Shown here: piece after piece, positions 1 through 64,000 of the stretch | Position numbering within the stretch: the first letter of the stretch is position 1 | Layout of the letters: each line of letters begins with the position of its first letter | Assembly: GCA_965202665.1 (NCBI GenBank) | Contig: OZ241841.1 | Span: 480,001 to 544,000, forward strand | Source of the DNA: Candidatus Spongiisociaceae bacterium | GTDB lineage: Bacteria; Actinomycetota; Acidimicrobiia; Spongiisociales; Spongiisociaceae | DNA: 64,000 bases | Direction of reading: 5' to 3' | Position numbers and translations under genes: made by a program | Notes under the pieces: model-generated | What the model saw: the letters and a program-made list of their open reading frames with translations, nothing else | The model's database searches: none | What the model was told of the DNA's origin: nothing

Positions 1-3000
1 CAGTATTTGGTGGGATCGTTGGCGTCGCATCCGACGGTTATTCCCCATTCGGCCATCAACTCGATGTTTGGTTCGTGGACGCTGCCGTCGTCGTCGCAGA
101 ACCGACCCTGGCAGGCCACCGGCGCGGGGGGCGCCACCGGAGCGACGGGTGCGGCGGGACCGGCCGGGGGCGGGGCCCCTCCTCCGGCGGGGGGCGGGGC
201 TCCTCCGCCTCCGCCTCCTCCACCACCTCCACCGGCGGCGGGGGGCGGCGCGGCCGGAGGCGGCGCGCTTCCACCCCCACCTCCTCCTCCTCCACCTCCT
301 CCTCCACCACCTCCTCCTCCACCACCTCCGGTGGGTGCGCTTGGTGTGCTGGTTGGCGGCGGCGGTGGGGGTGTGTATGTGTTGGCGGGAATGGTGAGGG
401 CGGCGGGGGTGATGGTAAATCCGTCGGCGGCGCCGGTTATGTTGATTCGTTCGGTTGGTTCTCTGGGTATTTGGTCGGTTTTGATGTTGATGGTGAAGGT
501 TCCGGAGCCGGATGATGCCGCGGGGCGGATATTTATGGTGGTGAGCTGGCTGGTGATTTGGTAGTCGTCGTTGGGGGTGGCGGTGCTGTCGGGGCCGGGG
601 ATGGTTATAGCCACGGAAGTGGCTTCAAACCGGGTGGTGGAGCCGTCCAGCCGGGCGGTGACGGTAACCCGACGGTTGGTTTCTCCTTCAGATAGGCTGG
701 CGGAGGGGCCGACAGTGAGGGTGATGCCGGTGGGTGGATCGTCGTTGTCTTTGATAGTAAATGCCACGGGTTCGATAGCGATCCCAGCGGAGGTTCCGGT
801 TATTTGTATGGTTTCATCCGGTTCGTCGATGCTGTCATCGGTGATGGGCAGGCTGAGGGTTCGGGTGGCGCTGTTTTGATTAGCGGAGATGGTCAGCGGG
901 GTGAGGGCGGGGGCGGTGTAGTCGTCTCCGGCGACGGCGGTTCCACCGAAGGCCAAGGTTACGGTGTGGGCGTTGGGAAGCGTTTCCGTGCCCGGGTAGG
1001 CGGCTTGCAGGGTTACGGACGTGCCGGTGTCCCCTTCGGTCGCTTCAGTTGTTGGGGTGAGGGTTAGCGTGACGGTCAGGTCGTCGTCGATGATGGTGAG
1101 GGTGTCTTGCGCGATAGTGAAACCGGCGAGCGTCCCACCGGCAACGGTTAGCGTTTCCGGCCCCTCGAAGGCGTCGTCGTTATATGTTCCGTCGGTTTTG
1201 AGCAGGAAAGTTGCGGTTCCGCTGGTTTCGTAGCCGGAAATTCGCACGTTGAAGGCATCCACCGTTTCATAGTCGGTTCCCTCAGTTGCTTCCCCAGTAG
1301 CCGTTTTGCCGACCACGATGGGTACGAAGGTAGCGGCGGAGCGGGTGGCGGTACCCTGGAAAGTGGCTACCACCCGCACCCGAATCTCTTGGTTTTCGTG
1401 GGCTTGGGTGAGGTGTTCCCCGCTGCTGTCGGCTCGGGTGCTGTGCAGGGAGAGGGTGACAGCGGTAGGAGGAGCGTCGTTATCGTTCAAAGCCAAAGCG
1501 ACGGCTACCGTGTGATAATCCACGTTGTTGATGGTTACTTGACTGCCGTTGATGACTATCCGTCTCGCCGGTTCATCGACGTTGTCGTCGTTCACCGTGA
1601 CTTGGATGTCGACGTAGCCGGTTTTAGTACCGGCGGGGATGGTGATGCCGGTGTCGTATCCGGAGGGAGTTGAGGCTGGTCGGGAGGGCCAAACTATCCG
1701 GTAGTCTTCCCGGTTCGTCCAAACGTTGTTGGAGTCCGCGGTGGCGGTACTGTCCTCGTCTATCTCCAAACCCACTACCACACCCCCGGTAGGGGCGTTC
1801 ACCGGCAGGGTAGCGGTAACCCGCACAGTGGTTGTTCCGCTGTTTTCCCCCAATGCGGACAGGGCGTTGTTGTTGGAGGGGTTGGTTAGGGCGAGGGTGA
1901 TGCCGCTGTCCGCAATGTTGATAGTCGTAGAATCGGAGGCGGCCGTTCCGGCGACGGTGGCCGAACCGCTGATTTTCACCGTTTCCGCAGTAGTTTCCGC
2001 GTCAGTATCAACCCGGGCGGTCAGCTGAAACGACCCCGTATGATGATGCTGCCCAGCGGGAATGCGGATAGTGAACGAGTTGCCCGTCTGGTCAGTGCAC
2101 ACATCTTCAGTCATCGACTGAGAACACGCTGTCGCCACCGTAGCCCCGTTGGTGTCCCCGGCCGCTATTGTTACCGTCACGTCAGTGTTGGTCGCCAGCG
2201 CGGAGGAGGTCGCTCCGGCGAACCCGGCGGTTACCGTTACGTTGTGGGCGCTGGCGCTTTCCGTCACCCTCCCCGGCGAGGCGGTTACCTCCAAAGCGGT
2301 GTCGCTGGCCCCGATAGTCAACGTGTCCGGGGTAATCCCCACGCCGCTGTTCACCGACGTCCCGGCGATCCTGAACGTTTCCGCCAGCTCGGTTATCGCA
2401 TCGTCTGTTATCGCTAATCCGGTTAGGTTGGTCCAGGCGCTTTGCGTTTGCCCGGCGGGGATGGACACCGTAACCGGGGTAGCGGGAGGAGTGAAATCGA
2501 TTCCCCCCGCCTCCGCCGACGCCGGCGACAAAGCCTCCGCAGTCACCCGCACCTGCAAAGCAGATCCTATATCGTTGCTGGTGGCGGTGGTGAACGCGGC
2601 CCGTACCCGCACCGCAACCGTTGAGCCCTCCGACAAAGTTTTCTGATTCCCGCTTTCCACACCGTCAGTATCCGCCGTCAGGGTCACTTCTAGATCATCG
2701 TCTGTGATAACCAGCGTCGTTCCACTAACCGCAAACCCCCCGGCGGTACCGTCGATGTCAATACTCTCCGCGTCCTCCGCGATGGCGTCCCCCGTAATCA
2801 GCAAACCAGACAGAGCAACCGCCGAACTACTAGTAGAACCAGCCGGGATGGTCACCGTCACCGCCGTACCCGGGGCGGTGAAATCCGTCGCTTCCGCGTT
2901 CTCTCCCGCCCCGAACGATAAGGTTACGTCGGTGGCTTGAGTGAGCGAGGAGCTGGACGCCCCGGCGAATGAGGCGGTAACGGTTACGGCTCCGGCGTTG

Positions 3001-6000
3001 GCGTCTCTTTCATCCACCGTGGACTGACTGAGGGCCAAAGTGATCGTTTCCAAAATCGGCAAATCAGCTACCGCGGGCAGATACCCGCCGGTAGCGGAAG
3101 CGGTGAAACGAATAGTCTCCGCCCCCTCCACCGTCCCATCATCCCGGGGAGTGAGCACAACATCCGCCGTCCCACTGGTTTGGCCGCTAGCGATGGTGAT
3201 AGTCGCAGTGCTACTCCCGCGGGTGTAATCCCCGGTCGCTCCCAAAGCGGCGGTTCCGCCCGCGGCCCCTACGTTTACCATCACCGTGGCGGACGATGAA
3301 GCGGCTGCGCCGAGGGTGGCTTTCACCCGCACCGTCTGCGCTCCCCCATCCTCGGTAATCCCCGACAAGGCCGGAGCGGCGCTTGTCGCTTGATGGAAGG
3401 ACAAAGTAACCGCCCGACCCGGATCGAAAACGCCCATCTGAGCGGACGCCACCTGACCTATAGAAGTAGAACCAGTCAGTTTCAAATACTCGATACCCTC
3501 AGTATCATCCCCATCGACGCGGGCCCGCAGCTGAAAAGAACCCGAACCGCTAACATCCCCGGCGGGGATACTGACCGTGAACTGATTGCCCGTCTGGTTA
3601 GTGCACACATCCGCTGTCATCGTCATCGTAGAACATACCGCGGTATGCACCGTCGCGCCGCTGGTGTCCCCCGACCCAACCGTTACCGTCACCGGAGTCG
3701 CCGCCGACAACACCGACGTAGCCCCCTGAAAACGGGCTGTCACCATTATCTGATGATCCGCCGTCCGCTCCACCACCTCCGCCGGAGACGCCGACAAAGA
3801 CACATCCACATCATCATCAACAATAGTCACCGTCTCCGCAACCACCGTCCCGCCTGTCGCGGTACCGGTGATGAGAAACGTCTCCGCTCCCTCCGCTATA
3901 GTATCATCCGCCACCGACAACCCGGTCAGATTCACCCAACCGCTCTGCAAGGCGGTTCCGACGGGCATAGTCACCGTCGCCGCCGCGCCCGGGGCGGTGA
4001 AATCAACACCCCCACCGGTCGCCGACACCGGAGAACCCTCCCCCGCAGTTACCTGAACCGTATACGCGGCGGTCAAGTCGTTGGTAGTAGCTGATGTGAA
4101 CCGGGCCCGCACCCGCACCGCCGCCTCCTCACCCTCCGGCAAAGTCTGCTGCACCCCAGAAGCGCTGTCCGTGTCCGCCGTTAAAGTAACCCCCAGATCA
4201 TCGTCGGTTATCGCCAGCTCCGTTCCGCTCACCACAAACCCATCCGCCGTCCCCCCAACATCGATCTTCTCCTCCCCCTCCGCAATCGAATCAGACGTAA
4301 TCAGCAAACCAGTCAAAGCAGTAGCGGAACTGGAGGTGGAAGAAGCCGGGATGCTCACCGTGATCGCCGTACCGGGAGCGGTGAAATCCGCCGCCTCCCC
4401 GTTCTCGCCCGCCCCGAACGACAACGTAACAACCGTCGCCCCCGTCAACGTCGAAGTAGACGCCCCCGCGAACGCCGCCGTCACCGACGCCGCCCCCGCG
4501 TTCGTTGCGCCCTCGCCTACCGATGACTGGCTGAGCGTCAACGTAATCTCTTCCATAATTTTCAAATCAACCGGAACAACCCTGAACCCAGTGGCGGAAC
4601 CGGTGAACTGAACCGTTTCCTCCCCCTCCGCCACCGTATCCGACAAAGGAGTGATCGTCACATCCGCCGTCCCGGAAGTCTCACCCGACGCAATCGTCAC
4701 ATCCACCGTCGCCGCCCCCCGGTCGTAGTCGCCGCTCGAACACGACCGGGACTGGCCGCTCCCCGTGCACGTCCCCAACGTCGCCGTACCCCCCGCCGCC
4801 CCCACATTCACGCTAATCGTCGTATCCGAACTCACCATCGCTCCCGCCGTAGCTTTCACCCGCACCGTCTCCGCCCCCCCACCCTCCGCTATCCCCCCCA
4901 AAGCCGCCTCCCCCGCCGTCGCCTCATGCAACGACAAATCCACCCGCGTCCCCACATCCACAATCGGCAAATCCACCGACTCCACCGCCACCGCCGCCCC
5001 GCCCACCGACGCCGACCCCGACAGCGTCAGATTCTCCCCCGACTCGCTCGTACTATCATCAGGAACCGTCACCATAAACGTGCCGCTCCCCGACGTCCCA
5101 CCCGCCGGAATAGACACCGTCATCTGATTATTAGTCAAACTCGTACAAGCATCCTGCCCGCTAGTTGTCGGACACGACGACCCCAACGAAGCCCCACCCG
5201 ACCCCGCCACCGACACCGTCACAGTTGTAGCAGTCGTCAGAATCGACGACGAACCCTTAAACCGGGCGGTCACCGTAACCTGCTGCGCCGTCGCCTGCTC
5301 ATCCACCGACAATGGAGACACCTCCAACTCAATATCAGCGTCATTATCATAAATCGTCAACGTGTCCGCCGTAGCGGATCCCAGCACCGACGACCCACCC
5401 ACCAAAAAGGTTTCCGGCCCCTCCACAATCGCATCATCGGTGATCGTCAACCCCGCCAACGTAGCCGAACCCGAAGCAGTAATACTCCGAGCCGGGAAAG
5501 AAATCGTATTCGCCGTGGACGGAGCATACGAAAAATCAGCCGTCGTCGCCTTCCCCGCCCCCGCCGGAGTCTCCGCCGCCGTCGACAGCGTCACTGCCGT
5601 CGCCGAAGACAACGCCGAAGACGTCGCGTTCCAAAAACTAGCCGACACCGACACCCCCGAACCGGAATCCCCCTCAGATATAATGTCTTGATTCCCCATA
5701 GCCTCACTATCGGTATCCACCGTCAAATCCACACGACTATTAGCATCCTTAACAGTTATCGGTGTCTTATACTGGGTCCAATCCGGAACGTCCACCCTAA
5801 GATAAAATATCTCGTCCGGCTCCACCTTCCCATCAGTTACCGTTGTTAAAGAAAGTCTAATAGGTGTGAAAGTTCCGGAAAGAGAGTTGGCGTTTATCGT
5901 TACAGACAAAGGATCATTCCAATGATCATGCTGATGATAGATATCGTGGGCACCACTTGTATCCGAGGTGCTTACCGTAGCTGTCCCGCTGTCAATTCTT

Positions 6001-6695
6001 ATTTGCTTATCCGAAATATTTTGGCTGTACGTCGAAGAAGTAGAAGCAGTGAACACACCGTTAGTCACCCCACCCACGATAGCCTTCGGCGTAGTAAAAT
6101 TGCCTTTACCATAGTTAATAAAACCCGAAGATTCACCTTCTTTTAGCTCCGACAATACTAAATAATTCGATGGTACAACTACCTTAACCGCCCGGTCCTG
6201 ATCGGTAATCGTCAAAGTAGCCGGAGCCACCCTATACCCAGAAGGGCCGGTGCCGGAGAAAATGATGGTCTCATGCTCTTCCGTAATCCTATCCGACCGC
6301 AAATCCATCGTAAAACTATTAGACGTAACACTCCTTTGATTCCTATGAATAGTTACATTCCAAGGCTCACGAGTACAGTAATCACCAGAATTGCAAACAT
6401 ATCTCGGAGGACGACCCGGATCAAACCTATTCACATTTATAGTCGCTCCTTGAGTGGCTGTACCGGATAACCTACTGATGCTAATCCGCAAATCGGAGGA
6501 CGGCGCCGAGGCCACCGACGCCTTCAACCGCAACACCTTCGAACCGCTGTCCTCCCCCACCGAAGTCACCGCGTTGCCCGAAGCATCAACCACACTGAAC
6601 GTAATAGTCGTCTGCGCCCCCACCACCGCAGGCGCGGCCGGCAACAGTGACAGGACCAAACCCGCCGCCAACGCCAACAGCCCCAGCCGTCGCAT
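1..6695 (-). CDS. Giant secreted Calx-beta-like repeat protein with C-terminal SLH-like domains, paralogue 1 (3' end runs off the window)
   Basis: Absent from the ORF track because no stop lies inside the window. Manual translation from ATG 6695 (GGAGG 7 nt upstream) gives MRRLGLLALAAGLVLSLLPAAPAVVGAQTTITFSVVD. The same frame at 65-2 reads IELMAEWGITVGCDANDPTKYC, the first SLH-like repeat of paralogues 4 and 5. DNA is colinear with paralogue 5. Confidence 0.88.
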   Translation of the reverse strand, partial: MRRLGLLALAAGLVLSLLPAAPAVVGAQTTITFSVVDASGNAVTSVGEDSGSKVLRLKASVASAPSSDLRISISRLSGTATQGATINVNRFDPGRPPRYVCNSGDYCTREPWNVTIHRNQRSVTSNSFTMDLRSDRITEEHETIIFSGTGPSGYRVAPATLTITDQDRAVKVVVPSNYLVLSELKEGESSGFINYGKGNFTTPKAIVGGVTNGVFTASTSSTYSQNISDKQIRIDSGTATVSTSDTSGAHDIYHQHDHWNDPLSVTINANSLSGTFTPIRLSLTTVTDGKVEPDEIFYLRVDVPDWTQYKTPITVKDANSRVDLTVDTDSEAMGNQDIISEGDSGSGVSVSASFWNATSSALSSATAVTLSTAAETPAGAGKATTADFSYAPSTANTISFPARSITASGSATLAGLTITDDAIVEGPETFLVGGSSVLGSATADTLTIYDNDADIELEVSPLSVDEQATAQQVTVTARFKGSSSILTTATTVTVSVAGSGGASLGSSCPTTSGQDACTSLTNNQMTVSIPAGGTSGSGTFMVTVPDDSTSESGENLTLSGSASVGGAAVAVESVDLPIVDVGTRVDLSLHEATAGEAALGGIAEGGGAETVRVKATAGAMVSSDTTISVNVGAAGGTATLGTCTGSGQSRSCSSGDYDRGAATVDVTIASGETSGTADVTITPLSDTVAEGEETVQFTGSATGFRVVPVDLKIMEEITLTLSQSSVGEGATNAGAASVTAAFAGASTSTLTGATVVTLSFGAGENGEAADFTAPGTAITVSIPASSTSSSATALTGLLITSDSIAEGEEKIDVGGTADGFVVSGTELAITDDDLGVTLTADTDSASGVQQTLPEGEEAAVRVRARFTSATTNDLTAAYTVQVTAGEGSPVSATGGGVDFTAPGAAATVTMPVGTALQSGWVNLTGLSVADDTIAEGAETFLITGTATGGTVVAETVTIVDDDVDVSLSASPAEVVERTADHQIMVTARFQGATSVLSAATPVTVTVGSGDTSGATVHTAVCSTMTMTADVCTNQTGNQFTVSIPAGDVSGSGSFQLRARVDGDDTEGIEYLKLTGSTSIGQVASAQMGVFDPGRAVTLSFHQATSAAPALSGITEDGGAQTVRVKATLGAAASSSATVMVNVGAAGGTAALGATGDYTRGSSTATITIASGQTSGTADVVLTPRDDGTVEGAETIRFTASATGGYLPAVADLPILETITLALSQSTVDERDANAGAVTVTASFAGASSSSLTQATDVTLSFGAGENAEATDFTAPGTAVTVTIPAGSTSSSAVALSGLLITGDAIAEDAESIDIDGTAGGFAVSGTTLVITDDDLEVTLTADTDGVESGNQKTLSEGSTVAVRVRAAFTTATSNDIGSALQVRVTAEALSPASAEAGGIDFTPPATPVTVSIPAGQTQSAWTNLTGLAITDDAITELAETFRIAGTSVNSGVGITPDTLTIGASDTALEVTASPGRVTESASAHNVTVTAGFAGATSSALATNTDVTVTIAAGDTNGATVATACSQSMTEDVCTDQTGNSFTIRIPAGQHHHTGSFQLTARVDTDAETTAETVKISGSATVAGTAASDSTTINIADSGITLALTNPSNNNALSALGENSGTTTVRVTATLPVNAPTGGVVVGLEIDEDSTATADSNNVWTNREDYRIVWPSRPASTPSGYDTGITIPAGTKTGYVDIQVTVNDDNVDEPARRIVINGSQVTINNVDYHTVAVALALNDNDAPPTAVTLSLHSTRADSSGEHLTQAHENQEIRVRVVATFQGTATRSAATFVPIVVGKTATGEATEGTDYETVDAFNVRISGYETSGTATFLLKTDGTYNDDAFEGPETLTVAGGTLAGFTIAQDTLTIIDDDLTVTLTLTPTTEATEGDTGTSVTLQAAYPGTETLPNAHTVTLAFGGTAVAGDDYTAPALTPLTISANQNSATRTLSLPITDDSIDEPDETIQITGTSAGIAIEPVAFTIKDNDDPPTGITLTVGPSASLSEGETNRRVTVTARLDGSTTRFEATSVAITIPGPDSTATPNDDYQITSQLTTINIRPAASSGSGTFTINIKTDQIPREPTERINITGAADGFTITPAALTIPANTYTPPPPPPTSTPSAPTGGGGGGGGGGGGGGGGGGGGSAPPPAAPPPAAGGGGGGGGGGGAPPPAGGGAPPPAGPAAPVAPVAPPAPVACQGRFCDDDGSVHEPNIELMAEWGITVGCDANDPTKY

Positions 6696-6746
6696 CACCC
6701 AACCTCCATCTTTCGCTTCCACCCGTATCAGGGCCGATTACGAAAA

Positions 6747-6774
6747 ACGCTACCCCCCCCCCCCAATTTGTCAA
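6747..6774 (-). promoter_or_regulatory. Sigma70/SigA-type promoter with G12 tract in the spacer (TTGACA-AATT-G12-TAGCGT, 16-nt spacer)
   Basis: Read directly: -35 at 6769-6774, C12 on + strand at 6753-6764, -10 at 6747-6752. Same element precedes all five paralogues. Confidence 0.85.
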
Positions 6775-6816
6775 ATCAAACCTCGATGAAGGCGTCTTCT
6801 ATGTTGCTTATGTTCC

Positions 6817-9800
6817 TCAGTTCCCGCCGGTGGCGGCGGGGGCGAGGTTGACGGCGCGGACGAAGAAAGAGGCCATCTGCGCTCTGGTTACCGGTTTGTT
6901 CGGGCAGTAGTTGAGGGGGGTGGTGGCGCAACCTCTGGTTACGCCTCTGCCGTACATTCCTTCAATAGCCCGGATGATGGCGGGGTCTAGTCCTGTTGCG
7001 TCTTGGAAGAGGTTTTGGGGTTCTTCCACGGATTGGAGGTGGGGAAAGGCGGCGATCATCATGATGGCCATATCGGCCCGGGTTACCACACCGCCGGGGT
7101 TGAAGTTTCCGTCGGTGAGCGCGAAGGCGTTTACGGAGACGCCCCATTCGGCGTAGGTGCGGTACCAAGCATCGGCTGGAACATCGCTGATTTCTATGTC
7201 CTCGGGGGGTTGGATGGTCCAGCGTTGGGAGACGGCGCGGTGGAGGAAGGCGGCCATTTGCCTGCGGGTGATTTGGGCTCCGGGGCAGTATTTGGTGGAG
7301 TCTTCGGTGTCGCAGCCGAGGGTGATTCTCCATCCGGCTATCCGTTCGATGTTGGCTTCATGGACGCTGCCGTCGTCATCGCAGAACCGGCCCTGGCAGA
7401 CCGGTTCGGGGGGAGGCGCAGGGGCCGGCGGGGGCGCGGCGGGCGGCGGGGTGCCGCCTCCTCCCCCTCCGCCTCCACCTCCCCCGCCGCCGCCTCCTCC
7501 TCCGCCGCCGCCTCCGCTACCCCCTCCGCCGCTGGGGCTGGGGGGCGGGGCGTCGTTGGCGGGGATGGCGAGGGTGAGGGTGGCGGGGCTGGGGGTTAAA
7601 CCGGCTGGGGCGGTGGCGGTGAGAACGATTCGTTCAGCTCGTTCTGGGGTGTTGTCGTTGATGATGGTTATGGTCAGGTTGGGGGCCTGGGTTTGCCCGG
7701 CGGGAATGACCGCGGTCAGGTTGCTTATCCGATAGTCGGAGTTACGGATGGCGTCTCCGCCGAGGCTGAAGGTAACGGCGGTGTCGGTGGAAAGCGGGTT
7801 CGATCCGGCGGGGAAGCGGGTAGCGATAGCGGCGGTGGCGCCGGTAGTTTCAGCCACGCTGGTTCGGGAGAGGCTGATTTGGACGCTGGTGGGCGGAGCG
7901 TCGTTGTCTTTGATGGTGAGCGTAGCCGGTTCGACGGTGAACCCGGCCAGCGTTCCGATTATCTGCAAGGTTTCGTCCCCTTCGGCGATGTTGTCGTCGG
8001 CCACGGCGGACAGGGTGATGGTTTGAGGGGTAGCGCTGTTTTGGTTAGCGGAGATGGTCATATCAGCAAGCGCGGAGGCGGTGAAGTCAGACGAAGAAGC
8101 GGTACCCCCGTAGGCCAGACTGACGGTCTGGGAAGCACCTAAAGTTTCCGTACCCGGATAGGCGGCCCGCAGGCTTAGAGTGATGTTGGCGTCCCCTTCG
8201 GTCACCTCGTCTGGCGTGACGGCAAGAATAACAGTCAGGTCATCGTCGAGGATGGACAGCGTGTCCTCCCCGATAGTGAAACCGGCGAGGGTCCCCCCGG
8301 CGACGGTCAACGTTTCCGGCCCCTCAAAAGCCGCATCATTGTATGTTCCATCAGTTCTAAGAACAAAACTGCTAACCCCGCTGGATTGGTAAGCGGGAAT
8401 GGCAACAGTAAAGTCGCCTACCGTTTCGTAATCCGTTCCCTCAGTGGCCTCCCCGGAAGGCTTTCCGACCACAATCGGCACGAAAGTAGCGGCGGAACGG
8501 GTGGCGGTTCCTTGAAAAGCGGCCCGTACCCGCACGGTGGTGCTTGTTCCGCCTTCGGGTACTTGGGTCAGCTCCGCTCCTACCTCGCCGCCGTCATCTT
8601 CATAAAGAGAGACATCGATGACGGTAGGAGGAGAATCGTTGTCGTTTAGGGTCAAACTGGCATCTACCGTCTGGTAGGTGTCGGCGCTGATAGTTACATC
8701 ACTGCCTTCGAAAAGAATGGTCTTCGCCGGTTCGGCAACGCTGTCGTCATTTACAACAATGGTGACATCAGCGAAACTGTTGGTGCTTCCTTGGGCGATG
8801 GTGATGCCGGTGGAGTATCCGCCGGGAGTTCCGGTCGGTTTGGAGGGCCAAGTCACACGGTAGTCCTCCCCATCCGCCCATACGTTGTTAGAGGCCGCAA
8901 CGGCGGTACTGCCCTCGGCTATTCTCAGGCCTACTACCACTCCACCCGAGGGGACGGTGACCCCGGTGGGCAGGGTAGCGGTCACCCGTATAGTGGAGGA
9001 TCCGCTGTTCTCATCCAACGCAGACACGGAACTCCCGGACTTAGCCAGAGTGAGGGTGATGGCGCTGTCTACTACGTTGATAGTGTCAGTATCTGACTCC
9101 GATTCTCCAGCGACGGTGGCGCTTCCGGTTATTTTCACCGTTTCAGTGGTGGCTTCCTGTGTTCCATCGTCCCGGGCGGTCAGCTTGAATGTTCCCGTAT
9201 GGCTGACTTCCCCGGCGGGGATGGTAATGGTAAACGAGTTGCCCGTCTGATCGGTGCAAACATCGTTCTGACCGATCGCGGAGCACGACGCCGCCATCGT
9301 CGCCCCGTTGGAATCCCCGGCCGCTACCGCCACCGTCACATCGGTGCCCGCCGCTAAAGCGGAGGAGGACGCTCCCGCGAACCCGGCGGTTACCGTAACA
9401 TCATGGGCGGCGCCGCTTTCATACACCGTTCCCGGCGACGCGGTGACTTCCAAAGCGGTGTCGCTAGCCCCGATAGTCAACGTGTCCGAAGTTACCGTCA
9501 CGCCGCTTCTCCCAACAACAGTACCGGTGATGGCAAACGTTTCCGCCGCCTCGGTCTCCGCGTCGTCTGCAACCGACAAGCCCGACAAGTTCACCCAAGG
9601 GCTTGCCAGACTGCTTTGCCCGGCGGGGATGGACACCGTGACCGGCGTAGCGGGAGCGGTGAAATCAACACCACCGCCCGCCGCTGACTGCGGCGACGAA
9701 ACCCCGGCGGTGACGCGCACCTGCAGAGCGGATCCTAAATCGTTGGAAGTAGCAGATGTGAACCTGGCCTGTACCCGCACCGCCGCCGTTGCCCCCTCCG

Positions 9801-12378
9801 ACAGGGTCTTCTGCTCCCCGACCATCACATCCGTATCCGCTTTTACAGTCACCCCCAAATCATCATCGGCGATAACCAACGATGTTCCGCTGACCGAAAA
9901 CCCCGTCGCGCTGCCCCCAATGTCGATGCTCTCCGCTCCCTCCGCGATCGTATCCCCGTCAATTAGCAAACCGGTCAACGCCGTAGCCGAGCTGGAGATG
10001 GAACCAGCCGGGATGCTCAACGTCAACGCCGTGCCCGGAGCGGTGAAATCCGCCGCCTCCGCGTTCTCACCCTCGCTGAACGACAACGTAACAGACGTGG
10101 CCCCGGTCAGCTCCGAAGTAGACGCCCCCGCAAACGCGGCCATCACCGACGCCGCACCCGCGTTTGTCGCTCCCTCGCCCACCGACGACGAGCTGAGCGT
10201 CAACTCTATCATTTCCGTGATTTTCAAATCCGCGGGAATAACCGTAAACCCGGCAGCGGAACCGGCGAACCGAATCGTTTCCTCCCCCTCCGCCACCGTG
10301 TCCGACAGGGGAGTAATGGTCACATCCGCGGTTGCCGACGTATCACCCGACGGGATCACCAAGTCCACCGTTTCCGCTCCCCGGTCGTAGTCGCCGCTCG
10401 AACAAGACCGGGACTGGCCGCTCCCCGAACACACCCCCACCGTCGCCGTCCCACCCATAGCACCCACGTCTACGACGACGGACGTCTGCGAAGTCACCGC
10501 GGTTTCGGCGGTGGCTTTCACCCGCACCCTCCGCGCCCCCCCACCCTCCGCTACCCCCGCCAACGCCGCCTCCCCGCTCGCCGCCTCATGCAAAGACAAA
10601 TCCACCCGCGTCCCCGCATCGATAATCGGCAAATCCACCGACTCCACCACCACATCCGACCCGCCCACCGACGCCGTACCCGACACCACCATCTTCTCCC
10701 CCGACTCACCCGTACCATCATCAAGAACCGTCACCGTAAACGTTTCGCTCGCCGACGTCCCACCCGCCGGAATGGAAATCGTGGTCGCATTACCCGTCAA
10801 ACTGGTACAAGCATCATCCCCGCCAGACACCGGACACGACGACGACAAAGCCGCCCCGCCCTCCCCCGCCACCGTCACCGCCACATCAGTAGCAGCTGTC
10901 AGAATAGACGACGACCCCTTAAACCGAGCCGTCACCCTAACCTGCTGCGCCCCCGCCTGCTCCTCCACCGACGACGGAGACACCTCCAACTCAACATCAG
11001 CGTCATCATCATAAATAGTCAACACAGACGACCGAGCGTCCCCCAACGCCGACGACCCACCCACCAAAAAAGTCTCCGGCCCCTCCACCACCGCATCATC
11101 GGTGATCGTCAACCCCGCCAACGTCGCCGTACCCGACGCAGTCACACTCCTAGCCGGAAAAGAAATCGTATTCGCCGTCGACGGAGCATACGAAAAATCA
11201 GCCGCCGCCGCCTTCCCCGCCCCCGCCGGAGTCTGCGCCTCCGCCGACAACGTCACCACCGTCGCCGAAGAAATCACCGACGACGTCGCATTCCAAAAAG
11301 CAGCCGCCACCGACACCCCCGAACCAGACGCCCCCTCCTCCAACACAGCCTGATTCCCATCTTCGCCACCATCGGTATCCACCGTAAAACCCACCCGATT
11401 CGCATCCTTGACAGTAAGCGGGGTTGGGAACGCCGTCCAACCCATCGGAACACCTTGATTTAGCCTAACGTAAAATATCTCATCCGGCTCCACCACCCTA
11501 TCTCTCATAACCCTCAGACCTATATAAGAGATACCACCACCCACACCACTGTGAGTAGACTGAGAAACAGTATTGGCGGGTATGGTCATCCGCTGAATCT
11601 CGTCCCAATTATGTAATTGGTAGACATCGGTGGGACTGCCTTTCGAATCTTTCTGTATAGCGGTCCCGCTATCGAAATACAATTGCATATCCGCCAAAGC
11701 TTGGCCGTATGTCGAAGAAGTAGACTGGGTGAACACACCATTCGTCACCCCACCCAATACAGCCGTCGGTGCAGGTTCATATATATGACCATCGGGTCTA
11801 TTCATAGATTCACCCTCTTCCTTCTCCGGCAAAACCTCATACGACATGTTCACCTTAATCGCCCGATCCTGATCGGTGATAGTCAAAGTAGTCCCAGTCA
11901 CCGTATACCCAGACTTAGAAGCGGTACCGGAGAAGGTGATAGTCTCATGCTCCTCCGTAATCCTATCCGCCCGCGTAAAAAGTTGCCAAGGGATTATATT
12001 ATAACCGATCGTCTGACCCACACCAATAGTAACATTAAAATTAGTAGATGAGTCAATACACGCATCACCACCTCGACACTCCATCCTAGTTTCCAGTAGG
12101 GTAACGGTCCTGTACACATTATTTACGGTAGCGGTCCCACCCCGAGTAACCGTCACCGTCACACTAGAAGTCACCGCCGAAGGCACCGACGCCCTCAAAA
12201 AAAGGTACTTACCCGAAGTAGCACTGTCCTCCCCCACCGAAGTGATCGCGGCTCTGGCGCTCGTCGCCTCCACCACGCTGAGCGTAATCGCCGTCTGCGC
12301 CCCCACCGCCGCCGGCGCAACCGGCAACACCGACCACACCAACCCCGCCGCCAACGACAACACCGCCAACCGCCGCAT
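6817..12378 (-). CDS. Giant secreted Calx-beta-like repeat/SLH protein, paralogue 2 (about 1853 aa, short form)
   Basis: ORF 6817..12429; start moved to ATG 12378 (MRRLAVLSLAAGLVWS, GGAGG upstream). Repeated D-x3-EG-x-ET...L-x-I-x-DDD motifs typical of Calx-beta domains. Poly-Pro/Gly linker. C-terminal repeats with TRRQMA/TRADMA/TRAQMA, SLH-like. Confidence 0.9.
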   Translation of the reverse strand: MRRLAVLSLAAGLVWSVLPVAPAAVGAQTAITLSVVEATSARAAITSVGEDSATSGKYLFLRASVPSAVTSSVTVTVTRGGTATVNNVYRTVTLLETRMECRGGDACIDSSTNFNVTIGVGQTIGYNIIPWQLFTRADRITEEHETITFSGTASKSGYTVTGTTLTITDQDRAIKVNMSYEVLPEKEEGESMNRPDGHIYEPAPTAVLGGVTNGVFTQSTSSTYGQALADMQLYFDSGTAIQKDSKGSPTDVYQLHNWDEIQRMTIPANTVSQSTHSGVGGGISYIGLRVMRDRVVEPDEIFYVRLNQGVPMGWTAFPTPLTVKDANRVGFTVDTDGGEDGNQAVLEEGASGSGVSVAAAFWNATSSVISSATVVTLSAEAQTPAGAGKAAAADFSYAPSTANTISFPARSVTASGTATLAGLTITDDAVVEGPETFLVGGSSALGDARSSVLTIYDDDADVELEVSPSSVEEQAGAQQVRVTARFKGSSSILTAATDVAVTVAGEGGAALSSSCPVSGGDDACTSLTGNATTISIPAGGTSASETFTVTVLDDGTGESGEKMVVSGTASVGGSDVVVESVDLPIIDAGTRVDLSLHEAASGEAALAGVAEGGGARRVRVKATAETAVTSQTSVVVDVGAMGGTATVGVCSGSGQSRSCSSGDYDRGAETVDLVIPSGDTSATADVTITPLSDTVAEGEETIRFAGSAAGFTVIPADLKITEMIELTLSSSSVGEGATNAGAASVMAAFAGASTSELTGATSVTLSFSEGENAEAADFTAPGTALTLSIPAGSISSSATALTGLLIDGDTIAEGAESIDIGGSATGFSVSGTSLVIADDDLGVTVKADTDVMVGEQKTLSEGATAAVRVQARFTSATSNDLGSALQVRVTAGVSSPQSAAGGGVDFTAPATPVTVSIPAGQSSLASPWVNLSGLSVADDAETEAAETFAITGTVVGRSGVTVTSDTLTIGASDTALEVTASPGTVYESGAAHDVTVTAGFAGASSSALAAGTDVTVAVAAGDSNGATMAASCSAIGQNDVCTDQTGNSFTITIPAGEVSHTGTFKLTARDDGTQEATTETVKITGSATVAGESESDTDTINVVDSAITLTLAKSGSSVSALDENSGSSTIRVTATLPTGVTVPSGGVVVGLRIAEGSTAVAASNNVWADGEDYRVTWPSKPTGTPGGYSTGITIAQGSTNSFADVTIVVNDDSVAEPAKTILFEGSDVTISADTYQTVDASLTLNDNDSPPTVIDVSLYEDDGGEVGAELTQVPEGGTSTTVRVRAAFQGTATRSAATFVPIVVGKPSGEATEGTDYETVGDFTVAIPAYQSSGVSSFVLRTDGTYNDAAFEGPETLTVAGGTLAGFTIGEDTLSILDDDLTVILAVTPDEVTEGDANITLSLRAAYPGTETLGASQTVSLAYGGTASSSDFTASALADMTISANQNSATPQTITLSAVADDNIAEGDETLQIIGTLAGFTVEPATLTIKDNDAPPTSVQISLSRTSVAETTGATAAIATRFPAGSNPLSTDTAVTFSLGGDAIRNSDYRISNLTAVIPAGQTQAPNLTITIINDNTPERAERIVLTATAPAGLTPSPATLTLAIPANDAPPPSPSGGGGSGGGGGGGGGGGGGGGGGGGGGTPPPAAPPPAPAPPPEPVCQGRFCDDDGSVHEANIERIAGWRITLGCDTEDSTKYCPGAQITRRQMAAFLHRAVSQRWTIQPPEDIEISDVPADAWYRTYAEWGVSVNAFALTDGNFNPGGVVTRADMAIMMIAAFPHLQSVEEPQNLFQDATGLDPAIIRAIEGMYGRGVTRGCATTPLNYCPNKPVTRAQMASFFVRAVNLAPAATGGN

Positions 12379-12429
12379 CACCCAACCTCCAATCCTCCAC
12401 ACGGCGCCGCGAACCGGCACCCTACGCAA

Positions 12430-12456
12430 ACGCTACCCCCCCCCCCAATATGTCAA
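12430..12456 (-). promoter_or_regulatory. Promoter with G11 tract (TTGACA-TATT-G11-TAGCGT, 15-nt spacer)
   Basis: -35 at 12451-12456, C11 at 12436-12446, -10 at 12430-12435. Confidence 0.85.
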
Positions 12457-12597
12457 GTCAATCCCCCGCGCCAAGCGGTCGCGTAAACCGGGACATGTCA
12501 GTTGCGATGACCGCACCTTCCTGCACGTTGGGCTGTAACTCCGCTTAGGTCGCCAAGAAAGCCGCCGGTTGGTACGCGGAGCGGAGGGGGGCGGGGG

Positions 12598-15500
12598 TTA
12601 TGAGCCGGCGGCGGCGGGGGCGAGGTTGACGGCGCGGACGAAGAAGGAGGCCATCTGCGCTCTGGTTACGGGTTTGTTGGGGCAGTAGTTGAGGGGGGTG
12701 GTGGTGCAGCCTCTGGTTACGCTTCTGCCGTACATTCCTTCGATGGCCCGTATTATCGTCGGGTCTAGTCCTGTTGCGTCTTGGAAGAGGTTTTGGGGTT
12801 CTTCTACGGGTTGGAGGTGGGGGAAGGCGGCGATCATCATGATGGCCATGTCGGCTCGGGTTACTACTCCGCCGGGGTTGAAGTTTCCGTCGGTGAGTTC
12901 GAAGGCGTTTATGGAGACGCCCCATTCGGCGTAGGTGCGGTACCAGGCGTCTTGGGATACGTCGTTGATTTCTATGTTTTGGGGGTTTTGGATGGTCCAG
13001 CGTTGGCTGACGGCGCGGTGGAGGAAGGCGGCCATTTGCCTGCGGGTGATTTGGGCTCCGGGGCAGTATTTGGTGGAGTCGGTGGCGTCGCAGCCGAGGG
13101 TGATTCTCCATCCGGCTATCCGTTCGATGTTGGCTTCATGGACGCTGCCGTCGTCGTCGCAGAATCGTCCTTGGCATGCCGGTTCGGGGGGAGGCGCGGG
13201 GGCGGGTGGGGGCGCGGTCGGCGGGGCGGCCGGGGGCGGTGGGGCTGGGGCGCCGCCGCCTCCTCCTCCGCCGCCACCTCCTCCGCCGCCACCTCCCCCG
13301 CCGCCACCTCCGCCTCCGGCGGGCGGGTTTCCTCCGCTGGGAGCGGGGGGTGGGGCGGGGGGTGGGGCGTCGTTGTCGGTGATGGTGAGGGTGAGGGTGG
13401 AGGGGTTGGGGGTTAATCCGGCTGGGGTGGCGGCGGTGAGGACGATTCGTTCGTTTGGTTCGTCGTCGGTGTCATGGAGGATGGTTATGGTGAGGTTGGG
13501 GGCTTGGGTTTGCCCGGCGGGGATGACCGCGGTCAGGCTGTTTATTCGGTAGTCGGAGTTGCGTTGGGCGTTTCCGCTGAGGGTGAAAGCGACGGCGGTG
13601 TCGGTGGGGAGCGTGTCGGACCCGGCGGGTAAGCGGGTGGCGATGGTAGCGGTAGCGCCGGTAGTTTCAGCCAGGTTGTTGGCGGAGAGGCTGATTTGGA
13701 TGCCGGCGGGCCGGTCGTCGTCGTCTTTGATAGTGAAGACGGCGGGGGTGACGGCGTATCCGGCGACCGTTCCGGTTATTTGCAAGGTTTCGTCTCCCTC
13801 GGCAATGCTGTCTTCGGTGGTTTGCAGGGCGAAGGTGGGGAGGGTGGCGCTGTTTTGGTTGGCGGGGATGGTCAGAGAGGTAAGAGAGGGGGCGGTGTAG
13901 TCAGCTCCGGCGACGGCGTCTCCTCCGAGGGCCAGGTTTACGGTTTGGGAAGTGGTGAGGGCCGCGCCCGGGTAGGCGGCTCGCAGGGTTGCGGCCGCGA
14001 CCGCGTCGCCTTCGTTCACCTCGTCTGGGGTGAGGGTGAGGGTGATGGTTTCGTCGTCGATGATGGTGAGGGTGTCTTGCCCGATAGTGAAACCGGCGAG
14101 GGTTCCGCCGGCGACGGTCAACGTTTCGTTCCCTTCAAGGTTTTCGTCGTCATATGTTCCGTCGGTTTTGAGGGTGAAAGTGCCGGTTCCGCTGGTTTGG
14201 TAGGGGTCGATCACCAAGTTGAAGGCGCTTACCGTTTGATAATCGGTTCCTGGTGTGGATTCCCCGGCGGCTTTACCGACCACAATCGGCACGGAAGTTG
14301 CGGCGGAGCGGGTGACGGTTCCCTGAAAAGAAGCCCGCACCCACACTACATCTTCGCCGCCTTCAGGTACTTGGGTAAGCGCCGCCCCGATGTCGCCTTC
14401 GTCGTCGCGGTGGAGGGCGAGGTCGATGTTGGCGGGCGGGTCGTCGTTGTCGCTGATAGTAAGCGCGGCGGCTACCGCGTGGTAGACGACGCTGCTGATG
14501 GTTACCGTGCTGCCGTTGACGGTTATGGTTTTGTCCGGTTCGTCTACGCTGTCGTCGTTTACCGTGATGGTAATATCGGCGGCGCCGCTGGTTTGCCCCT
14601 GCGCGATGGTGACGCCGGTGGCGTATCCATCAGGAGTGGAGGCTGGTTTGGGGGGCAGGCTGATCCGGTAGTCTTCTTGTTCCGTCCAGACGTTGTCGGA
14701 GTCCGCAGTAGCGCTACCGGCTATGTTCAGGCCTACAACCACCCCGCCGGAGGGGACGGTCGTACCGGTGGGGATGGTGGCGGTCACCCGTATGGTGGCA
14801 GACGCGCTGCTCTCGGACAACGTAGATATGGCGTTGTTGTTGGAGGCGTTGGTTAGGGAAAGGGTGATGCCGCTGTCTACAACGTTGATAGTGTCGGAAT
14901 CCGATTCTGATTCTCCGGCGACGGTGGCCGAGCCGGTTATTTTCACCTTTTCCACGCTTTCCGGCGTGTTGTCGTCCCGGGCGGTCAGCTGGAACGTTCC
15001 CGTATGGCTGGTTTGCCCGGCGGGGATGGTGACGGTAAACGAGTTGCCCGTCTGATCGGTGCAAACATCGTTCTGTCCGATCGCGGAGCACGACGCCGCT
15101 ACCGTCGCTGGGTCGGTGTCCCCGGCCGCTACCGCTACCGTCACCGCGGTGCCCGCCGACAAAGCCGATGAGGTCGCTCCGGCGAACCCGGCGGTCACCC
15201 TTATCGTATGAGCAGAACCGCTTTCATGCACCGTCCCCGGCGACGCGGCAACCTCCAAAGCGGTGTCGCTGGCCCCGATAGTCAACGTATCCGAAGTTAT
15301 CGTCACGTCGCTTCTCCCGGAAACGGTACCGGTGATGGCAAAGGTCTCCGCCGGTTCAGTCACAGTGTCGTCCGTAACCGCAAGTCCTGTCAGGTTCGCC
15401 CATGCGCTTTCCAGGCTGCTTGTACCGGTGGGAATGGACACCGTAACCGGCGTAGCGGGAGCGGTGAAATCTGTTCCCCCGCCCACCGCCGACTCCGGCG

Positions 15501-18500
15501 ACGAAACCCCGGCGGCGACGCGCACCTGCAGAGCGGAACCTAAATCATTGGAGGTAGCGGTGGTGAACTTGGCCCGTACCCGCACCGCGGGGGTGGTTCC
15601 TTCCGACAGGTTTTTTTGCTCCCCGTTCATTACGCTGTCCGTATCCGCCTCTACGGTCACTCCCAAATCGTCGTCTGCTATCTCCAGCTCGGTTCCGCTG
15701 ACTCGGAAGCCCCCCGCCGTGCCTCCGATGTCGATCTTCTCCGCTCCCTCGGCGATGGCATCCCCCGTGATCAGCAAACCGGTCAAGGCGGTAGCCGAGC
15801 TGGAGACGGAACCAGCGGGGATGCTCACCGTTAGCGCGGCGCCCGGGGCGGTGAAATCCGCCGCTTCCGCGTCCTCACCCGCCCCGAAAGTCAACGTGAC
15901 ATCCGTTGCTTGGGTGAGTAAGGAGCTAGACGCCCCAGCAAAGGAAGCCGTCACCGACGCCGCTCCCGCGTTTCCCGCTCCCTCACCCACCGAAGACCGG
16001 CTGACCGTCAACTGGATGGCTTCAGTGATGGACAGGTCGGCGGAGTCGGGCAGATACCCAGTAGCGGAGGCGGTGAAACGAATAGTTTCCGCCCCCTCGG
16101 CTGTTCCATCATCCCGGGGAGTGAGCACAACGTCGGCTGTTCCATCGGCTTGGTTGCTGTTGATGGTGATAGTCGCGGTGGCGCTCCCGCGGGTGTAATC
16201 CCCAGTGGATCCCAGGGTGGCGGTCCCGCCTGCGGCCCCCACGTTTACGGTCACTGTGGTAGCCGACGCGGCGTTTCCGCCGAGGGTGGCTTTCACCCGT
16301 ACCGTCTGCGCGCCCCCGTCCTCGGTAATACCCGACAGGGCAGGGTCGCCGCTGGAGGCCTGATGGAAGGACAAAGTAATCTGCCGGTCTGGGTCGTAAA
16401 CGCCCATCTGGGCGGGAGCTACCGAGCCTATGGAAGTAGCACCGGTGAGCTTCAAGTATTCGATATCCTCGGTGTTATCCTCGTCGACGCGGGCTCGCAT
16501 TTGGAAGGAACCCGAGGCGTTGACGTCCCCGGCGGGGATGCTGATCGTAAACTGATTGTTCGTTTGGTCGGTGCACACATCCGCCGATGACGAAAAAGGA
16601 CACGCCGCCGTCTGTACCCCTGCCCAGTTGGTGTCCGCTGGGGCGACTGTCACTGTTACCGGAGTCGCCGCCGACAACACCGAAGTGGCCCCCTGGAAAC
16701 GGGCGGTTACCGTAATCTGATGCGCCGCCGCTTGCTCCACCACCTCCGCCGGAGACGCCGACAAAGTCACGTCAACGTCATCATCAACGATAGTCACCGT
16801 GTCCGAAGCCACCGTCGCGCCGCCCGTTGCGGTACCGGTGACGAGAAACGTCTCCGACCCTTCCGCTACCGTATCATCCGCTACCGACAACCCGGTGAGA
16901 TCCGCCCAGCTGCTTTGCAAGCTGGTCGACCCGGTTGGTATAGACAACACCACCGCCGTACCGGGAGCTGTGAAATCAACACCCCCTCCAGTCGCCGACG
17001 CCGGCGACGAAGCCCCCGCGGTGACGCTTATTTGCAGAGCGGATCCTAAACCATTGGAAGTGGCGCTAGTGAAAGCGGCACGCACCCGCACCGCCGCCGC
17101 CTCACCCTCCGACAGGTTTCTCTGCACCCCGGACGCGCTGTCCGTGTCCACCGTCAAAGTAACCCCCATATCATCGTCGGTTATCGCCAACTCCGTTCCG
17201 CTCACCCCAAACCCCTCCGCCGTCCCCCCAACATCGATTTTCTCCTCCCCTTCCGCGATCGCATCCCCCGTAATAAGCAAACCAGACAAAGCGGTAGCGG
17301 AACTAGAAGTGGAAAAAGCCGGGATGCTCAACGTCAACGCCGGGGCGGTGAAATCCTGAGCCTCCGCGTTCTCGCCCGCCCCAAACGACAACGTAACAAC
17401 CGTCGCCCCGCTCAACTCTGAAGTAGTCGCCCCCGCGAAGGCGGCCGTCACCGTCGCCGCTCCCGCGTTCGTTGCGCCCTCGCCAACCGATGACTGGCTA
17501 AGCGTCAACGTAATCTCTTCCGTGATTTTCAAATCAACGGGAAACACCGTGAACCCGGAAGCGGAACCGGTAAATCGAACAGTTTCCTCCCCCTCCGCCA
17601 CCGTATCCGACAAAGGAGTGATCGTCACATCCGCCGTCCCGGAAGTCTCACCCGACGCAATCGTCACATCCACCGTCTCCGCCCCCCGATCATAATCACC
17701 GCTCGCGCAAGACCGGGACTGACCGCTCCCCGAGCACGTCCCCAAAGTCGCCGTCCCCCCCGCCGCCCCCACGTTCACGCTAATGGTCGTGTCCGAGGTC
17801 ACCGCCGCCCCCGCAGTAGCCTTCACCCGCACCGTCTCCGCCCCTCCATCCTCCGCTATCCCAGCCAACGCCGCCTCCCCGCTCGTCGCCTCATGCAACG
17901 ACAAATCCACCCGCGTCCCCGCGTCGATAATCGGCAAATCCGCCGACTCCACCGCCACCGCTGTCCCACCCACCGACGCCGCCCCCGACACCGTCAACTT
18001 CTCCCCCGTCTCGCTCGTACTATCATCAGAAACCGTCACCATAAACGTGTCGCTCCCCGACGTCGCACCCGCCGGAATAGACACCGTCATCTGATTATTA
18101 GTCAAACTAGTACAAGCATCGTTCGTATTCGCCGGACACCCCAAAGAAGCCCCGCCCGCCCCCGCCACCGTCACCGCCACGTCAGTAGCCGACGTCAAAA
18201 CCGACGACGAACCCTTAAACCGAGCCGTCACCGTAACCTCCTGCGACCCCGCCTGCTCAGACACCGCCAACGGAGACACCTCCAACTCAATATCAGCATC
18301 GTTGTCATAAATCGTCAACGTGTCCGCCGTAGCGGATCCCAGCGCCGACGACCCACCCACCAGAAAAGTTTCCGGCCCCTCCACTATCGCGTCGTCGGTG
18401 ATCGTCAACCCCGCCAACGTAGCCGTATCCGAAGGAGTGACGCTTCTAGCCGGGAAAGAAATCGTATTCGCCGTGGACGGAGCATACGTGAAATCAGCCG

Positions 18501-19668
18501 ATGTGGCCTTCCCCGCTCCCGCCGGGGTCTGCGCCGTCGCCGACAACGTCACCGTCGTCGCCGAAGAAATCACCGACGACGTCGCGTTCCAAAAACTAGC
18601 CGACACCGACACCCCCGACCCGGAATCCCCCTCCGTCAACACATCCTGATTCCCCATAGCCTCACTATCGGTATCCACCGTCAAATCCACCCGACTATTA
18701 GCATCCTTAACAGTTATCGGTGTCTTATACTGTGTCCAACCCGGAACGTCCACCCTAAGATAAAAAGTCTCATCCAGCTCCACCTTCCCATCAGTTACCG
18801 TTGTTAAAGAAAGTCTAATAGGTGTGAAAGTTCCGGAAAGAGAGTTGGCGTTTATCGTCACAGACAAAGGATCATTCCAATGATCATGCTGATGATAGAT
18901 ATCGTAGGCACCACTTCTATCCGAGTGGCTTACCGTAGCTGTCCCGCTGTCAATTCTTATTTGCTTATCCGAAATATTTTGGCTGTACGTCGAAGAAGTA
19001 GAAGCAGTGAACACACCATTAGTCACCCCACCCACGATAGCCTTCGGCGTAGTAAAATTGCCTTTACCATAGTTAATATAACCCGAAGATTCACCTTCTT
19101 TTAGCTCCGACAATACTAAATAATCCGATGGTACAACTACTTTAACCGCCCGGTCCTGATCGGTAATCGTCAAAGTAGCGTCAGTCACCGTATACCCGGA
19201 AGCGGTGCCGCTGATCAGGATGGTCTTATGATCCTCCGTAATCTTATCCGACTTCAGATAGAATTTAGTGGCAAAACGATCAGTATAGGTAGTAGTGCCC
19301 GCGCTGATTGTTACTGAAGAAGGTACGTTAACACAGTAATCAGCACCATTGCAAACAATCCTCGGAGGACGCCCTAATCTATAATCCTCGGTGGTTCTAG
19401 CATCACGCCATGTTGATCCAGAGGCGGTACCGCTCGGCGTACTATCAAGCGACACCCGCAAATCGGAGGATGGCGCCGAGGTCACCGACGCCTTCAAACG
19501 CAAATCCCTCGAACCGATGTCCTCCCCCAACGCGGTCACCGCGTTGCCCGAAGAATCAACCCAACTGAGCGTAACCACATTTGCCTGCGCCCCCACCCCC
19601 GCAGGCACGGCTGGCAACACCGACAGTACCATCCCCGTCGCCAACGCCAACAGCCCCAGCCGTCGCAT
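12598..19668 (-). CDS. Giant secreted Calx-beta-like repeat/SLH protein, paralogue 3 (about 2356 aa)
   Basis: ORF 12598..19752. The track's TTG start is actually the -35 box; the real start is ATG 19668 (MRRLGLLALATG) with GGAGG. Same architecture as the other paralogues. Confidence 0.9.
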   Translation of the reverse strand: MRRLGLLALATGMVLSVLPAVPAGVGAQANVVTLSWVDSSGNAVTALGEDIGSRDLRLKASVTSAPSSDLRVSLDSTPSGTASGSTWRDARTTEDYRLGRPPRIVCNGADYCVNVPSSVTISAGTTTYTDRFATKFYLKSDKITEDHKTILISGTASGYTVTDATLTITDQDRAVKVVVPSDYLVLSELKEGESSGYINYGKGNFTTPKAIVGGVTNGVFTASTSSTYSQNISDKQIRIDSGTATVSHSDRSGAYDIYHQHDHWNDPLSVTINANSLSGTFTPIRLSLTTVTDGKVELDETFYLRVDVPGWTQYKTPITVKDANSRVDLTVDTDSEAMGNQDVLTEGDSGSGVSVSASFWNATSSVISSATTVTLSATAQTPAGAGKATSADFTYAPSTANTISFPARSVTPSDTATLAGLTITDDAIVEGPETFLVGGSSALGSATADTLTIYDNDADIELEVSPLAVSEQAGSQEVTVTARFKGSSSVLTSATDVAVTVAGAGGASLGCPANTNDACTSLTNNQMTVSIPAGATSGSDTFMVTVSDDSTSETGEKLTVSGAASVGGTAVAVESADLPIIDAGTRVDLSLHEATSGEAALAGIAEDGGAETVRVKATAGAAVTSDTTISVNVGAAGGTATLGTCSGSGQSRSCASGDYDRGAETVDVTIASGETSGTADVTITPLSDTVAEGEETVRFTGSASGFTVFPVDLKITEEITLTLSQSSVGEGATNAGAATVTAAFAGATTSELSGATVVTLSFGAGENAEAQDFTAPALTLSIPAFSTSSSATALSGLLITGDAIAEGEEKIDVGGTAEGFGVSGTELAITDDDMGVTLTVDTDSASGVQRNLSEGEAAAVRVRAAFTSATSNGLGSALQISVTAGASSPASATGGGVDFTAPGTAVVLSIPTGSTSLQSSWADLTGLSVADDTVAEGSETFLVTGTATGGATVASDTVTIVDDDVDVTLSASPAEVVEQAAAHQITVTARFQGATSVLSAATPVTVTVAPADTNWAGVQTAACPFSSSADVCTDQTNNQFTISIPAGDVNASGSFQMRARVDEDNTEDIEYLKLTGATSIGSVAPAQMGVYDPDRQITLSFHQASSGDPALSGITEDGGAQTVRVKATLGGNAASATTVTVNVGAAGGTATLGSTGDYTRGSATATITINSNQADGTADVVLTPRDDGTAEGAETIRFTASATGYLPDSADLSITEAIQLTVSRSSVGEGAGNAGAASVTASFAGASSSLLTQATDVTLTFGAGEDAEAADFTAPGAALTVSIPAGSVSSSATALTGLLITGDAIAEGAEKIDIGGTAGGFRVSGTELEIADDDLGVTVEADTDSVMNGEQKNLSEGTTPAVRVRAKFTTATSNDLGSALQVRVAAGVSSPESAVGGGTDFTAPATPVTVSIPTGTSSLESAWANLTGLAVTDDTVTEPAETFAITGTVSGRSDVTITSDTLTIGASDTALEVAASPGTVHESGSAHTIRVTAGFAGATSSALSAGTAVTVAVAAGDTDPATVAASCSAIGQNDVCTDQTGNSFTVTIPAGQTSHTGTFQLTARDDNTPESVEKVKITGSATVAGESESDSDTINVVDSGITLSLTNASNNNAISTLSESSASATIRVTATIPTGTTVPSGGVVVGLNIAGSATADSDNVWTEQEDYRISLPPKPASTPDGYATGVTIAQGQTSGAADITITVNDDSVDEPDKTITVNGSTVTISSVVYHAVAAALTISDNDDPPANIDLALHRDDEGDIGAALTQVPEGGEDVVWVRASFQGTVTRSAATSVPIVVGKAAGESTPGTDYQTVSAFNLVIDPYQTSGTGTFTLKTDGTYDDENLEGNETLTVAGGTLAGFTIGQDTLTIIDDETITLTLTPDEVNEGDAVAAATLRAAYPGAALTTSQTVNLALGGDAVAGADYTAPSLTSLTIPANQNSATLPTFALQTTEDSIAEGDETLQITGTVAGYAVTPAVFTIKDDDDRPAGIQISLSANNLAETTGATATIATRLPAGSDTLPTDTAVAFTLSGNAQRNSDYRINSLTAVIPAGQTQAPNLTITILHDTDDEPNERIVLTAATPAGLTPNPSTLTLTITDNDAPPPAPPPAPSGGNPPAGGGGGGGGGGGGGGGGGGGGGGAPAPPPPAAPPTAPPPAPAPPPEPACQGRFCDDDGSVHEANIERIAGWRITLGCDATDSTKYCPGAQITRRQMAAFLHRAVSQRWTIQNPQNIEINDVSQDAWYRTYAEWGVSINAFELTDGNFNPGGVVTRADMAIMMIAAFPHLQPVEEPQNLFQDATGLDPTIIRAIEGMYGRSVTRGCTTTPLNYCPNKPVTRAQMASFFVRAVNLAPAAAGS

Positions 19669-19724
19669 CACCCAACCTCCATCTTCGCTTCCGGTCCAAC
19701 CCGTAAACGGGACCGATGCGAAAA

Positions 19725-19752
19725 ACGCTACCCCCCCCCCCCAATTTGTCAA
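19725..19752 (-). promoter_or_regulatory. Promoter with G12 tract (TTGACA-AATT-G12-TAGCGT, 16-nt spacer)
   Basis: -35 at 19747-19752, C12 at 19731-19742, -10 at 19725-19730. Confidence 0.85.
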
Positions 19753-19777
19753 ATTAAGCCTCCGCGCCAGCGGAGGC
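19751..19777 (-). terminator. Probable intrinsic terminator of paralogue 4, abutting the -35 of paralogue 3
   Basis: Perfect 8-bp stem GCCTCCGC-N4-GCGGAGGC (19758-19777), followed on the minus strand by TTAATTT. Lies about 57 nt after the paralogue 4 stop. Confidence 0.55.
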
Positions 19778-19834
19778 GTTGAACCACTTTGCGCCGTTTC
19801 CCCAATTAGGCCACCTTTTGAACAGGAGGGTGGG

Positions 19835-22800
19835 TTATGATTCTCCGGTGGTAGTGGGGGCTTGGTTGATTACTCTTACGAAGAAGGATGCCATCTGCGC
19901 CCGGGTTACCGGATTGTTGGGGCAGTACCTGAGGGGGGGCGTGGTGGTGCATCCTCTGGTCACTTCGCTTTCGGCTATGCCTTCGATAGCACGCACCACC
20001 GCTGCGTCCAGGTTGGCGGTGTCGGCGAACAGGTTTTGGGATTCGGATACGGCTTGGATGTGGGGGAAAGCGGCGACCATCATGACGGCCATGTCGGCTC
20101 GGGTGACTATGCCGCGGGGGTTGAAGTTCCCGTCGTTTAGCTGGAAGGCTCCGATGCTGACTAGCCAGTTGGCGTAGGGGCGGTAGCTGGCGTCGGCGGG
20201 GACGTCGTTGATTGTTATTCCGGTGGGGATTTGGATGGGCCAGCGGGGGTTGACTGCGCGGTAGATGAAGGTGGCCATTTGCCGGCGGGTGATTTGGGCG
20301 CTGGGGCAGTATTTGGTGGGGTCGTTGGCGTCGCATCCGATGGTTATTCCCCATTCGGCCATTAGCGCGATGTTGGGTTCGTGGACGCTGCCGTCGTCAT
20401 CGCAGAACCGTCCCTGGCAGACCACCGGCGCAGGCGGCGGCGCAACCGGCGGGGCGGGCCCAGCAGGCGGCGGGGCCCCTCCTCCGGCGGGGGGCGGGGC
20501 TCCTCCGCCTCCAGCGGCGGGTGGCGGGGCGGCCGGCGGCGGCGCACCCCCTCCTCCTCCGCCCCCTCCACCACCTCCACCTCCTCCGCCACCACCACTA
20601 CCGGTGGGTGCGCTTGGTGTGCTGGTTGGGGGCGGCGGGGGCGGCGGCGGGGGTGCGCTGTTGCGGATGGTGAGGACGGCGGGGGTGATGGTGAAGTCGG
20701 CGGCGGTTCCGGTTATTTGGAGGGTTTCGTTTGGTTCGGGGCCGTCGGTGTTGGGGATGGTTATGTTGAAGGTTGCGCTACCGGTTTGTGTCGCGGGGCG
20801 GATGGTTATGGTAGTGGGTTGGTTGGTGATTTGGTAGTCGTCGTTGGGGGTGGCGGTGCTGTCGGGGCCGGGGATGGTTATAGCCACAGAGGTGGCTTCA
20901 GAGCGGGTGGTGGTACCATCCAGCCGTGCGGTGATGGTGATCTGACGGTTGGTTTGTCCTTCGGGTAGGCTGGCGGGGTTGACGGTGAGGGTGATACCGG
21001 TGGGTGGATCGTCGTTGTCTTTGATAGTAAACGCGGCGGGTTCGATGGTGATTCCGGCGGAGGTTCCGGTTATCTGTACGGTTTCATCCGGTTCATCGAT
21101 GCTGTCGTCGGTGATAGGCAGGCTGAGGGTTCGGGTGGCACTGTTTTGATTAGCGAGGATGGTTAGGGGGGTGAGGGCGGGGGCGGTGTAGTCGGCGGCG
21201 ACGGCGGTTCCACCGAAGGCCAGGTTTATGGTGTGGGGGTTGGGGAGAGTTTCCCCGGTCGGGTAAGCGGCTTGTAGGGTTACGGACGTGTTGGTGTCTC
21301 CTTCGGTCCCTTGGTTTGGGGTGAGGGTTAGGGTAACGGTCAGGTCGTCGTCGATGAGGGTGAGGGTATCTTGCGCGATAGTGAAACCGGCGAGCGTTCC
21401 ACCGGCGACGGTCAGCGTTTCCGGCCCCTCAAAGTTGTTGTCGTTATATGTTCCGTCGGTTTTGAGCAGGAAAGTGTCGGTGCCGCTGTTTTGATAGCCG
21501 GGGATTTCCACATTGAAGGCATCCACCGTTTCATAGTCAGTTCCCTCAGTTGCTTCCCCAGCAGCCGTTTTACCGACCACGATCGGGACGAAGGTAGCGG
21601 CGGAACGGGTGGCTGTTCCCTGGAAGGTGGCTACCACCCGCACCCGGGTTTCTTCGTTTTCATGGGCTTCGGTGAGGTGTTCCCCACTACTGTCGGCACG
21701 GGTGCTGTGCAGGGAGAGAATGATAGCAGTGGGAGGGCCGTCGTTGTCGTTGATGGTGAGGGCGGCGGCTACCGTGTGATAATCCACATTGTTGATTGTT
21801 ACATGACTGCCGTCGATGATTATCCTTCTCGCCGGTTCATCGACGTTGTCATCGTTCACCGTAATATCTATATCCACATAACCGGTTTTGGTACCGGCGG
21901 CGATGGTGATACCGGCGGCGTAGCCGGAAGGGGTTCCGCTCGGTTTAGAGGGCCAGGCCACCCGGTAGTCCTCCCGGTTGGTCCAAACCCGGTTGGAGTC
22001 CGCGGTGGCGGTGCTGTCCTCGTCGATCTCCAAACCCACTACCACACCCCCGGTAGGGGCGTTCACCGGCAGGGTAGCGGTAACCCGCACAGTGGTTGTT
22101 CCGCTGTTTTCCGCCAACGCGGACACCGCGCTGCTATTGGAGGGGTTGGTCAGGGCCAGCCGGATGCCGCTGTCCGCGATGTTAATGGTGGCGGCATCGG
22201 AGGTGGATGTTCCGGCTACGGTGGCCGAACCGCTGATTTTCACCGTTTCCGCAGTAGTTTCCGCATCAGTATCAACCCGGGCGGTCAGCTGAAACGACCC
22301 CGCATGATGATGCTGCCCAGCCGGAATGCGGATAGTGAACGAGTTGCCCGTCTGGTCGGTGCACACATCTTCAGTCATCAACGGAGAACATGCCGTCGCC
22401 ACCGTAGCCCCGTTGGAGTCCCCGGCCGCTACCGTCACCGTCACGTCAGTGTTGGTTGCCAGCGCGGAGGAGGTCGCTCCCGCGAACCCGGCGGTCACCG
22501 TTACGTTGTGGGCGTCGGTGCTTTCCGTTACTCTCCCCGGCGAGGCGGTTACTTCCAAAGCGGTGTCGCTGGCCCCGATAGTCAACGTATCCGGGGTAAT
22601 CCCCACGCCGCTGTTCCCCGACGTCCCCGCGATCCTGAACGTTTCCGCCAACTCCGTCACCGCATCATCGGTAACCAACAGGCCCGTCAAGTTCGTCCAA
22701 GCGCTCTGCGTTTGCCCGGCGGGGATGGACACCGTAACCGGGGTAGCGGGAGGCGTGAAATCGATTCCCCCCGCCTCAGCCGACGCCGGCGACAAAGCCT

Positions 22801-25800
22801 CCGCAGTCACCCGCACCTGCAAAGCAGACCCTAAATCGTTGCTGGTAGCAGTAGCGAACGCCGCCCTTACCCGCACCGCGACCGTCTCGCCCTCCGACAA
22901 GGTTTTCTGATTCCCGCTTTCCACGCCGTCAGTATCCGCTGTCAGGGTTACGTCTAGATCGTCGTCGGTGATGACCAGCGTCGTTCCGCTGACCGCGAAC
23001 CCCCCGGCGGTGCCGTCGATGTTGATGGTTTCCGCGTCCTCGGCGATGGTGTCCCCTGTTATCAGCAAACCAGACAAAGCGACCGCGGAGCTGGTGGTGG
23101 CGGAGGCGGGGATGGTCACCGTTACCGCAGTGCCTGGTGCGGTGAAATCCGCCGCTTCCGCGTTTTCGCCCGCCCCGAACGACAAAGTTACGTCGGTGGC
23201 TTGGGTGAGAGAGGAACTGGACACCCCCGCGAATGAGGCGGTAACGGTCACCGCTCCGGCGTTGGCGTCTCTTTCATCCACCGTGGACTGACTGAGAGCC
23301 AAAACGATCGTTTCCAGAATGGGCAGGTCAGCGACTGCGACCGCCGGTAGATACCCGGTGGCGGAAGCGGTGAAACGGATGGTTTCCGCTCCCTCCATTG
23401 TCCCGTCATCCCGGGGAGTGAGCACGACATCCGCCGTCCCGCTGGTATCACCGCTGTTGATGGTAATAGGCGCCGTAGCGGCCCCGCGGGTGTAATCCCC
23501 GGTTGCCCCCAGAGTGGCGGTCCCGCCCGCGGCTCCTACGTTTACCGTGACTGTAGTGTTGGACGCGGCGGCTTTGCCGAGGGTGGCTTTCACCCGCACC
23601 GTCTGCGCGCCTCCGTTCTCGGTAATCCCCGACAGAGCAGGGGCGTCGCTGGACGGCTCGTGGAACGACAAAGTAAGTGCCCGGGTTGGGTCGTATACTT
23701 CCAGCTGGGCGGGGGTTACCGAGCCTATGGTGGTGGTACCGGTGAGTTTCAGGTTTTCTATGTCCTCGTTGTTGTCCATGTCATTGCGGGCTTGCAGTTG
23801 GAAGGAACCCGAGGCGTTGAGGTCCCCGGCGGGGATGCTGACCGTGAACTGATTGTTCGTCTGATTAGTACACACATCCGCCGCTGTCGGCGTTATGGAA
23901 CATACCGCTGAATCTACCGTCGCGCCGTTGGTGTCCCCCGCCCCGACCGTGACTGTCACCGGGGTGGCCGCTGACAGTACCGAGGTGGCTCCTTGGAAGC
24001 GGGCGGTTACCGTTATCTGATGAGCCGCCGCTTGTTCCACCACCCCGGTAGGCGACGCCGACAGCGTCACGTCAACATCGTCGTCGACGATGGTCACCTT
24101 CTCTGAAGCCACCGTCGCTCCGCCTGTTGCGGTGCCGGTGATGAGGAACGTTTCCGCTCCTTCCGCTATCGTGTCATCCGCTACCGACAACCCGGTTAGG
24201 TTCACCCAGCCGCTTTGCAGGGCGGTTCCGGTGGGTATCGTCACCGTCGCCGCCGCGCCGGGGGCGGTGAAATCGACACCCCCGCCGGTAGCTGACACCG
24301 GCGAACCCTCCCCGGCGGTTACTTGAATCTGGTAAGCAGCGGACAGGTCGTTGGTAGTAGCGGTGGTGAACGCGGCCCGTACCCGCACCGCCGCCGTTTC
24401 CCCCTCCGGCAAAGTTTGCTGCTCCCCGGTGGCGCTGTCGGTGTCCGCGGTTAACGTAACTCCCAGGTCGTCGTCGGTTATGGTCAGCTCCGTTCCGCTC
24501 ACCCCGAACCCGTCCGCCGTTCCCCCAACATCGATTTTCTCCTCCCCTTCCGCGATCGTATCCCCCGTAATCAACAAACCGGTCAAAGCGGCGGCGGAAC
24601 TGGAGGTGGAACCAGCCGGGATGCTCAACGTGAGCGCGGCGCCCGGGGCGGTGAAATCCAGCGTCTCCGCCTCCTCACCCGCACCGAACGACAACGTAAC
24701 AGCCGTCGCCCCGGTTAGCGTCGAAGAAGACGCCCCCGCAAACGCCGCGGTTACCGTCGCCGCCCCCGCGTTTGTTGCGCTCTCGCCTATTGATGACTGA
24801 CTGAGCGTCAACTCAATCGTTTCCGTGATCTTCAAATCAGCGGGAAAAATAGTGAACCCGGCAGCGGAACCGGTGAACCTAATCGTCTCCGCTCCCTCCA
24901 CCACCGTGTCCGACAAACCGGTGATCGTCGCATCCGCCGTACCAGACGACTCACCCGACGCAATCGTCACATCCACCGTTCCCGATCCCGGGTCGAAGTC
25001 GCCGCTCGTGCACGACCGCCCCGGACCGCTCCCCGTGCACGTCCCCAACGTCGCCGTACCCCCCGCAGACCCCACATTCACGCTGATCGTCGTGTCCGAG
25101 GTCACCGCCGCCCCCGCAGTGGCCTTCACCCGCACCGTCTGCGCCCCCCCATCCTCCGCGATCCCCGCCAAAACAGCCTCCCCCGCCGCCGCCTCATGAA
25201 AAGACAAATTAACCTTCGTCCCCGCATCGATAATCGGCAAATCCGCCGACTCCACTACTACCGCCGACCCGCCCACCGACGCCGAACCCGACACCCTAAG
25301 CTTCTCCCCCGACTCACCCGCACCATCATCAGGAACCGTCACCGAAAACGTAGCGCTCGCCGACGTACCACCCGCCGGAATAGAAATCGTCGTCGCATTG
25401 CCCGTCAAACTGGTACAAGCATCATTCCCGCCGGCCACCGGACACGCCGACGACAAAGAAGCCCCACCCGCCCCCGCCACCGACACCGCCACAGCAGTCG
25501 CAGTTGTCAGGATCGACGACGACCCTTTGAACCGGGCCGTCACCGTAACCTGACGCGCCGCCGCCTGCTCCTCCACCGACGACAAAGACCACCCCAACTC
25601 AATATCAGCATCATCATCATAAATCGTCAACTCCGACTCCGCAATCGTGTACTCAGAACCCAAACTAGACGTCCCCCCGCCAAACGTCAACGTCTCCGGC
25701 CCCTCCACCACCGCATCATCAACCACCGACAAACCCGCCAACGACCCATTACCGCTCTTCACCGCGCCAGCGGGAATAGAAAACGTGCTCGCAGACGACG

Positions 25801-26983
25801 AAACATAATTGACATCCGCGTCCCCCGCCTCCCCCGCCGCCGGCGAAGCCTTCTCATCCACCGACAAAACAGCCGTCGTCGCCGACGCATGAGTCGACGA
25901 CCCAACCCCATCCGGCCACCCCGCCCACGCCACCACCCCCGAACCCGACGCCCCCTCCGCCAACACAGACTGATTCCCCTCAGTTTCACTATCGGTGTCC
26001 ACCCTGAACACCACCTGCGAATCCACCAAATCCCTAATAATCACCGGGCCTCTCTCCACCGTAAACCCCGCGACAGAGCCATAAACCCCTAACCGTATGT
26101 GCACCCGGTCCGCATCTGCGGTATTATTCGCATGCAAACCGTAATAATAATTACTGGTGGTAGAGGTTAACCTACCACCCGAAAAGTTTAAAAACCTCTT
26201 TTCTGATGGGTGCCATTTATTTCTTGAATTTATGCCTGAAGAGATAGTGCCAAGCTGTATAAAGTGATTCCACACCTGTACTGAGTTTGCCGGATCGAGT
26301 GATTTGTTCTGAGTTTGTATTGTTCCTGTGTATGTAGAAGATGTAGAAGAAGTGAACCGGCCACCCGACAAACCTCCCAAAGTACCAGTAGCATTAACAT
26401 AAATTCTATTTTGATACGTAGCCGCCTCGTATACCACAATCGGGCTGATTTTGATAGTCCGATCCTGATCCGTAATAGTCAAATCAGTCGGAGAGACCGT
26501 ATACCCAGCAACGGTGGTAGTACCGGTCAACCGGATTGTCTCATGATCCTCTGTAATCCTATCCGACCGCAGAAAGAGTGTAGCGTCAAAAGGATAAGTA
26601 TAGCTAGTAGCACCCGCCCTAATAGTTATACTAGGAGGCGCGCCCCTAATACAGTAATCACCAGCAGAGCAAACCCACCTCGAAGGACGACCCTGTCTTC
26701 GCTCCTCGTAAGATGTCGCATCACGCGCTACTCCTTGAGTGGCGGTACCACTTATCAAAGAATTGACATTCACCCGCAAATCGGAGGACGGCGCCGAGGG
26801 CACCGACGCCTTCAACCGCAAAGCCTTCGTACCGCTGTCCTCCCCCACCGAGGTCACCGGGTTGCCCGCAGGATCAACCCAACTGAGCGTAATCGCCGTC
26901 TGCGCCCCCACCACCGCAGGCGCGGCCGGCAACACCGACAGGACCAAACCCGCCGCCAACGCCAACAGCCCCAGCCGCCGCAT
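19835..26983 (-). CDS. Giant secreted Calx-beta-like repeat/SLH protein, paralogue 4 (2382 aa)
   Basis: ORF track; signal peptide MRRLGLLALAAGLVLS...VGA-Q; Calx-beta-like repeats; SLH-like C-terminus. Confidence 0.9.
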   Translation of the reverse strand: MRRLGLLALAAGLVLSVLPAAPAVVGAQTAITLSWVDPAGNPVTSVGEDSGTKALRLKASVPSAPSSDLRVNVNSLISGTATQGVARDATSYEERRQGRPSRWVCSAGDYCIRGAPPSITIRAGATSYTYPFDATLFLRSDRITEDHETIRLTGTTTVAGYTVSPTDLTITDQDRTIKISPIVVYEAATYQNRIYVNATGTLGGLSGGRFTSSTSSTYTGTIQTQNKSLDPANSVQVWNHFIQLGTISSGINSRNKWHPSEKRFLNFSGGRLTSTTSNYYYGLHANNTADADRVHIRLGVYGSVAGFTVERGPVIIRDLVDSQVVFRVDTDSETEGNQSVLAEGASGSGVVAWAGWPDGVGSSTHASATTAVLSVDEKASPAAGEAGDADVNYVSSSASTFSIPAGAVKSGNGSLAGLSVVDDAVVEGPETLTFGGGTSSLGSEYTIAESELTIYDDDADIELGWSLSSVEEQAAARQVTVTARFKGSSSILTTATAVAVSVAGAGGASLSSACPVAGGNDACTSLTGNATTISIPAGGTSASATFSVTVPDDGAGESGEKLRVSGSASVGGSAVVVESADLPIIDAGTKVNLSFHEAAAGEAVLAGIAEDGGAQTVRVKATAGAAVTSDTTISVNVGSAGGTATLGTCTGSGPGRSCTSGDFDPGSGTVDVTIASGESSGTADATITGLSDTVVEGAETIRFTGSAAGFTIFPADLKITETIELTLSQSSIGESATNAGAATVTAAFAGASSSTLTGATAVTLSFGAGEEAETLDFTAPGAALTLSIPAGSTSSSAAALTGLLITGDTIAEGEEKIDVGGTADGFGVSGTELTITDDDLGVTLTADTDSATGEQQTLPEGETAAVRVRAAFTTATTNDLSAAYQIQVTAGEGSPVSATGGGVDFTAPGAAATVTIPTGTALQSGWVNLTGLSVADDTIAEGAETFLITGTATGGATVASEKVTIVDDDVDVTLSASPTGVVEQAAAHQITVTARFQGATSVLSAATPVTVTVGAGDTNGATVDSAVCSITPTAADVCTNQTNNQFTVSIPAGDLNASGSFQLQARNDMDNNEDIENLKLTGTTTIGSVTPAQLEVYDPTRALTLSFHEPSSDAPALSGITENGGAQTVRVKATLGKAAASNTTVTVNVGAAGGTATLGATGDYTRGAATAPITINSGDTSGTADVVLTPRDDGTMEGAETIRFTASATGYLPAVAVADLPILETIVLALSQSTVDERDANAGAVTVTASFAGVSSSSLTQATDVTLSFGAGENAEAADFTAPGTAVTVTIPASATTSSAVALSGLLITGDTIAEDAETINIDGTAGGFAVSGTTLVITDDDLDVTLTADTDGVESGNQKTLSEGETVAVRVRAAFATATSNDLGSALQVRVTAEALSPASAEAGGIDFTPPATPVTVSIPAGQTQSAWTNLTGLLVTDDAVTELAETFRIAGTSGNSGVGITPDTLTIGASDTALEVTASPGRVTESTDAHNVTVTAGFAGATSSALATNTDVTVTVAAGDSNGATVATACSPLMTEDVCTDQTGNSFTIRIPAGQHHHAGSFQLTARVDTDAETTAETVKISGSATVAGTSTSDAATINIADSGIRLALTNPSNSSAVSALAENSGTTTVRVTATLPVNAPTGGVVVGLEIDEDSTATADSNRVWTNREDYRVAWPSKPSGTPSGYAAGITIAAGTKTGYVDIDITVNDDNVDEPARRIIIDGSHVTINNVDYHTVAAALTINDNDGPPTAIILSLHSTRADSSGEHLTEAHENEETRVRVVATFQGTATRSAATFVPIVVGKTAAGEATEGTDYETVDAFNVEIPGYQNSGTDTFLLKTDGTYNDNNFEGPETLTVAGGTLAGFTIAQDTLTLIDDDLTVTLTLTPNQGTEGDTNTSVTLQAAYPTGETLPNPHTINLAFGGTAVAADYTAPALTPLTILANQNSATRTLSLPITDDSIDEPDETVQITGTSAGITIEPAAFTIKDNDDPPTGITLTVNPASLPEGQTNRQITITARLDGTTTRSEATSVAITIPGPDSTATPNDDYQITNQPTTITIRPATQTGSATFNITIPNTDGPEPNETLQITGTAADFTITPAVLTIRNSAPPPPPPPPPTSTPSAPTGSGGGGGGGGGGGGGGGGGAPPPAAPPPAAGGGGAPPPAGGGAPPPAGPAPPVAPPPAPVVCQGRFCDDDGSVHEPNIALMAEWGITIGCDANDPTKYCPSAQITRRQMATFIYRAVNPRWPIQIPTGITINDVPADASYRPYANWLVSIGAFQLNDGNFNPRGIVTRADMAVMMVAAFPHIQAVSESQNLFADTANLDAAVVRAIEGIAESEVTRGCTTTPPLRYCPNNPVTRAQMASFFVRVINQAPTTTGES

Positions 26984-27040
26984 TCTCCAACCTCCATACT
27001 CGCTTCCGGCCAGCCCGTAAAACAGGACCGATTACGGGAA

Positions 27041-27067
27041 ACGCTACCCCCCCCCCCAATTTGTCAA
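27041..27067 (-). promoter_or_regulatory. Promoter with G11 tract (TTGACA-AATT-G11-TAGCGT, 15-nt spacer)
   Basis: -35 at 27062-27067, C11 at 27047-27057, -10 at 27041-27046. Confidence 0.85.
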
Positions 27068-27106
27068 ATCAACCCCCGATGAGGGCGTCGACGTTGCCTA
27101 GCTGGC

Positions 27107-30100
27107 TCAACCCGATTCTTCGGTGGTGGTGGGGGCTTGGTTGATTACTCTTACGAAGAAGGACGCCATCTGGGCGCGGGTTACCGGATTGTTGGGGCAG
27201 TATCTGAGAGGCGGCGTGGTGGTGCATCCTCTGGTCACTTCGCTTTCGGCTATGCCTTCTATGGCCCTTACCACGGCCGCGTCCAGGTTGGCGGTGTCGG
27301 CGAACAGGTTTTGGGATTCGGATACGGCTTGGATGTGGGGGAAAGCAGCTACCATCATGACCGCCATGTCGGCTCGGGTTACTATGCCCCTGGGGTTGAA
27401 GTTCCCGTCGTCTAGTTGGAAGGCCCCGATGGATACTAGCCAGTTGGCGTAGGGGCGGTAGCTGGCGTCGGCGGGGACGTCGTTGATTGTTACGCCGGTG
27501 GGGATTTGGATGGGCCAGCGGGGGTTGACGGCGCGGTAGATGAAGGTGGCCATTTGCCTGCGGGTGATTTGGGCGCTGGGGCAGTATTTGGTGGGGTCGT
27601 TGGCGTCGCATCCGATGGTTATTCCCCATTCGGCCATTAGCGCGATGTTGGGTTCGTGGACGCTGCCGTCGTCGTCGCAGAACCGACCCTGACAGGCCAC
27701 CGGCGCGGGAGGCGGCGGTGCGGGCGCGGCGGGCCCAGCCGGGGGTGGGGCCCCTCCTCCTGCGGCGGGAGGCGGGGCTCCGCCTCCTCCTCCTCCGGCG
27801 GCGGGGGGCGGCGCGGCCGGCGGCGGCGCGCCTCCACCGCCTCCTCCGCCGCCGGTGGGTGGGTTGGGGGTGGTGGTTGGTGGCGGCGGGGGCGGGGGCG
27901 GGGGTGCGCTGTTGCGGATGGTGAGAACGGCGGGGGTGATGGTGAACCCGGCGAGGGTTCCGTTTATTTGGAGGGTTTCGTTTGGTTCGGGGCCGTCGGT
28001 GTTGGGGATGGTTATGTTGAAAGTTGCGGTTCCGGTTTGCGTTGCGGGGCGGATGGTTATGGTGGTGGGCTGGTTGGTGATTTGGTAGTCGGCGGGGGTG
28101 GTGGTGCTGTCGGGGCCGGGGATGGTTATAGCCACGGAGGTGGTTTCAGATCGGGTGGTGGAGCCGTCCAGCCGGGCGGTGATGGTGATCTGACGGTTGT
28201 TTGCTCCTTCGTCTAAGCCGGATGGGCTGGTGGTGAGGGTGATGCCGGTGGGTGGGTCGTCGTTGTCTTTGATAGTGAAGGTGGCGGGGGTGATAGTGAT
28301 TCCGGCGGAGGTTCCAGTTATCTGTACGGTTTCATCCGGTTCATCGATGCTGTCATCGGTGATAGGCAAGCTGAGGGTTCGGGTAACGCTGTTTTGATTA
28401 GCGAGGATGGTTAGGGGGGTGAGGGCGGGGGCGGTGTAGTCGGCTCCGGCGGTGGCGGTTCCTCCGAGGGCCAGGGTTATGGTGTGGGGGTTGGGGAGGG
28501 TCTCCCCGGTCGGGTAGGCGGCTTGTAGGGTTACGGACGTGTTGGTGTCTCCTTCGGTCCCTTGGTTCGGGGTGAGGGTGAGTGTAACGGTCAGGTCGTC
28601 GTCGATGAGGGTGAGGGTATCTTGCGCGATCGTGAATCCGGCGAGCGTTCCACCGGCGACGGTTAGCGTTTCCGGGCCCTCAAAGTTGTTGTCGTTGTAT
28701 GTTCCGTCGGTTTTGAGCAGGAAAGTATCGGTGCCGCTGTTTTGGTAGCCGGGGATTTCCACATTGAAGTCGGCTACCGTTTGGTAGTCGGTTCCTTCGG
28801 TGGCTTCCCCGGTTTTGCCAACCACGATGGGGACGAAGGTGGCGGCGGAGCGGGTGGCTGTTCCCTGGAAGGTAGCTACCACCCGCACCCGGGTTTCTTC
28901 GTTTTCATGGGCTTCGGTGAGGTGTTCCCCACTACTGTCGGCCCGGGTGCTGTGCAAGGTGAGAGTGACAGCAGTGGGAGGGCCGTCGTTGTCGTTGATG
29001 GTGAGAGCGGCGGCTACCGTGTGATAATCCACATTGTTGATTGTTACATGACTGCCGTCGATGATTATCCTTCTTGTCGGTTCGTCGACGTTGTCATCGT
29101 TTACCGTAATATCTATATCCACGTAGCCGGTTTTGGTACCGGCGGCGATGGTGATACCGGTGTTGTAGCCGGAGGGGGTTCCGCTCGGTTTAGAGGGCCA
29201 GGCCACTCGGTAGTCTTCCCGGTTGGTCCAAACCCGGTTGGAGTCCGCGGTGGCGGTGCTGTCCTCGTCGATCTCCAAACCCACCACCACACCGCCGGTA
29301 GGGGCGTTCACCGGCAGGGTAGCGGTAACCCGCACAGTGGTTGTTCCGCTGTTTTCCGCCAACGCGGACACCGCGCTGTTGCTGGAGGGGTTGGTCAGGA
29401 CAAGCCGGATGCCGCTGTCCGCGATGTTGATAGTCGTAGAATCGGAGGCGGCTGTTCCGGCGACGGTGGCCGAACCGCTGATTTTCACCGTTTCCGCAGT
29501 AGTTTCCGCATCAGTATCAACCCGGGCGGTCAGCTGAAACGACCCCGTATGATGATGCTGACCAGCCGGAATGCGGATAGTGAACGAGTTGCCCGTCTGG
29601 TCGGTGCACACATCTTCAGTCATCGACGGAGAGCATGCCGTCGCCACCGTCGCTCCGTTGGAATCCCCGGCCGCTACCGTAACCGTCACGTCGGTGTTGG
29701 TTGCCAGCGCGGAGGAGGTCGCTCCGGCGAACCCGGCGGTGACCGTTATGTTGTGGGCGTCGGTGCTTTCCGTCACCCTCCCCGGCGACGCGGTTACCTC
29801 CAAAGCGGTGTCGCTGGCCCCGATAGTCAACGTATCCGGGGTAATCCCCACGCCGCTGTTCACCGACGTCCCCGCGATTCTGAACGTTTCCGCCAACTCC
29901 GTCACCGCATCATCCGTAACCAACAGGCCCGTCAAGTTCGTCCAGGCGCTTTGGGTTTGCCCGGCGGGGATGGACACCGTGACCGGGGTGGCGGGAGGGG
30001 TGAAATCTATTCCCCCCGCCTCAGCCGACGCCGGCGACAAAGCCTCCGCGGTCACGCGTACTTGCAGAGCGGATCCTATATCGTTGCTGGTAGCAGTCGT

Positions 30101-33100
30101 GAACGCGGCTCGTACCCGCACCGCAACCGTCTCTCCCTCCGACAAAGTTTTCTGATTCCCGCTTTCCACGCCGTCAGTATCCGCCGTCAGGGTCACTTCT
30201 AGATCATCGTCTGTGATAACCAGCGTCGTTCCGCTAACCGCAAACCCCCCAGCGGTACCGTCGATGTCAATACTCTCCGCGTCCTCCGCGATGGTGTCCC
30301 CCGTAATCAGCAAACCGCTCAACGCAACGGCGGAGCTGGTGGTGGCGGAGGCTGGGATGGTCACCGTGATCGCGGTGCCCGGGGCGGTGAAATCCGCCGC
30401 CTCCGCGTTCTCACCCGCCCCGAACGACAAGGTTACGTCGGTGGCCTGGGCGAGCGAGGAACTGGACGCCCCCGCAAAAGAGGCGGTAACAGTCACGGCT
30501 CCGGCGTTGGCGTCTCTTTCATCCACCGTGGACTGACTGAGGGCCAAAGTGATCGTCTCCAGGATCGACAAATCAGCGACCGCGGGCAGATACCCGCCGG
30601 TAGCGGAAGCGGTGAAACGAATAGTTTCCGCCCCCTCAATCGTCCCATCATCGCGGGGAGTGAGTACGACATCCGCCGTCCCACTGGTTTGGCCGCTAGC
30701 GATGGTGATAGTCGCCGTGCTACTCCCGCGGGTGTAATCCCCAGTCGCTCCCAAAGCGGCGGTTCCGCCCGCAGCCCCTACATTTACAGTCACCGTGGCT
30801 GACGACGAAGCGGCTGCGCCGAGGGTGGCTTTCACCCGCACCGTCTGCGCCCCCCCATCCTCGGTAATCCCCGACAAGGCCGGAGCGGCGCTGGTCGGCT
30901 CATGGAAAGACAAAGTAACCGCCCGACCCGGATCGAAAACACCCATCTGAGCGGACGCCACCTGACCTATAGAAGTAGAACCAGTCAGTTTCAAATACTC
31001 GATACCCTCAGTGTCATCCCCATCGGCGCGGGCCCGCAGCTGAAAAGAACCCGAACCGCTGACATCCCCGGCGGGGATGCTGACCGTGAACTGATTGTTC
31101 GTCTGGTTAGTGCACACATCCGCTGTCATCGTCATCGTAGAACATACCGCGGTATGCACCGTCGCGCCGCTGGTGTCCGCCGACCCAACCGTTACCGTCA
31201 CCGGAGTAGCCGCCGACAACACCGAAGTAGCCCCCTGAAAACGGGCCGTTACCACTATCTGATGATCCGCCGTCCGTTCCACCACCTCCGCCGGCGACGC
31301 CGACAAAGACACATCCACATCATCATCAACGATAGTTATCGTCTCCGCAACCACCGTCCCGCCTGTCGCGGTACCGGTGATGAGAAAAGTCTCCGCTCCC
31401 TCCGCTACCGTGTCATCCGCCACCGACAGGCCGGTGAGATTCACCCAGCCGCTTTGCAGGGCGGTTCCGACGGGCATAGTCACCGTCGCAGTCGTGCCGG
31501 GGGCGGTGAAATCAACACCCCCGCTGGTCGCCGACACCGGAGAACCCTCCTCCGCGGTCACCTGAACCGTATACGCGGCGGTCAAGTCGTTGGTAGTAGC
31601 TGATGTGAACCGGGCCCGTACCCGTACCGCCGCCGCCTCACCCTCCGGCAGGGTTTGCTGCTCCCCGTTCGTGCCGCTATCGGTGTCCGCCGTTAACGTA
31701 ACCCCCAGATCATCGTCGTTTATGGTCAGCTCCGTTCCGCTCACCACAAACCCATCCGCCGTCCCCTCAACATCGATTTTCTCCTCCCCCTCCGCGATCG
31801 AATCAGACGTAATCAGCAAACCGGTCAGAGCGGTAGCGGAACTGGAGGTGGAAGAAGCCGGAATACTCACCGTGATCGCGGTGCCGGGAGCGGTGAAATC
31901 CAACGTCTCCGCGTTCTCGCCCGCCCCGAACGACAACGTAACAACCGTCGCCCCCGTCAACATCGAAGTAGCAGCCCCCGCGAACGCGGCCGTCACCGTG
32001 GCCGCCCCCGCGTTCGTCGCGCTCTCGCCTATTGACGGCTGGCTGAGGGTCAACGTAATCTCTTCGGTGATTTTCAAATCCGCGGGGAACACGGCAAACC
32101 CGGCGGCGGAACCGGTGAACTGAACCGTTTCCTCCCCCTCCGCCACCGTATCCGACAAAGGAGTAATAGTCACATCCGCCGTCCCGGAAGTCTCACCCGA
32201 CGCAATCGTCACATCCACCGTCGCCGCCCCCCGATCGTAGTCGCCGCTTGCGCAAGACCGGGACTGTCCGCTACCCGTGCATGTCCCCAAAGTCGCCGTA
32301 CCCCCCGCCGCCCCCACATTCACGCTAATCGTCGTATCCGAGGTCACCGCCGCTCCCGCCGTAGCCTTCACCCGCACCGTCTCCGCCCCCCCACCCTCCG
32401 CTATCCCCGCCAGCGCCGCCTCGCCCGCCGTCGCTTCATGCAACGACAGATCCACCCGCGTCCCCACATCCACAATCGGCAAATCCACCGACTCCACCGT
32501 CACCGCCGTCCCGCCCACCGACGCCGAACCCGACAGCGTCAGCTTCTCCCCCGACTCGCTCGTACTATCATCAGGAACCGTCACCATAAACGTGCCGGTC
32601 CCCGACGTCGCACCCGCCGGAATAGACACCGTCATCTGATTATTAGTCAAACTAGTACAAGCATCGTTCGTATTCGCCGGACACCCCAAAGAAGCCCCAC
32701 CCGACCCCGCCACCGACACCGTCACATTTGTAGCAGTCGTCAGAATCGACGACGAACCCTTAAACCGGGCGGTCACCGTAACCTGCTGCGACCCCGCCTG
32801 CTCATCCACCGACGACGGAGACACCTCCAACTCAATATCAGCATCGTTGTCATATATCGTCAACGTGTCCGCCGTAGCGGTTCCCAAAGCCGACGACCCA
32901 CCCACCTCAAAAGTTTCCGGTCCCTCCACAATCGTATCATCGGTGATCGTCAAACCAGCCAACGTAGCCGAACCCGAAGCAGTGATACTCCGAGCCGGGA
33001 AAGAAATCGTATTCGCCATCGACGGAGCATACGAAAAATCAGCCGCAGTCGCCTTCCCCGCCCCCGCCGGAGTCTCCGCCGCCGCCGACAACGTCACCGT

Positions 33101-34246
33101 CGTCACCGAAGAAATTTGCGACGACGTCGCGTTCGGAAAACTAGCCGACACCGACACCCCCGAACCGGAATCCCCCTCCGTCAACACATCCTGATCCCCT
33201 ATAGCCTCACTATCGGTATCCACCGTCAAACCCACCTGACTATTAGCATCCTTAATCGTAACCGGAGCCCTTAACACCGTCCAACCTGACGGGACGGATT
33301 GCAACCCAACATAAAAAACCTCATCCGACTCCGCCGCCTCATCCCTCATAACTAGTGAAAAGAAAAAAACAAGAGGGCTATCTACGCCGTGAAAACTCCC
33401 AGAAACCTGACCGGCGGTTATCCTCGCACCAATAGGATCATCATTGTTACTATTATGGGATGAAACGACATCCGCAGGAAAATCATCATTTGAATTGACC
33501 GACTGCAGATGGGTAGCGGTTCCCGCCTCTGTCACTATTCGCATAAGCCTCGTATCTCCCCTCTGTTGGTACGCTAAATCTTGGCCGTACGTTGAAGAAG
33601 TAGAAGCAGTGAACACACCACCCTTCACCCCACCCACCACAACCGATGGCCCAGGTCTATGTAGAAAACCATGAGCACGGTTATCACCGGCTGGCGTAAC
33701 CTGATCCTCCCGCAACACATCCCGCGATAAGTTCACCTTAATCACCCGGTCCTGATCGGTAATCCTCAAAGTAGCCGGAGTTACCGTATACCCAGAAGCG
33801 GAACCGGAAAAAATGATGGTCTCATGCTCCTCCGTAATCCTATCCGACCGCAGTTCAATCGTAAAATTAGTAGACGTAACACTTGTTTGATTCCTATGAA
33901 TAGTTAAATTCCAAGGCTCATTAGCACAGTAATCACCAGAATTGCAAACAAGCCTCGGAGGACGGTGCCGATCATACGCATTCAAATTTACACGCACTCC
34001 TTCAGTGGCAGTACCGGATAACGCCCTGATGCTAATCCGCAAATTGGAGGACGGCGCCGAAGCCACCGACGCCCTCAACCGCACAACCTTCGAACCGCTA
34101 TCCTCCCCCAGCGTGGTCACCGCGTTACCCGAAGGATCAACCACACTGAACGTAATCGCCGTCGCCGCCCCCACCACCGCAGGCACGGCCGGCAACACCG
34201 ACAGGACCAAACCCGTCGCCAACGCCAACAGCCCCAGCCGTCGCAT
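27107..34246 (-). CDS. Giant secreted Calx-beta-like repeat/SLH protein, paralogue 5 (about 2379 aa)
   Basis: ORF 27107..34249 (GTG-ATG); ATG 34246 with GGAGG upstream. Same architecture. Confidence 0.9.
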   Translation of the reverse strand: MRRLGLLALATGLVLSVLPAVPAVVGAATAITFSVVDPSGNAVTTLGEDSGSKVVRLRASVASAPSSNLRISIRALSGTATEGVRVNLNAYDRHRPPRLVCNSGDYCANEPWNLTIHRNQTSVTSTNFTIELRSDRITEEHETIIFSGSASGYTVTPATLRITDQDRVIKVNLSRDVLREDQVTPAGDNRAHGFLHRPGPSVVVGGVKGGVFTASTSSTYGQDLAYQQRGDTRLMRIVTEAGTATHLQSVNSNDDFPADVVSSHNSNNDDPIGARITAGQVSGSFHGVDSPLVFFFSLVMRDEAAESDEVFYVGLQSVPSGWTVLRAPVTIKDANSQVGLTVDTDSEAIGDQDVLTEGDSGSGVSVSASFPNATSSQISSVTTVTLSAAAETPAGAGKATAADFSYAPSMANTISFPARSITASGSATLAGLTITDDTIVEGPETFEVGGSSALGTATADTLTIYDNDADIELEVSPSSVDEQAGSQQVTVTARFKGSSSILTTATNVTVSVAGSGGASLGCPANTNDACTSLTNNQMTVSIPAGATSGTGTFMVTVPDDSTSESGEKLTLSGSASVGGTAVTVESVDLPIVDVGTRVDLSLHEATAGEAALAGIAEGGGAETVRVKATAGAAVTSDTTISVNVGAAGGTATLGTCTGSGQSRSCASGDYDRGAATVDVTIASGETSGTADVTITPLSDTVAEGEETVQFTGSAAGFAVFPADLKITEEITLTLSQPSIGESATNAGAATVTAAFAGAATSMLTGATVVTLSFGAGENAETLDFTAPGTAITVSIPASSTSSSATALTGLLITSDSIAEGEEKIDVEGTADGFVVSGTELTINDDDLGVTLTADTDSGTNGEQQTLPEGEAAAVRVRARFTSATTNDLTAAYTVQVTAEEGSPVSATSGGVDFTAPGTTATVTMPVGTALQSGWVNLTGLSVADDTVAEGAETFLITGTATGGTVVAETITIVDDDVDVSLSASPAEVVERTADHQIVVTARFQGATSVLSAATPVTVTVGSADTSGATVHTAVCSTMTMTADVCTNQTNNQFTVSIPAGDVSGSGSFQLRARADGDDTEGIEYLKLTGSTSIGQVASAQMGVFDPGRAVTLSFHEPTSAAPALSGITEDGGAQTVRVKATLGAAASSSATVTVNVGAAGGTAALGATGDYTRGSSTATITIASGQTSGTADVVLTPRDDGTIEGAETIRFTASATGGYLPAVADLSILETITLALSQSTVDERDANAGAVTVTASFAGASSSSLAQATDVTLSFGAGENAEAADFTAPGTAITVTIPASATTSSAVALSGLLITGDTIAEDAESIDIDGTAGGFAVSGTTLVITDDDLEVTLTADTDGVESGNQKTLSEGETVAVRVRAAFTTATSNDIGSALQVRVTAEALSPASAEAGGIDFTPPATPVTVSIPAGQTQSAWTNLTGLLVTDDAVTELAETFRIAGTSVNSGVGITPDTLTIGASDTALEVTASPGRVTESTDAHNITVTAGFAGATSSALATNTDVTVTVAAGDSNGATVATACSPSMTEDVCTDQTGNSFTIRIPAGQHHHTGSFQLTARVDTDAETTAETVKISGSATVAGTAASDSTTINIADSGIRLVLTNPSSNSAVSALAENSGTTTVRVTATLPVNAPTGGVVVGLEIDEDSTATADSNRVWTNREDYRVAWPSKPSGTPSGYNTGITIAAGTKTGYVDIDITVNDDNVDEPTRRIIIDGSHVTINNVDYHTVAAALTINDNDGPPTAVTLTLHSTRADSSGEHLTEAHENEETRVRVVATFQGTATRSAATFVPIVVGKTGEATEGTDYQTVADFNVEIPGYQNSGTDTFLLKTDGTYNDNNFEGPETLTVAGGTLAGFTIAQDTLTLIDDDLTVTLTLTPNQGTEGDTNTSVTLQAAYPTGETLPNPHTITLALGGTATAGADYTAPALTPLTILANQNSVTRTLSLPITDDSIDEPDETVQITGTSAGITITPATFTIKDNDDPPTGITLTTSPSGLDEGANNRQITITARLDGSTTRSETTSVAITIPGPDSTTTPADYQITNQPTTITIRPATQTGTATFNITIPNTDGPEPNETLQINGTLAGFTITPAVLTIRNSAPPPPPPPPPTTTPNPPTGGGGGGGGAPPPAAPPPAAGGGGGGAPPPAAGGGAPPPAGPAAPAPPPPAPVACQGRFCDDDGSVHEPNIALMAEWGITIGCDANDPTKYCPSAQITRRQMATFIYRAVNPRWPIQIPTGVTINDVPADASYRPYANWLVSIGAFQLDDGNFNPRGIVTRADMAVMMVAAFPHIQAVSESQNLFADTANLDAAVVRAIEGIAESEVTRGCTTTPPLRYCPNNPVTRAQMASFFVRVINQAPTTTEESG

Positions 34247-34303
34247 CACCCAACCTCCATCCTTCGCTTCCGGCCCAACCCGTATCAGGACCGACTACGA
34301 GAA

Positions 34304-34331
34304 ACGCTACCCCCCCCCCCCAATTTGTCAA
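34304..34331 (-). promoter_or_regulatory. Promoter with G12 tract (TTGACA-AATT-G12-TAGCGT, 16-nt spacer)
   Basis: -35 at 34326-34331, C12 at 34310-34321, -10 at 34304-34309. Confidence 0.85.
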
Positions 34332-34374
34332 ATCAAGCCCCCCGCGCCAACCGGTCGCGTGGAGGGAGGGGCCG

Positions 34375-35406
34375 TTATCCGTCCAGCTGGGTTAGGGCGG
34401 CTTGGGCCAGGCGGGGCACGGCGGCGGCCAGGGCGGGCAAATCCGCTTCCCCGGCGTCGCCTCGGGCGCCGTGCCGGTAGCGGGAAAAGACTCCTTCCAG
34501 GATGGCGCCCAGACGCCAGTACTGGAAAGCCCGGTAAAAGCCGATGCCGGACAGGTCGTTGCCGGCGGCCCGGGCGTAACGGGACAGCATTTCCCCCCGG
34601 TCGGGAAACCCGTCCAGTTTGGTGACCGGCTCCACCCACAGGGCCTCTTCGTCCGGCCCCGCCCAGTCGTTGGCCAGATATCCGACATCGGCCAGCGGAT
34701 CCCCCAACGTGCACAACTCCCAATCCACCACCGCCCGCACCCGGCCCCCGGCGATGATCAAATTCCCCCACCGGAAGTCGCCGTGCACGATGGAGGACCG
34801 CTCCTGGCGGGGGATGCGGGATTCCAACCGGGCCCGGGCTTCCTCCATCTCCGGGATTTCCCGCTGTTTGACGGCCTCCCACTGCCGGGCCCAGCGGCGA
34901 ATCTGACGGGCGACGTAGTCCTCCCGCCGGCCCAACTCCCCTAAACCGACCTCCTCCGGGGACAACGCGTGCAAAGCGGCCAAAGCATCCACCGCGCTTT
35001 CCGCCGCCGCCCGCCGCTCCCCCGGCGGAATCTCCGCCCCCGCCCCGATGTCGTGGGGGACCGCCCCCTCCACGAACCCCATCACATAGAAGGGGGCGCC
35101 GTTCACCTCCGGTTCCTCGCACAACCCCAAGGCGGGGGGGACGGGAACCCCGGTTCCCCCCAAGGCGGCGATCACCCGGAACTCCCGCACCATGTCGTGG
35201 GCGGTGGCCAGCACCCGGCTGAGGGGCGGGCGGCGCAGGGCCAAATCGGAGCCGTCGGCCCCGGTCACCCGGTAGGTAAGGTTGGAGTTGCCCCCGGGGA
35301 TCACCTGGAAGCGGAAAGGCGGGCGGGCCCCGGCGATGTTGGCTTCCAGCCAAGCGCTCACCGCCCCGTGATCGACTCCCGGAACTTTCCTCCCGTCTCG
35401 TTCCAT
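34375..35406 (-). CDS. Phosphotransferase family protein (APH-like)
   Basis: C-terminal part of ORF 34375..36072. Motifs GGNSNLTY, LRRPP...HDMVRE, HGDFRWGN, DWELCTLGDP. Start at ATG 35406 (MERDGRKV). Confidence 0.85.
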   Translation of the reverse strand: MERDGRKVPGVDHGAVSAWLEANIAGARPPFRFQVIPGGNSNLTYRVTGADGSDLALRRPPLSRVLATAHDMVREFRVIAALGGTGVPVPPALGLCEEPEVNGAPFYVMGFVEGAVPHDIGAGAEIPPGERRAAAESAVDALAALHALSPEEVGLGELGRREDYVARQIRRWARQWEAVKQREIPEMEEARARLESRIPRQERSSIVHGDFRWGNLIIAGGRVRAVVDWELCTLGDPLADVGYLANDWAGPDEEALWVEPVTKLDGFPDRGEMLSRYARAAGNDLSGIGFYRAFQYWRLGAILEGVFSRYRHGARGDAGEADLPALAAAVPRLAQAALTQLDG

Positions 35407-35435
35407 ACCTTCAAGAATAGGGGCCCCGGGCCGGG

Positions 35436-36089
35436 TCAGGCCCCGGTCGCCGGACGGGGCGCGCCGTCCCCGCTTCGGCGGCCCTCCCCGATTTCCCCCA
35501 TGTCGAACATGTCCAAGAAGAAATGCACCAGCGGGCCGATCAGGACCGCGAACGCCAATGTCCCCCATCCCACCGAGCCGCCCAACAGCCAACCGAATCC
35601 CAGAACGGCCGCCTCGATCAGGAACCGGGAGAGGCGGATGGAAAGGCCGCGGGCAGCCAAGCCGGTCATCAGGCCGTCGCGGGGCCCGGTTCCCAGGCGC
35701 ACCCCGATGTAGAGGCCGGAGCCGACCGCCATGATGAACACGCCCCCCAGGAACACCGTCCAGCGCAGCGCCCAGCCGGATGGTTCCCCCACCGCCCACA
35801 GCACCACGTCGATGATCAGGCCCACCGCCACCACGTTGGCCACCGTCCCCCAGCCGATCCGTTGCCGGAGGGGAATCCACATCAGCAGCACCGCCCCGCC
35901 CACCAGGATGGCCGTTGCCCCGAAGGTGAGGGGCGTGCGCCGGGCCAGGCCCTGATGCAACACGTCCCAGGGGGACAGGCCCAGGCCGGCTTCCACCTGC
36001 AGGGCGATCCCCGAGCCGAACAGCGCCAGGCCGACCGCCAGCCGGGGCAGCCGCCGCCGCGCCTCCCGCCAATAATCGCGGCGGTTCAA
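35436..36089 (-). CDS. YczE/YyaS/YitT-family membrane protein
   Basis: Hydrophobic; GLGLSPWDVLHQGL and GPRDGLMTGL motifs. Confidence 0.8.
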   Translation of the reverse strand: MNRRDYWREARRRLPRLAVGLALFGSGIALQVEAGLGLSPWDVLHQGLARRTPLTFGATAILVGGAVLLMWIPLRQRIGWGTVANVVAVGLIIDVVLWAVGEPSGWALRWTVFLGGVFIMAVGSGLYIGVRLGTGPRDGLMTGLAARGLSIRLSRFLIEAAVLGFGWLLGGSVGWGTLAFAVLIGPLVHFFLDMFDMGEIGEGRRSGDGAPRPATGA

Positions 36090-36142
36090 GGCCCGGACCG
36101 GCGGCGGCGCGGGGCGGGAAAAAGGAAAATCAGGGAGGCCGT

Positions 36143-37162
36143 TCAGGCGGGGGAGGGAAGGGCCGCCATCTTCTCAATCAGATCCACCACCCGGTTGGAG
36201 TATCCCCATTCGTTGTCGTACCAGGAGATCACTTTCACCAGGTTGCCCCCCAGGACTTCGACGGCGGCGGCGTCGAAGATGCTGGAATGGGCGTTGCCGA
36301 TGATGTCGGAGGAAACCAGCGGTTCGTCGCAGAACTCCAAGATGTCCGACATCGGCCCAGCCGCCGCCCGGCGCACCGCTTCCCGCACCTCCTCGGCGTC
36401 CACCTCCCGGGAAACTTCCACCACCAGATCCACCAACGAGCCGTCCGGCACCGGCACCCGCATGGCCAGCCCGTCCAGACGGCCGTTCAACTCGGGGAGC
36501 ACCTTGCCCACCGCCTTGGCGGCCCCGGTGGTGGTGGGGATGATGTTCTCGGTGGCGGCCCGCGAACGGCGGAAGTCCTGGTGGGGGACGTCGGCCAGCC
36601 GCTGGTCGTTGGTGTAGGCGTGGACGGTGGTCATCACCCCCCGCTCAATCCCGAACTCGTCGTGCAGCACTTTGGCCAGCGGGGCCAGGCAGTTGGTGGT
36701 GCAGGAGGCGTTGGACACGATGCGGGCGGAGCCGTCCAAATCCCCGTCGTTCACCCCCAGCACGATGGTGGCGTCTATCTCGTCTTTGGCGGGGACGGTC
36801 AGCAGCACCCGCCCGGCCCCCGCCGCCAAATGCTTCTCCAAGTCGGCCCGGGTGGTGAAAACCCCGGTGGATTCCACCGCCACGTCCACCCCCAGTTCGG
36901 CCCAGGGCAGGTCCGCCGGGTCCCGTTCCCGCAACATGCGGATGTGATGGCCGCCCACGGTCATCACCCCTTCGCCCACCGTTATCCGGCGATCCAGGGT
37001 TCCCATCACCGAATCGCGGCGCAACAGGTAGGCCAGCAGGTCGTTGTCGGCCAAGTCGTTGACCGCTACCACGTTGATGGGGGCGTCCGGCCGTTCCAAG
37101 ACGATGCGCAACACCGCCCGGCCGATGCGGCCGAACCCGTTGATGGCCACCCGGGCGGTCAT
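36143..37162 (-). CDS. gap: Type I glyceraldehyde-3-phosphate dehydrogenase
   Basis: MTARVAINGFGRIGR, active site NASCTTNCLAP, TVHAYT, WYDNEWGY. ATGA overlap with the upstream gene. Confidence 0.95.
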   Translation of the reverse strand: MTARVAINGFGRIGRAVLRIVLERPDAPINVVAVNDLADNDLLAYLLRRDSVMGTLDRRITVGEGVMTVGGHHIRMLRERDPADLPWAELGVDVAVESTGVFTTRADLEKHLAAGAGRVLLTVPAKDEIDATIVLGVNDGDLDGSARIVSNASCTTNCLAPLAKVLHDEFGIERGVMTTVHAYTNDQRLADVPHQDFRRSRAATENIIPTTTGAAKAVGKVLPELNGRLDGLAMRVPVPDGSLVDLVVEVSREVDAEEVREAVRRAAAGPMSDILEFCDEPLVSSDIIGNAHSSIFDAAAVEVLGGNLVKVISWYDNEWGYSNRVVDLIEKMAALPSPA

Positions 37163-38169
37163 GGCTTCCCCTCCTCCCCCAAATATTGTTTGATGAGTTC
37201 CACGATGCGGGCCGCGTACCCCCAGCCGGTGTCGAACCAGACCACCGTTTTGAGGAGGGTCCCCCCCACCACCATGGCGGCCAGGCTGTCGTACAGCCCG
37301 GAGAAGGCGGAACCCCGCACATCGCTGGACACGATCGGGTCGTCGGTGAACCCGAGAATCCCCGGATAGCGGTCGGTGGCCGCCACCCGCACCGCCTCGT
37401 TTACCTCTTCCGCCGAGGCCGGGGCCGCCAAGCGGGTGACCGCGTCCACCGTGGAACCGTCGTCCACCGGAACGTTGAGGGACAGGGAGGATATCCGCCC
37501 CCGCAGGTCGGGGAAAACGGAGGCCAGAATGTCGCAGGAGTTGCTTTCGGCGGGGATGATGTTCTCCCCCGCCGCCCGGCTGGTGCGGAAACCCCCGCTG
37601 GGCACGTCCCCCAGGCGGGCGTTGTTGGTGTAAGCGTGGACGGTGGTGAAAAACATCCGCTCCATTTGAAAATGTTCGTTCAGTATTTCCACCAGCGGGG
37701 CCATGGCGTTGGAAGTGTTGGAACCCATGGCCACCACCGGCGGGGCGGCCTCCAAAATCCGGTCGTTGACCCCTTTTAGCAGGAGCGGCAAATCGCCGGG
37801 CTTCTCCGGAGTGGAGGCGAGGATCACCCGCCGGGCCCCGGCCCGCAGATGCCGGGCGCACCATTCGGAGGTCCGATATTTGCCGACGGCCTGCACCACC
37901 ACGTCCACCCCCAGGGCGTTCCAGTCCGCCTCCCCCGGCTCCCGGCTTTGCAACATGGGGATGCGATCCTCCCCCACCACCAGGTTTTCCCCGTCCAGCC
38001 GCACCGGTTCGGGGAAGCGCCCGTAGATGGAGTCGTAGCGGAGCAGGTAGGCCAGCCCGGCCGGATCGGCGATGTCGTCGATGGCCCCCACCGCGGGTCC
38101 GCCCTCCGCCCGCAGTTGGCGGAAAACGTTGCGGCCTATGCGGCCGAAACCCATTAAACCGACTTTCAT
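37159..38169 (-). CDS. GAPDH-family paralogue lacking the catalytic cysteine
   Basis: MKVGLMGFGRIGRN, YDSIYGRF, TVHAYT, ENIIP, DDPIVSSD. The active-site segment reads MGSNTSNAMAP. Confidence 0.85.
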   Translation of the reverse strand: MKVGLMGFGRIGRNVFRQLRAEGGPAVGAIDDIADPAGLAYLLRYDSIYGRFPEPVRLDGENLVVGEDRIPMLQSREPGEADWNALGVDVVVQAVGKYRTSEWCARHLRAGARRVILASTPEKPGDLPLLLKGVNDRILEAAPPVVAMGSNTSNAMAPLVEILNEHFQMERMFFTTVHAYTNNARLGDVPSGGFRTSRAAGENIIPAESNSCDILASVFPDLRGRISSLSLNVPVDDGSTVDAVTRLAAPASAEEVNEAVRVAATDRYPGILGFTDDPIVSSDVRGSAFSGLYDSLAAMVVGGTLLKTVVWFDTGWGYAARIVELIKQYLGEEGKP

Positions 38170-38391
38170 CGTCAACCCTTCGTTGGATGTTCCGCCGCGG
38201 TTCTCGCTTCGCTTCGGCGGATGGAGGGCAGTCGCCTGCGATGGGGCAGGATAACCCGCGGCTCGTGATTTTCCCAACCGCCCGCCCGGACTGGAAACGA
38301 TTTCCACCACCGGCTCCCGGTGTGATTATACTTGGCCCCGGCGCCCCACTGGTGAGGCGCGTATCCGCGGAAAGGCAAGGTGAGGGTCGGA

Positions 38392-38706
38392 ATGGCCAGC
38401 AAAATGATGGTGTGGATCGATCAGGATCTGTGCACCGGCGACGGTATCTGCGAAGAGATAGCCCCGGATGTTTTCGAAGGGCGGGACGACGGCCTGTGGG
38501 TGGTGAAAGAGGACGCCAAGCATTTCGGCGCCGCCTTGGTGTTCGACGGCGAGGAGGGGGACGGCCACGGACCGGAAGGTTCGCGGGGGGTGGCCCGGGT
38601 GCCGGAAGGTTTGGAAGAGGACGTGATCGAGTCGGCCGAGGAATGCCCGGGCGAGTGCATCATGATCGAACCCTACAACGCGGAGCTGGTGGCGGAAGGA
38701 CGCTGA
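38392..38706 (+). CDS. Ferredoxin (single cluster, CxxDxxC...CP)
   Basis: WIDQDLCTGDGICEEIAPDVF ... AEECPGECI. Confidence 0.85.
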   Translation: MASKMMVWIDQDLCTGDGICEEIAPDVFEGRDDGLWVVKEDAKHFGAALVFDGEEGDGHGPEGSRGVARVPEGLEEDVIESAEECPGECIMIEPYNAELVAEGR

Positions 38707-38784
38707 CCCCCGGGCCCTCCCCCCGGAGGAGCCGGTCAAGGGGAGTTCGGCCCCGTCCCGCCCGCTGGCAATGGAGGCGGCGAA

Positions 38785-39492
38785 GTGACGGGAAAATTAA
38801 CGAAGGCGGCCTTTATTCCGGTCGGTGCGCTGGCGGTGTTGGCCGTCATCGGGTTGGCAAGTTGCGGCGGGACGGAGAACGCGCCGGCCGCGGAAGCGCC
38901 CGCCACCACTACGACGGCGCCTACTACGACCGCGGCCCCCGCCACCACTACGACGGCGCCAACTACGACCGCGGCGCCCGTTGCGACTACGACCGCGGCG
39001 GCGGCCGGGATGGAGGAGATGCCGGATATAGTCGCCAACGGCGTATACGAAGTCGGCGTTGACTGGCAACCCGGCCGTCATCGATTCGCGACCTCCGGCT
39101 CCTGCTACTGGGAAAGGCTGGCCGGGTTTTCCGGGGAGATGGACGATGTCATCGCCTACGGCGACAACACCTTGTTGTTCGTGGTCGACGTGGCCGCCGA
39201 CGACGTCGGGTTCCGAATCGACTGCCGGGACGGGGACACCTTCCTGTCCGCCGGCCAATACGTCGGCATCACCCCCGACACTGATATAACCGGGTTCATG
39301 AACGGGGTGCTGGAGGTCGGCGCGGACAAGGACATCGCGCCGGGACGATACCGGTTCACCGGCTCCTGCTACTGGGCTCGTTTGTCGGGCTTCTCCGGGG
39401 AGATGGACGACCTCATCGCCAACGGCAACGAGGACGGTTCCTTCATCGTAGAAATCGACCCCGCTGATGCCGGCTTCGAATTGCAGTGTTGA
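38785..39492 (+). CDS. Lipoprotein with Thr/Ala/Pro linker and two repeated beta-rich domains
   Basis: Lipobox LASC; TTTAP repeats; duplicated NGV(Y/L)EVG..PGR.RF..SCYW.RL.GFSGEMDD.IA unit. Confidence 0.8.
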   Translation: MTGKLTKAAFIPVGALAVLAVIGLASCGGTENAPAAEAPATTTTAPTTTAAPATTTTAPTTTAAPVATTTAAAAGMEEMPDIVANGVYEVGVDWQPGRHRFATSGSCYWERLAGFSGEMDDVIAYGDNTLLFVVDVAADDVGFRIDCRDGDTFLSAGQYVGITPDTDITGFMNGVLEVGADKDIAPGRYRFTGSCYWARLSGFSGEMDDLIANGNEDGSFIVEIDPADAGFELQC

Positions 39493-39509
39493 GAATGCGG
39501 CGCCGGGGG

Positions 39510-39586
39510 TGGTGGAGCTGAGGGGATTTGAACCCCTGGCCTCCTCGTTGCGAACGAGGCGCTCTGCCGAACTGAGCTACAGCCCC
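39510..39586 (-). tRNA. tRNA-Ala(CGC)
   Basis: GGGGCTGTAGCTCAGTTCGGCAGAGCGCCTCGTT-CGC-AACGAGGAGGCCAGGGGTTCAAATCCCCTCAGCTCCACCA. G3:U70 Ala identity pair; CCA encoded. Confidence 0.97.
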
Positions 39587-39596
39587 TGAGCGGGCT

Positions 39597-40223
39597 TTAT
39601 TCTACCACGGACGGGGCCAGGCGGCGGCGCAGGCGGTCGGCCACCATGGCCGAAGTGAGATCGGCCCGGCTCCGTTCGGCCAGGTTGCGGGCCGCGTCGG
39701 TGGTGCGGCGCAGGCCGCCGGTCATCCCGTCCGGGTAGTCCAAGCCGGCCAGCAGGTCCACTATTTCGTCCATGGCCGACAGCAACCGCTCCGCCTCCCC
39801 TATTTCGTCCGCCCGCAACTTGTCCAGCATCCGCCGCCGCATCTCCCCCACCGTCTCCCCCAGCCCGTTCAGGTAGGCGGAGGCGGACACCCCCAGTTCC
39901 TCCGCCGACGGCAACGGCCCCCCGCCCGTCACGGCCGCGAACAGGGAGGCCTCGGCGTATTCTTTGGCCGCGTCGTGCAGGATTCCCAGATTGATGTCGG
40001 GGCGGCCCGCCACGGCTGCCGCGGATTCGGCCAACAAGTCACCCGCCTCCGCCAGCAACGCCCGGGCTTGGGCGGTCTCGCCCCGATGCAGACTGCGGAT
40101 GGCGTTGGCCGCGTGGCGAATCACCCGCCGTCCGTTGCCGATGGCCACCTCGCGGGCCGAAAAAACATCGTCTAAAACGGAGCGGGCGGCGGCCTCCAAC
40201 GGGGAAAGTCCGAGAACGGACAT
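39597..40223 (-). CDS. Translin/TRAX (C3PO)-family protein
   Basis: All-helical pattern with RE...R.VIR..A.AI..LHRG, KEYAEA, YLNGLGETVGEMRR, LRRTTD..R...ERSR, typical of prokaryotic translin-like proteins. Confidence 0.75.
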   Translation of the reverse strand: MSVLGLSPLEAAARSVLDDVFSAREVAIGNGRRVIRHAANAIRSLHRGETAQARALLAEAGDLLAESAAAVAGRPDINLGILHDAAKEYAEASLFAAVTGGGPLPSAEELGVSASAYLNGLGETVGEMRRRMLDKLRADEIGEAERLLSAMDEIVDLLAGLDYPDGMTGGLRRTTDAARNLAERSRADLTSAMVADRLRRRLAPSVVE

Positions 40224-40242
40224 GTCAAACCGGCCCGCCGGG

Positions 40243-40731
40243 CTAAACGACCAGCTTGACCGACGGGGAAGACTCCGACGCCGGAGGCGGAATGTCGGAG
40301 TTCACCGGCCGCAGCAAAGCGGGGCTGGGCCGCGGGGAGAAAGCCCATTCCATCCGGCGGCGTTTGATGCGGCGCAAAGCGCTCACATATCCGATAAGGG
40401 CCAGATGGCTGGGCAGGCTGAACAGGAACACTCCCAGAGTTCGGAACAGCAGAAAAGCCAACACTCCCACCGCCACCGCAAACACCAAAATGCCCATCAC
40501 CAGCCGTCGCCGGGCCAAAACTTTGTCCCGTCTTATCGACGCTCCGCCGCCGGGAAAACCGGGCAACCCCGCCCCCGCTCTGGACCGGTTGACCGCCCGG
40601 TCCAGATCGCTGGTGAAGTTGGAAAACTCCCTGGTGGTGTAAAGGGCGGAATAACGCCGGTTCGCCCACAGGGAAGGCAGCAGGAAAACCGCCCACGCCG
40701 CAACCAGGATAAGGGAAAGTTGCACGACCAT
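40243..40731 (-). CDS. Membrane protein, SepX/GlpR-like
   Basis: N-terminal TM (AAWAVFLLPSL), basic ARRRLV before two TMs. Sits between moeA/moaC and tRNA-Ala(CGC), as in the conserved actinobacterial locus. Confidence 0.5.
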   Translation of the reverse strand: MVVQLSLILVAAWAVFLLPSLWANRRYSALYTTREFSNFTSDLDRAVNRSRAGAGLPGFPGGGASIRRDKVLARRRLVMGILVFAVAVGVLAFLLFRTLGVFLFSLPSHLALIGYVSALRRIKRRRMEWAFSPRPSPALLRPVNSDIPPPASESSPSVKLVV

Positions 40732-40833
40732 TGCAGTAGCGCCTCCGGTTGTTTTGATACCGGTAGCGGAGAATAGACTTGGAATCCCTTTTTTCCGGGT
40801 ATTTCCACCCCGCCTATCCGGGGAGGCCCCGCT

Positions 40834-41319
40834 TCAGGCCGGGTTGTCCGCCCGCCACTCCCCGGAACTCCCGCCCGTTTTGGACAGCAACCGCACCCGG
40901 GAAATGCAAACTCCCCGTTCGACTCCCTTCACCATGTCGTATAAGGCGAGGGCGGCCACCGAGACGGCGGTCATCGCCTCCATTTCCGCCCCGGTGCGCC
41001 CCGAGGTTCGAACCGAAGCGGTGATGCGGGCCCCCTGCGCGGTGCGTTCCACGTCGACCGCCGCCTCGGAAAGGGAAATCGGGTGGCACAGCGGAATGAG
41101 GTCGGGGGTTTTTTTGGCGGCCATTATCCCGGCCAGCCGGGCCGCCCCCAGCGCGTCCCCTTTGGGCAGCGAACCGGTGAACAGTTTGTCGGCCGTGGCG
41201 GGCGACATGGCCACCAGCGCCTCCGCCTCCGCCCGCCGGTCGGTGACCGCTTTGCCGCCCACATCCACCATCCGGGCCCGCCCCGCCTCGTCCAGATGGG
41301 TCAAATCGCCGCCGCTCAT
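40834..41319 (-). CDS. moaC: Cyclic pyranopterin monophosphate synthase
   Basis: [39 protein letters not shown]. Confidence 0.95.
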
Positions 41320-42545
41320 CCCAGGGCCTCCTCCGCCGACCGGGTTTCCGGGGCGGTGAACAGTTCCAAGGTCACCGCATCCCCCTCCTCCACCCGCCCG
41401 GTCCCCGCCGGTATCACCGCCCAGGCGTCGGCCCGGGCCAGGGCGGACAGGACGTTGGACATCTGGCCGCCGCTGGAACGGGCGTACAAGGCCCCGTTCC
41501 GCCGTTCGCTCCTCACCCGGGTGAACACCGTTTTAGCCGGATCGGTGTTCCATCCCTCCCCGGCGACGGCGGGAACCCGGGAGCGGAACACCGCCTCCGC
41601 CCCCATCATGGTCAGCAGGGCGGGGCGGGCGAACTGCTCGAAAGCGACCATCGCCGACACCGGATTGCCGGGCAAACCGAGCAGGGGCGTCCCCCCGATA
41701 TGGCCGAAGGCGAAAGGTTTGGCGGGCTGCATGGCCACCTGCCAGAAATCAACTCCGCCCAGCTCCCCCAAGACGGCTTTCACCAAGTCGTATTCCCCCA
41801 TGGACACCCCGCCGGAGGTGAGAACCATGTCCGCCTCGGCCGCCCCGCCGGTCAGGGCCTCCCGCAACCGGCCGGGATCGTCCCCCACTATCCCCAAATC
41901 GACCACCTCCGCCCCCAGCTCGTCCAGCAAGCCGATCAGCAAGGGGCGGTTGGTGTCCCGGATCTGGCCGGGGGACAAACGGGGGACGTGCGGGGGGAGC
42001 AACTCGTCGCCGGTGGACAGCACCGCCGCCCGGGGGCGGCGAAACACGGTGGGGGAAACTCCCAGGGAGGCCAGCACCGCCAGGTGGCGGGGGTCCAGCC
42101 GCGTTCCTGCCCCGAACACCGGGTCCCCGGCCGCCAGGTCCCCGCCCGCCGGGCGAACCGCCGTCCCCGGGGCGGGGGCGGTCAAAATCCGCACCGCCCC
42201 CGGCAGGGGCTCGGTGTCCTCCACCCGCACCACCGTATCCGCTCCCTCCGGCAACGGGGCCCCGGTCATTATTTTGACGGCCCCCCCCGGCGTCACCGGC
42301 CCGCTCGCCACCGACCCGGCCGGGACGTCCTCCAGCGCTTCCAGTACCGTCGGCGGGCGGGAAACGTCCCCGGCCCGCACCGCGTAGCCGTCCATGGCCG
42401 AATTGGTGAAAGGGGGGACGTCGTGGGGGGCGTCCACCGGGCGGGCCAAGGCCAAACCGCGCGCTTCCCACACCGGAACCATGGTTTCCGGCAACCGGGC
42501 GACGGCGGCCAGCACCTGTCGTTGCGCCTGCTCCAACGGCAACAT
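41316..42545 (-). CDS. moeA: Molybdopterin molybdotransferase / gephyrin-like Glp
   Basis: [41 protein letters not shown]. Start ATG 42545 overlaps the galU stop. Confidence 0.93.
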
Positions 42546-43396
42546 CAGTCCCCCCGCCTTTCCTCCCCCAGCATTTTTTTCATCAGGGCCTTCAACTCCT
42601 CTCCGTAGTCGGGGCTGGCCGCGGCCAGCGCAAAGTTGGCCTCCAAAAACCCCCAGGCGTGGCCGGTGTCCAGGAAGCCCGTATCGGTGACGTACCCCAG
42701 GCACCGTCCCCGCCGCCCCAGGGCGTCGACCGCGTCGGTGAGTTGAATCTCACCCCCGTGTCCCGGTTCCGCCTCCGCCAAAATGTCGAACACCTCCGGG
42801 GTGAAAAGGTAGCGGCCCTGGATGGCGAGGCGGGAGGGGGCGGAGCCGGGAGGGGGTTTCTCCACCGCCCCCGCCACTTCCAGCACCGGTCCCTCCCGGG
42901 CGGAGGCGGGAACGATGACCCCTTTGGAGGACAGGGCCTCCTCCGGCAGGCGGCGCAGGCACAAAACCGATTTCCCGGGGGCGGCCGACTCGGCCAAGCG
43001 GGGCAGGACGTCCCGGTCGGGGGGGAGCAGGTCGTCGGCGGTCATCACGTAAAAAGGCCGGCCGCCGATCGCTTCCCGCCCGCAGGCCACCGCATGCCCC
43101 AAGCCTTTCGCCTCGGACTGGACGACGGTTCGCACCCGGATGCCCTCCAGTTGCGGGCGGCCGCCGATCATGCGGAAATGCTTTTCCACCATGGCCTGCG
43201 CCTCCGGATCCACCACCGCCACCGCTTCCCGCACCCCGGCCCGGGCCGCCTCCTCCACCACCCATTGGATGCTGGGGCGGTCCACCACCGTCAGCAGGGC
43301 TTTGGGAACGGCGTTGGTGGCGGGGCGCATGCGGGTTCCCCGGCCCGCCGCCGGAATCAGGGCCGCTTCCACTCCCGGGGCCGCCGGCACTTTCAA
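42545..43396 (-). CDS. galU: UTP--glucose-1-phosphate uridylyltransferase
   Basis: LIPAAGRGTRMRPATNAVPKALL, KGLGHAV, VEKP, GEIQLTDA. Start is uncertain (TTG 43396 or GTG 43390). Confidence 0.85.
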   Translation of the reverse strand: MKVPAAPGVEAALIPAAGRGTRMRPATNAVPKALLTVVDRPSIQWVVEEAARAGVREAVAVVDPEAQAMVEKHFRMIGGRPQLEGIRVRTVVQSEAKGLGHAVACGREAIGGRPFYVMTADDLLPPDRDVLPRLAESAAPGKSVLCLRRLPEEALSSKGVIVPASAREGPVLEVAGAVEKPPPGSAPSRLAIQGRYLFTPEVFDILAEAEPGHGGEIQLTDAVDALGRRGRCLGYVTDTGFLDTGHAWGFLEANFALAAASPDYGEELKALMKKMLGEERRGD

Positions 43397-43971
43397 ATCC
43401 GATTCTCGACGCCCGCCCGCAACCGGGACAGGTTGGAACGGTGCCGCCAAAAAATGAGGGCCAGCATCAGGCCGAACCACAACCAGGCCCAGCCCCGCAC
43501 CCCGGCCAGCCACAGACCGGGCAGGACCAGCAAGGCGGCGGCCAGGGAACCCACCGCCGACACTTTCAGTATCCGCACCAGCAGGATGTAGAGGGCGGCG
43601 GCGGCCGCCATCACCAGCGGAGCGACGGCCAGCAGGGCCCCGCCCCCGGTGGCCACCCCTTTGCCCCCCCGAAAACCGAAGAAGACCGGGTAGCAGTGTC
43701 CGATCGCCGCCGCCAACCCGGCCGCCGCCGCCAACCCCGTCCCCCCCGCCGCCAACCCGGCCAGGGCGGGGATGCACCCTTTGAGCAAGTCCAGCAGGTA
43801 AACCAAGGCCGCCGGGCGCGCCCCCAAAGTCCTGTACACGTTGGAGGCCCCCGGATTTCCGCTGCCCTGCGCCCGGATGTCGGTACCGAGGGAGCGGGCC
43901 GTCAACACCGCCCAGTTGACGGAGCCCGCCAGGTAGGCGCCGGCCAAAAGGAGGGCCGCTAACCAAGTCAT
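43393..43971 (-). CDS. plsY: Glycerol-3-phosphate acyltransferase
   Basis: DIRAQGSGNPGASN, DLLKG, GHCYPVFFGFRGGKGVAT, RHRSNL. A TAAACT -10 lies 7 nt before ATG 43971, so the mRNA may be leaderless. Confidence 0.92.
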   Translation of the reverse strand: MTWLAALLLAGAYLAGSVNWAVLTARSLGTDIRAQGSGNPGASNVYRTLGARPAALVYLLDLLKGCIPALAGLAAGGTGLAAAAGLAAAIGHCYPVFFGFRGGKGVATGGGALLAVAPLVMAAAAALYILLVRILKVSAVGSLAAALLVLPGLWLAGVRGWAWLWFGLMLALIFWRHRSNLSRLRAGVENRI

Positions 43972-44054
43972 GATGATAAGTTTAATCCCCCCGGCGCTAT
44001 GCTGGGCGGCGCGGGCCGGGCGAGGCCGCGCAGTCCCTACCATGAAGGTTCGAT

Positions 44055-44405
44055 ATGCCCACCTATGTCTATGAGTGCGCCGAGTGCGAACACCGTTTTG
44101 AGGTGTTCCAAAGCTTCTCGGCCAAGGCGATGCGCAAATGCCCGCAGTGCCGGCGCTCCGCCCTGCGCAAAGTGCTGTTTCCGGCGGGGGTGGTTTTCAA
44201 AGGGTCCGGTTTCTACGTGAACGACTCCCGGTCGGCGGCCGCTAAAAAAACCAAATCCGACTCCGGGGGCGCCAAAGGCTCCGGCGGGGAGGGGGACAAA
44301 GGCAAGTCGGACGGCGCCGGCGGAAAAGAAAGTTCCTCCAAAAAAGAGGGCGGCTCGGCCTCCGAGAAGGAACCCGCCGCCTCCGGTTCCAAATCCGGTT
44401 CCTGA
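44055..44405 (+). CDS. FmdB-family zinc-ribbon protein
   Basis: MPTYVYECAEC...CPQC...VFKGSGFY with a low-complexity tail. Confidence 0.9.
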   Translation: MPTYVYECAECEHRFEVFQSFSAKAMRKCPQCRRSALRKVLFPAGVVFKGSGFYVNDSRSAAAKKTKSDSGGAKGSGGEGDKGKSDGAGGKESSSKKEGGSASEKEPAASGSKSGS

Positions 44406-44411
44406 ACCGGC

Positions 44412-44999
44412 ATGGACGAAGTTGCGGGGGTGGCCCTGGCCGGGGGGGACTCGGCGCGGATGGGGCGGGACAAGGCGATGGAGCCGGTGGGGGGGCGGCC
44501 CATGGCCGAATGGGTGGCGGAGGCGCTGCGGGAAGTGTTCGGGCGGACGGCGGCGGTGGGGCGGGAAGGTTCTTTGGCCGGGCTGACGGGGATTCCCGAT
44601 GCGGAACCGGCCGGGCGGGGGCCGTTGAGCGGGGTGGTGACCGCCCTGCGGATGTTCGCCCGCCCGGTGGTGGCGGTGGCGGTGGACCAGCCTTTGGTGC
44701 GGCCCGGCACTTTGCGGCGGCTGGCGGAGACGGCGGTTGAAGCCGGAACCACGGTGTGCGTGGACGGGAGACCGCAGGTGACCTGCGCCGCCTACTCCCC
44801 GGACTGCTTGGAAGAAGCGGAACGGGCGCTGCGGGAGGGCGGTTCCGTCCAAACCCTGCTGGAGCGGATCCCGTGGAGGCGGGTGGAGCGGGAAACGTGG
44901 ACGGCGTGGGGGGAGGACGGGCGATCCTGGTTTTCCATGGACGACCGGGAAGCAATTTTGGCCGCCGAAACCAGGTTCCGGCTCCGCCTGATAGACTGA
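44412..44999 (+). CDS. mobA: Molybdenum cofactor guanylyltransferase
   Basis: LAGGDSARMGRDKA, GPLSGV, AVDQP. Confidence 0.8.
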   Translation: MDEVAGVALAGGDSARMGRDKAMEPVGGRPMAEWVAEALREVFGRTAAVGREGSLAGLTGIPDAEPAGRGPLSGVVTALRMFARPVVAVAVDQPLVRPGTLRRLAETAVEAGTTVCVDGRPQVTCAAYSPDCLEEAERALREGGSVQTLLERIPWRRVERETWTAWGEDGRSWFSMDDREAILAAETRFRLRLID

Positions 45000-45090
45000 C
45001 TTTACCCGTCTGACCTGGGGTTTTGTTCTTTAGGGGGGCGCGTGCGACAACCCCCTAGTTTTATTTCCGAAAATGGGTTATGTTGGAAAT

Positions 45091-45624
45091 ATGCTGTGGC
45101 TGGAACGACCTCCGTACTGGCGTTGGGCGCTGGTGGGCCTGCTGGCGGTGGTCAGCTTGTGGCTGGAGTTGCGCCCGGACGACTCCGTCGACCATCCTTT
45201 CCTGGCCCGGGACGTGGCCGTGGGGGAACCGGTGGAAGGGGCCCTGGTGTGGCGGAGCCTCCCGGAGGGGGCGTTGGAGACGGCGATGACCGCCGGGTTC
45301 GCCGCCCGGCCGCTGACCGCCGGACAGCCTTTGTTGCGGGGGGACGTGGTTCCCGACCCGGTGGCCGCCCCGCCCGGCTGGTGGATCGTGGAAGTGGAAG
45401 TGCCCAGCGAAGCGGCGGCGGGAGGGCGGGTGCAACTGGTGGTGCTGCCCGAACCGGGGCGCCGTCCGCTCCAACCCATAGAAGGGGTGGCGGTGGAGGT
45501 GCGGCCCGCCGGTTACGAAGGCGGAAACCCGGTGGCGTCGGTGGCCGTCCCGCCCGACCGGGCCGCCACCGCCGCCGCCGCCATCGCCGAACAACGGGTT
45601 TCGGTTCTGGTGCAACCGCCCTGA
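45091..45624 (+). CDS. SAF-domain (CpaB-like) protein
   Basis: N-terminal TM, then LARDVAVGEPV...ARPLTAGQPL. Typical neighbour of FmdB in actinobacteria. Start is uncertain (45073 or 45091). Confidence 0.55.
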   Translation: MLWLERPPYWRWALVGLLAVVSLWLELRPDDSVDHPFLARDVAVGEPVEGALVWRSLPEGALETAMTAGFAARPLTAGQPLLRGDVVPDPVAAPPGWWIVEVEVPSEAAAGGRVQLVVLPEPGRRPLQPIEGVAVEVRPAGYEGGNPVASVAVPPDRAATAAAAIAEQRVSVLVQPP

Positions 45625-45650
45625 GGGGGCGGGCCTGGTAGCGTGAGGGC

Positions 45651-46424
45651 GTGTTGGAAGCCGTCCTGTGGGGACTGATCCAGGGCCTGACCGAATTTCT
45701 GCCCGTTTCGTCCAGCGGCCATCTGCGGCTGGTACCGGAAATCTTCGGGGCGGAGGCGCCCGGCCTGGCCGCCTCGGCGGTGCTGCATCTGGGAACTTTG
45801 CTGTCGGTGATCGCCTACTTCCGGGCCGACATCGCCTGGGTGGCGCGGGGGTTGCTGGGACGGGGCGACCGGGCCGCCCGGCGGGTGGCATGGGTGGTAG
45901 CCCTGGCCACCCTCCCGGCGGCGGCGGCCGGGCTGGCCCTGGGAGGGCTGTTGGACCGTTTCCAGGAATCAGCGACGGCGGTGGGGGCGGCCTTGGCGGT
46001 GAACGGGCTGATACTGGTGTTTTCCCCCCGGCCCGCTGCGGGGGGCGGGCGGACCGTGGAGGAAACCGGGGTGGGCGACGCGGCGGCGGTCGGGCTGGCG
46101 CAGGCGGCGGCGCTGTTGCCCGGAATTTCAAGGTCGGGGATGGCCATCGCCATGGGCGTGCGGCGCGGGTTGTCCCCCCGGCAGGCGGCCCGGCTGGCTT
46201 TCCTGATGTCCGTTCCGGTGATCGCCGGGGCGGGCCTGTGGGAGGCCCTCGGCGTTTCCGGCGACGGGGGCTGGGGGTGGGGGCTGGCGGCGGGAACGGC
46301 GGCCGCCGCCCTGTCCGGCTACGGGGCGATAGCGGCGCTACTCAAAGCGATAACCCGCTGGGGCATGCGCCCCTTCGGTTATTACTGCCTAGCGGCGGGC
46401 CTCCTGAGCCTGTTGCTGATCTAA
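45651..46424 (+). CDS. uppP: Undecaprenyl-diphosphate phosphatase
   Basis: QGLTEFLPVSSSGHL, PGISRSG. TGG-TAGCGT lies 6 nt before the GTG start, suggesting a leaderless promoter. Confidence 0.93.
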   Translation: MLEAVLWGLIQGLTEFLPVSSSGHLRLVPEIFGAEAPGLAASAVLHLGTLLSVIAYFRADIAWVARGLLGRGDRAARRVAWVVALATLPAAAAGLALGGLLDRFQESATAVGAALAVNGLILVFSPRPAAGGGRTVEETGVGDAAAVGLAQAAALLPGISRSGMAIAMGVRRGLSPRQAARLAFLMSVPVIAGAGLWEALGVSGDGGWGWGLAAGTAAAALSGYGAIAALLKAITRWGMRPFGYYCLAAGLLSLLLI

Positions 46425-46555
46425 AACCCGACCCTATCCCGCCGCGGACGCACCCTGAGAAACACCCTTGGTTGCCAACCGGGAGGTCCGAATACCATTC
46501 AACGAAACGACCAAAAATTGGGTGTATAAGTTAGGAAACATCCAACCCTATAATT

Positions 46556-46645
46556 AAAAAACGATGCGGCTCCCGGGGTTAGGCTACCACCTAAACAGCC
46601 TTCGACCGCCCCCGGGCATGCCGCATCTAAACCTATGACGGTCTT
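46556..46645 (-). ncRNA. Candidate small RNA (rod-like hairpin with U-tail)
   Basis: Preceded by TTGACA(46675-80)-18nt-TACAAT(46651-56). Folds as GATGCGGC/GCCGCATC, CCCGGGG/CCCCGGG and AGGCTGTT/GGTAGCCT, then ends in T6. Lies between convergent genes. Confidence 0.5.
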
Positions 46646-46688
46646 GTGACATTGTAATCATCAGCCTGCGGGTTTGTCAAAACGGGGG

Positions 46689-47963
46689 TTAGCGGGCGCC
46701 GTAGCCGCTTAGGACCGTCCATAGGCTGCGGCCCATTATGGCCAAGTCCAGCCAGGGGCTCATGTGTTTCAGGTAGTACAGGTCGTAGGTCAGTTTGTCG
46801 ATGGTGTCGGCGTCCCCGTCGGCGTAGCCGTAGTTGACCTGCGCCCAGCCGGTCAGGCCGGGCCGCACCATGTGCCGGTGGGAGTAGAAGGGGATGGTTT
46901 TTGAGAAGCGGGCCACGAAGGCCTCCTGCTCGGGCCGGGGGCCCACCAGGCTCAGATCCCCCCGGAGCACGTTCCACAGTTGGGGCAGCTCGTCCACTCG
47001 GAAGCGGCGCAGCCAGCGCCCGGCGGAAGTGAGGCGCCGATCGCCCACCGCCGCAAAGGACGGACCCCCCCGCTCGGCCCCCACCCGCATGGTGCGGAAC
47101 TTGTAGAGGGTGAAAAGCCCGCCGCCCCGTCCCACCCTGGTCTGGCGGAAAATTACCGGGCCCGGCGAAGAGAAACGCACGATGAGGGCCGCCGCCGCGG
47201 AGATGAGCAAGGTGAGGGGGGCGGTGGCCGCCACCGCCAAGATGTCGAACAGCCGTTTGCCGGGGAGATAGGGGGCGGCCCGTAAAACGGGGGCCGACAA
47301 CTCCCACCCTTCGGCCAGGGCCACCACCGGCATGCGGCCGGTGTGCATCTCGTACACCTCCGACAGGGGGCGCACATCGAACCCGGCCAAAGTGCAGGAA
47401 GAAACGTACTGGGCCATCCGGTCGGACAGCACCGCCCGCAAATCCACCCCCACCACCATCCCCGGCTCGGGCGGGCTTATGTCCCCCTCCTCCCCCGGAT
47501 CCAAAATGGTGGTTACCTGCGCGTGGGGGGCCAGATGCAGGTCGTCCACCAGCCTTTTTTCGTTGGTTACCAGCACCAGCCGCTCCACCCAGGGACGGCG
47601 CCGTTGCCAGGCGCGATGGCCGAGGGCCCCCACTAGGAAAAAGGCGGTGGACCAGGCCAGCAAGGAGCGGGAAAAGTAGAAGCGGGCGGCGGCCAGGGAG
47701 AGGGCGGTGAACCCGACGGTGACGGCGGTGATGGTTAAAGCCCGTCCGTAACTGGGACGGGGGGCGGCCCCCGCCCACAACCGGGCGCTGACCAGCTCGG
47801 CCGCTCCCAGCCCGGCGAACATCACCGCCAGCAACGGAACCACCTGCGGGCGGGCCGCCCACGGCAGGGGCGTTCCAAAAACGATCAGCGAAGCCAACCC
47901 CAATCCGATGGCCAGCCCCGCCCCGTCCAACAGGGCGCGCGACCACAGAAACCTACGACGCAA
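46689..47963 (-). CDS. Polyprenyl glycosylphosphotransferase (WcaJ/WbaP-like priming sugar transferase)
   Basis: N-terminal TMs; KRLFDI, FRQTRVG, YKFRTM, DELPQLWNVLRGDLSLVGPRPE, RPGLTGWAQV. Confidence 0.9.
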   Translation of the reverse strand: MRRRFLWSRALLDGAGLAIGLGLASLIVFGTPLPWAARPQVVPLLAVMFAGLGAAELVSARLWAGAAPRPSYGRALTITAVTVGFTALSLAAARFYFSRSLLAWSTAFFLVGALGHRAWQRRRPWVERLVLVTNEKRLVDDLHLAPHAQVTTILDPGEEGDISPPEPGMVVGVDLRAVLSDRMAQYVSSCTLAGFDVRPLSEVYEMHTGRMPVVALAEGWELSAPVLRAAPYLPGKRLFDILAVAATAPLTLLISAAAALIVRFSSPGPVIFRQTRVGRGGGLFTLYKFRTMRVGAERGGPSFAAVGDRRLTSAGRWLRRFRVDELPQLWNVLRGDLSLVGPRPEQEAFVARFSKTIPFYSHRHMVRPGLTGWAQVNYGYADGDADTIDKLTYDLYYLKHMSPWLDLAIMGRSLWTVLSGYGAR

Positions 47964-48046
47964 GTTGGACGCCCTCCTTGTTCAAACTCGGCGCGGGAAC
48001 CGCCCCCGAATTATACGCAAAACCTCCCCCGCCGCCGATATTCCGA

Positions 48047-49501
48047 TCAAGTAAACGGCGCCTCCCGCCCGACCAGGTCCTCCGCCAAAGCGGCCAAGGT
48101 GAGGACTCCGAAGCCGGTGGCGCCTTTGGAGAAATAGTGCTCCTCGTCGGCGGTGCGGGGCCCGGCGATGTCCAAATGCGCCCACGGGACGTCCCCCGCG
48201 AACTCGGACAGTATCAGCCCGGCGGTCAGGGTTCCCGCCCACTTGCCGCCGATGTTTTTCATATCCGCAATCGGGGACTCCACCTGCTTGCGGTAATCGT
48301 CGGGCAGTGGAAGATGCCAGAACCGCTCCCCCAGCGGGGCCCCCAACTCCGCGATCCGCTTCACCAAAGCGTCGTTGTTGCCCATCGCCCCGGCGATCCC
48401 CAGACCCAGGGCCACCATGCATGCCCCGGTCAGGGTGGCGATGTCCACTATCACGTCCGGTTCCTGCTCCACCCCCAAGGCCAAGGCGTCGGCCAGCACC
48501 AGCCGGCCTTCGGCGTCGGTGTTGAGCACCTCGATGGTTTTGCCGTTGCGGGTGGTGAGCACATCGCCCGGTTTGGTGGCCAACGGCCCCGGCATATTGT
48601 CGGTGAGGGGGGTCAGTCCCAGCACTTTGACCGGGATTTCCCGCCGGGCGATGATCTGCATGGCCCCCAGCACCGCCGCCGCCCCCGACATGTCGGTTTT
48701 CATGTTTTCCATTCCGGCGGCGGTTTTGATGCTGAGACCGCCCGAATCAAAAGTGATTCCTTTGCCGACCAGCACCGCGAAGCCCTCCGCCTCCGCCGGT
48801 TCGTGCCACACCTCCAGCAACCGGGGCGGACGGCCGGAACCGGCCGCCACCCCCAGCACCCCCCCGAATCCCCCCTCCCGCAAAGAATCTTCGTCGTGCG
48901 TCACCACCCGCAACCCCAGCGGCCCGGCCAACTCCTCCACCCGCTCGGCGATGGCGGCCGGGGACTTGTCCCGGGCCGGGGTGTTGACCAGATCCCGGGC
49001 GAACATCACCGCCTCGGCGTTGATGCGGGCCCGCTCCGCCGCCGCCTCGTCCTCCGCTCCGACCAGCGACAGGGTTTCGGTGACCGCCGGTTCCGGATCG
49101 CTTTTGTAGTCGGTGAATGAATACTGGGAGAGCAGGAAGCCCTCCAGCAACGGCTGAAGGGGCCCGTCGGCGTCGGCCAGCAGGCGCACCCGGGGTTCGT
49201 TGCGGCTGCGGCGGCCCAGCATTCCGCCCGCCCGCCGGTATTGTTCCGGACCCGGATCGTCCCCCAGCCCGAGGGCGACCACGGTGTGGGGGGCGGGGAG
49301 CCCGGTGTGGTAGGAGAAGGCGGAGCCGGGCTTGCCGGTGAACTTCTCCCGTTGCAAGGCGTCGGTGAAAGCGGAGCCGAGCGAGTCGATGAGAGCGGCG
49401 GCGGACGGCGGCCATTCCAAGCCGGGCCCCACCGCCACCCCCGCCGTCCCCGCCGGCGGAACGTCCGGGGAAGAGCTGAATAAGATTTCCATGCGGTTCA
49501 T
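48047..49501 (-). CDS. pepA: Leucyl aminopeptidase (M17)
   Basis: VGKGITFDSGG, MKTDMSGAA, NTDAEGRL, ATLTGA, HLDIAG. Confidence 0.92.
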   Translation of the reverse strand: MNRMEILFSSSPDVPPAGTAGVAVGPGLEWPPSAAALIDSLGSAFTDALQREKFTGKPGSAFSYHTGLPAPHTVVALGLGDDPGPEQYRRAGGMLGRRSRNEPRVRLLADADGPLQPLLEGFLLSQYSFTDYKSDPEPAVTETLSLVGAEDEAAAERARINAEAVMFARDLVNTPARDKSPAAIAERVEELAGPLGLRVVTHDEDSLREGGFGGVLGVAAGSGRPPRLLEVWHEPAEAEGFAVLVGKGITFDSGGLSIKTAAGMENMKTDMSGAAAVLGAMQIIARREIPVKVLGLTPLTDNMPGPLATKPGDVLTTRNGKTIEVLNTDAEGRLVLADALALGVEQEPDVIVDIATLTGACMVALGLGIAGAMGNNDALVKRIAELGAPLGERFWHLPLPDDYRKQVESPIADMKNIGGKWAGTLTAGLILSEFAGDVPWAHLDIAGPRTADEEHYFSKGATGFGVLTLAALAEDLVGREAPFT

Positions 49502-49538
49502 TCTAAAGCAAACCGGCGGGCGTCCTGAATTACCTGTA

Positions 49539-50225
49539 TTAACCGAGGGCGAGGGTGCGTCCCAGGGCGGTGGAGCCGAGGGCGGTGAGGACCGCCAGGT
49601 AGCCGAGGCCGGTGGCGGCCATCACCCCCGTATAGGAAGGCTCGCCCAGGGCGAACCAGGTCCCGGCCATTAGCAGTGCGCTCACCGCCGCCAACGCAAA
49701 GAAGGCGGTCAGCGGCAACGGGCCGCCCTCCAAACCCGCCCACAACCCCAGCAGCAACGCGTCCAAGATTACCCCGGCCGCGCCCCCCAGGCTGAGGGCC
49801 CGCAACGCCCAGCGGGGGATGCGCGGGCTGACCAGGTACCAGTGGCCGAGCAACATTCCCACGGTGATCCCGCCCAGGGCCGCCGCTCCGGTCACCGCCG
49901 CCGCCGCCTGCGCCGCCCCCGAACCCAGCAACATGGCCCGGGCCGCCAAAAACACCGCCGCCGAACCCAAACCGGCCGTAGTCCAAGAAGGGTGGCGCCC
50001 CCCCGCCAAAGCGGCCGCGGCCGCCGCTATTCCCAGCGCGGCCAGCGGATGCGGGTCGAAAAACCAAGCCCCGGAGCCGATGAGGATGACCACCGCCGCC
50101 CCCAGCCGGTGGTAGACGTGTCCCACAATCCGCCACCAAGCCACCGCCGCCCCCGCCCCGGCCGTACCCGCCGCCCACACCGCCAAGAGCAAACCGGGGC
50201 TGAAAACCGTTTCCGAACCGAACAC
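49539..50225 (-). CDS. Hypothetical integral membrane protein
   Basis: Multiple TMs; MLLGHWYLV and VMAATGL.YLA segments. Confidence 0.6.
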   Translation of the reverse strand: MFGSETVFSPGLLLAVWAAGTAGAGAAVAWWRIVGHVYHRLGAAVVILIGSGAWFFDPHPLAALGIAAAAAALAGGRHPSWTTAGLGSAAVFLAARAMLLGSGAAQAAAAVTGAAALGGITVGMLLGHWYLVSPRIPRWALRALSLGGAAGVILDALLLGLWAGLEGGPLPLTAFFALAAVSALLMAGTWFALGEPSYTGVMAATGLGYLAVLTALGSTALGRTLALG

Positions 50226-50297
50226 GCTCTCCCCGTACCGATGGATAAGCCGTAGCTAGTATAAAGCCCGTCAGCCCGTTCCGACCGAAAGGCCGTC

Positions 50298-51281
50298 TTG
50301 CCCCCCTCCCCCGCCCCTCCGGTGTCGGTCATCATGGCGGTGCGCAACGAAGCCGCCTGCCTTGAAGAAACCCTTGATTCCATCTTCGCCCAGGACTATC
50401 CGGGGGAGATGGAGGTGATCGCCGCCGACGGGGGGAGCGCCGACGGCACCCGGGAAATCTTGGAGAAGCGGGCCGAGCGGGAACCCCGCCTGCGGGTGGT
50501 GGACAACCCGGACCGGTCGGCGGCGGCCGGATTGAACCGGGCTTTGGCGGCCGGGCGGGGGGAGGTGGTGGTTCGCTGCGACGGCCGCAGCCGGTTGCCC
50601 GCCGACTACGTGAGATTGGCGACGGCCGTTTTGGCGGAGACGGGGGCGGTCAACGTGGGGGGGCGGCAAGAAGCCCGGGGGGACTCCCCGCTGACCGAGG
50701 CGGCGGCCATCGCCCTCGCCTCGCCCTTCGGAATGGGCAACTCCCGCTTCCGTTACGGAACCCGGCCGGGCCCGGCCGACACCGTCTACCTGGGGGTGTT
50801 TCGCCGCGCGGCGCTGCAGGAGGCGGGGGGTTTCGACCCGCAGCTGGACCGCAACCAGGACTACGAACTGAACTACCGCCTGCGCCGGGCGGGGGGGACG
50901 GTGTGGTTCGACCCCCGCCTGCGTGCCGCCTACCTTCCCCGTCGCACCTTGGGGGGCCTGTGGAGGCAGTTTTTCGACTACGGGCGGGGCAAGCGGGCCG
51001 TCCTGCGGCGCCATCCCCGTTCCCTGGCCCTCCGCCAACTGGCCCCGCCGCTGTTGGTCGCCGGCCTGCTGGTCTCCGCCCTGCTTCCCTTTTTCGGGGC
51101 CGGGTGGCGGGCGGCGGCCCTCCCCCTCCTCTACGCCGGGTTTTTGGCGACGGCGGCCGGGGTGGAGGCCGTTCGCCGCCGCGCCCGGCGCGGAATGCTC
51201 CTGCCGGTGGTGCTGGCCGTCATGCATGTGGCGTGGGGGACCGGTTTCCTGTTCGGCCCCGCCCGGTTCAGTCCCAAATGA
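50298..51281 (+). CDS. GT2 glycosyltransferase (ExoA-like)
   Basis: SVIMAVRNEA, DGGSADGT, RCDG, RNQDYELNYRL; C-terminal TMs. Confidence 0.88.
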   Translation: MPPSPAPPVSVIMAVRNEAACLEETLDSIFAQDYPGEMEVIAADGGSADGTREILEKRAEREPRLRVVDNPDRSAAAGLNRALAAGRGEVVVRCDGRSRLPADYVRLATAVLAETGAVNVGGRQEARGDSPLTEAAAIALASPFGMGNSRFRYGTRPGPADTVYLGVFRRAALQEAGGFDPQLDRNQDYELNYRLRRAGGTVWFDPRLRAAYLPRRTLGGLWRQFFDYGRGKRAVLRRHPRSLALRQLAPPLLVAGLLVSALLPFFGAGWRAAALPLLYAGFLATAAGVEAVRRRARRGMLLPVVLAVMHVAWGTGFLFGPARFSPK

Positions 51282-53466
51282 AGGCCCGGGCCAGGAAAGT
51301 GGCCATCTGCCCCCTGGTCACCGGGTCGTCCGGGCAGAAGTTGTTGCCGTCTTCGCATCCCTGGGTGATTTCCCGGTAGGCGATGGCGGCGATCTCCCGT
51401 TCCCGGGGGTGGCCGTCCGGCACGTCGAAGAAATGTCCGGTTTCCACGTTGGCTATGTCCAACTCCAGGGCGCGGGCTAAGAACTGGGCCATGGTGGCCC
51501 GGGTGACCGGCTCGTCCGGACAGTAGGTGGTCCCGCTCCGGCAACCGTCGGTCAGCCCCCTGGTGGCGATGGCGTAAATGGATTCGCTGTGGGTGTGGTC
51601 CGGGTTTACGTCTTGGAACTCCCAAAGGCCGTCCACCGCGTCAAACCGGGGCAGGTTCATTACCCGGGTGAGGAAAGCGGCCATCTGCCCGCGGGTGACC
51701 GGCAGGTTGGGGCAGAAGTTGCCCTGCCCGCACCCTTTGGTGATTTCCCGCACTGCGATCTCTTCGATGGCCCGGGCGTGCGCCGAGTCGGATATGTCGG
51801 CGAAGCGCGCCGCTTCCCCCTCCTCTTCTTCCTCTTCTTCTTCCTCGCCGGGCTCGGGCTCCTCCTCGGCGGCGGGGTCCTCCCCTTCCTCCGGTTCCTC
51901 CCCGTCCGGTTGGCCCTCCCCCTCCTCCTCCGGTTGCTCCTCCTCGTCCGGGTCGGGATCCTCTTCTTCTGCCGGGGGCGGGTCGGCGGGCGGGTCGGCG
52001 GGGGGATCCGGTTCGGGGGGCGGTTGCGGGGCTTCCCCGTCGATGCCGGTCACCACCGACGACTTAAGACCCAGGGTGGTGTCCAGCCAGGCCCCGGCTA
52101 CGGTGATAGTCACCTCCCGATCGTCGTCGCGCCCGTCGAAGCGCACCGTGGCCGGGGCGCGCACGGTGGGGGCGGTCACCAAAGTGGCGTCGTTCACCTC
52201 GTCCCAACCCAGCAGGCGGGCGATGGTGGAAGCGGACACCACTTTGCTCCACTGGGCGTGCGGGTTGTTTAAAGAAGGCGCCACGGACCATGGGTCGTCC
52301 ACCGAATTCAGATAGGGCCACTGGGTGATGGAAGGCCGGCGCCCGTTCCATTCGGTGAAAAACCCGTATACGTTGCTGTTGGTCAGGCCCCCCGAGGAGG
52401 TGGAGAAAAAGGCCTGGATGATTCCGCCCCTGGTAACCCGCTCCCAATTTTCCCCGGTGTAGGAGAGCACCCGTCCGCTGGTAGCGGTCACCGCGTTCTG
52501 CCAGGCCTCCCCGCCCCGCAGCCCCTCCTTGGCCCACCCGATGTACACCATGTCCCGGGTGCTGTCGTACAGGTGGCACCAGCATTGGTCCCGGCGGCTG
52601 AGGCCGATGCCGGGATCGCTTTCCAGGTCGGGCGGGCGGGGCTGCACGTCCTGTTGGAAGAAGCGGAAGGCGGCGTAGGAGCGGGCGGCGATCACCAAGG
52701 CTTCGTTGACCCCCCGCTCCCCCCACCGGATTTCGTTCACCCCTTTCAAGTATTCCTCCAAAGACAGGGAAAGCACCACGTGGAAACCCACCTGGACCGG
52801 ATCGTCCCGCATGCGCAACGTCCCGTAGCGGTATTCACATTCCAGGCTGGCCGGGATCAGACAGGGTTTGGTGCGGTCCTCCCCGTGCCGCACCACTACC
52901 CCATCCGCCTCCGGCCAGGAAGCCGAGGCCCGGCACTCCCCCGAATTGCCCTGTTGCTCCCCGTTTAGAAAAAAGGCGCACACGCCCCTGCTCAGCCGTC
53001 GGAACTCCCACCGCTCCCCTTCCTGCGGGCTCTCCGGTTTGGGACAGGGGCCCGACCCGTCGCCGGCGTGGCACAGTTCCAACGGACCGCCCACCGCGGT
53101 GAACTCCAGAATGGTCACCTCCGACACCAGGTTCACCCACAGGGGGGCGTCCAGTTCGGTCAGGTGGTCTTTGGGCAGGGTCAGATCCGACAGGGAAGCG
53201 ACCTGGGAACCGGGATAGTAAAAGGCGGCTATGTCCTCGCCGGATTTTTCCGGGTCGGCGATGGCCTGGCCCCGCGCCCCCCACTGGCTCAACCCCACCC
53301 CGTGCCCGTAGCCCGACCCTTCGAAGGTGAAATCCTCCTGGGCGGAGGCGGAGCCCGCCGACAACGCCAGCAACATCAACGCCGCCGCCGCCAAACCCGC
53401 TAAACCCCAGCCCGGCCCGGCGGGGCCGAAATGCGGGCGGTTTGACTTTCCGGCCCTTTCGTCCAT
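51268..53466 (-). CDS. SpoIID/LytB-domain protein with acidic linker and three SLH-like repeats
   Basis: Signal peptide; GYGHGVGLSQWGA, EEYLKGVNE, IAARSYA, LYDST..MVY, FFSTSSGG.T; E/D/P-rich linker; three GC...CP...VTR.QMA.FL-type repeats. Confidence 0.85.
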   Translation of the reverse strand: MDERAGKSNRPHFGPAGPGWGLAGLAAAALMLLALSAGSASAQEDFTFEGSGYGHGVGLSQWGARGQAIADPEKSGEDIAAFYYPGSQVASLSDLTLPKDHLTELDAPLWVNLVSEVTILEFTAVGGPLELCHAGDGSGPCPKPESPQEGERWEFRRLSRGVCAFFLNGEQQGNSGECRASASWPEADGVVVRHGEDRTKPCLIPASLECEYRYGTLRMRDDPVQVGFHVVLSLSLEEYLKGVNEIRWGERGVNEALVIAARSYAAFRFFQQDVQPRPPDLESDPGIGLSRRDQCWCHLYDSTRDMVYIGWAKEGLRGGEAWQNAVTATSGRVLSYTGENWERVTRGGIIQAFFSTSSGGLTNSNVYGFFTEWNGRRPSITQWPYLNSVDDPWSVAPSLNNPHAQWSKVVSASTIARLLGWDEVNDATLVTAPTVRAPATVRFDGRDDDREVTITVAGAWLDTTLGLKSSVVTGIDGEAPQPPPEPDPPADPPADPPPAEEEDPDPDEEEQPEEEGEGQPDGEEPEEGEDPAAEEEPEPGEEEEEEEEEGEAARFADISDSAHARAIEEIAVREITKGCGQGNFCPNLPVTRGQMAAFLTRVMNLPRFDAVDGLWEFQDVNPDHTHSESIYAIATRGLTDGCRSGTTYCPDEPVTRATMAQFLARALELDIANVETGHFFDVPDGHPREREIAAIAYREITQGCEDGNNFCPDDPVTRGQMATFLARAFIWD

Positions 53467-53623
53467 CAGGTTCGCAACTCCTCGCCGCGATCGTCAAAGG
53501 GCGTACAGCCCGTTTGCAACCAACCTTTGCGCTTTGCGCCAAAATCAATGGCCTGCGCACCGCCCGTCGCTATTATATTACCGCCCGGAAATAATGTGAA
53601 ACCCCGCGTCCCCGGCGGATGGG

Positions 53624-56542
53624 TTAGAAGGCGGAGCCGATGCCGGCCATGGCCAAATTCAGGCCGTGGCGCATGTCGTCGGCTTGGTCCAGGAAATACC
53701 GATCCCCGGTTTCCCAAGTGTGGCCTTGGCCGTGGCGCATCAGCATGTAACCCGAGCCGTGCGTGCGGTAGACCAGGCCCCCCTCCCGCTCCGCGTCTTC
53801 GATGAGGGCCCGGTCCACCCCGCGGGGAACGTTGCGCCATCCGCCGATGTCCCGCAGGTCCTGGCGGGAAATCAGCATCGCCCCTCCGCCGATGGTGGTG
53901 GAATAAGACTCCCCCCGGCCCGCGAAGCGGTGAATGGTCTTGTCCGAGGAGGCCAGGTAAACGTACTCGGCCCCTTTGCCCGTCACCTGGGCGCGGGAAA
54001 ACTCGTGGGCCAGAACCAGATCCCAGACATGTTCGCCGTCGTACAGATCATCGTCGTCCATTTTGGTCAACAGGTCGCCGCCCGCCGCCTGCGAGGCCAG
54101 GTTCAACACCTCCCCCAGCACCAGGTCTTCCCCGGCCGGCACCGCCGTTACCGGAAAGCCCAGCCGGGCCGACCATTCCCCATCGTCCGCGTCCTCAAAT
54201 CCGTCTCCGTGGCAGGCCAGGATCAGTTCCAAACGGGGATAGGTCTGGTCGGCGGCCGCCCGCAGCACATCCGGCAAACGGTCGGGGCGCATGGTGGCCG
54301 CCACTATGGAAACCGCCGGCCAGACCGGTTTGTCCAGGCCGGCCGCCCCGGCCGCCTGACGGGCCCGGCTGCGCAGCGAATGGTCGCGCAAGGCCAGCCG
54401 GCGCAGGCGGATGCTGAGCGACTCCCGCAAGCGGGGATGGGCGTTGCGGATGGCCCCGCCCGTCATCAACCCGTACAATTCGCCTCCCAGCAGTCCTTCC
54501 AGAACCGGGTCGCCGTCCAGCACGTCCACCACCACCCCCGCCCCGGCTAAAGCGGCCAGGACGGCCGCCCGGTCGTGCGCCGAACGGTGAAACCGGTCCA
54601 CATCCACTGCATGGTGCGCCTGGCCCAACGTCAGGTAATCATCTCCGTCCGCCTCCAAGTCGGCCCCGTAATCCTCCGGCAGCCGTTCTTTGGGACCCAG
54701 GGCGGCGATGACGTCCCGGCATTCCCGCACCCAGCCGATGGGGTTGATCCGCCCGGAGTCGAAGGCGGGGGTGGACATATGGGCGGGTTGCTCCGCCAAA
54801 ACCACCACCGGGACGTCGGCGCCCGCCGGGGGTTGTTCATCGGCCAGGATCACATCCGCCCCGCCGCTTCCCAGCCAGGCCGACACCCGGTCGGAGGAGG
54901 CGAACACGGCCGCCGCCATCCCCCCGGAGTGGGCGATTTCGACGCCCAGATCGTCATCGGCCCGTTTGCCGGCCGGGGCCCGTTCCGGCCCGGGGGAAAA
55001 GCGCCGGTCGGACTTGGATTCGGCCGGGTTGTACCGGTTTCGGAAGCGGGATTGCCCGACCAGGCGCCACCGCACCGCGTCCAGCAACCAGCGCAGGAAC
55101 CACCACGCCTGGCGGGGGCTGCGCACCTGTTTCAACTCCCGCAGGAGCCGCCCTCCCATGGCGCGCAACCGCAGCAACCGGCGCCGCAACGGCCCCCGGG
55201 GGCCGGGGCGGACCGCCAGGGCTTCCGCCCGGCGGCGGCTGATGGTGACCACTTCGCCCAACTCGGACAGATCCAAACCGGCCCGGGCCGCCCGGTGCCG
55301 GGCCCAGCCCCGGGTGATGGAGACGCCGGAGCCGTCCGACAGGACCGCCTGCGCCCGCACCCCGAATCCCAGTTCCTCCCGCAACATGGCCACCAGCCCC
55401 CAGCGGTTGTATCCGGCCGGGATATTAATGTGGAAGGCGGCGTCGGGAAAGGCGGCGAAGGCCCCGCCCGGAGGGCCGAACTCCACCCGCGGGTCGGGTT
55501 CCAGTTGGCGGCGCAGCCACGGAAACCAGGGGTCTTCCTCCCGCTCCTCCACCCATACCACCAGGTCGTGAACGGCTCCTCCCAGAATTTTTTCCGCCGT
55601 CTCCAAAATCACCCCCGCCGAGGCCCGGCCCGGTTCGATGGTCACCGTGTACTGGGGGACGGTGAAACTGCGGCCGGGGGCGGTGGAGCGAAAGGTGTAG
55701 TGGGCGATCAGGTGGGAAATTTTGGCCCGCTGCTCCTCCAAGCTCCGCTTCTCGTCCGGGCTGGTCCCCTCCAAGCCGTCCTGATGCCAGCAGTGGGCTT
55801 CCCGCACCGGAATGAACAACCCGCCCTTCACAAAGGCCCGGTATCCGAATTCGGTGTCCTCCGCCCCCCACTGGGTGAAAGACTCGTCGAACCCGCCCGC
55901 CGTTTCGAAAAAATCTTTGCCCACTCCGAAGTTGCCGCCGGTCAGCACCCGGAAAATATCATCGGCCCGGGAAGTGAGTTCGTTGGTGCGGGCCATGTGG
56001 TATTCGATCCATTCCGGGCGGTACATTTTGCGGCCCGCGAACAGGTCCGCCAAAGAACCGCCCCGGCCCCGGATGTCGTCCGCGGCAGTGTCCGCCATTT
56101 CCACGTGGGTGCGGAAACCGAGGGTGAGAACATCGGTGAACTGGTGATGCCAGCGGGCGTGGGCGGCCATCCATCCCGCTTCCGGCATCATGTCGCAGTC
56201 CAGAAAAAGCAGGATGCCGTGCTCGGCTTCCCGGGCTCCGCGGTTGCGGGCCCGGGCCAGCCCGAAGCCCCGGTCCTCCTGGTGGACCACCCGCGCGGCG
56301 AGCGGGGTTTTCGGAGGGGGCAGGGGATCGGCGGAACCGTCGTCCACGATCACCACCTCGAACAGCTCCCGGGGATAAGTCTGCGTTTCCAGGGCGGCCA
56401 ACGTTGATTGCACCGCCTGCGGGGCTTCGTAATAGGGCATTATCACCGACACCGGCAGAACCGGTTGGAAGTCGGACAACGGGGGCAACTCCACTTTGCG
56501 CCAGTCGTTGCCTTTGAGATTGTTGGGACGGGGAGTGGTCAA
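53624..56542 (-). CDS. Large multi-domain GT2 glycosyltransferase
   Basis: N-terminal VIVDDGS/FLDCDM/WGAEDTE domain and C-terminal TKMDDDDLY domain. TTG 56542 with AGGAG RBS. Confidence 0.82.
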   Translation of the reverse strand: MTTPRPNNLKGNDWRKVELPPLSDFQPVLPVSVIMPYYEAPQAVQSTLAALETQTYPRELFEVVIVDDGSADPLPPPKTPLAARVVHQEDRGFGLARARNRGAREAEHGILLFLDCDMMPEAGWMAAHARWHHQFTDVLTLGFRTHVEMADTAADDIRGRGGSLADLFAGRKMYRPEWIEYHMARTNELTSRADDIFRVLTGGNFGVGKDFFETAGGFDESFTQWGAEDTEFGYRAFVKGGLFIPVREAHCWHQDGLEGTSPDEKRSLEEQRAKISHLIAHYTFRSTAPGRSFTVPQYTVTIEPGRASAGVILETAEKILGGAVHDLVVWVEEREEDPWFPWLRRQLEPDPRVEFGPPGGAFAAFPDAAFHINIPAGYNRWGLVAMLREELGFGVRAQAVLSDGSGVSITRGWARHRAARAGLDLSELGEVVTISRRRAEALAVRPGPRGPLRRRLLRLRAMGGRLLRELKQVRSPRQAWWFLRWLLDAVRWRLVGQSRFRNRYNPAESKSDRRFSPGPERAPAGKRADDDLGVEIAHSGGMAAAVFASSDRVSAWLGSGGADVILADEQPPAGADVPVVVLAEQPAHMSTPAFDSGRINPIGWVRECRDVIAALGPKERLPEDYGADLEADGDDYLTLGQAHHAVDVDRFHRSAHDRAAVLAALAGAGVVVDVLDGDPVLEGLLGGELYGLMTGGAIRNAHPRLRESLSIRLRRLALRDHSLRSRARQAAGAAGLDKPVWPAVSIVAATMRPDRLPDVLRAAADQTYPRLELILACHGDGFEDADDGEWSARLGFPVTAVPAGEDLVLGEVLNLASQAAGGDLLTKMDDDDLYDGEHVWDLVLAHEFSRAQVTGKGAEYVYLASSDKTIHRFAGRGESYSTTIGGGAMLISRQDLRDIGGWRNVPRGVDRALIEDAEREGGLVYRTHGSGYMLMRHGQGHTWETGDRYFLDQADDMRHGLNLAMAGIGSAF

Positions 56543-56663
56543 GACTGCTCCTAAATCGGGACATCGCCGTTGAGGGAGGGAAGGCGGTTGCGAACCACCG
56601 GGCGGCAACGGCATTATATACCGCCGCCCCCCCGCCTCCGGCATCCTCCCCGGGGCCCGCCCG

Positions 56664-58136
56664 TCAGCCGGTCAAGGTCCGGCCCGCCAACAGGCGGTAA
56701 CGGCCCGCGGCTCCCTCCGCGGATTGCAAAGCCCGGTCGGGGATGAAATCGGGGGTCCGGTCCGTCCGCACTATCACCAGATCCCCGGGTTCCACCAAAG
56801 GCAGCCGCTCCTCCCGCAGGGGCCACACCGGGGCGTCCAAGTAGTAGGAGGCCCAGCGGGCGGTGGAAACGCCGGGGGCGGCCCACACTTTGCCGGGGGG
56901 CGGGACGGGGGAAACGCCCTGCAGAACCTCCCCGGCCGCCGCCGGTTCGGTCAGAAACTGCGACCGCACCGGGCCGGCGAAGGTCCCGTAGAGGGAGACG
57001 GCCAGCGCCGCCCCGGCCAGCAGGGCCGCCGCCAGGGAAACCCGGCCCGGCGCCCAGCGCCGGAGGCGGTCCAAACCGGCCCCCAGGCCGATGGTTACCG
57101 GGGCCAACCAGGGGAAGTTCCACAGCAGATGCACCCACGCCCCCTGTTGCAAACCGAAGGTCCAACCGGCCGCCACCCCCAGCGTAATGAGGACCGGGAG
57201 GCGGGTGCGGCGGTCGGCGATCCCGGCCAGCAGGGCAAAAGGGGCGATGGCCCGGAACCAGGCCGGGGTGAGCCTTCCCGCGAAGTCCCACTGCCGGGAC
57301 AGGAACTCCCCCAGCGTGAAGCGGGCGGTGTCGGTGCGCCCGGCCACCACCTCCCCCAGTTCGGACACCGGGGTGGCCGCCAGAATCCACCCGGCGGTGA
57401 GGGCCGCCCCGGCCGCCGCCCCGGCCGCAACCCACCAGGTGACCGGCGACCAGCGCCGCCGGGCGAACAGCCAGAGAACCAACAGGCCCATGGCGGCCAT
57501 GGCGATCCAGGACTGCATGGCGGTCAACGCGGCCAGCGCCCCGGCCCCGGCCGTCATCCAGCGGGGCGGGTCGTCCCGTTCCCGCAGGTAGGCGATGGCC
57601 GCGGCCGCGGCGACTATCAGTGAAAACCCGGCCCCCATCCGCCCGTAGATGAAAAAGAAACCGGTGACGGCCATGGAGCCCACCGCCAAATGCACCGCCC
57701 CCCACCCCACGCCCAGGTTGCGCAGCAGGGCCGCCATGCCCAGCAGGGCGACCATGCCCATCCCGAAGCCGAAGGTCCGCAAAGCGGCCGGGTGGTCCCC
57801 CAGGACGCCCACCGCGGCGATGGAGGCGAAAATCTGCAACGGGGGGTGGTGGGCGTAGGTGACCGCCGCCGCCGGGGGTTCCCCGCCCGGTTCCACCGCG
57901 AACTCGGAGCGGATGTAAGGGTCTATCCGGGCTCCGAACTCGGACTCCGCCGGGCCCAACTCCCAGAAGTTGCGGGCTTGCAACCCGAAGCGGGCCAGGA
58001 TGCGTCCCTCGTCGCTATCCCCCAACGGCAGGTTCAGGTCGGGGGCCCAGAAAACCAGCACCGCCAGGGCTATCAGGACGCACGCCGTCCACCCCGACCG
58101 CAATCGGGCCGGGAAACGGGCGGCCAGGCTTCTCAT
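56664..58136 (-). CDS. Multi-pass membrane protein, GT-C (ArnT/PMT-like) glycosyltransferase candidate
   Basis: First TM followed by DSDEG loop and YAHHPPL; about 10 TMs; sits next to a Dol-P-Man-synthase-like GT2. Confidence 0.55.
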   Translation of the reverse strand: MRSLAARFPARLRSGWTACVLIALAVLVFWAPDLNLPLGDSDEGRILARFGLQARNFWELGPAESEFGARIDPYIRSEFAVEPGGEPPAAAVTYAHHPPLQIFASIAAVGVLGDHPAALRTFGFGMGMVALLGMAALLRNLGVGWGAVHLAVGSMAVTGFFFIYGRMGAGFSLIVAAAAAIAYLRERDDPPRWMTAGAGALAALTAMQSWIAMAAMGLLVLWLFARRRWSPVTWWVAAGAAAGAALTAGWILAATPVSELGEVVAGRTDTARFTLGEFLSRQWDFAGRLTPAWFRAIAPFALLAGIADRRTRLPVLITLGVAAGWTFGLQQGAWVHLLWNFPWLAPVTIGLGAGLDRLRRWAPGRVSLAAALLAGAALAVSLYGTFAGPVRSQFLTEPAAAGEVLQGVSPVPPPGKVWAAPGVSTARWASYYLDAPVWPLREERLPLVEPGDLVIVRTDRTPDFIPDRALQSAEGAAGRYRLLAGRTLTG

Positions 58137-58377
58137 AACGGCATTGTACGCACGACCGCCGCCGTTGCCCGCCCACTCAGGTAACCTAGAAGGCGCAACC
58201 GCCGCTCCCCCAGTCCGCCGGCCCGGCCCGATCGTTTCCCGGAAAACGGATGTTGATCCGTCCCATCGCCGCCTCCCAAAGGAAGAAACAATGCCCGCCA
58301 TGAAAACACCCGCCGCGCCGGCTTGTCGCAGGAACCTCCTACGATAAGACTTATGCCCATGCGCCCCCTGTCCGCTG

Positions 58378-59307
58378 ATGGCCGCCATGTCGGTTGACGT
58401 AAGCATCGTTTTGCCGGTGTACAACGAATCGGGGCATCTGGCCCGGGAGGTGCGGCGCATCGCCCAAGCCATGGACCGCTCCCCCTACCGGTACGAGATC
58501 ATCGTGGTGGACGACGGCTCCACCGACGATTGCCTGCGCGAGTTGGACGACCGGGGAGAAGCCGGGGAGCGGGTGCGGGTGGTCTCCTTTGCGCAAAACC
58601 GGGGGGCGGGGGCGGCCCGCAAAACGGGCACCGTGCTGGCCCGGGGGGAGACGGTGGTGTGGACCGACGCCGACATGACCTACCCGAACGACGACATCCC
58701 CCAACTGGTGGAGGGGTTGCCGGGCTGGGACATGGTGGTGGGGGCCCGCCGTTCCGAAGGCGGTTCGCTGCGCTGGTTGCGGGTGCCCGCCAAATGGCTG
58801 ATTCGCCAACTGGCCTCGTTTTTGGCCAACACCCGCATCCCCGACCTGAATTCGGGTTTCCGGGCTTTCCGCCGGGAAGTGGCCCTCCAGTACCTGCATC
58901 TGCTGCCCGCCGGGTTCAGTTGCGTGACCACCCTGACCATGAGTTTTCTGTCCAACGGGTATTCGGTGCGTTACACCCCCATTGATTACGCGCCCCGGGC
59001 GGGCCGTTCCAAATTCCATTGGCGGAGGGACACCGCCCGTTACCTGCGGCAGGTGATCCGCATGGTGCTCCTGTGGAATCCGCTCCGGTTCTTCGCCCCC
59101 ATCGGCTCCATTCTGGGAGCGGCCGGGGCGGGCAAACTGATTTACGACCTGGCCACCAAGGACCTGCGGGTGGCCACCAACACGGTGGTATTGCTGCTGA
59201 CCGCGGCCGCGGTGCTGGTGGTGGCGCTGGTGGCCGATTTGCTGGTGCAGATCAACAAACCCCGCGACTGGACGTTGCCCGCCGTCACCCCCGATCGCCA
59301 TTCCTGA
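58378..59307 (+). CDS. GT2, polyprenol-phosphate glycosyltransferase-like
   Basis: SIVLPVYNE, VDDGSTD, TDADMTY, DLNSGFR; two C-terminal TMs. Confidence 0.88.
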   Translation: MAAMSVDVSIVLPVYNESGHLAREVRRIAQAMDRSPYRYEIIVVDDGSTDDCLRELDDRGEAGERVRVVSFAQNRGAGAARKTGTVLARGETVVWTDADMTYPNDDIPQLVEGLPGWDMVVGARRSEGGSLRWLRVPAKWLIRQLASFLANTRIPDLNSGFRAFRREVALQYLHLLPAGFSCVTTLTMSFLSNGYSVRYTPIDYAPRAGRSKFHWRRDTARYLRQVIRMVLLWNPLRFFAPIGSILGAAGAGKLIYDLATKDLRVATNTVVLLLTAAAVLVVALVADLLVQINKPRDWTLPAVTPDRHS

Positions 59308-60388
59308 TCCGACCGGCCCCCGCATCGTCGTCGCCGGCTGGTTCGGCTCCGGCAACCTGGGCGATGAGCTGATCCTGCGGGCGCTGATCCGGGACCTGCG
59401 GGAGATGGGGGCGGAGCCGGCGGCGATAACCTCGGACGCCGACCACACCTGGCTCAACCATCGGATCGACTCCCATCTCCACCGTTCACCCCGGGATCAT
59501 CGCCGTTTGGCGGCCGGCCTGCGCCGGGCCGACGGCTTGGCCCTGACCGGGGGGCTGATTCAGAACGAAACTTCGGCCTGGAACCTGCCCTACCACGCCG
59601 GGCGGCTGTGGGCGGCGGGCGGGACTCCGGCGGCGGCGGTGGGGCTGGGGGCGGGGCGGGTGAACGGACGGTGGGGCAGGTTGGTGGCGGAGCGGATGAT
59701 GAGAAGGGCCGCCCCGGTGGTGGTGCGGGACCGGGATTCGGCCACCCGGTTAAGCGATTTGGGGGTGCGCAACGTCCGGGTGGGCGCGGATCCGGTCCTG
59801 GCTTTGGAACCGGACCCGGTGGCGGCGGGCAATACGATGTGCGTTATTCTGCGCCCCCCCAACCGGCCCGGGCCGGGGACGGCGGCCGCCAAAGCCCGCC
59901 CCCCCTCCCCGGAGCGGGCGCAAAGAACGGCGGAGGCGCTGGACGCGGCCGCCGACGACCTCGGTTTCACCATCCGCCTGGTGGCTTTCCACGACGGCCG
60001 GGACCGAGCGGTGCACGAGGAGGTGGCCCGGCGTTTGAAAGTCTCCGCCGAATTGGTCTCCCCGGGGCTGGAGGAGGCGGTGGCCGAGGTGGGGCGCAGC
60101 CGATTGGTGATCGCCATGCGCTACCACGGCGCGGTGGCGGCCCTGCTCACCGACCGGCCCGCGGTCCTGATCGACTATTCCCCCAAAATGCGCTCGCTGG
60201 CCGCCGAAGGCGGAGGGTGGGCCCCTTTGCTGGATTACCGGGGGCTGTCCCCCGACCGGTTGCGGGTCGCGGTGGGGGAGGCCATGGAACGACCGGAACG
60301 GGTGGCGGCCGCCCGGGAGGAGGCGCAATCGCGGTTGGCGATTAACCGGGGCGCCCTGGAGGAGCTGGCGGCGTGCGCAAAGCGGTGA
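59300..60388 (+). CDS. Polysaccharide pyruvyltransferase (CsaB-like); start non-canonical or uncertain
   Basis: In-frame upstream of the track's ATG 59405 reads RIVVAGWFGSGNLGDELIL. Downstream motifs are GGLIQ, VRDRDS, GADP, AMRYHG, YSPK. Confidence 0.75.
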   Translation: MPDPTGPRIVVAGWFGSGNLGDELILRALIRDLREMGAEPAAITSDADHTWLNHRIDSHLHRSPRDHRRLAAGLRRADGLALTGGLIQNETSAWNLPYHAGRLWAAGGTPAAAVGLGAGRVNGRWGRLVAERMMRRAAPVVVRDRDSATRLSDLGVRNVRVGADPVLALEPDPVAAGNTMCVILRPPNRPGPGTAAAKARPPSPERAQRTAEALDAAADDLGFTIRLVAFHDGRDRAVHEEVARRLKVSAELVSPGLEEAVAEVGRSRLVIAMRYHGAVAALLTDRPAVLIDYSPKMRSLAAEGGGWAPLLDYRGLSPDRLRVAVGEAMERPERVAAAREEAQSRLAINRGALEELAACAKR

Positions 60389-61371
60389 ACCCGGCGCGGG
60401 CCGACTACCGGAAATGGTTGAAATGGCTGCGCATCGCCTACCTGGCGGTTTTGGCGGGGGCGGCGGCGTGGGCGGCGGTGCGCTACCGGGCGGAGGTGGC
60501 GGACCTGCTGACCGGAACCCGGCCCGGCTGGCTGATCCTGTCGCTGATCAGCAGCCTGGGGATGATCTTGTGGGGGGCTTTGTTTTGGACTTGCTGCCTG
60601 CGCATGCTGGGTTCCCGCCCCAGTCTGCGGGAGGTGACGCTGGTCACCGCCCGCACCTTGCCCGCCCGATACATTCCCGGCTCGGTGTGGTTCGCGGTGG
60701 GGCGGGTGGGCCTGTTGCGCGTGCGGGGTTTGCCGCTCGGTTCGCTGAGCGTCACCGCCGGGTTGGAGATCGTGTTGAGCTTGGGAACGGCCTTGGCCTG
60801 CGGGGCGGCTATTTCCGGAGCGGTCGGGATTTTCCCGGGCGGTTATTGGTGGGTAATTCCGCTGGTGGCGTTGCTGATAGGGGGGGCCGCCCCGCCGCTG
60901 GGGGGCCGGGTTTTGCGCTGGGCGGCCGCCCGGCGGGGCTGGGAGTTGCGCCTCACCTGGTCCGGTTATTGGCGCCTGATGGGAATCACCCTGCTGTTCT
61001 GGGCCTGGTCGGCCATGACTTTCCTGTTCTACATGCGGGCCTTCCCGGCCGATGACCGGTTCGGGACCATCTTGGCGGCCGGGGCTTTTCTGCTCACCTG
61101 GGGGTTGTCGTTTCTGGCGCCGTTCGCCCCGCAGGGCATCGGCGTGTTCGAGGTGCTGTTGGCCTTGATGCTGGGAGTGGAGGAGGTGGCGGGGATGGCG
61201 GTGGTGTGGGGCGGCTACCGGATAATCATCGGAACCCGCGACATCCTGGCCGCCGCTCTGGCAGAATTGCTCGCCTCCCGCCGGGGAGCCCGGGCGGGGC
61301 GAGAAGAAGGAGAAGAACATGAGCGAAGAGACCGGTCCGTTTCGGACTTGGAACGGGGTGGAAAAGTTTGA
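60373..61371 (+). CDS. Lysylphosphatidylglycerol-synthase TM / flippase-like (UPF0104) membrane protein
   Basis: RYIPGSVW, PQGIGVFE, YR motifs; many TMs. Confidence 0.7.
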   Translation: MRKAVNPARADYRKWLKWLRIAYLAVLAGAAAWAAVRYRAEVADLLTGTRPGWLILSLISSLGMILWGALFWTCCLRMLGSRPSLREVTLVTARTLPARYIPGSVWFAVGRVGLLRVRGLPLGSLSVTAGLEIVLSLGTALACGAAISGAVGIFPGGYWWVIPLVALLIGGAAPPLGGRVLRWAAARRGWELRLTWSGYWRLMGITLLFWAWSAMTFLFYMRAFPADDRFGTILAAGAFLLTWGLSFLAPFAPQGIGVFEVLLALMLGVEEVAGMAVVWGGYRIIIGTRDILAAALAELLASRRGARAGREEGEEHERRDRSVSDLERGGKV

Positions 61372-61717
61372 GCTGTTTCCGGGGGTGTCGCTGCACGCCA
61401 TCGGAGGGGAGCAGGCGCTGGTGTGCCGGGTGACCTACGCCCCCGGCACCACCGTCTCCCGGCACCTCCACGAACACAGCGAACAGGTGGTGATCCTGCT
61501 GGACGGGGATCTGACTTTCACCATCGGGGAACACACCCGCCGGATGGGTCCGGGCGATACGGCGGTGGTGAACAAGGGCGTCCTCCACGAGTTGCACTCC
61601 GAGGGGGGTTGCGAATTCATCGAAGCCCTGTCCCCGTTGCCCCGCGACCATGTGCCGGACGCCGGACGCGACCTGGTGCTGGGCGAACAGGGAGACTCCC
61701 TGCACGTAGAACGGTAA
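61319..61717 (+). CDS. Cupin-domain protein
   Basis: HLHEHSEQ...G...H cupin motifs. Confidence 0.8.
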   Translation: MSEETGPFRTWNGVEKFELFPGVSLHAIGGEQALVCRVTYAPGTTVSRHLHEHSEQVVILLDGDLTFTIGEHTRRMGPGDTAVVNKGVLHELHSEGGCEFIEALSPLPRDHVPDAGRDLVLGEQGDSLHVER

Positions 61718-61734
61718 CCCCCTCCGCCGCCCCG

Positions 61735-62799
61735 CTACAGCCATTCGGCCAAGGCTTCAATGGCCTTTTGGGAAGGGTTGATGTCGGGGATGGAGGGGGG
61801 GCGGCGGAACCGTTGCGGGTCGGCTAGGAACCCTCCTATCACCGCCGGGTCGTAACGGCTCAGCGCTACGTTGGCGCCCAAGCCGTCCGGCCGTTCGGTG
61901 CGGTCCCGCCAGAGCAGGGTGGGAACGCCCAGCAGGGCGCATTCCTCCTGGATGGAGCCGCCGTCGGTTATCACCCAGGGGGCGGCGGCCAACAGCCCCG
62001 CGAATTCGGCGTGTCCCACCAGGGGGGTGACCACCACCCCGGCCCCGGCCAGCCGCCGCGCCGCCCGCTCTCCCAACGAGCGGCGGGTGGGGCCGTGCAT
62101 CACCCACCGCACCGGCCCCCACCCGGCCCGCTCCGCCGCCAAATCAACCAGCCCCTCTCGGCGGGAGCGGCGATGCAGGTTTTCCACCCGGTGCATGGTC
62201 ACCACCGCCGGGCCGTCCCCCCCGGCCGACGCCCCGGCCGCCCGCAGGGTTTCCAACCCGGTGTTGCCCCCCAGGTCCACCACCCGCCCCGGCGCGCCCA
62301 TCTCCCGCAGGTTGGCGGCGGCGACCGCGTCGGGGGCCAGCAGCACATCGGCCCGGCGGGCCGTCCGGTGGCGGATGATCTCCTCCGGGAAAGGGTGGAG
62401 CCAGCGGCGGGAGCGCAACCCCGACTCCAGATGGGCCACCGCCAACCCGGCCCGCCGGGCCAGGACCATTCCCAGCCAGGTGGAGGGGGTGTCGCCGTGC
62501 ACCAGGCAGGCCCCGCCCCGCCCCCCGAACACCTCCCGGCGCAGGCGGGCGGGGGAAAGCCATCGGGCCAGCAAACCGGCCGCCCAGCGCCCCGCCCGCC
62601 CCACCGACTCCACGTCTTCGACCCCTCCCAGCCGGAAGTCGGGGGGGCGCACCCCCAGCTCGGCCCGCAAGCCCTCGGCCAAGGCGGCGTGCTGCCCGGA
62701 ATCAATCAGCCGGTATTCCGCCCCCATCTCCTCCAAGCGGAGCAAAAGCGGCGCGCATTTGACGTATTGCGCCTTGGTTCCTATGAAAACGTGCAGCAC
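61735..62799 (-). CDS. wecB: UDP-N-acetylglucosamine 2-epimerase (WecB/MnaA family)
   Basis: GTKAQ, SGQH, HGDT, HLESGLRS, FPEE, HRVEN, TDGGSIQEE, TERP. GTG start at 62799. Confidence 0.8.
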   Translation of the reverse strand: MLHVFIGTKAQYVKCAPLLLRLEEMGAEYRLIDSGQHAALAEGLRAELGVRPPDFRLGGVEDVESVGRAGRWAAGLLARWLSPARLRREVFGGRGGACLVHGDTPSTWLGMVLARRAGLAVAHLESGLRSRRWLHPFPEEIIRHRTARRADVLLAPDAVAAANLREMGAPGRVVDLGGNTGLETLRAAGASAGGDGPAVVTMHRVENLHRRSRREGLVDLAAERAGWGPVRWVMHGPTRRSLGERAARRLAGAGVVVTPLVGHAEFAGLLAAAPWVITDGGSIQEECALLGVPTLLWRDRTERPDGLGANVALSRYDPAVIGGFLADPQRFRRPPSIPDINPSQKAIEALAEWL

Positions 62800-62822
62800 G
62801 GCCGCCCCCGGTCCCCCGCTCC

Positions 62823-63563
62823 TCAGCGGGCGGCGGCGACGGCGGCCCGATATTTTTCCACCACCTCCCCCGCGCCGTCCAAAGCCCGCACCTCCCCGCC
62901 CGCCAGCCACGTCGCCCGGTCGCACATTTCGGCCACCATGTTCAGCGAATGGCTGGCCACGATCACCGTTCCCCCCCGGGCCAGCAGGTCCCGCATCGCC
63001 CCCCGGCTTTTCTCCCGGAAACCGGCGTCCCCCACCGCCAGCACCTCGTCCAACAGCAAAATGTCGGGCCGCATCGCCAAAGAAATGGAAAAAGCCAGCC
63101 GGGACAGCATCCCCGACGAATAGGACTTGAGGGGGCGGTCGATGGCGTCCGCTATCCCCGAAAACTCCACTATTTCGTCGAACAAGTCCCTTATTTCCGC
63201 GTAACGCATCCCGTGCGCCAGGCCGCTCAGGAAAACGTTGCGCCGTCCGGACAGCTCCAGGTTGAACCCGGCCCCCAGTTGCAACAGGGTGGAGGTTTCG
63301 CCCCGCACCGTCACCCGGCCCGCATCGGGGCGCATGGTGCGGGCGATCACCCGCAACAGCGTGCTCTTGCCCGACCCGTTGTCGCCCACCAGGCCCATCG
63401 TCTCCCCTTTGACCACCTGCAGGGAAACGTCCCGCAGGGCCGCCACCTCCTCGGTTTTACGCAGGCCGCGCCGGGCGATCACCCGGCGCAAGGTGGGGGC
63501 CCGCTCCACGTAAGGGCGGTAGCGCACCCCCACCCCCTCCACTTCCACCACCGGCCCGCTCAC
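62823..63563 (-). CDS. Polysaccharide/teichoic-acid ABC exporter ATPase (Wzt/TagH)
   Basis: GDNGSGKST, ELSGRRN, YSSGM, LDEVLAVGD. GTGA overlap with the permease. Confidence 0.9.
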   Translation of the reverse strand: MSGPVVEVEGVGVRYRPYVERAPTLRRVIARRGLRKTEEVAALRDVSLQVVKGETMGLVGDNGSGKSTLLRVIARTMRPDAGRVTVRGETSTLLQLGAGFNLELSGRRNVFLSGLAHGMRYAEIRDLFDEIVEFSGIADAIDRPLKSYSSGMLSRLAFSISLAMRPDILLLDEVLAVGDAGFREKSRGAMRDLLARGGTVIVASHSLNMVAEMCDRATWLAGGEVRALDGAGEVVEKYRAAVAAAR

Positions 63564-64000
63564 AGGAACCTCACCATGTTGCCCTCCTGGCGGACGAAGC
63601 TGACGATCCCCACCGCTCCCAGCAGGGCCGTCCAGGCCAGGGCGATGAGCAGGGCCTCCCCGTCCCAGGGCCGTCCCATCAGGGCGGTGCGGTAGAAAGT
63701 CAGCAGGCCGAACATGGGGTTGTAGGAGGCGGCGGTTTCCAGCCATCCGCCCCGGTCGGCCAGCAGGCTGAGAGGCCAGATAATCGGCGACAGGTACAGC
63801 CACAACCGGGTGAGATGGGGGAGCAGGTTGTTAATGTCCCGGAAGGGGATGGCCAGGCGGGCGGTGAGGGCCGCCAACCCCAAGTTGAAAACGGTGTGGG
63901 CGGCGAAAGCCGGAACCAGCCATATCAGATGCCATCCCGGCCCCACCCCGTCGGCCGGCCAGGCGATGAAATAGTAGATGGCGACCGAAAACAAGAACCC
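63560..64000 (-). CDS. Polysaccharide ABC exporter permease (Wzm/TagG), 5' end outside the window
   Basis: PFRDI..LL...TRLWLYLSPIIW, YNPM; coupled to the Wzt ATPase. Confidence 0.85.
   Translation of the reverse strand, partial: GFLFSVAIYYFIAWPADGVGPGWHLIWLVPAFAAHTVFNLGLAALTARLAIPFRDINNLLPHLTRLWLYLSPIIWPLSLLADRGGWLETAASYNPMFGLLTFYRTALMGRPWDGEALLIALAWTALLGAVGIVSFVRQEGNMVRFL

Follow-up and report, generated by a model that had tools for sequence, protein, structure and literature searches.

The giant surface proteins of an acidimicrobiian, probably sponge-associated and a symbiont, appear to form a phase-variable repertoire in which slipped-strand changes in a poly-G run would give each gene its own promoter-like switch. 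On sequence grounds we regard this reading as probable, and the run of each cassette as likely to turn the gene behind it on and off. The original prediction for the window (the whole 64,000-nucleotide stretch of DNA that was analysed) had described a variable surface; its interchangeable tips stand, but it named no mechanism for the choice among copies, and here the findings favour a poly-G promoter switch for each gene, combined with occasional domain-level recombination. The host association that it proposed is supported by the labels of the 18 sequencing runs holding the W1 stretch, with five rows (two studies) marked as sponge metagenome and four as marine metagenome, the others being coded; no RNA dataset is listed among these runs.

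The genome (G000) consists of a single contig (C1) of 2.77 Mb and is 94% complete. Positions 1-34246 of the window are filled by five long open reading frames, named W1 to W5 from right to left, all head-to-tail on the minus strand, which bears out the tandem arrangement of five paralogues claimed for this DNA; lengths are counted from the start at the MRRL signal peptide, and the signal peptides, described as near-identical, share 94-98% nucleotide identity with the nearest copy throughout W1-W5. W1 (27107..34246, minus strand, 2379 aa) begins with a signal peptide (residues 1-27) and the variable tip modules D1 (28-166) and D2 (167-334); 14 more Calx-beta-like modules come next and then, after a Pro/Gly linker, the SLH region. 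W2 (19835..26983, minus, 2382 aa) has the most divergent D2 tip module of the paralogues and is followed by W3 (12598..19668, minus, 2356 aa) and by W4 (6817..12378, minus, 1853 aa), a short form with 12 modules in which four of the 16 seen in W1 are missing. W5 (1..6695, minus, 2391 aa) carries a mosaic tip and terminates 481 bases to the left of the window. The array had been said to continue past position 1; only this tail lies beyond it, and since the reading frames listed in the next 12 kb are unrelated to the family, the array has five members. Extending the count to the whole contig raised the number of close paralogues to 11; of the six outside the array, three form an array of their own near 1.02 Mb, two stand singly and one is split over the contig ends. 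This last paralogue, X0, the sole G13 copy, overruns position 1 and has its C-terminal part at the other contig end, which makes a circular contig probable. Larger relatives, of 4,500-12,700 aa, occur elsewhere in the genome; giants of 10,398, 8,080 and 12,727 aa lie at C1:1141275-1172471, C1:1652242-1676484 and C1:2390217-2428400, and the runs immediately upstream of these three are of the opposite polarity (C12-C13). The GC content of the array is 0.54-0.64, with its minimum at the tips, compared with 0.65-0.71 in the remaining window.

Members of the W1-W5 family contain 12-16 Calx-beta-like modules, which are 112-142 aa long and show the motifs DxxxExxE and IxDxD. The 16 modules of W1 share an invariant Asp and have three Glu conserved to at least 90%, with acidic motifs at both module ends, and these residues are the ones which we take to correspond to the Calx-beta Ca2+ site. 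Calx-beta repeats bind Ca2+ and stiffen extended adhesins, and we infer Ca2+ binding, a rod shape and an adhesin function for W1-W5. The proposed Calx-beta-like stalk is supported by the acidic motifs, by fold predictions and by Pfam matches in relatives. In the Pfam scan (PF03160, cut-off 27) W3 (29.2 bits) and W4 (28.1 bits) passed narrowly, W1 and W2 gave no match, and 8 of the 13 relatives picked from the top of the tip-profile search exceeded the cut-off, while the module profile reached NCX/CALX among PDB sequences at weak E values of 0.13-0.35. AF2 models covering D1-D3 of W1 were all-beta and CBD-like (pLDDT 81.5 for D1-D3, 86.7 for D2 alone). The D1 model best matched CALX-CBD1 (Z 9.6, rmsd 3.0, 104 residues aligned) and that of D3 matched NCX1 CBD1 (Z 8.5). 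As regards D2, for which the fold call combines Foldseek with the multi-domain rows of the structure comparison, CALX/NCX chains occupied Foldseek ranks 2-6 (E 1e-3 to 3e-3), with the chaperone DraB ranking ahead; the whole tip yielded low-TM multi-Ig matches only. Since D1, D3 and, weakly, D2 match CBD folds, the tip seems to be made of the same fold as the stalk, and the models suggest that the tips are Calx-beta-fold modules with hypervariable loops, without a separate ligand domain.

At the other end of these proteins the Pro/Gly linker precedes the SLH region throughout the family. The SLH anchor was confirmed by Pfam (PF00395) in all four proteins scanned (W1-W4), with 29-32 bits against a cut-off of 20.8 over one stretch each, and three TRxxMA motifs are visible at the C-terminus. 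In addition, a CsaB-like polysaccharide pyruvyl transferase is encoded at 59405..60388 on the plus strand (PF04230 above cut-off at 59354-60184), the single PF04230 match in the genome, 25 kb from the array and amid glycosyltransferases. Enzymes of the CsaB type make the pyruvylated wall polymer to which SLH domains bind; this one likely does so in the present cell, and the nearby gene is consistent with SLH anchoring of the W1-W5 family. Window positions 46636-63803 form a cell-wall polysaccharide cluster, comprising a sugar transferase, several GT2 genes, the pyruvyl transferase, a UDP-GlcNAc 2-epimerase and an ABC transporter, and a SpoIID-SLH protein is encoded inside it at 51268-53466.

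Each of the 11 close paralogues is preceded by the cassette TTGACA-(A/T)ATT-G11-13-TAGCGT, in which the poly-G run, some 60-75 bases from the gene start, fills the spacer between -35-like and -10-like hexamers. On the minus strand of the array the cassettes are located at 34304..34331 for W1 (TTGACA-AATT-G12-TAGCGT, tract 34310-34321, spacer 16 nt), 27041..27067 for W2 (G11, 15 nt), 19725..19752 for W3 (G12, 16 nt), 12430..12456 for W4 (TTGACA-TATT-G11-TAGCGT, 15 nt) and 6747..6774 for W5 (G12, 16 nt); over the 11 paralogues the spacer measures 15 nt in six, 16 nt in four and 17 nt in one. In the whole genome the cassette occurs 24 times. Surface-protein genes follow it in 23 cases (11 in the close family, three related 4,500-aa genes and nine in a second surface family) and a methylase-HNH gene in one; the reversed pattern, used as a control, gave 0 matches. 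G/C runs are bimodal in length, 96 being of 8, one of 9, none of 10 and 75 of at least 11 bases. A long run lies near the start of 20 of the 41 SLH-like genes, compared with 47 of 1439 open reading frames of at least 400 aa, a background which contains spurious frames as well as the SLH-like genes themselves. Furthermore, the Gly linkers of 8-24 codons in the same 11 genes never hold a run longer than G8.

As to the hexamers, TAGCGT agrees with the -10 consensus at just three of six positions, and relatives carry TATAAT, TAGAAT or TAGTAT in its place. A promoter scan returned nothing above shuffles, three cassettes in the scanned region being absent from its list. Outside the poly-G context, TTGACA..TAnnnT pairs occur 22 times each at spacers of 17 and 18 nt, compared with twice at 15 and six times at 16. 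No consistent terminator was found between the array genes on their strand, where the terminator scan also gave nothing above shuffles, so that read-through may couple neighbouring genes. The second surface family, of about 1,200-1,400 aa, shows an N-terminal SLH region, weak Big_1 and FG-GAP; five of its nine cassette-bearing genes were scanned, with SLH in 4/4 and FG-GAP in 3/4 of the first four and both in the fifth. Its sites are C1:1460524-1466381, 1579484-1591466, 1947347-1954976, 2094032 and 2270985. C1:640404 and C1:2473121 also carry a G33 run and a compound T13-G12 run, and the sequence downstream is similar.

The comparison was extended to other genomes, and the protein family together with its poly-G cassettes was found again in G001, G004, G009 and G013, the four of 30 relatives with many protein matches; two more gave weak ones. 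Among the gene starts fetched, which represent part of the protein hits, the cassette preceded 20/20 in G001, 12/12 in G009, 11/11 in G004 (a twelfth region missed its start) and 1/1 in G013. A looser pattern, searched in 201 genomes of the order, gave, besides those in G000, 41 matches in G001, 20 in G004, 12 in G009 and one in G199, counts that are partly double-counted and from which the G013 variant was missed, and 0 matches in 196 of the 201. One G001 cassette reaches G19 and others G14-G15, a wide range of tract lengths. Moreover, all 12 genes fetched from G009 have a second poly-G run inside the signal peptide, out of frame in four (G10/G12) and in frame in eight, and six G004 genes also possess a second run there. 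The cassette scan of GTDB genomes returned 45 loci, of which 32 lie in a single Candidatus Spongiisociaceae bacterium, and that of metagenomes eight single-match loci. With the run labels, this suggests that G000 belongs to that family of Acidimicrobiia and is associated with sponges.

According to the proposed mechanism, the poly-G run of each cassette would slip during replication and thereby change the distance between the -35 and -10 hexamers. Tracts of G13-G14 would set the spacer at 17-18 nt, the length favoured by the promoter-like sites of this genome, and turn the gene ON, G12 (spacer 16) would leave it weak and G11 (spacer 15) off. With these lengths most copies would be silent in the consensus genome and sub-populations would display different tips. 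Assembled homopolymer lengths may be one base off, which weakens both this ON/OFF tally and the G009 frameshifts. In the sponge the tips would probably bind a ligand of the host's matrix or cells. Switching would be a hedge, with attachment on one side and being recognised by phage or host cells on the other, and recombination between copies would slowly renew the tip set. What selects for it may be adhesion, evasion of phage or phagocytes, or a combination of the two. With regard to repair, MutS gave no match in the genome and NucS is present. NucS does not correct indels, and the proofreading of actinobacterial polymerase suppresses most short indels (PMC8228993, excerpts).

Tract length could also be followed in natural samples, the W1 promoter being compared in 8 of the 18 runs. 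Contigs of X1 and X3 continue straight through G12, in X4 the contig is interrupted at the run's edge, X8 aligns with 11 G and four letters left over, and X17 is too shallow at this promoter for a tract reading; the upstream contig of X5, X6 and X13 stops at the 11th G. Both flanking contigs of X6 (24.8x and 25.4x) stop at that letter, and among the matches listed for this run are 41-nt contigs with G11 (8.59x) and G12 (7.32x), without substitutions, both of which carry the W1-specific downstream letters. X5 has a G11 contig at 160.5x compared with 292.8x in the flank, the G10 and G13 forms amounting to less than 1% of the pooled depth. These short-read contigs, as distinct from raw reads, suggest that G11 and G12 alleles coexist at the W1 locus in one sample, and variation of W1 tract length within and between samples is indicated. 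Since the 41-nt contigs fall short of the bridging rule (31 letters on each side), and length variants can also arise on G12 by stutter during PCR or sequencing, this variation is rated as indicative.

Divergence among the copies had been described as strong only in the first ~300 residues. It is indeed strongest there, mean pairwise identity being 0.43-0.59 for residues 1-300 compared with 0.65-0.87 for residues 301-2000 (100-residue windows), but the last stalk module is variable too (0.54) and W4 differs by its missing modules. Differences in the tips are clustered in a few segments, the loops, on a conserved frame. For the tip, pooled dN/dS is 0.63-0.86, never above 1; the mid-stalk has 0.18-0.33 and the final stalk module 0.88, so that the tip values indicate relaxed or diversifying evolution, short of proven positive selection. 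The interchangeability of the tips is supported by mosaic combinations of D1 and D2: most of D1 in W5 is nearer to W1/B2 (73-93% nucleotide identity) than to W3 (48-72%), while its D2 is 88-100% identical to that of W3, with the switch point at the conserved D1/D2 junction. The nearest relative changes along most genes of the family, and a site-compatibility test over 1192 sites gave 0.326, where the lowest value among 200 shuffles was 0.452, neighbouring sites being more compatible than after shuffling. Occasional domain-level recombination among copies would thus make new D1/D2 combinations. The D2 tip of W1 shows 0-1 base differences over four runs from four studies (one perhaps the source sample), from which a stable repertoire, without rapid mutation, is deduced. 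Antigenic variation through rapid tip mutation is thereby not supported, and a diversity-generating retroelement was rejected, no reverse transcriptase (PF00078) being matched in the 94%-complete genome. An invertible-promoter or silent-cassette system was likewise rejected, since every copy possesses a start and a cassette of its own and all point the same way; the two PF00589 matches in the genome both lie more than 250 kb from the array.

The same switch may serve another driver, if the switched proteins are chiefly a coat that, by varying, evades phage or host phagocytes, a reading that we treat as possible yet distinctly the less expected one. It draws on the concentration of variation in the tip loops, on the enrichment of sponge-associated UBA5794 in defence systems (PMC12008989, excerpts) and on the long G runs within three tandem Type ISP genes and the cassette before the methylase-HNH gene, which together would place defence under the same kind of switch. 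The near-invariance of the W1 D2 tip over four studies is unlike a fast arms race, and the tips are richer in Tyr/Trp/Phe/His/Arg than the stalk (14.9% against 6.1%), an enrichment that resembles the tendency of binding surfaces and would argue against a mere coat. The Type ISP restriction-modification genes, at C1:1215758-1232851, contain within and between them about a dozen G11-13 runs and make up a candidate phase-variable defence locus; the other cassette, at C1:846179-846205, lies about 310 nt before the DNA methylase-HNH gene, with a 95-aa reading frame in between.

A fixed, co-expressed repertoire, in which poly-G would be a non-switching passenger copied along with the promoter, could account for the duplicated unit being gene plus promoter and for tract lengths bunching at 11-12. 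We consider it unlikely, since the run is kept ahead of the genes of two distinct protein families, and across two genera, though the flanking hexamers differ, runs of 9-10 are almost missing, and the second run of G009 occupies a frame-critical site. Furthermore, G002, a member of the bacterial family that is assembled in a single contig and gave no match to W1-W5-type proteins, has three G11 matches (overlapping count) compared with 66-272 in the four relatives with the protein family. Still less probable is a G run acting, as a G-quadruplex, to trigger recombination for tip exchange, in the manner of Neisseria pilE, where a G-quadruplex drives recombination: the tips are mosaic and the run is close to each gene start, but it is placed exactly between the -35-like and -10-like hexamers, and with a start and cassette of its own in every copy the family has no silent donors. 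Lastly, similar kilobase-scale repeats and homopolymers make for difficult assembly, and one paralogue is divided between contig ends, but that the copies or G runs are artefacts is scarcely credible, since sequencing depth over the unique tip of W1 is on a par with the single-copy flank (133.6/132.5, 20.8/21, 448.9/477.4 and 13.5/11.8 in four short-read runs from four studies) and shared parts are about 10-30 times deeper in the same runs, so that the copies are real, while contigs contain the G12 run, no two of the 11 copies are identical over a stretch longer than 449 bases and the same design recurs in four other genomes.

Slipped-strand switching of the poly-G cassettes, the reading preferred here, also has a wider bearing. 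Large phase-variable surface repertoires are textbook knowledge for pathogens facing antibodies; sponges are not known to possess any. If true, a switchboard of 24-41 cassettes would represent a pathogen-style strategy within an ancient symbiosis, in uncultured sponge-associated bacteria. Tract lengths in metagenomes could then be read, free of culture, as an ON/OFF code and set against host species, tissue, phage load and RNA. Expressing the compact tip modules could in turn show the binding target of the symbiont. No report of poly-G phase variation in sponge symbionts was found in a literature search that covered few subscription papers. Calx-beta enrichment in sponge Actinobacteriota has been described, in a main text which mentions neither SLH nor phase or homopolymers (PMC11706023).

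The Calx-beta fold suggests a comparison with the host itself. Sponge aggregation factors are encoded by a polymorphic five-gene cluster and have 2-14 Calx-beta domains (PMC5400394, excerpts); with these, as with the Calx-beta domains of NCX1/CALX CBD1 and integrin beta4, the W1-W5 family shares the predicted fold and the acidic motifs. It differs in being bacterial and SLH-anchored, with long variable loops on the tip modules, and Wreath or von Willebrand Pfam models gave no match in its proteins. The resemblance, Calx-beta-rich and polymorphic on both sides, is a lead only. That the poly-G Calx-beta rods mimic or dock onto the aggregation factor, with sub-populations matching the self-recognition type of each host, is an improbable if attractive extension of it.

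Closer precedents concern the switch. In Neisseria meningitidis porA a poly-G run of about 11 lies between -35 and -10, and one base fewer halves surface expression, two fewer lowering it 13-fold (PMC3639595; PMC7864442, both in excerpt). The homopolymer is thus in the same place in porA as in 11/11 paralogues here; porA, however, is one outer-membrane porin gene of a pathogen under antibody selection, whereas in the present, likely symbiont a single cassette recurs 24 times ahead of giant SLH proteins and switching is predicted. The Mycoplasma hyorhinis Vlp system is also a multigene surface family with a promoter homopolymer for each gene and size change by gain or loss of repeats (PMC10502178), features which the W1-W5 family shares, but its runs are poly-A and its products small lipoproteins, compared with poly-G, wall-anchored proteins of 1,850-2,400 aa and tip recombination in the present case. 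The tpr genes of Treponema pallidum are paralogous surface genes with variable promoter poly-G (PMC7864442, excerpts); in tprL the run overlaps the -10 region and leaves spacing unchanged, and the proteins are unrelated to the W1-W5 family. By analogy, then, with class membership suggested by promoter layout, the system would work like porA and Vlp phase variation, a known switching principle applied on an unusual scale to a little-described giant protein family of a probable symbiont.

Follow-up and report, generated by a model that had tools for sequence, protein, structure and literature searches.

A probable two-ended module exchange in the tip of one of eleven paralogous, predicted surface-rod genes of a likely sponge-associated lineage of Acidimicrobiia

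The gene family and its predicted products

The window, the whole 64,000-nt stretch that was analysed, carries five long paralogous genes, p1 to p5, all in one orientation on the reverse strand (Table 1). The circular genome from which it comes (G000; 94% complete by markers) holds 11 close paralogues; those outside the window include q2, q3, r1 and s1, and q2 lies 0.5 Mb from p1. The sole Rfam match is a tRNA at 39513-39586. The reading frame is open through the tips of all 11 genes, whose products range from 1840 to 2390 aa. In p1 the order is a predicted signal peptide, tip modules 1 to 3, about 13 further repeat units, a Pro/Gly linker, and a C-terminal region resembling the SLH region of p2-p5. 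The C-terminal SLH matches (PF00395) of p2-p5, the copies scored, reach 29-32 bits against a Pfam cut-off of 20.8, and display of the rods at the cell surface is predicted from these matches together with the signal-peptide-like start. Calx-beta and one weak MG2 match are the only other Pfam assignments.

Each tip module is predicted by modelling to be a Calx-beta-like sandwich. CALX-CBD1 is the best structural match for module 1 (Z 9.3, rmsd 3.2, 107 aligned) and for module 2 (Z 8.2, rmsd 3.6, 104 aligned), in both cases about 1 Z above other Ig-like folds. Whole-protein Calx-beta scores (PF03160) for p1-p3 are 27.7-29.2 against a cut-off of 27, with the best stretches in the distal stalk, and Atlas hits stay below 0.9. 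A PDB sequence search gave no real relative with a solved structure; Foldseek returned only generic Ig-like chains for the three-domain model (TM ~0.2) and nothing at E<=0.001 for module 2. Four acidic linker residues, D108, E112, D138 and D140, are invariant in 41 of 41 tips and are candidate calcium ligands. GC3 is low in the tips (0.41-0.57 for 21 of 22 values, 0.61 for the other) and 0.70-0.73 in the rest of the genes. Beyond the tips of the 11 genes, module-1 and module-2 DNA has no match (thresholds E<1e-15 and >150 nt).

Table 1. Features of the window (positions are those of the 64,000-nt stretch)
Feature	Position	Strand	Remarks
p1 (paralogue 1)	1..6695	-	2391 aa, start MRRL; C-terminus 480 nt left of window
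p1 module 3	5343..5744	-	conserved repeat unit; identity 62% to p4 but 82-91% to nine others
3' crossover zone (module 3 start)	5689..5732	-	p1 and p3 the same over 44 nt, VDLTVDTDSEAMGN
minimal p3-type tract in p1	5727..6188	-	outer limits ~5600-6221
p1 module 2, type Z	5745..6203	-	97% to p3; predicted to fold by itself (AlphaFold2 pLDDT 89.5, pTM 0.85)
5' crossover zone (module 1/2 linker)	6184..6221	-	p1 and p3 the same over 38 nt, codes ATLTITDQDRAV
p1 module 1, type A	6204..6614	-	predicted Calx-beta-like sandwich, CxxGDxC motif
p1 G12 run	6753..6764	-	between TTGACA and TAGCGT, spacer 16 nt
p2 (paralogue 2)	6817..12378	-	module 1 94% to s1, module 2 only 63% to s1
p2 G11 run	12436-12446		putative promoter spacer
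p3 (paralogue 3)	12598..19668	-	module 1 and stalk in common with q3
p3 module 2, type Z	18703..19161	-	partner and likely donor type for p1 module 2
p3 G12 run	19731-19742		putative promoter spacer
p4 (paralogue 4)	19835..26983	-	module 2 diverges most (40-46% identity with every other paralogue)
p4 G11 run	27047-27057		putative promoter spacer
p5 (paralogue 5)	27107..34246	-	type-A module 1; module 2 84% to r1
p5 G12 run	34310-34321		putative promoter spacer

Each of the 11 genes is preceded by a G run of 11-13 between TTGACA and TAGCGT (TTGACA-N4-G11-13-TAGCGT), and these sites are putative promoters, one per gene. In this assembly a spacer of 17 nt is confined to r1, and the poly-G spacer is also kept in relatives. 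The earlier note drew no connection between these runs and the tip chimera. A sigma-70 scanner reported no promoter at 6600-6900, and TAGCGT matches TATAAT at 3 of 6 positions; actinobacterial -10 boxes can be read as TANNNT. The lengths of G/C runs are bimodal, with 96 runs of 8, 1 of 9, none of 10 and 66 of 11-13. Runs one G shorter occur in contigs that carry no locus assignment, and likely derive from the G11 paralogues. In a related genome, G009, a second G run lies in the signal-peptide coding region, and 4 of 12 genes are out of frame.

The chimeric tip of p1

Between 5700 and 6220, p1 differs from p3 (18658-19178) at exactly 16 of 521 nt, free of gaps, in agreement with the count of about 16 in an earlier note on this DNA. 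Identity of p1 module 2 to q3 is 75%, and to p5, r1 and q2 it is 55-63%; p5, at 55%, is as strongly diverged there as the note had stated. In module 1 the order is different: p1 is 90% identical to q2, 87% to p5, 87% to r1 and 67% to p3, and at least 10% different from every paralogue. The stalks of p1 and p3 are 69-89% identical. The p1 peptide quoted earlier (6413-6252) is indeed p5-like and not p3-like (p5 counterpart at 33964-33803, both on the reverse strand), but the view of p5 as the closest module-1 relative fails genome-wide, since q2, outside the window, is closer. The p5-type partner of p1 is the class of p5, q2 and r1. The remainder of p1 was said to track p5. This is so from about 5600 to 2200 (p5 89-95%) but not from 1500 to 1, where p4 is closer (87/86/77% vs 83/84/72% for p5); r1 or q2 equal or beat p5 in many windows.

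In gene sense, the 5' switch lies in the interval 6222-6188, which contains the ITDQDR codons (6209-6192) at which the earlier note had placed it. The note named one switch only; the p3-type tract has a second end at the start of module 3, and is therefore a one-domain patch rather than a single switch. At informative sites in the triplet p1/q2/p3, p1 is p3-type at 153 of 156 inside 6188-5727 vs 285 of 1415 outside, and none of 5000 permutations reached the tract score (best 19 vs 150, with sites treated as independent). A single crossover between tandem genes is rejected, because type A extends to module 1 and to the stalk alike. Nor would module 2 owe its similarity to convergence or strong constraint, given its dS of 0.057 between p1 and p3, against 0.41 and 0.55 in the flanks on either side; dN/dS in the module is 0.42.

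Misassembly of the p1 junction is unlikely, because p1 alleles occur in public runs and the junction is spanned by one contig. An artefact joined from p3 and p5-type reads deserves mention in view of the length of these repeated genes, of the comparison with runs, which rests on short contigs, and of X10, a run that is possibly from the source sample. It is scarcely credible, given that p1 module 2 differs from p3 at its 16 sites and module 1 from every paralogue. Of two X10 contigs, one (202 nt) joins p1 module-2 alleles to 10 nt unique to p1 module 1, and the other (414 nt, over the 3' junction) has 21 differences from p3, equal to the count for p1. Contigs of run X1 match p1 perfectly over 5698-6053 (depth 72) and over 6202-6463 (a similar depth, 70), and the pattern recurs in two further assemblies, G009 and G001. 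At 12 diagnostic sites, X1 shows p1 alleles only (12/12), X12 shows p3 alleles at 11, and X14 carries a mixed allele of 4 p3-type and 8 p1-type sites at depth 581 vs ~330. The last may represent two collapsed copies and was left out as a third allele; gaps in read cover (6098-6154 in X12, p3 module 1 in X10) were likewise left out as evidence. A search of JGI metagenomes and GTDB contigs with the p1 tip confirmed no related locus. A protein search gave 12 matches at 29-47% identity, none of them named, and did not find the p1 pairing independently.

Probable exchange across the family and its possible origins

The proposal that tip modules are shuffled by recombination at conserved framework sequence is supported by further re-pairings seen in identity matrices of the 11 paralogues and in G009 and G001, by breakpoints within the 38- and 44-nt runs identical in p1 and p3, by the public runs with p1 alleles, and by trees. 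Module-1 and module-2 trees of the 11 paralogues, built with gappy codon columns dropped, are not congruent: each is rejected by the data of the other module (AU test, p 4e-45 and 6e-7). Module-1 and first-stalk trees are nearly alike (deltaL 12 and 23), with module 2 far off (278-529). Two related genomes show the same swap pattern: identities in modules 2, 1 and 3 are 95%, 66% and 70% for L032/L034 and 98/64/99% for L034/L035 of G009, and 97/54/85% for L058/L059 of G001. Faster module-2 divergence accounts for much in G001, because genes there keep one neighbour across modules (8 of 18 are closest to one and the same gene in modules 1, 2 and 3). The counts omit 3 of 15 loci in G009 (L043-L045) and 2 of 20 in G001 (L047, L065), which have another tip layout or a broken frame.

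Painted switches fall near the module 1/2 junction (<=15 codons) in 6 of 75 cases (binomial p 4e-4) and near the module 2/3 junction (<=25 codons) in 6 of 75 (p 5e-3), both windows having been set after the data were seen. Breakpoints coincide with predicted domain borders. The stalks are mosaic as well, with switch points all along them, and runs of 225-449 nt are identical between paralogues.

The reading we favour, with some reserve, is that p1 is a type-A gene whose module 2 was copied from a p3-like paralogue by gene conversion at the linkers, within a phase-variable repertoire. RecA-type strand exchange would begin in the 30-50 nt of near-identical linker, because the domain bodies (55-65% identical) are too divergent for pairing, and entire folded domains would therefore move in frame. 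The genome has two copies of recA; loss of mismatch repair as a cause was rejected, NucS being present. The direction would be from the p3 type to p1, because the nearest relative of module Z is in q3, whose backbone is that of p3. Slippage of the G runs would tune each gene, so that a population might present, on wall-anchored rods, tips with differing pairs of module 1 and module 2. With 16 differences already between the two Z copies, the tempo seems evolutionary rather than that of within-generation cassette switching. The purpose is likely to be variation of a binding or recognition surface toward phages or sponge cells.

It is possible, but rather unlikely, that another strain supplied the Z module of p1 (or p3), with transformation followed by allelic exchange at the linkers named above. 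The genome has comEC (1 match) and dprA (3 matches over the cut-off), and X1 and X12 each show a single Z allele, so that the 16 differences between p1 and p3 may be standing allelic variation. However, comEC and dprA are common (matched in 10-11 of 14 control genomes) and are no proof of competence; donor-type and recipient copies lie 13 kb apart in one genome, the pattern is repeated within G009 and within G001, and the long identical runs show recent exchange inside the family. The data fit both within-genome and between-strain exchange. An unlikely account, too, is that the pairings are an unselected by-product of ectopic recombination and the tips drift under relaxed constraint. Entire genes are mosaics, the low tip GC3 fits weak selection with mutation bias, and tip dN/dS is mostly near 1 (0.42-1.56 in 23 of 24 comparisons in G000, vs 0.15-0.44 in the stalk), a value that fits relaxed constraint equally well. 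Against neutrality stand the 11 open tip frames with the predicted fold retained, the poly-G spacer, which every one of the 11 genes retains, as do relatives, and module 2 of p5/r1, the one comparison of the 24 clearly above 1 (dN/dS 3.66; dN 0.226 vs dS 0.062; pN<=pS in 0 of 1000 bootstraps).

A dedicated enzyme, whether a shufflon-like site-specific recombinase or a diversity-generating retroelement, is very improbable. Breakpoints do recur in the same linker, but their clustering does not prove a dedicated system, because homology-driven exchange always breaks in conserved DNA, and switch points also occur throughout the stalk. Linker DNA differs at synonymous sites among paralogues. A shufflon or invertible cassette is disfavoured because the only two tyrosine recombinases (PF00589; 223754 and 2680185) are distant from the arrays and serine recombinases (PF00239) have no match in this 94%-complete genome. 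A retroelement is disfavoured because reverse transcriptase (PF00078) has no match in the genome and 7 of the 16 differences between p1 and p3 lack adenine in either copy.

Relation to known systems

Silent-cassette systems such as vlsE, tprK and pilS combine promoterless partial donors with one expression locus, and tprK draws on such silent donors. The 11 genes, unlike tprK, use no silent cassettes: every copy is complete and has its own example of the promoter motif, and module-1 and module-2 DNA matched nowhere else (E<1e-15, >150 nt), so this class was rejected. Passages of PMC3077401 describe pilE as a silent-cassette to expression-site system, and Type I hsdS target-recognition domains (DoMo) as whole domains that move by recombination at conserved 14-53 bp flanks to give combinatorial pairs. 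Here, too, whole variable domains are exchanged at conserved flanks. The hsdS domains, in proteins that are cytoplasmic and recognise DNA, also shift between positions 1 and 2 (same passages); in contrast, module-1 and module-2 DNA was matched only in the tips.

With opa- and tpr-type families, a working kind rather than a homology family, the genes have in common several complete loci, each with a putative promoter, and re-paired variable regions. Opa proteins themselves are small barrels of the outer membrane whose loops vary. Parts of PMC13183285 describe 11 opa loci in N. gonorrhoeae, with variable regions shuffled by recombination, near-identical alleles arising by conversion and repeat-driven phase variation. 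The present family resembles this in its 11 loci, re-paired variable regions, near-identical alleles attributable to conversion and repeat tract, and the coding G run of G009 resembles the opa coding repeat. It differs in that whole ~150-aa domains are exchanged at the tip of SLH-type rods without sequence relation to Opa, in that the G000 repeat is a promoter spacer, and in the organism, an uncultured member of the Acidimicrobiia and likely a sponge symbiont. In T. pallidum, according to portions of PMC3656149 and PMC7864442, the paralogous tpr surface-protein genes include the chimeras tprGJ and tprGI, and the length of a poly-G promoter tract controls transcription; the tprL tract leaves the -35/-10 spacing unchanged, whereas that of N. 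meningitidis porA fills the spacer. Chimeric surface-protein paralogues and poly-G promoter tracts (here known from sequence) are common to both, and the run fills the putative spacer as in porA and unlike tprL, but the protein fold is unrelated. Membership of the Opa or Tpr family proper was rejected on the Pfam content and the modelled tandem beta-sandwiches.

Calx-beta repeats are described in sponge aggregation factors (in part of PMC12749355) and in symbiont proteins, whose genes are reported to be enriched in sponge-symbiotic Acidimicrobiia, as shown for two other lineages, TK06 and UBA11606 (in part of PMC11706023). The matching passages of these two papers mention no domain swapping or phase variation for Calx-beta genes. 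PMC11525543 was rejected as a description, the organism being different, and a full-text literature search, with few subscription papers covered, found no description of this system. The layout appears to be that of a conversion and phase-variation family on a different scaffold, namely rods of 2,000 aa that bear whole Calx-beta-like domains. Three complete genomes have it, and the bacterium is probably a symbiont of sponges.

The combination of gene conversion with phase-variable surface proteins is most familiar in pathogens that face antibodies. A bolder and doubtful extension would be pathogen-style antigenic variation in a symbiont whose sponge host is without adaptive immunity: a library of giant Calx-beta rods spread over the genome, their two tip domains recombined as cassettes under diversifying selection, poly-G switches that limit display to a single rod or a few at once, and tips that match or evade polymorphic host Calx-beta recognition proteins (aggregation factors) or phage receptor-binding proteins, aided by the duplicated recA. 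If the recombination reading is true, the cell surface would be varied much as in some pathogens. The defined 150-aa domains, G runs and junctions offer a handle on recognition between symbiont and host or phage. The family was matched in 6 of 41 genomes searched, 5 of them strongly, and all of these are assembled in 1-9 contigs; short-read MAGs would hide such families.

Replacement of one tip module in p1

The tip of p1, one of five long paralogous genes for giant predicted surface proteins (p1–p5) on the minus strand in the first 34 kb of the window, has three N-terminal modules, followed by stalk repeats. The earlier note had described it as a chimera, with a module 1 of p5 type joined to a module 2 close to that of p3. 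The count of about 16 nt differences from p3 that it gave for 5700–6220 is exact (16 of 521 nt differ). Module 2 is 97% identical to p3 and 75% to q3, and p5 is diverged there as described, lying with r1 and q2 at 55–63% (q1–q3, r1, s1 and t1 are paralogues elsewhere in the genome). The module-1 peptides quoted for p1 and p5 are located at 6413–6252 and 33964–33803. Module 1 is indeed of p5 rather than p3 type (87% against 67%), but its closest relative is q2 (90%), and r1 equals p5 (87%). Similarly, the rest of p1 follows p5 over about 5600–2200, but q2 and r1 are equally close in the first stalk segment (93–94%, versus 88% for p3); further down, identity to this type-A class is 89–94%, versus 73–79% to p3.

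With q2 as the other parent, p3-type alleles occupy 153 of 156 informative sites in 6188–5727 and 285 of 1415 outside, a contrast that none of 5000 permutations came near; the tract spans 6211–5602 with p5 as parent and 6188–5604 with r1. Its 5′ end falls at ITDQDR, where the switch had been placed, within 38 nt that p1 and p3 share without a difference, and its 3′ end in or just past another such shared stretch, of 44 nt, where module 3 begins. Thus a single domain was replaced between two crossovers. The module trees are incongruent: each module's data reject the tree of the other, with an AU p of 3.9e-45 for module-1 data and 6.2e-7 for module-2 data. Module-1 and first-stalk trees lie only 12 and 23 log units apart, yet AU p is 0.012 and 0.018. 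That the tip of p1 originated by recombination is close to certain. Transfer from a p3-type gene into p1 seems the likelier direction, since the sister of its module 2 belongs to q3, which has a p3 backbone.

Contigs of public sequencing runs, which break at the shared linkers, were compared with the region. Contigs of run X1 match p1 without difference over 5698–6053 and 6202–6463, at depths of 72 and 70. A 202-nt contig of X10, which may be the source sample, carries the p1 module-2 alleles and a tail unique, among the 11 genes, to p1 module 1, although this bridge extends 10 nt beyond the linker, fewer than the 31 letters required. A 414-nt X10 contig differs from p3 at 21 positions, p1's own number over that span. 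On the X1 and X10 contigs, misassembly is scarcely credible. Run X12 has the p3 allele at 11 of 12 diagnostic sites; both alleles therefore exist outside this assembly.

Re-pairing and structure of the modules across the family

The window lies at 480001–544000 of a single 2.77-Mb contig, which is closed, since its end runs into its own start inside r1. Among named matches, a peptidase gene in the window comes closest to one in a Candidatus Spongiisociaceae MAG (79%) and next to Acidimicrobiia (45–51%), and the stretch occurs in 15 runs from six studies labeled as sponge or marine metagenomes or with coded organism names; together these point to a sponge-associated member of the Acidimicrobiia. 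The genome encodes 11 close paralogues of 1841–2391 aa. Pfam places SLH at the C-terminus of p2–p5; Calx-beta scores are marginal for p1–p3. Compared with the other eight genes, p2, s1 and t1 are shorter by about 450 stalk codons, as if whole repeat units had been lost.

Re-pairing of modules is a family-wide habit. Module 2 outstrips module 1 in q1/t1 (87% versus 52%) and q2/s1 (79% versus 62%), and module 1 outstrips module 2 in p2/s1 (94% versus 63%) and p5/q2 (94% versus 69%); module 3 of q1 and q2 is 98% identical, including 225 identical nt. In genome G009 (12 of the 15 retrieved loci analyzed), identities in modules 1/2/3 are 66/95/70% for L032/L034, 100/68/84% for L031/L032, 98/64/99% for L034/L035 and 60/86/83% for L038/L041; in G001 (18 of 20), L058/L059 give 97/54/85%. 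In both genomes cross-module trees fail AU tests, but 8 of the 18 G001 genes keep the same nearest neighbor in all modules. In a copying-model painting, 12 of 75 switches fall at the two tip junctions and the remaining 63 are scattered along the genes, so the stalks are mosaic too.

AlphaFold2 predicts an all-beta structure from 41 aligned tips (pLDDT 87.6), which may be read as three sandwiches bordered by ITDQD and TVKD motifs; module 2 alone is also predicted to fold (pLDDT 89.5, pTM 0.85). Structurally, modules 1 and 2 both come closest to CALX-CBD1 (Z 9.3 and 8.2), with other Ig-like folds only about 1 lower. The linker between modules 1 and 2 carries acidic residues that are the same in all 41 tips; by resemblance to Calx-beta, they may bind calcium and owe their conservation to it.

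Putative poly-G promoters

The motif TTGACA-N4-G11-13-TAGCGT lies upstream of all 11 genes, with spacers of 15 nt in six genes, 16 nt in four and 17 nt in r1 alone. Genome-wide there are 24 TTGACA/poly-G/TAGCGT sites, and almost every one precedes the gene of a large protein whose start resembles a signal peptide. G/C runs in the genome are bimodal (96, 1, 0, 24, 28 and 14 for lengths 8 to 13). Five of 41 genomes contain the motif: this one, G001, G004, G009 and, as one stray match, G011; G039 enters the 41-genome tallies only. Twelve G009 loci (L031–L042) have an extra G10–12 run in the signal-peptide coding region and 4 of the 12 genes are out of frame, a frameshift that homopolymer errors could imitate, though not the placement of the run. 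Most G009 promoters have TTGATT for TTGACA, and the G runs of L055 and L065 in G001 reach 19 and 18, far above the usual 11–12. Passages of PMC7864442 describe a porA mechanism in which shortening a 17-nt spacer abolishes transcription.

Other poly-G sites and repeats are tabulated. The long frame nearest 846195 has a DLIYLDPPF motif and is presumably, by eye, DNA methyltransferase-like; it is possibly a phase-variable methylase. The clustered G runs are a candidate for another set of switchable genes.

Features of the source genome (G000) and the window
Feature	Position	Remarks
p2	window 6817–12378	
q1–q3	G000, 1.014–1.036 Mb	
Three paralogues of ~4,500 aa (L069–L071)	G000:C1:2217391, 766738, 2454427	several tandem tip-like units; same poly-G promoter type as the 11 close paralogues
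Second family behind the same promoter	G000:C1:1460534, 1466368, 1579495, 1583563, 1587580, 1947357, 1951209, 2094042, 2270995	nine proteins, 1180–1410 aa; signal-peptide-like starts; spacers 15–17 nt
Poly-G promoter	G000:C1:846195	no large secreted gene called downstream
Clustered G11–13 runs	G000:C1:1215890–1232124	~11 runs without TTGACA; repeated contexts
recA copies	G000, 132525–133679 and 1276090–1277244	95.7% over 1155 nt; unrelated flanks (gene-only copy)
dprA matches over cut-off	G000:C1:224871, 908708, 2339806	one adjoins a tyrosine recombinase at 223754
Direct and inverted kilobase repeats	G000:C1:1773219–1783934	97–99.6% identity

Origin of the exchanges and related systems

Two-ended replacement of single domains, recurring across paralogues and genomes, and the poly-G spacers are observed. 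They could belong to one chain, in which conserved linkers would be the sole starting points of RecA-type conversion, with frame and fold preserved, slippage of the G run would pick the module pairing displayed, and selection would act through phage or host recognition; taken whole, this chain is moderately probable. Alone among the 41 genomes, this one has two full-length recA matches. Searches of it turned up neither a reverse transcriptase nor a serine recombinase, and its two tyrosine recombinases are distant from the arrays, so homologous recombination would be the default engine; a dedicated enzyme as the agent of exchange is very improbable. NucS, comEC and dprA are present. Transfer between strains, which would bring the modules in from outside, is possible but unlikely.

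The swaps might instead be a neutral by-product, a reading that seems improbable. By simple pairwise counts on recombined and gappy sequences, dN/dS is 0.15–0.44 in stalks and 0.42–1.56 in 23 of 24 tip comparisons, and reaches 3.66 for module 2 of p5/r1, with pN ≤ pS in 0 of 1000 bootstraps. GC3 is mostly 0.41–0.57 in tips versus 0.70–0.73 in the rest of the genes. The p1/p3 exchange is recent, though not fresh, since module-2 dS is 0.057 versus 0.18–0.28 between type-A stalks.

The family lies outside the Opa, Tpr and HsdS protein families. It would work like opa of N. gonorrhoeae, described as 11 loci with shuffled variable regions and phase variation driven by a repeat (PMC13183285), and like T. 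pallidum tpr, described with chimeras and poly-G promoters (PMC3656149); whole domains are swapped at conserved flanks as in hsdS (PMC3077401). The family also tested negative as a silent-cassette, shufflon or retroelement system. The strategy is a known one, on a new scaffold and in an unexpected lifestyle. No description of this system was found among the listings and abstract openings of the literature searched. Calx-beta enrichment is reported in sponge Acidimicrobiia in sections of PMC11706023, whose main text has no occurrence of "phase variation" and whose supplements may list these genes. Parts of PMC12749355 describe the aggregation factors of sponges as Calx-beta proteins that are polymorphic; a link between them and the symbiont Calx-beta proteins would be speculation.

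Follow-up and report, generated by a model that had tools for sequence, protein, structure and literature searches.

Poly-G tracts in promoter spacers as probable length dials for SLH-anchored surface proteins of a sponge actinobacterium

The window, that is, the whole 64-kb stretch of DNA analyzed here, belongs to a genome (G000) that is available as one 2.77-Mb contig with 64% GC and an estimated completeness of 94%. It contains an array of five genes for large surface proteins, all on the minus strand. Surface protein 1 (27107..34249; 2380 aa) has a signal-peptide-like N-terminus, a variable tip of approximately 300 residues, a conserved β-sandwich stalk, a Pro/Gly linker, and a C-terminal SLH region, and surface protein 2 (19835..26983; 2382 aa) shares this architecture. 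Surface protein 3 (12598..19671; 2357 aa) gave Calx-beta and SLH matches, and surface protein 4 (6817..12381; 1854 aa) is a shorter subtype with about 50% identity to the other array proteins. Surface protein 5 (1..6698; 2392 aa) is encoded by the last gene of the array, which leaves the window and ends at position 479520 of G000.

The description of these proteins as SLH-anchored and Calx-beta-like, first made from the sequence letters in an initial annotation, was borne out by domain and structure searches. SLH scored above the cut-off in all four complete array proteins and Calx-beta just above the cut-off in three of the five; homologues are metagenome proteins bearing both domains, and the first Atlas match was a Calx-beta/SLH cluster at 0.90. 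A structure model of residues 30–470 of surface protein 1, built from 34 sequences, contains β-structure only (pLDDT 86), and Foldseek searches with this model retrieved tandem Ig-like chains, among which were Calx CBD12 and the extender of an RTX adhesin; TM-scores were low. Comparison of eight long paralogues showed 34 to 62% identity at residues 56–337 and mostly 74 to 88% along the stalk, with a dip to approximately 62% at residues 1993–2107, after which the Pro/Gly linker and the SLH repeats follow. Such a build, in which a variable tip is carried by a constant stalk anchored to the wall, is consistent with a repertoire of alternative adhesins or antigens. Comparison of the tip region with viral contigs yielded no relative.

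Each array gene is preceded by an element of the form TTGACA-N4-G11/12-TAGCGT on the minus strand. In promoter 1 (34304..34331), TTGACA (34326–34331) is followed by AATT, a G12 tract (34310–34321), and TAGCGT (34304–34309), which gives a spacer of 16 nt between the putative −35 and −10 boxes. The same order is found in promoter 2 (27041..27067; AATT, G11 at 27047–27057, spacer 15 nt), promoter 3 (19725..19752; AATT, G12 at 19731–19742, spacer 16 nt), promoter 4 (12430..12456; TATT, G11 at 12436–12446, spacer 15 nt), and promoter 5 (6747..6774; AATT, G12 at 6753–6764, spacer 16 nt). On the forward strand, the tracts thus read as C-runs of 12, 11, 12, 11, and 12 at 6753, 12436, 19731, 27047, and 34310. 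The distance from tract to start is 54 to 63 nt, and GGAGG lies ahead of each start. A sequence check confirmed these five elements, their tract lengths, and their spacers as initially described, as well as the observation that the window holds no comparable G/C run, the next longest being 8. Another TAGCGT (45639..45644, plus strand) had been noted six nucleotides ahead of the GTG of uppP; it is indeed there, the gene at 45651 being uppP (BacA match, E 3.6e-65), and this leaderless-type −10 serves as a control for the hexamer. Since the five array promoters are paralogous, they do not represent five independent origins. An Rfam search of the window detected one tRNA and nothing else.

Every array gene has its own boxes and its own ribosome site. 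Immediately ahead of the −35 box of promoter 1, a predicted hairpin of −17.4 kcal/mol followed by TTGATTT (34337..34366, minus strand) is a putative terminator, which would stop transcription entering from the phosphotransferase gene upstream. A hairpin scan also revealed a terminator-like hairpin of eight pairs, seven of them G-C (19758..19777, minus strand), with a T-rich tail that enters the −35 box of promoter 3; the terminator-like scan as a whole yielded 16 sites versus 13.3 by chance, and is weak on its own. The hairpins preceding the −35 boxes are strong at promoters 1 and 3 (−17.4 and −17.5 kcal/mol), moderate at promoters 2 and 4 (−13.3 and −10.5 kcal/mol), and weak at promoter 5 (−4.4 kcal/mol). 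With hairpins that span −17.5 to −4.4 kcal/mol, read-through between array genes is possible, and the original statement that each gene toggles independently goes further than the sequence does.

The five promoters are a real observation and an incomplete one, amounting to about a fifth of the genome-wide set (5 of 24). Twenty-four of the 75 long G/C runs in G000 lie in elements of the type TTGACA-N4/5-G11-13-(T)-TAnnnT, with spacers of 15 nt (eight cases), 16 nt (11 cases), and 17 nt (five cases). Fourteen of them precede members of the C-terminal-SLH family to which the array belongs (1.8–4.5 thousand aa) and nine precede an N-terminal-SLH family (about 1.2–1.4 thousand aa; FG-GAP in two of three proteins scanned); the remaining one precedes an 85-aa frame that is followed by a DNA methylase-HNH gene. 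For a set of 24 promoters with outputs that are predicted to be graded rather than binary, the proposed figure of 2^5 surface combinations does not apply. Not every SLH gene is equipped in this way, as 24 of the 51 genes matched by these proteins carry a G-tract promoter.

Related genomes contain the element too: the strict form of the pattern occurs in three of 30 other genomes, and a backwards control pattern gave zero matches across 31 genomes. In the sister species G001, 26 regions fetched around pattern matches contained 43 such promoters, with spacers of 15 nt (19 cases), 16 nt (15), 17 nt (two), and 18 to 23 nt (seven), and with tracts that reach lengths of 13 to 19. When the 24 promoters of G000 and the 43 of G001 are combined, lengths of G11 or G12 account for 61 of 67 tracts, and 53 of 67 promoters have spacers of 15 to 16 nt. 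A tandem TTGAC-TTGAC or TTGAT-TTGAC precedes the tract in many of these promoters. A pattern scan across all species returned at least 124 stretches, which are spread over many phyla and in most cases number no more than two in a genome; among metagenome contigs, 32 matches were recovered, with no coverage of the five array loci.

The sequences that flank the tracts look like σA-type promoter boxes. The downstream hexamer takes eight forms in the 67 promoters, every one of which is TAnnnT, and TAnnnT is found within 0 to 2 nt after all 24 tracts of G000 that are linked to TTGACA versus one of 51 other tracts. These features of anatomy and box conservation are direct observations. In 2324 genes of G000, delimited with a crude gene caller, TAnnnT peaks at 6 and 7 nt before starts (107 and 103 genes), with only 3 to 16 at distances of 3 to 5 and 10 to 19 nt, as expected for leaderless actinobacterial promoters; TAGCGT itself is outside the 25 commonest TAnnnT forms at 6 to 7 nt. 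A σ70 scanner, which does not score TAGCGT, found nothing above chance. A GGGTAG-type −10 is the stress-σ consensus, and a promoter of that kind was considered and rejected, the promoters of genome G009 breaking GGGTA and keeping TAnnnT.

Tract-free promoters provide an estimate of which spacers work. In 1209 tract-free upstream regions, TTGAC[AT]-TAnnnT pairs were found zero times at 15 nt, five times at 16 nt, 15 times at 17 nt, six times at 18 nt, and four times at 19 nt, so that the 17-nt optimum presumed at the outset holds for G000. Three tract-free paralogues of the N-terminal-SLH family have 16-nt promoters. Based on these sequence counts, a spacer of 15 nt is likely to be silent, 16 nt usable, and 17 nt, as predicted, best. 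Because 16-nt spacers occur in five tract-free promoters and in the three tract-free paralogues, G12 is more likely to be partly on, which departs from the initial scheme of G11–12 as low or OFF and G13 as ON. G11 and G12, the commonest lengths, straddle the predicted off/on boundary, and one slip would therefore matter. As in switches of the porA/tp0126 type, a homopolymer of at least nine residues lies between the predicted −35 and −10 boxes, and the tract lengths straddle the usable range (spacers of 15–23 nt in tract promoters versus 16–19 nt in tract-free ones). The 67 near-identical promoters, with their 15- to 23-nt spacers, form a natural series for studying spacer rules.

The G/C run spectrum of the genome is bimodal in appearance, with 865 runs of 7, 96 of 8, one of 9, none of 10, and 75 of 11 or more; the long runs comprise 24 of 11, 28 of 12, 14 of 13, and nine longer ones. 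The sister species has no runs of 9 or 10 and 81 of at least 11. Three genomes of a sister genus contain 74, 76, and 44 long runs, with G9 and G10 present too, the other 14 family members have 0 to 22 each, and outside the family three of 12 genomes have any long run. Fragmentation does not explain this pattern, because no more than 3 to 15 long runs were counted in three genomes of another genus that are each assembled as a single contig. The complete lack of G10, seen against 156 long tracts in two genomes, means that contraction below 11 rarely becomes fixed, which suits a stable floor and a switch alike.

Of the 75 long runs in G000, 59 (approximately 80%; assigned by script) are situated inside or close to surface or defense genes, whereas the same gene sets, which make up 18% of the genome, take 10 to 12% of the shorter comparison runs (387 of 3452 runs of length 6, 90 of 865 of length 7, and 12 of 96 of length 8). 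This enrichment is partly circular since genes next to tracts provided the seeds for the gene sets. In the assignment by script, defense genes account for 32 tracts and surface genes for 27; of the other 16, three are surface promoters that the mask missed. As in Campylobacter-type phasomes, tens of long G/C runs beyond background are thus situated at surface and restriction-modification (RM) genes, with the partial circularity of the gene sets in mind, and no MutS-type mismatch repair was detected (G000, 94% complete).

The nonpromoter tracts lie in or beside genes for N6/N4 methylases, four Type ISP enzymes, Type I HsdM/HsdS, and Eco57I-type enzymes, with further ones in or beside Hma helicases and methylases, SspB, and PDC-M33A. 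Several in-gene tracts at defense genes are out of frame. One Type ISP copy is in frame through G11, and its neighbor, 96% identical beyond the tract, is frameshifted at G13; in-gene tracts therefore occur both in and out of frame, which is again a Campylobacter-type feature. tblastn searches for split halves at three other in-gene tracts left two of the three unconfirmed. In addition, three LRR-protein genes, two of them encoding more than 10,000 aa, have poly-C in predicted 18- to 19-nt spacers. In 12 regions of the sister genus that were picked for clustered tracts, the same two protein families have the layouts TTGATT-AATC-Gn-TAGTAT and TTGC-Gn-N8-TATAAT, and this genus adds a second tract in the signal-peptide codons of both families. 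Of the signal-peptide tracts in G009, seven are in frame at G11 and two are out of frame at G12, and a pair among them has the same printed flanks; one of three is in frame in G004. Together, the run spectrum, the gene classes, and the frame-breaking lengths constitute the genomic signature of simple-repeat contingency loci that had been suspected. The repeated recruitment of a tract into spacers, combined with frameshifting tracts in the same genes, is the strongest argument for selected switches.

Variation in tract length was assessed using assembled contigs from eight of 22 sequencing runs; contigs drop rare variants, and run X3 was too shallow. One difference concerns promoter 2 (27046), for which run X5 has a contig with one extra G at a depth of 55.6, compared with 51 to 54 for neighboring single-copy contigs. 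Simulation from the reference showed that reference paralogues do not produce this extra G, which is likely a strain difference at this locus or at a look-alike one. The tract at 34310 is G12 in both X1 and X5; the contig of X10 stops at 34310, where the reference predicts a stop at 34307, which is a hint of a branch only. The G12 tract at position 1466368 of G000 (spacer 17 nt), the one promoter tract with unique flanks among those compared, was bridged without gaps in all four of four runs from four studies, one of them probably the source, and the surrounding 1.8 to 2.0 kb are free of differences in three of these runs. Such invariance is evidence against free drift, and selection for the on-state at this locus could explain it. 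Among promoter pairs with at most three flank mismatches, tract length differs in four of nine and is equal in five.

Some apparent variants were discarded. A one-C deletion at 19731 in X1 was traced by simulation to a G11 paralogue at position 2626546 of G000, and heterogeneity at position 1460534, suggested by contig ends in X2, X6, and X7, is explained by a shared paralogue word, as judged by inspection. A G10 contig at the latter position, in X2 (depth 14.8) and X12 (depth 105.3), has no source in the reference and is indistinguishable from library stutter.

The actinobacterial nature of the host, proposed at the start, is supported by gene content: G000 has five WhiB genes and NucS, and searches of this 94% complete single contig gave no match for MutS (MutS_V) or, in G000, for RbpA. 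NucS loss and DinB expansion were considered as causes of the tracts and rejected, as NucS is intact and there is one DinB. NucS without MutS is common to tract-free relatives and therefore does not explain the tracts. A 4-kb stretch of the window occurs in 20 of the 22 runs, some of which are sponge and marine metagenomes, and sponge run X7 provided long contigs with about 1 to 2% differences from G000.

We consider it probable that these data reflect a known switching mechanism, operating at unusual scale in an unexpected host, in which each spacer tract is a heritable length dial. A rather different view is that the element is a stereotyped, mostly stable promoter, one ancestral G-rich version of which spread by duplication, with G11–G12 as a mutational equilibrium that survives only where selection is weak and with lengths that tune expression slowly between lineages instead of switching it within one population. 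The paralogy of the promoters, the predominance of G11 and G12 (61 of 67), and the unchanged consensus length at two loci in other samples would all suit such a promoter. Yet at least four different layouts place a tract in the spacer, another genus has an additional, frame-breaking tract in the same families, G001 tracts extend to 13–19, and one cassette precedes two protein families and a methylase locus. In light of these observations, we find a stable promoter unlikely.

Tracts could also vary and obey another length-output rule, with a regulator or the stiffness of poly-G making 15 to 16 nt the working range, or with read-through coupling the genes. This would account for the 53 of 67 tract promoters at 15 to 16 nt; a factor could bind the tandem TTGAC-TTGAC or TTGAT-TTGAC motifs, the hairpins before promoters 2, 4, and 5 are comparatively weak, and RbpA was not found in G000. 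However, 15-nt spacers are absent from the tract-free promoters, every gene comes with boxes and a ribosome site of its own, and porA and tp0126, with the same type of tract, obey a 17-nt rule (PMC7864442), which makes another rule quite improbable. Least probable by far is that length differences or long runs are sequencing or assembly artifacts. Homopolymers longer than 10 are error-prone, and lengths of G-tracts in databases can differ from those in the population, as stated in the text of PMC9187656; nevertheless, G12 was recovered at two loci in contigs assembled from independent sequencing runs, G9 and G10 are seen in other genomes of the family that consist of a single contig, and the long runs sit at specific gene classes. 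As to the existence of the tracts, the artifact explanation is largely refuted.

Returning to the length dial, slipped-strand gain or loss of one G would move the spacer between a predicted off-state at 15 nt, predicted partial output at 16 nt, and predicted full output at 17 nt, giving each gene a heritable and reversible setting. Promoter activity, its dependence on length, and the rate of switching are deduced here from sequence patterns. The cassette stands before 24 genes in G000, in-gene tracts likely switch RM and other defense genes by frameshifting, and the array is part of approximately 75 candidate contingency loci. With MutS apparently absent, a length-dependent slippage bias may hold the tracts at G11–G13, across the predicted off/on boundary, so that cells would display differing subsets of stalked proteins with variable tips. 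The selective pressure would most plausibly be phage or host recognition. A sponge host has no adaptive immunity; if the proposal is true, 75 candidate loci in such a host would suggest that phage or innate recognition is the driving force. An extended version of the proposal, to which we give somewhat less than an even chance, is that a likely non-pathogenic sponge actinobacterial genus has a phasome of pathogen scale, in which a portable terminator-promoter G-run cassette stands before 24 to 43 variable-tip proteins, the G11 floor lies at the silent spacer, a setting from which a slip of a single base activates the gene and below which no slip becomes fixed, approximately 30 further tracts switch anti-phage enzymes, and the sister genus gates the same genes twice, in transcription and in frame.

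Several known systems share parts of this design. The vlp genes of Mycoplasma hyorhinis are a clustered surface family with combinatorial expression and a homopolymer in each promoter spacer; unlike the poly-G SLH array, they have poly-A and encode a few lipoproteins of a wall-less pathogen. Neisseria meningitidis porA and Treponema pallidum tp0126 have, according to the text of PMC7864442, poly-G between −35 and −10 and a 17-nt optimum. The likeness lies in poly-G in the spacer of a surface-protein gene, but porA and tp0126 are single genes of human pathogens for which variation and activity were measured, whereas the cassette studied here stands on 24 to 43 genes and is known from sequence. 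The same source describes the Treponema tpr genes (tprE, G, J, F, I, and L) as paralogous surface genes, each with its own promoter poly-G, so that one promoter tract per paralogue is common to both systems. However, tprE, G, and J are permissive with at most eight G and the tract of tprL overlaps with the −10 region, as reported there (PMC7864442), whereas the present tracts lie within the spacer; tpr genes are also far fewer and encode outer-membrane proteins rather than SLH-anchored stalks.

On the genomic scale, a close parallel is Campylobacter, for which the text of PMC8355987 gives 18 to 39 G/C tracts in C. jejuni and more than 50 for two species, a lack of functional mismatch repair, and confinement of C. 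jejuni tracts to G9–G10 by opposing length biases. Both systems have tens of G/C tracts per genome with confined lengths; Campylobacter tracts are mostly in-gene at G9–G10, whereas about one-third of those described here are in promoter spacers, with a mode of G11–G12 and a floor of 11. Bifidobacterium breve, in which G11/G12 slippage controls pilus structures and promoter-spacer tracts are mentioned as unstudied (PMC9187656), is an actinobacterial, non-pathogenic precedent for control of surface structures; it has two in-gene tracts and no paralogous promoter family. A comparison of sponge Actinobacteriota found Calx-beta, LRR, and RM genes to be enriched, and its main text contains neither "phase variation" nor "SLH" (PMC11706023). 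If the length dial is real, the enriched Calx-beta/LRR surface proteins of that comparison (PMC11706023) would be expressed by only part of the population. The initial annotation knew of no such system for SLH-anchored Calx-beta-like proteins in an actinobacterium; the mechanism and the arrangement of one tract per paralogue are known elsewhere, and the literature searched (main texts only, with thin coverage of subscription papers) contained no report of phase variation in a sponge symbiont. What is new here, compared with these systems, is the scale, the G11 floor, and the host, a likely non-pathogenic marine symbiont.

The genus comprising the source genome (G000, a single 2.77-Mb contig) and its sister species (G001) has a hard floor in the length of its G/C homopolymer runs. 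When the two whole genomes were pooled, a single run of 9–10 nucleotides was found, and 156 runs reached 11 or more. G/C run counts showed no such floor in the sister genus. The longest G/C run in G000 comprises 33 G at position 640404, where a 253-aa frame that carries no annotation ends.

Within the family of giant, SLH-bearing surface proteins found in the window, the only G13 member (17-nt spacer) extends downward from G000 7091 (stretch L234) and stops a few residues short, within the final SLH motif. At G001 3085121 (L035), a tract promoter precedes a 42-aa frame in which a signal peptide is joined to the family's last residues, a structure that suggests loss of nearly the entire surface-protein gene by deletion. 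In many copies of the promoter, including that at window 12451–12461, the sequence at the −35 box is a tandem, either TTGAC-TTGAC or TTGAT-TTGAC, which may represent an extra −35 element five bases upstream or a site for a factor. A 116-nt intergenic element follows gene 3 of the array (window 12481–12595) and gene 5 (G000 479404–479519); these are its only two copies, are 90% identical, and gave no match in Rfam. The one Rfam match in the window is a minus-strand tRNA gene at 39513–39586.

Tracts occur at other gene classes in G000. Poly-C lies in the predicted promoter spacers, currently 18–19 nt, of three LRR genes, which encode two giant LRR and Calx-beta proteins of 10,399 aa (1141275–1172471; L218) and 12,667 aa (2390400–2428400; L228) and a 1,402-aa LRR protein (2168253–2172458; L226). 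A C12 tract is also found upstream of a 7,962-aa gene at 1652599, where clear promoter boxes are absent. The surface-gene promoter cassette (TTGACA, 4–5 nt, G tract, TAnnnT) is present at 845879–846205 (L222), upstream of an 85-aa frame that is followed by a methylase-HNH gene; the homologous start in G001 (L029) begins an 889-aa protein. At 1214100–1234000 (L205), three tandem Type ISP restriction-modification genes contain 11 G tracts in total, grouped at the specificity end; one gene is full length, and the other two stop early at a tract.

In the sister genus, surface genes of stretches L237–L248 (G009, G004, and G013) combine a promoter-spacer tract with a G tract in the signal-peptide codons. 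As read from this arrangement, they would be under double control, by the spacer tract and by a frame-setting signal-peptide tract. Among the matches listed (L043–L122), TTGACA-N3-6-G11+-TAnnnT was found in genomes of many phyla, mostly in one or two copies per genome; these include two genomes of Dehalococcoidia and several of gut Bacilli/Clostridia.

Follow-up and report, generated by a model that had tools for sequence, protein, structure and literature searches.

A 5'-to-3' keto/amino codon gradient in duplicated genes of a Candidatus Spongiisociaceae bacterium, with a candidate origin in repair-filtered gene conversion

We analysed a 64,000-nucleotide stretch of a Candidatus Spongiisociaceae genome (hereafter the window) and found that its giant surface-protein genes pass from G/T-ending codons in their 5' part to C/A-ending codons in their 3' part, a gradient that is confined to duplicated DNA. 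Blocks of homology have a G/T-rich 5' edge and a C/A-rich 3' edge whichever strand is read, and this polarity rule is the new element here. Judged from the sequences, the gradient is probably the footprint of NucS-filtered gene conversion between copies, with a strand geometry that is inferred. We also lean, on balance, towards the wider view that NucS drives a strand-specific, keto/amino-biased gene conversion, a previously undescribed force. It would polarise every recombining repeat of NucS-type genomes from 5' G/T to 3' C/A, recode EF-Tu, alter amino acids and be the cause of actinobacterial GRINS, including those of Streptomyces polyketide synthases. In MutS genomes, where C:C is left unrepaired, the effect would be weaker and take the form of G over C. 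The skew would then map conversion blocks, tract lengths and strand from one genome.

Codon gradient in the surface-protein genes of the window

The features considered here all lie on the minus strand and are as follows (window coordinates).

6817–12381, minus: family A surface-protein gene of 1,854 codons, with signal peptide, hypervariable head, Calx-beta-like repeats, Gly/Pro linker and C-terminal SLH region; carries the gradient
12430–12456, minus: promoter-like TTGACA / G11 / TAGCGT, spacer 15 nt, close to the 5' homology edge; 24 sites of this kind genome-wide
11347–12234, minus: hypervariable head, about codons 50–345; low paralogue identity, low GC3 and weaker skew (0.68–0.82)
7537–11346, minus: main block of homology; third-position G+T goes from 1.00 (5' edge) to 0.13 (3' edge)
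11221–11340, minus: G/T-ending stretch, 40/40 codons
7561–7680, minus: C/A-ending stretch, 36/40 codons
7402–7548, minus: Gly/Pro linker of variable length; homology break with partial reset (0.30)
6820–7401, minus: SLH cell-wall-anchor region; C/A-rich (0.17–0.22)
1–6698, minus: paralogue 1, 2,392 codons, extending past the window start; same gradient, promoter 6747–6774
12598–19671, minus: paralogue 3, 2,357 codons; same gradient, promoter 19725–19752
19835–26983, minus: paralogue 4, 2,382 codons; same gradient, promoter 27041–27067
27107–34249, minus: paralogue 5, 2,380 codons; same gradient, promoter 34304–34331

Along the gene at 6817–12381, third-position G+T (GT3) falls from 1.00 to 0.13 while GC stays roughly steady (logistic slope over the whole gene 3.76 ± 0.21, z = 18). 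A recount confirmed both stretches singled out in the original prediction: all 40 codons at 11340–11221 end in G or T (31 G, 9 T), and 36 of 40 at 7680–7561 end in C or A (28 C, 8 A). The saw-tooth that it had described held up as well, being seen in five of five units of positions 1–34,300 and absent from the remainder of the 64-kb window. Its placing of the reset at each promoter did not survive. GT3 is 0.85 in the signal peptide and 0.68–0.82 in the hypervariable head before it reaches 1.00, and declines to 0.13 ahead of the Gly/Pro linker; the peak thus comes downstream of the hypervariable region (codon ~350), not at the promoter. The resets lie instead at homology edges, and three family A paralogues of 4.4k aa carry two teeth each. 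Partial resets in family A coincide with homology breaks, less crisply in the 4.4k genes.

The same amino acids change codon along the genes. In 11 genes of 1.8–2.4k aa, the 5'-part counts were 312/23 for Ala GCG/GCC and 285/62 for Thr ACG/ACC, and the 3'-part counts 27/258 and 45/537, respectively. These counts bear out the synonymous switch that had been proposed, although the shift is not purely synonymous: from 5' to 3', G+T goes from 0.87 to 0.19 at codon position 3 and from 0.67 to 0.44 at position 1, with position 2 nearly flat, and along the repeat region Val goes down and Thr goes up. The T share of NNY codons falls from 0.78 to 0.07 and the G share of NNR codons from 0.88 to 0.13; at four-fold sites G/C moves from 0.68/0.07 to 0.14/0.58 and T/A from 0.22/0.03 to 0.04/0.17. 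The T/C, G/A, G/C and T/A exchanges all shift together, each by about 3 to 4 log-odds units, and GC3 is about 0.7 throughout the main block (mostly 0.6–0.8) while G+T swings from 0.9 to 0.1. The axis of the skew is keto/amino. GC-biased gene conversion is a heteroduplex repair bias that mimics selection at silent sites; unlike it, the skew here lies on the keto/amino rather than the strong/weak axis, is strand-specific, leaves GC unchanged and takes its sign from block position, and the rise in GC that it brings where conversion is frequent is not seen, GC3 remaining near 0.7 along the main block.

The host genome is a single 2.77-Mb contig (64% GC, 94% complete) with a replication origin near 1.33–1.35 Mb, confirmed by dnaA. 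Its 24 promoters of the TTGACA / G11-13 / TAGCGT-like type serve 14 family A genes, eight family B genes and two others. The gradient occurs in 14 of 14 family A genes, on both replichores and with the same gene-relative sign. Family B proteins (about 1,250 aa) have a conserved N-terminal half, and the conserved part of their genes is G/T-rich and the part beyond it neutral; the two non-family genes with poly-G promoters are flat. The poly-G tracts are 11–13 nt long and differ in length among paralogues. Phase-variable surface-protein families of the Mycoplasma vlp type have homopolymer promoter spacers, and the families here, which may be phase-variable too, are alike in their many paralogues, the G11-13 between the −35 and −10 boxes and the hypervariable head. 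This likeness accounts for many recombining copies, not for the codon gradient. The family ORF pieces of four further genomes behave alike in 31 of 34 cases (two of the pieces belonging to one gene): the 5' end is rich in G/T, and G+T declines wherever the piece includes the 3' part; the exceptions are two wavy pieces from a 10.6k-aa gene and one reversed gene (genome G013), the 5' end of which is C/A-rich. Since the gradient recurs in these four genomes, an assembly artefact is unlikely.

Confinement to duplicated DNA and polarity of homology blocks

We further compared repeated with unique genes across the genome. Among genes of at least 800 aa, a drop in GT3 of at least 0.2 from the first to the last third was seen in none of 72 unique genes and in 23 of 39 repeated ones. 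Of the 43 genes in which some 100-codon window reaches at least 0.80, 37 are repeated, against 149 of 1,711 genes genome-wide. The skew is likewise present in an identical tuf pair (GT3 0.96), where it begins at the ATG and flips to C/A in the final codons; the adjoining fusA, rpoB and ribosomal-protein genes have values of 0.38–0.57. Copies of IS481-like and ISL3-like elements and a recA pair are also skewed. There are counter-cases: the repeated gene at genome position 462494 rises rather than falls, two single-copy genes at 637571–640443 are 0.82–0.91 G/T, and two lagging-strand copies (599683 and 2264933) are not G/T-rich on the leading strand.

Three simple causes were rejected. Highly expressed neighbours of tuf are flat, which speaks against high expression; the 72 long unique genes without a gradient speak against gene length; and no consistent flanking skew was found at 51 non-family poly-G tracts, while two of the 24 genes with poly-G promoters are flat. 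Confinement to repeats, one of two options in the original prediction, therefore stood and confinement to poly-G promoters did not. Its wording that the polarity flips in every giant gene was too broad, as very long genes of 8k, 10k and 12.7k aa drop by only −0.09, 0.16 and 0.07; equally, the gradient is not a property of every long gene.

The dependence on copies bears on two adaptive readings that had been put forward. In one, selection keeps a gene's internal repeats dissimilar and so limits deletions. The internal repeats of the 4.4k genes are just 65–73% identical at the DNA level, and the gradient must reduce their identity, which may be a side benefit of it. We nevertheless consider this reading extremely improbable: tuf, recA and the IS copies have no internal repeats, and the sign of the gradient, which this reading would leave arbitrary, is shared by 31 of the 34 ORF pieces in the four further genomes.

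The other reading is selection for long-range pairing between the 5' and 3' parts of the mRNA. The 5.65-kb transcript is predicted to fold into a nested rod in which 33.5% of pairs span more than 1 kb. Its energy is −2479 kcal/mol, compared with −2409 after a local and −2433 after a global shuffle (single shuffles that give no z-score), and strong helices exceed local codon shuffles (386 vs 271 ± 21; 500 vs 375 ± 23; 183 vs 165 ± 24). A local shuffle, though, yields a similar rod (27.5% of pairs over 1 kb), the top helices lack a common register, and cognate 5'/3' halves pair no better than non-cognate ones in 12 genes (residual −0.025 ± 0.048). Moreover, tuf and family B have no C/A-rich partner region, and pairing leaves the dependence on copy number or NucS unexplained. 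Selection for pairing is thus scarcely plausible, and the predicted rod is read as a consequence of the gradient. The helix excess over codon shuffles is partly unaccounted for. Specific pairing through inverted repeats was also rejected, the lists consisting of low-complexity G/C matches.

On the leading strand, blocks with partners in both replication senses fall from a G+T of 0.615 to 0.40 (17 of 18), same-sense blocks have a mean of 0.57 and unique DNA of 0.515. Counted per family, a fall is seen in four of four mixed families, and values above background in 16 of 19 same-sense ones. Copies of tuf, recA and family B are all in one replication sense and are G/T-rich with a late fall; family A and the IS elements have copies in both senses and a crossover near the middle. 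Ordinary replication-strand skew has its sign fixed by the replichore and is constant along it, and the gradient is neither. The earlier argument that replication skew is insufficient thus holds for it as sole cause, but replication direction does shift the baseline: unique genes average 0.503 on the leading and 0.455 on the lagging strand, and lagging-strand copies are on average more C/A-rich (intercepts 0.00–0.18 vs 0.14–0.54 on the leading strand).

NucS-filtered conversion, tuf and one-sign runs

One earlier option, a position-dependent and strand-biased mutation or conversion process, gained support, specifically as biased conversion. In the mechanism that we propose, a nascent 3' end would copy an ectopic paralogue and then re-anneal at the home locus, and NucS would act on such ectopic conversion intermediates. 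Donor G or T facing resident G or T would be erased by NucS and A:C, C:C and A:A left, and the new strand would retain donor A or C only. Synthesis would run 5' to 3' from starting points within the homology block. Same-strand tracts would predominate near the 3' edge of the block and make it C/A-rich, and opposite-strand tracts near the 5' edge and make it G/T-rich; the 3' edge would gain A/C on either strand because synthesis runs 5' to 3' in a bounded block. As the rule would be valid on either strand, each block should carry one saw-tooth. If lagging-polarity tracts were in surplus, the leading strand would be shifted towards G/T, and the more C/A-rich lagging copies are as expected from such a surplus. 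The pattern would have arisen incidentally and would not be an adaptation of the surface-protein genes.

In the passages of the NucS papers drawn on here, the enzyme prefers G-T, G-G and T-T with weak or no A-C activity (PMC8228993), and in M. smegmatis the mismatches removed from an incoming oligonucleotide are dG-dG, dG-dT and dT-dT only, with a patch of about 6 bp (PMC11551744). This is exactly the keto/amino filter that the mechanism would require, the host enzyme's specificity being taken by analogy from the M. smegmatis, C. glutamicum and archaeal enzymes. As in the model, the repair in these passages is of the short-patch type, is directed against the incoming strand and extends to homeologous recombination; the long-term base composition of repeats is not treated in them (PMC11551744, PMC8228993). 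The host genome has an intact nucS (NucS_C and NucS_N both above cut-off in one open frame), and neither MutS_I nor MutL was found in its one contig (94% complete).

The tuf genes allowed a comparison across genomes, which are kin rather than independent. With NucS and two tuf copies, all 44 genomes had GT3 of 0.63–0.98 and a falling slope; with NucS and one tuf copy found, eight of eight lay at 0.37–0.44. Where NucS was not found, 23 of 23 genomes with one copy lay at 0.39–0.56, and four of four with duplicated tuf at 0.40–0.54, this last and decisive cell being small (four genomes in three families, one of them 85% complete). Both copies were seen in G031 and G194; G028 has two contig-end fragments, and G039 is only a probable case, unpublished. 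The table omits G003 and G017, in which the single full copy ends a contig and the copy number is ambiguous (both are skewed, at 0.87 and 0.97); a 64%-identity third tuf of G025, on a 1.2-kb contig (0.28); G136 (frameshifted); and G174, G171, G037 and others without a full-length match. Identity was 99.4–100% in the 10 pairs compared, and relatives show the tooth in miniature (e.g., 1.00 to 0.20). The slope had a median of 0.42 (range 0.03–2.35); a predicted fixed slope of 1 was rejected, as it holds in some lineages only.

We also scanned the genome collection for a G/T-ending motif, by which the resulting set is therefore ascertained; among the 80 of 120 loci listed, most records that share the host tuf pattern are labelled Acidimicrobiia. 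Fourteen genomes not labelled Actinomycetota were checked for NucS and MutS, six of them with too little tuf to profile. All five profiled NucS-positive, MutS-negative genomes outside the Acidimicrobiia-labelled records (two Trueperaceae, three loosely labelled) were raised in both G and T. Three of three MutS-positive genomes, one of which has a weak NucS-like hit, were mainly raised in G over C (four-fold T 0.01–0.14). MutS misses C-C mismatches in the passages of PMC11551744 used here, and the G-over-C pattern of this ascertained set of three fits that property.

Differences between paralogues provide a second type of evidence, since filtered conversion would be expected to produce tracts in which all differences between two copies point the same way. 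In 28 pairs of the 2.4k class, neighbouring silent differences had the same sign in 2,589 of 3,931 cases (2,154 expected), and there were 50 pure runs of at least 12 against 4.2 expected, the pairs being non-independent; in four disjoint pairs, 346 of 484 neighbours agreed (57% expected, z = 7.2). One run comprises 26 differences across 378 nt, with the amino base in the lagging copy every time. The signature replicates weakly in relatives and elsewhere: z was 2.7, 1.0 and 0.1 in genomes G001, G009 and G004, 1.4 in family B and 0.1 in recA, and the gene at 6817–12381 reached 2.3 against its closest paralogue, with single-copy controls at 0.6–1.1. No overall depletion of G/T and A/C differences was seen (0.16–0.24 in paralogues vs 0.14 in controls); these were thinner in pure blocks of the 2.4k class only, not the 4.4k class.

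We further simulated the process in abstract form. With the filter, eight copies and tracts of ~300 codons, G+T went from 0.92 to 0.03 at a GC of 0.69 and a divergence of 0.2, runs were reproduced, and the same-sign fraction was 0.78 (observed 0.66); 100-codon tracts gave no smooth gradient. A positional mutation bias with unbiased conversion gave a gradient by construction, a same-sign fraction of 0.48–0.53 and no runs. Within its assumptions, the simulation shows that the filter model would be sufficient, not that it is true.

The runs also bear on mutational origins of the skew. In recombination-linked mutagenesis, error-prone ectopic repair would leave A:C-type errors that NucS misses, or tautomer-type errors, a suggestion of the GRINS authors, and the bias would lie in new mutations and not in the sorting of alleles already present. 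This predicts the same polarity, restriction to recombining repeats and association with NucS, and error-prone replication has been proposed for GRINS (PMC8256042, in part). We regard it as unlikely. Pure-run alleles are common to other paralogues, both being shared in 550 of 774 cases and both private in none (74% shared outside runs); concordance is no lower for C/G and A/T transversions than for transitions (0.68; null 0.52–0.56), which tautomer errors do not lead one to expect; and repair from the sister copy ought to affect unique genes as well.

Deamination of exposed single strands (C to T, A to G), in R-loops at poly-G promoters or during resection, would suit the dominance of transitions among paralogue differences and the G/T-rich 5' part of 22 of 24 genes with poly-G promoters. 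It is highly improbable given that single-copy highly expressed genes, two poly-G promoter genes and the other 51 poly-G tracts are flat or without consistent skew, that GC3 does not fall where the skew is extreme, that transversions carry the same sign, and that the simulated positional mutation bias produced no runs.

RecA prefers G/T-rich single strands. A ratchet in which G/T-rich 3' tails invade or win more often, with no per-base repair filter, agrees with the observation that the G/T-rich strands are those with 3'-ended tails directed into the block. Pure one-sign runs are not among its predictions, and the four of four NucS-lacking duplicated tuf pairs, which presumably have RecA, show no skew; we hold it to be very unlikely.

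Relation to GRINS and biological meaning

GRINS are duplicated regions of more than 500 bp and more than 80% identity with correlated GC and TA skews (reported r = 0.70); the skew is strongest at third positions and is tied to gene conversion, and the elements are common in actinobacteria, often in transposases, with G+T and C+A stretches on one strand (PMC8256042, in the passages used). The genes studied here are GRINS by the published definition, agreeing with it in four compositional respects. As to duplication, 97% of the gene at 6817–12381 is covered by alignments of at least 80% to other copies (83–89% identity; by BLAST rather than the GRINS authors' window pipeline). The five units have GC skews of 0.21–0.22 and TA skews of 0.17–0.21. 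Outside the repeats, the window still shows 0.13 and 0.18, which makes the GRINS threshold for TA a lax one. The two skews correlate at r = 0.72–0.79 in the five units vs 0.23 in the rest of the window, and the third-position bias with amino-acid effects is present. Alleles shared among paralogues and the one-sign tracts would suit gene conversion that may still be at work between the copies.

There are also differences. GRINS are about 1 kb long, whereas the gradients here are monotonic over 5–7 kb and lie in surface-protein genes; and the GRINS authors, as far as these passages go, regard them as elements promoting conversion, whereas the skew is read here as a conversion product. In 2021 the authors stated the mechanism to be unknown and both signs on one strand to be unexplained, and the passages used contain no polarity rule, replication-sense effect or NucS (PMC8256042). 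GRINS have been reported in phyla that mostly use MutS (PMC8256042, in part), so NucS cannot be the sole route. No polarity rule or NucS–GRINS link appears in the parts consulted of PMC4494060, PMC10394414 and PMC11109965, and a search of the openly accessible literature found none. New here are the polarity rule for block edges, the offset by replication sense, the one-sign runs between paralogues, the simulation and the contrast with MutS.

Concerted evolution of tufA/tufB produces near-identical pairs, as in the tuf genes here. To our knowledge its model includes no compositional bias, and we found no literature on such a bias in tufA/tufB.

The repair-filter model offers a mechanism for GRINS that covers the occurrence of both signs on a strand and specifies, position by position, which sign to expect, and a single knockout in laboratory actinobacteria could test it. 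If true, biased gene conversion would have a second axis alongside GC bias, and recombining repeats would become readable from composition alone. When tuf, transposases, polyketide synthases or antigen families of these lineages show extreme codon usage, it can then resemble selection or foreign origin while being neutral and incidental.

Codon-ending polarity in duplicated and single-copy genes

The two recA copies of the source genome are 95.7% identical to each other and share one third-position profile, in which G/T-ending codons come first and C/A-ending codons follow.

recA copies (source genome positions)
132501-133679, leading strand, recA copy
1276072-1277244, leading strand, recA copy

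The saw-tooth was absent from the ordinary single-copy genes at 34375-64000 of the window, which encode GAPDH, MoeA, a nucleotidyl transferase, a sugar transferase, an M17 peptidase, an SLH-SpoIID protein and a glycosyltransferase. Elsewhere in the source genome, two single-copy genes at 637571-640443 (plus strand) have third-position G+T of 0.82 and 0.91, climbing toward a G33 run at 640404; this high G+T is not accounted for by the model in which the skew is a footprint of NucS-filtered gene conversion between duplicated copies. At L040, a locus in comparison genome G013, the gene for a 2,925-aa SLH protein lacks a poly-G promoter and has a C/A-rich 5' end, the opposite of the family A surface-protein paralogues.

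Poly-C tracts on the coding strand were also observed directly upstream of other giant secreted-protein genes (1.5k-12.7k aa), and the skew is wavy rather than monotonic in the three largest of these.

Giant secreted-protein genes with upstream poly-C (source genome positions)
1141275-1172471
1652242
2167872
2390217

tuf in comparison genomes and probable assembly artefacts

Four-fold sites of tuf, the EF-Tu gene, carry more G than C, with T scarcely enriched, at L185, L190, L210 and L220, all in MutS-bearing genomes; this enrichment is possibly a MutS (C:C) variant of the bias. A third tuf in G025 (L041, contig 1) lies on a 1.2-kb contig, is just 64% identical to that genome's own pair and is likely contamination. 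At the start of the source contig, the paralogue with its promoter at 7174 (minus strand) loses its reading frame in the final codons, at the contig junction; faulty circularisation of the assembly is the probable reason.

Poly-G promoters

Family A promoters place a G tract between the -35 and -10 boxes.

Poly-G promoters (window positions)
6747-6774
12430-12456
19725-19752
27041-27067
34304-34331

Spacers between the boxes are 15-16 nt within the window, and the 24 sites found genome-wide have tracts of 11-13 nt. Across the genome, 75 G tracts reach at least 11 nt, one has 9 and none has 10. These promoter tracts point to likely phase variation of the surface-protein repertoire.

At 846205 (minus strand) of the source genome, a family-type poly-G promoter also precedes an unrelated 512-aa gene. 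By eye, the product of this gene looks like a DNA methyltransferase, and this putative methylase gene may itself be phase-variable.
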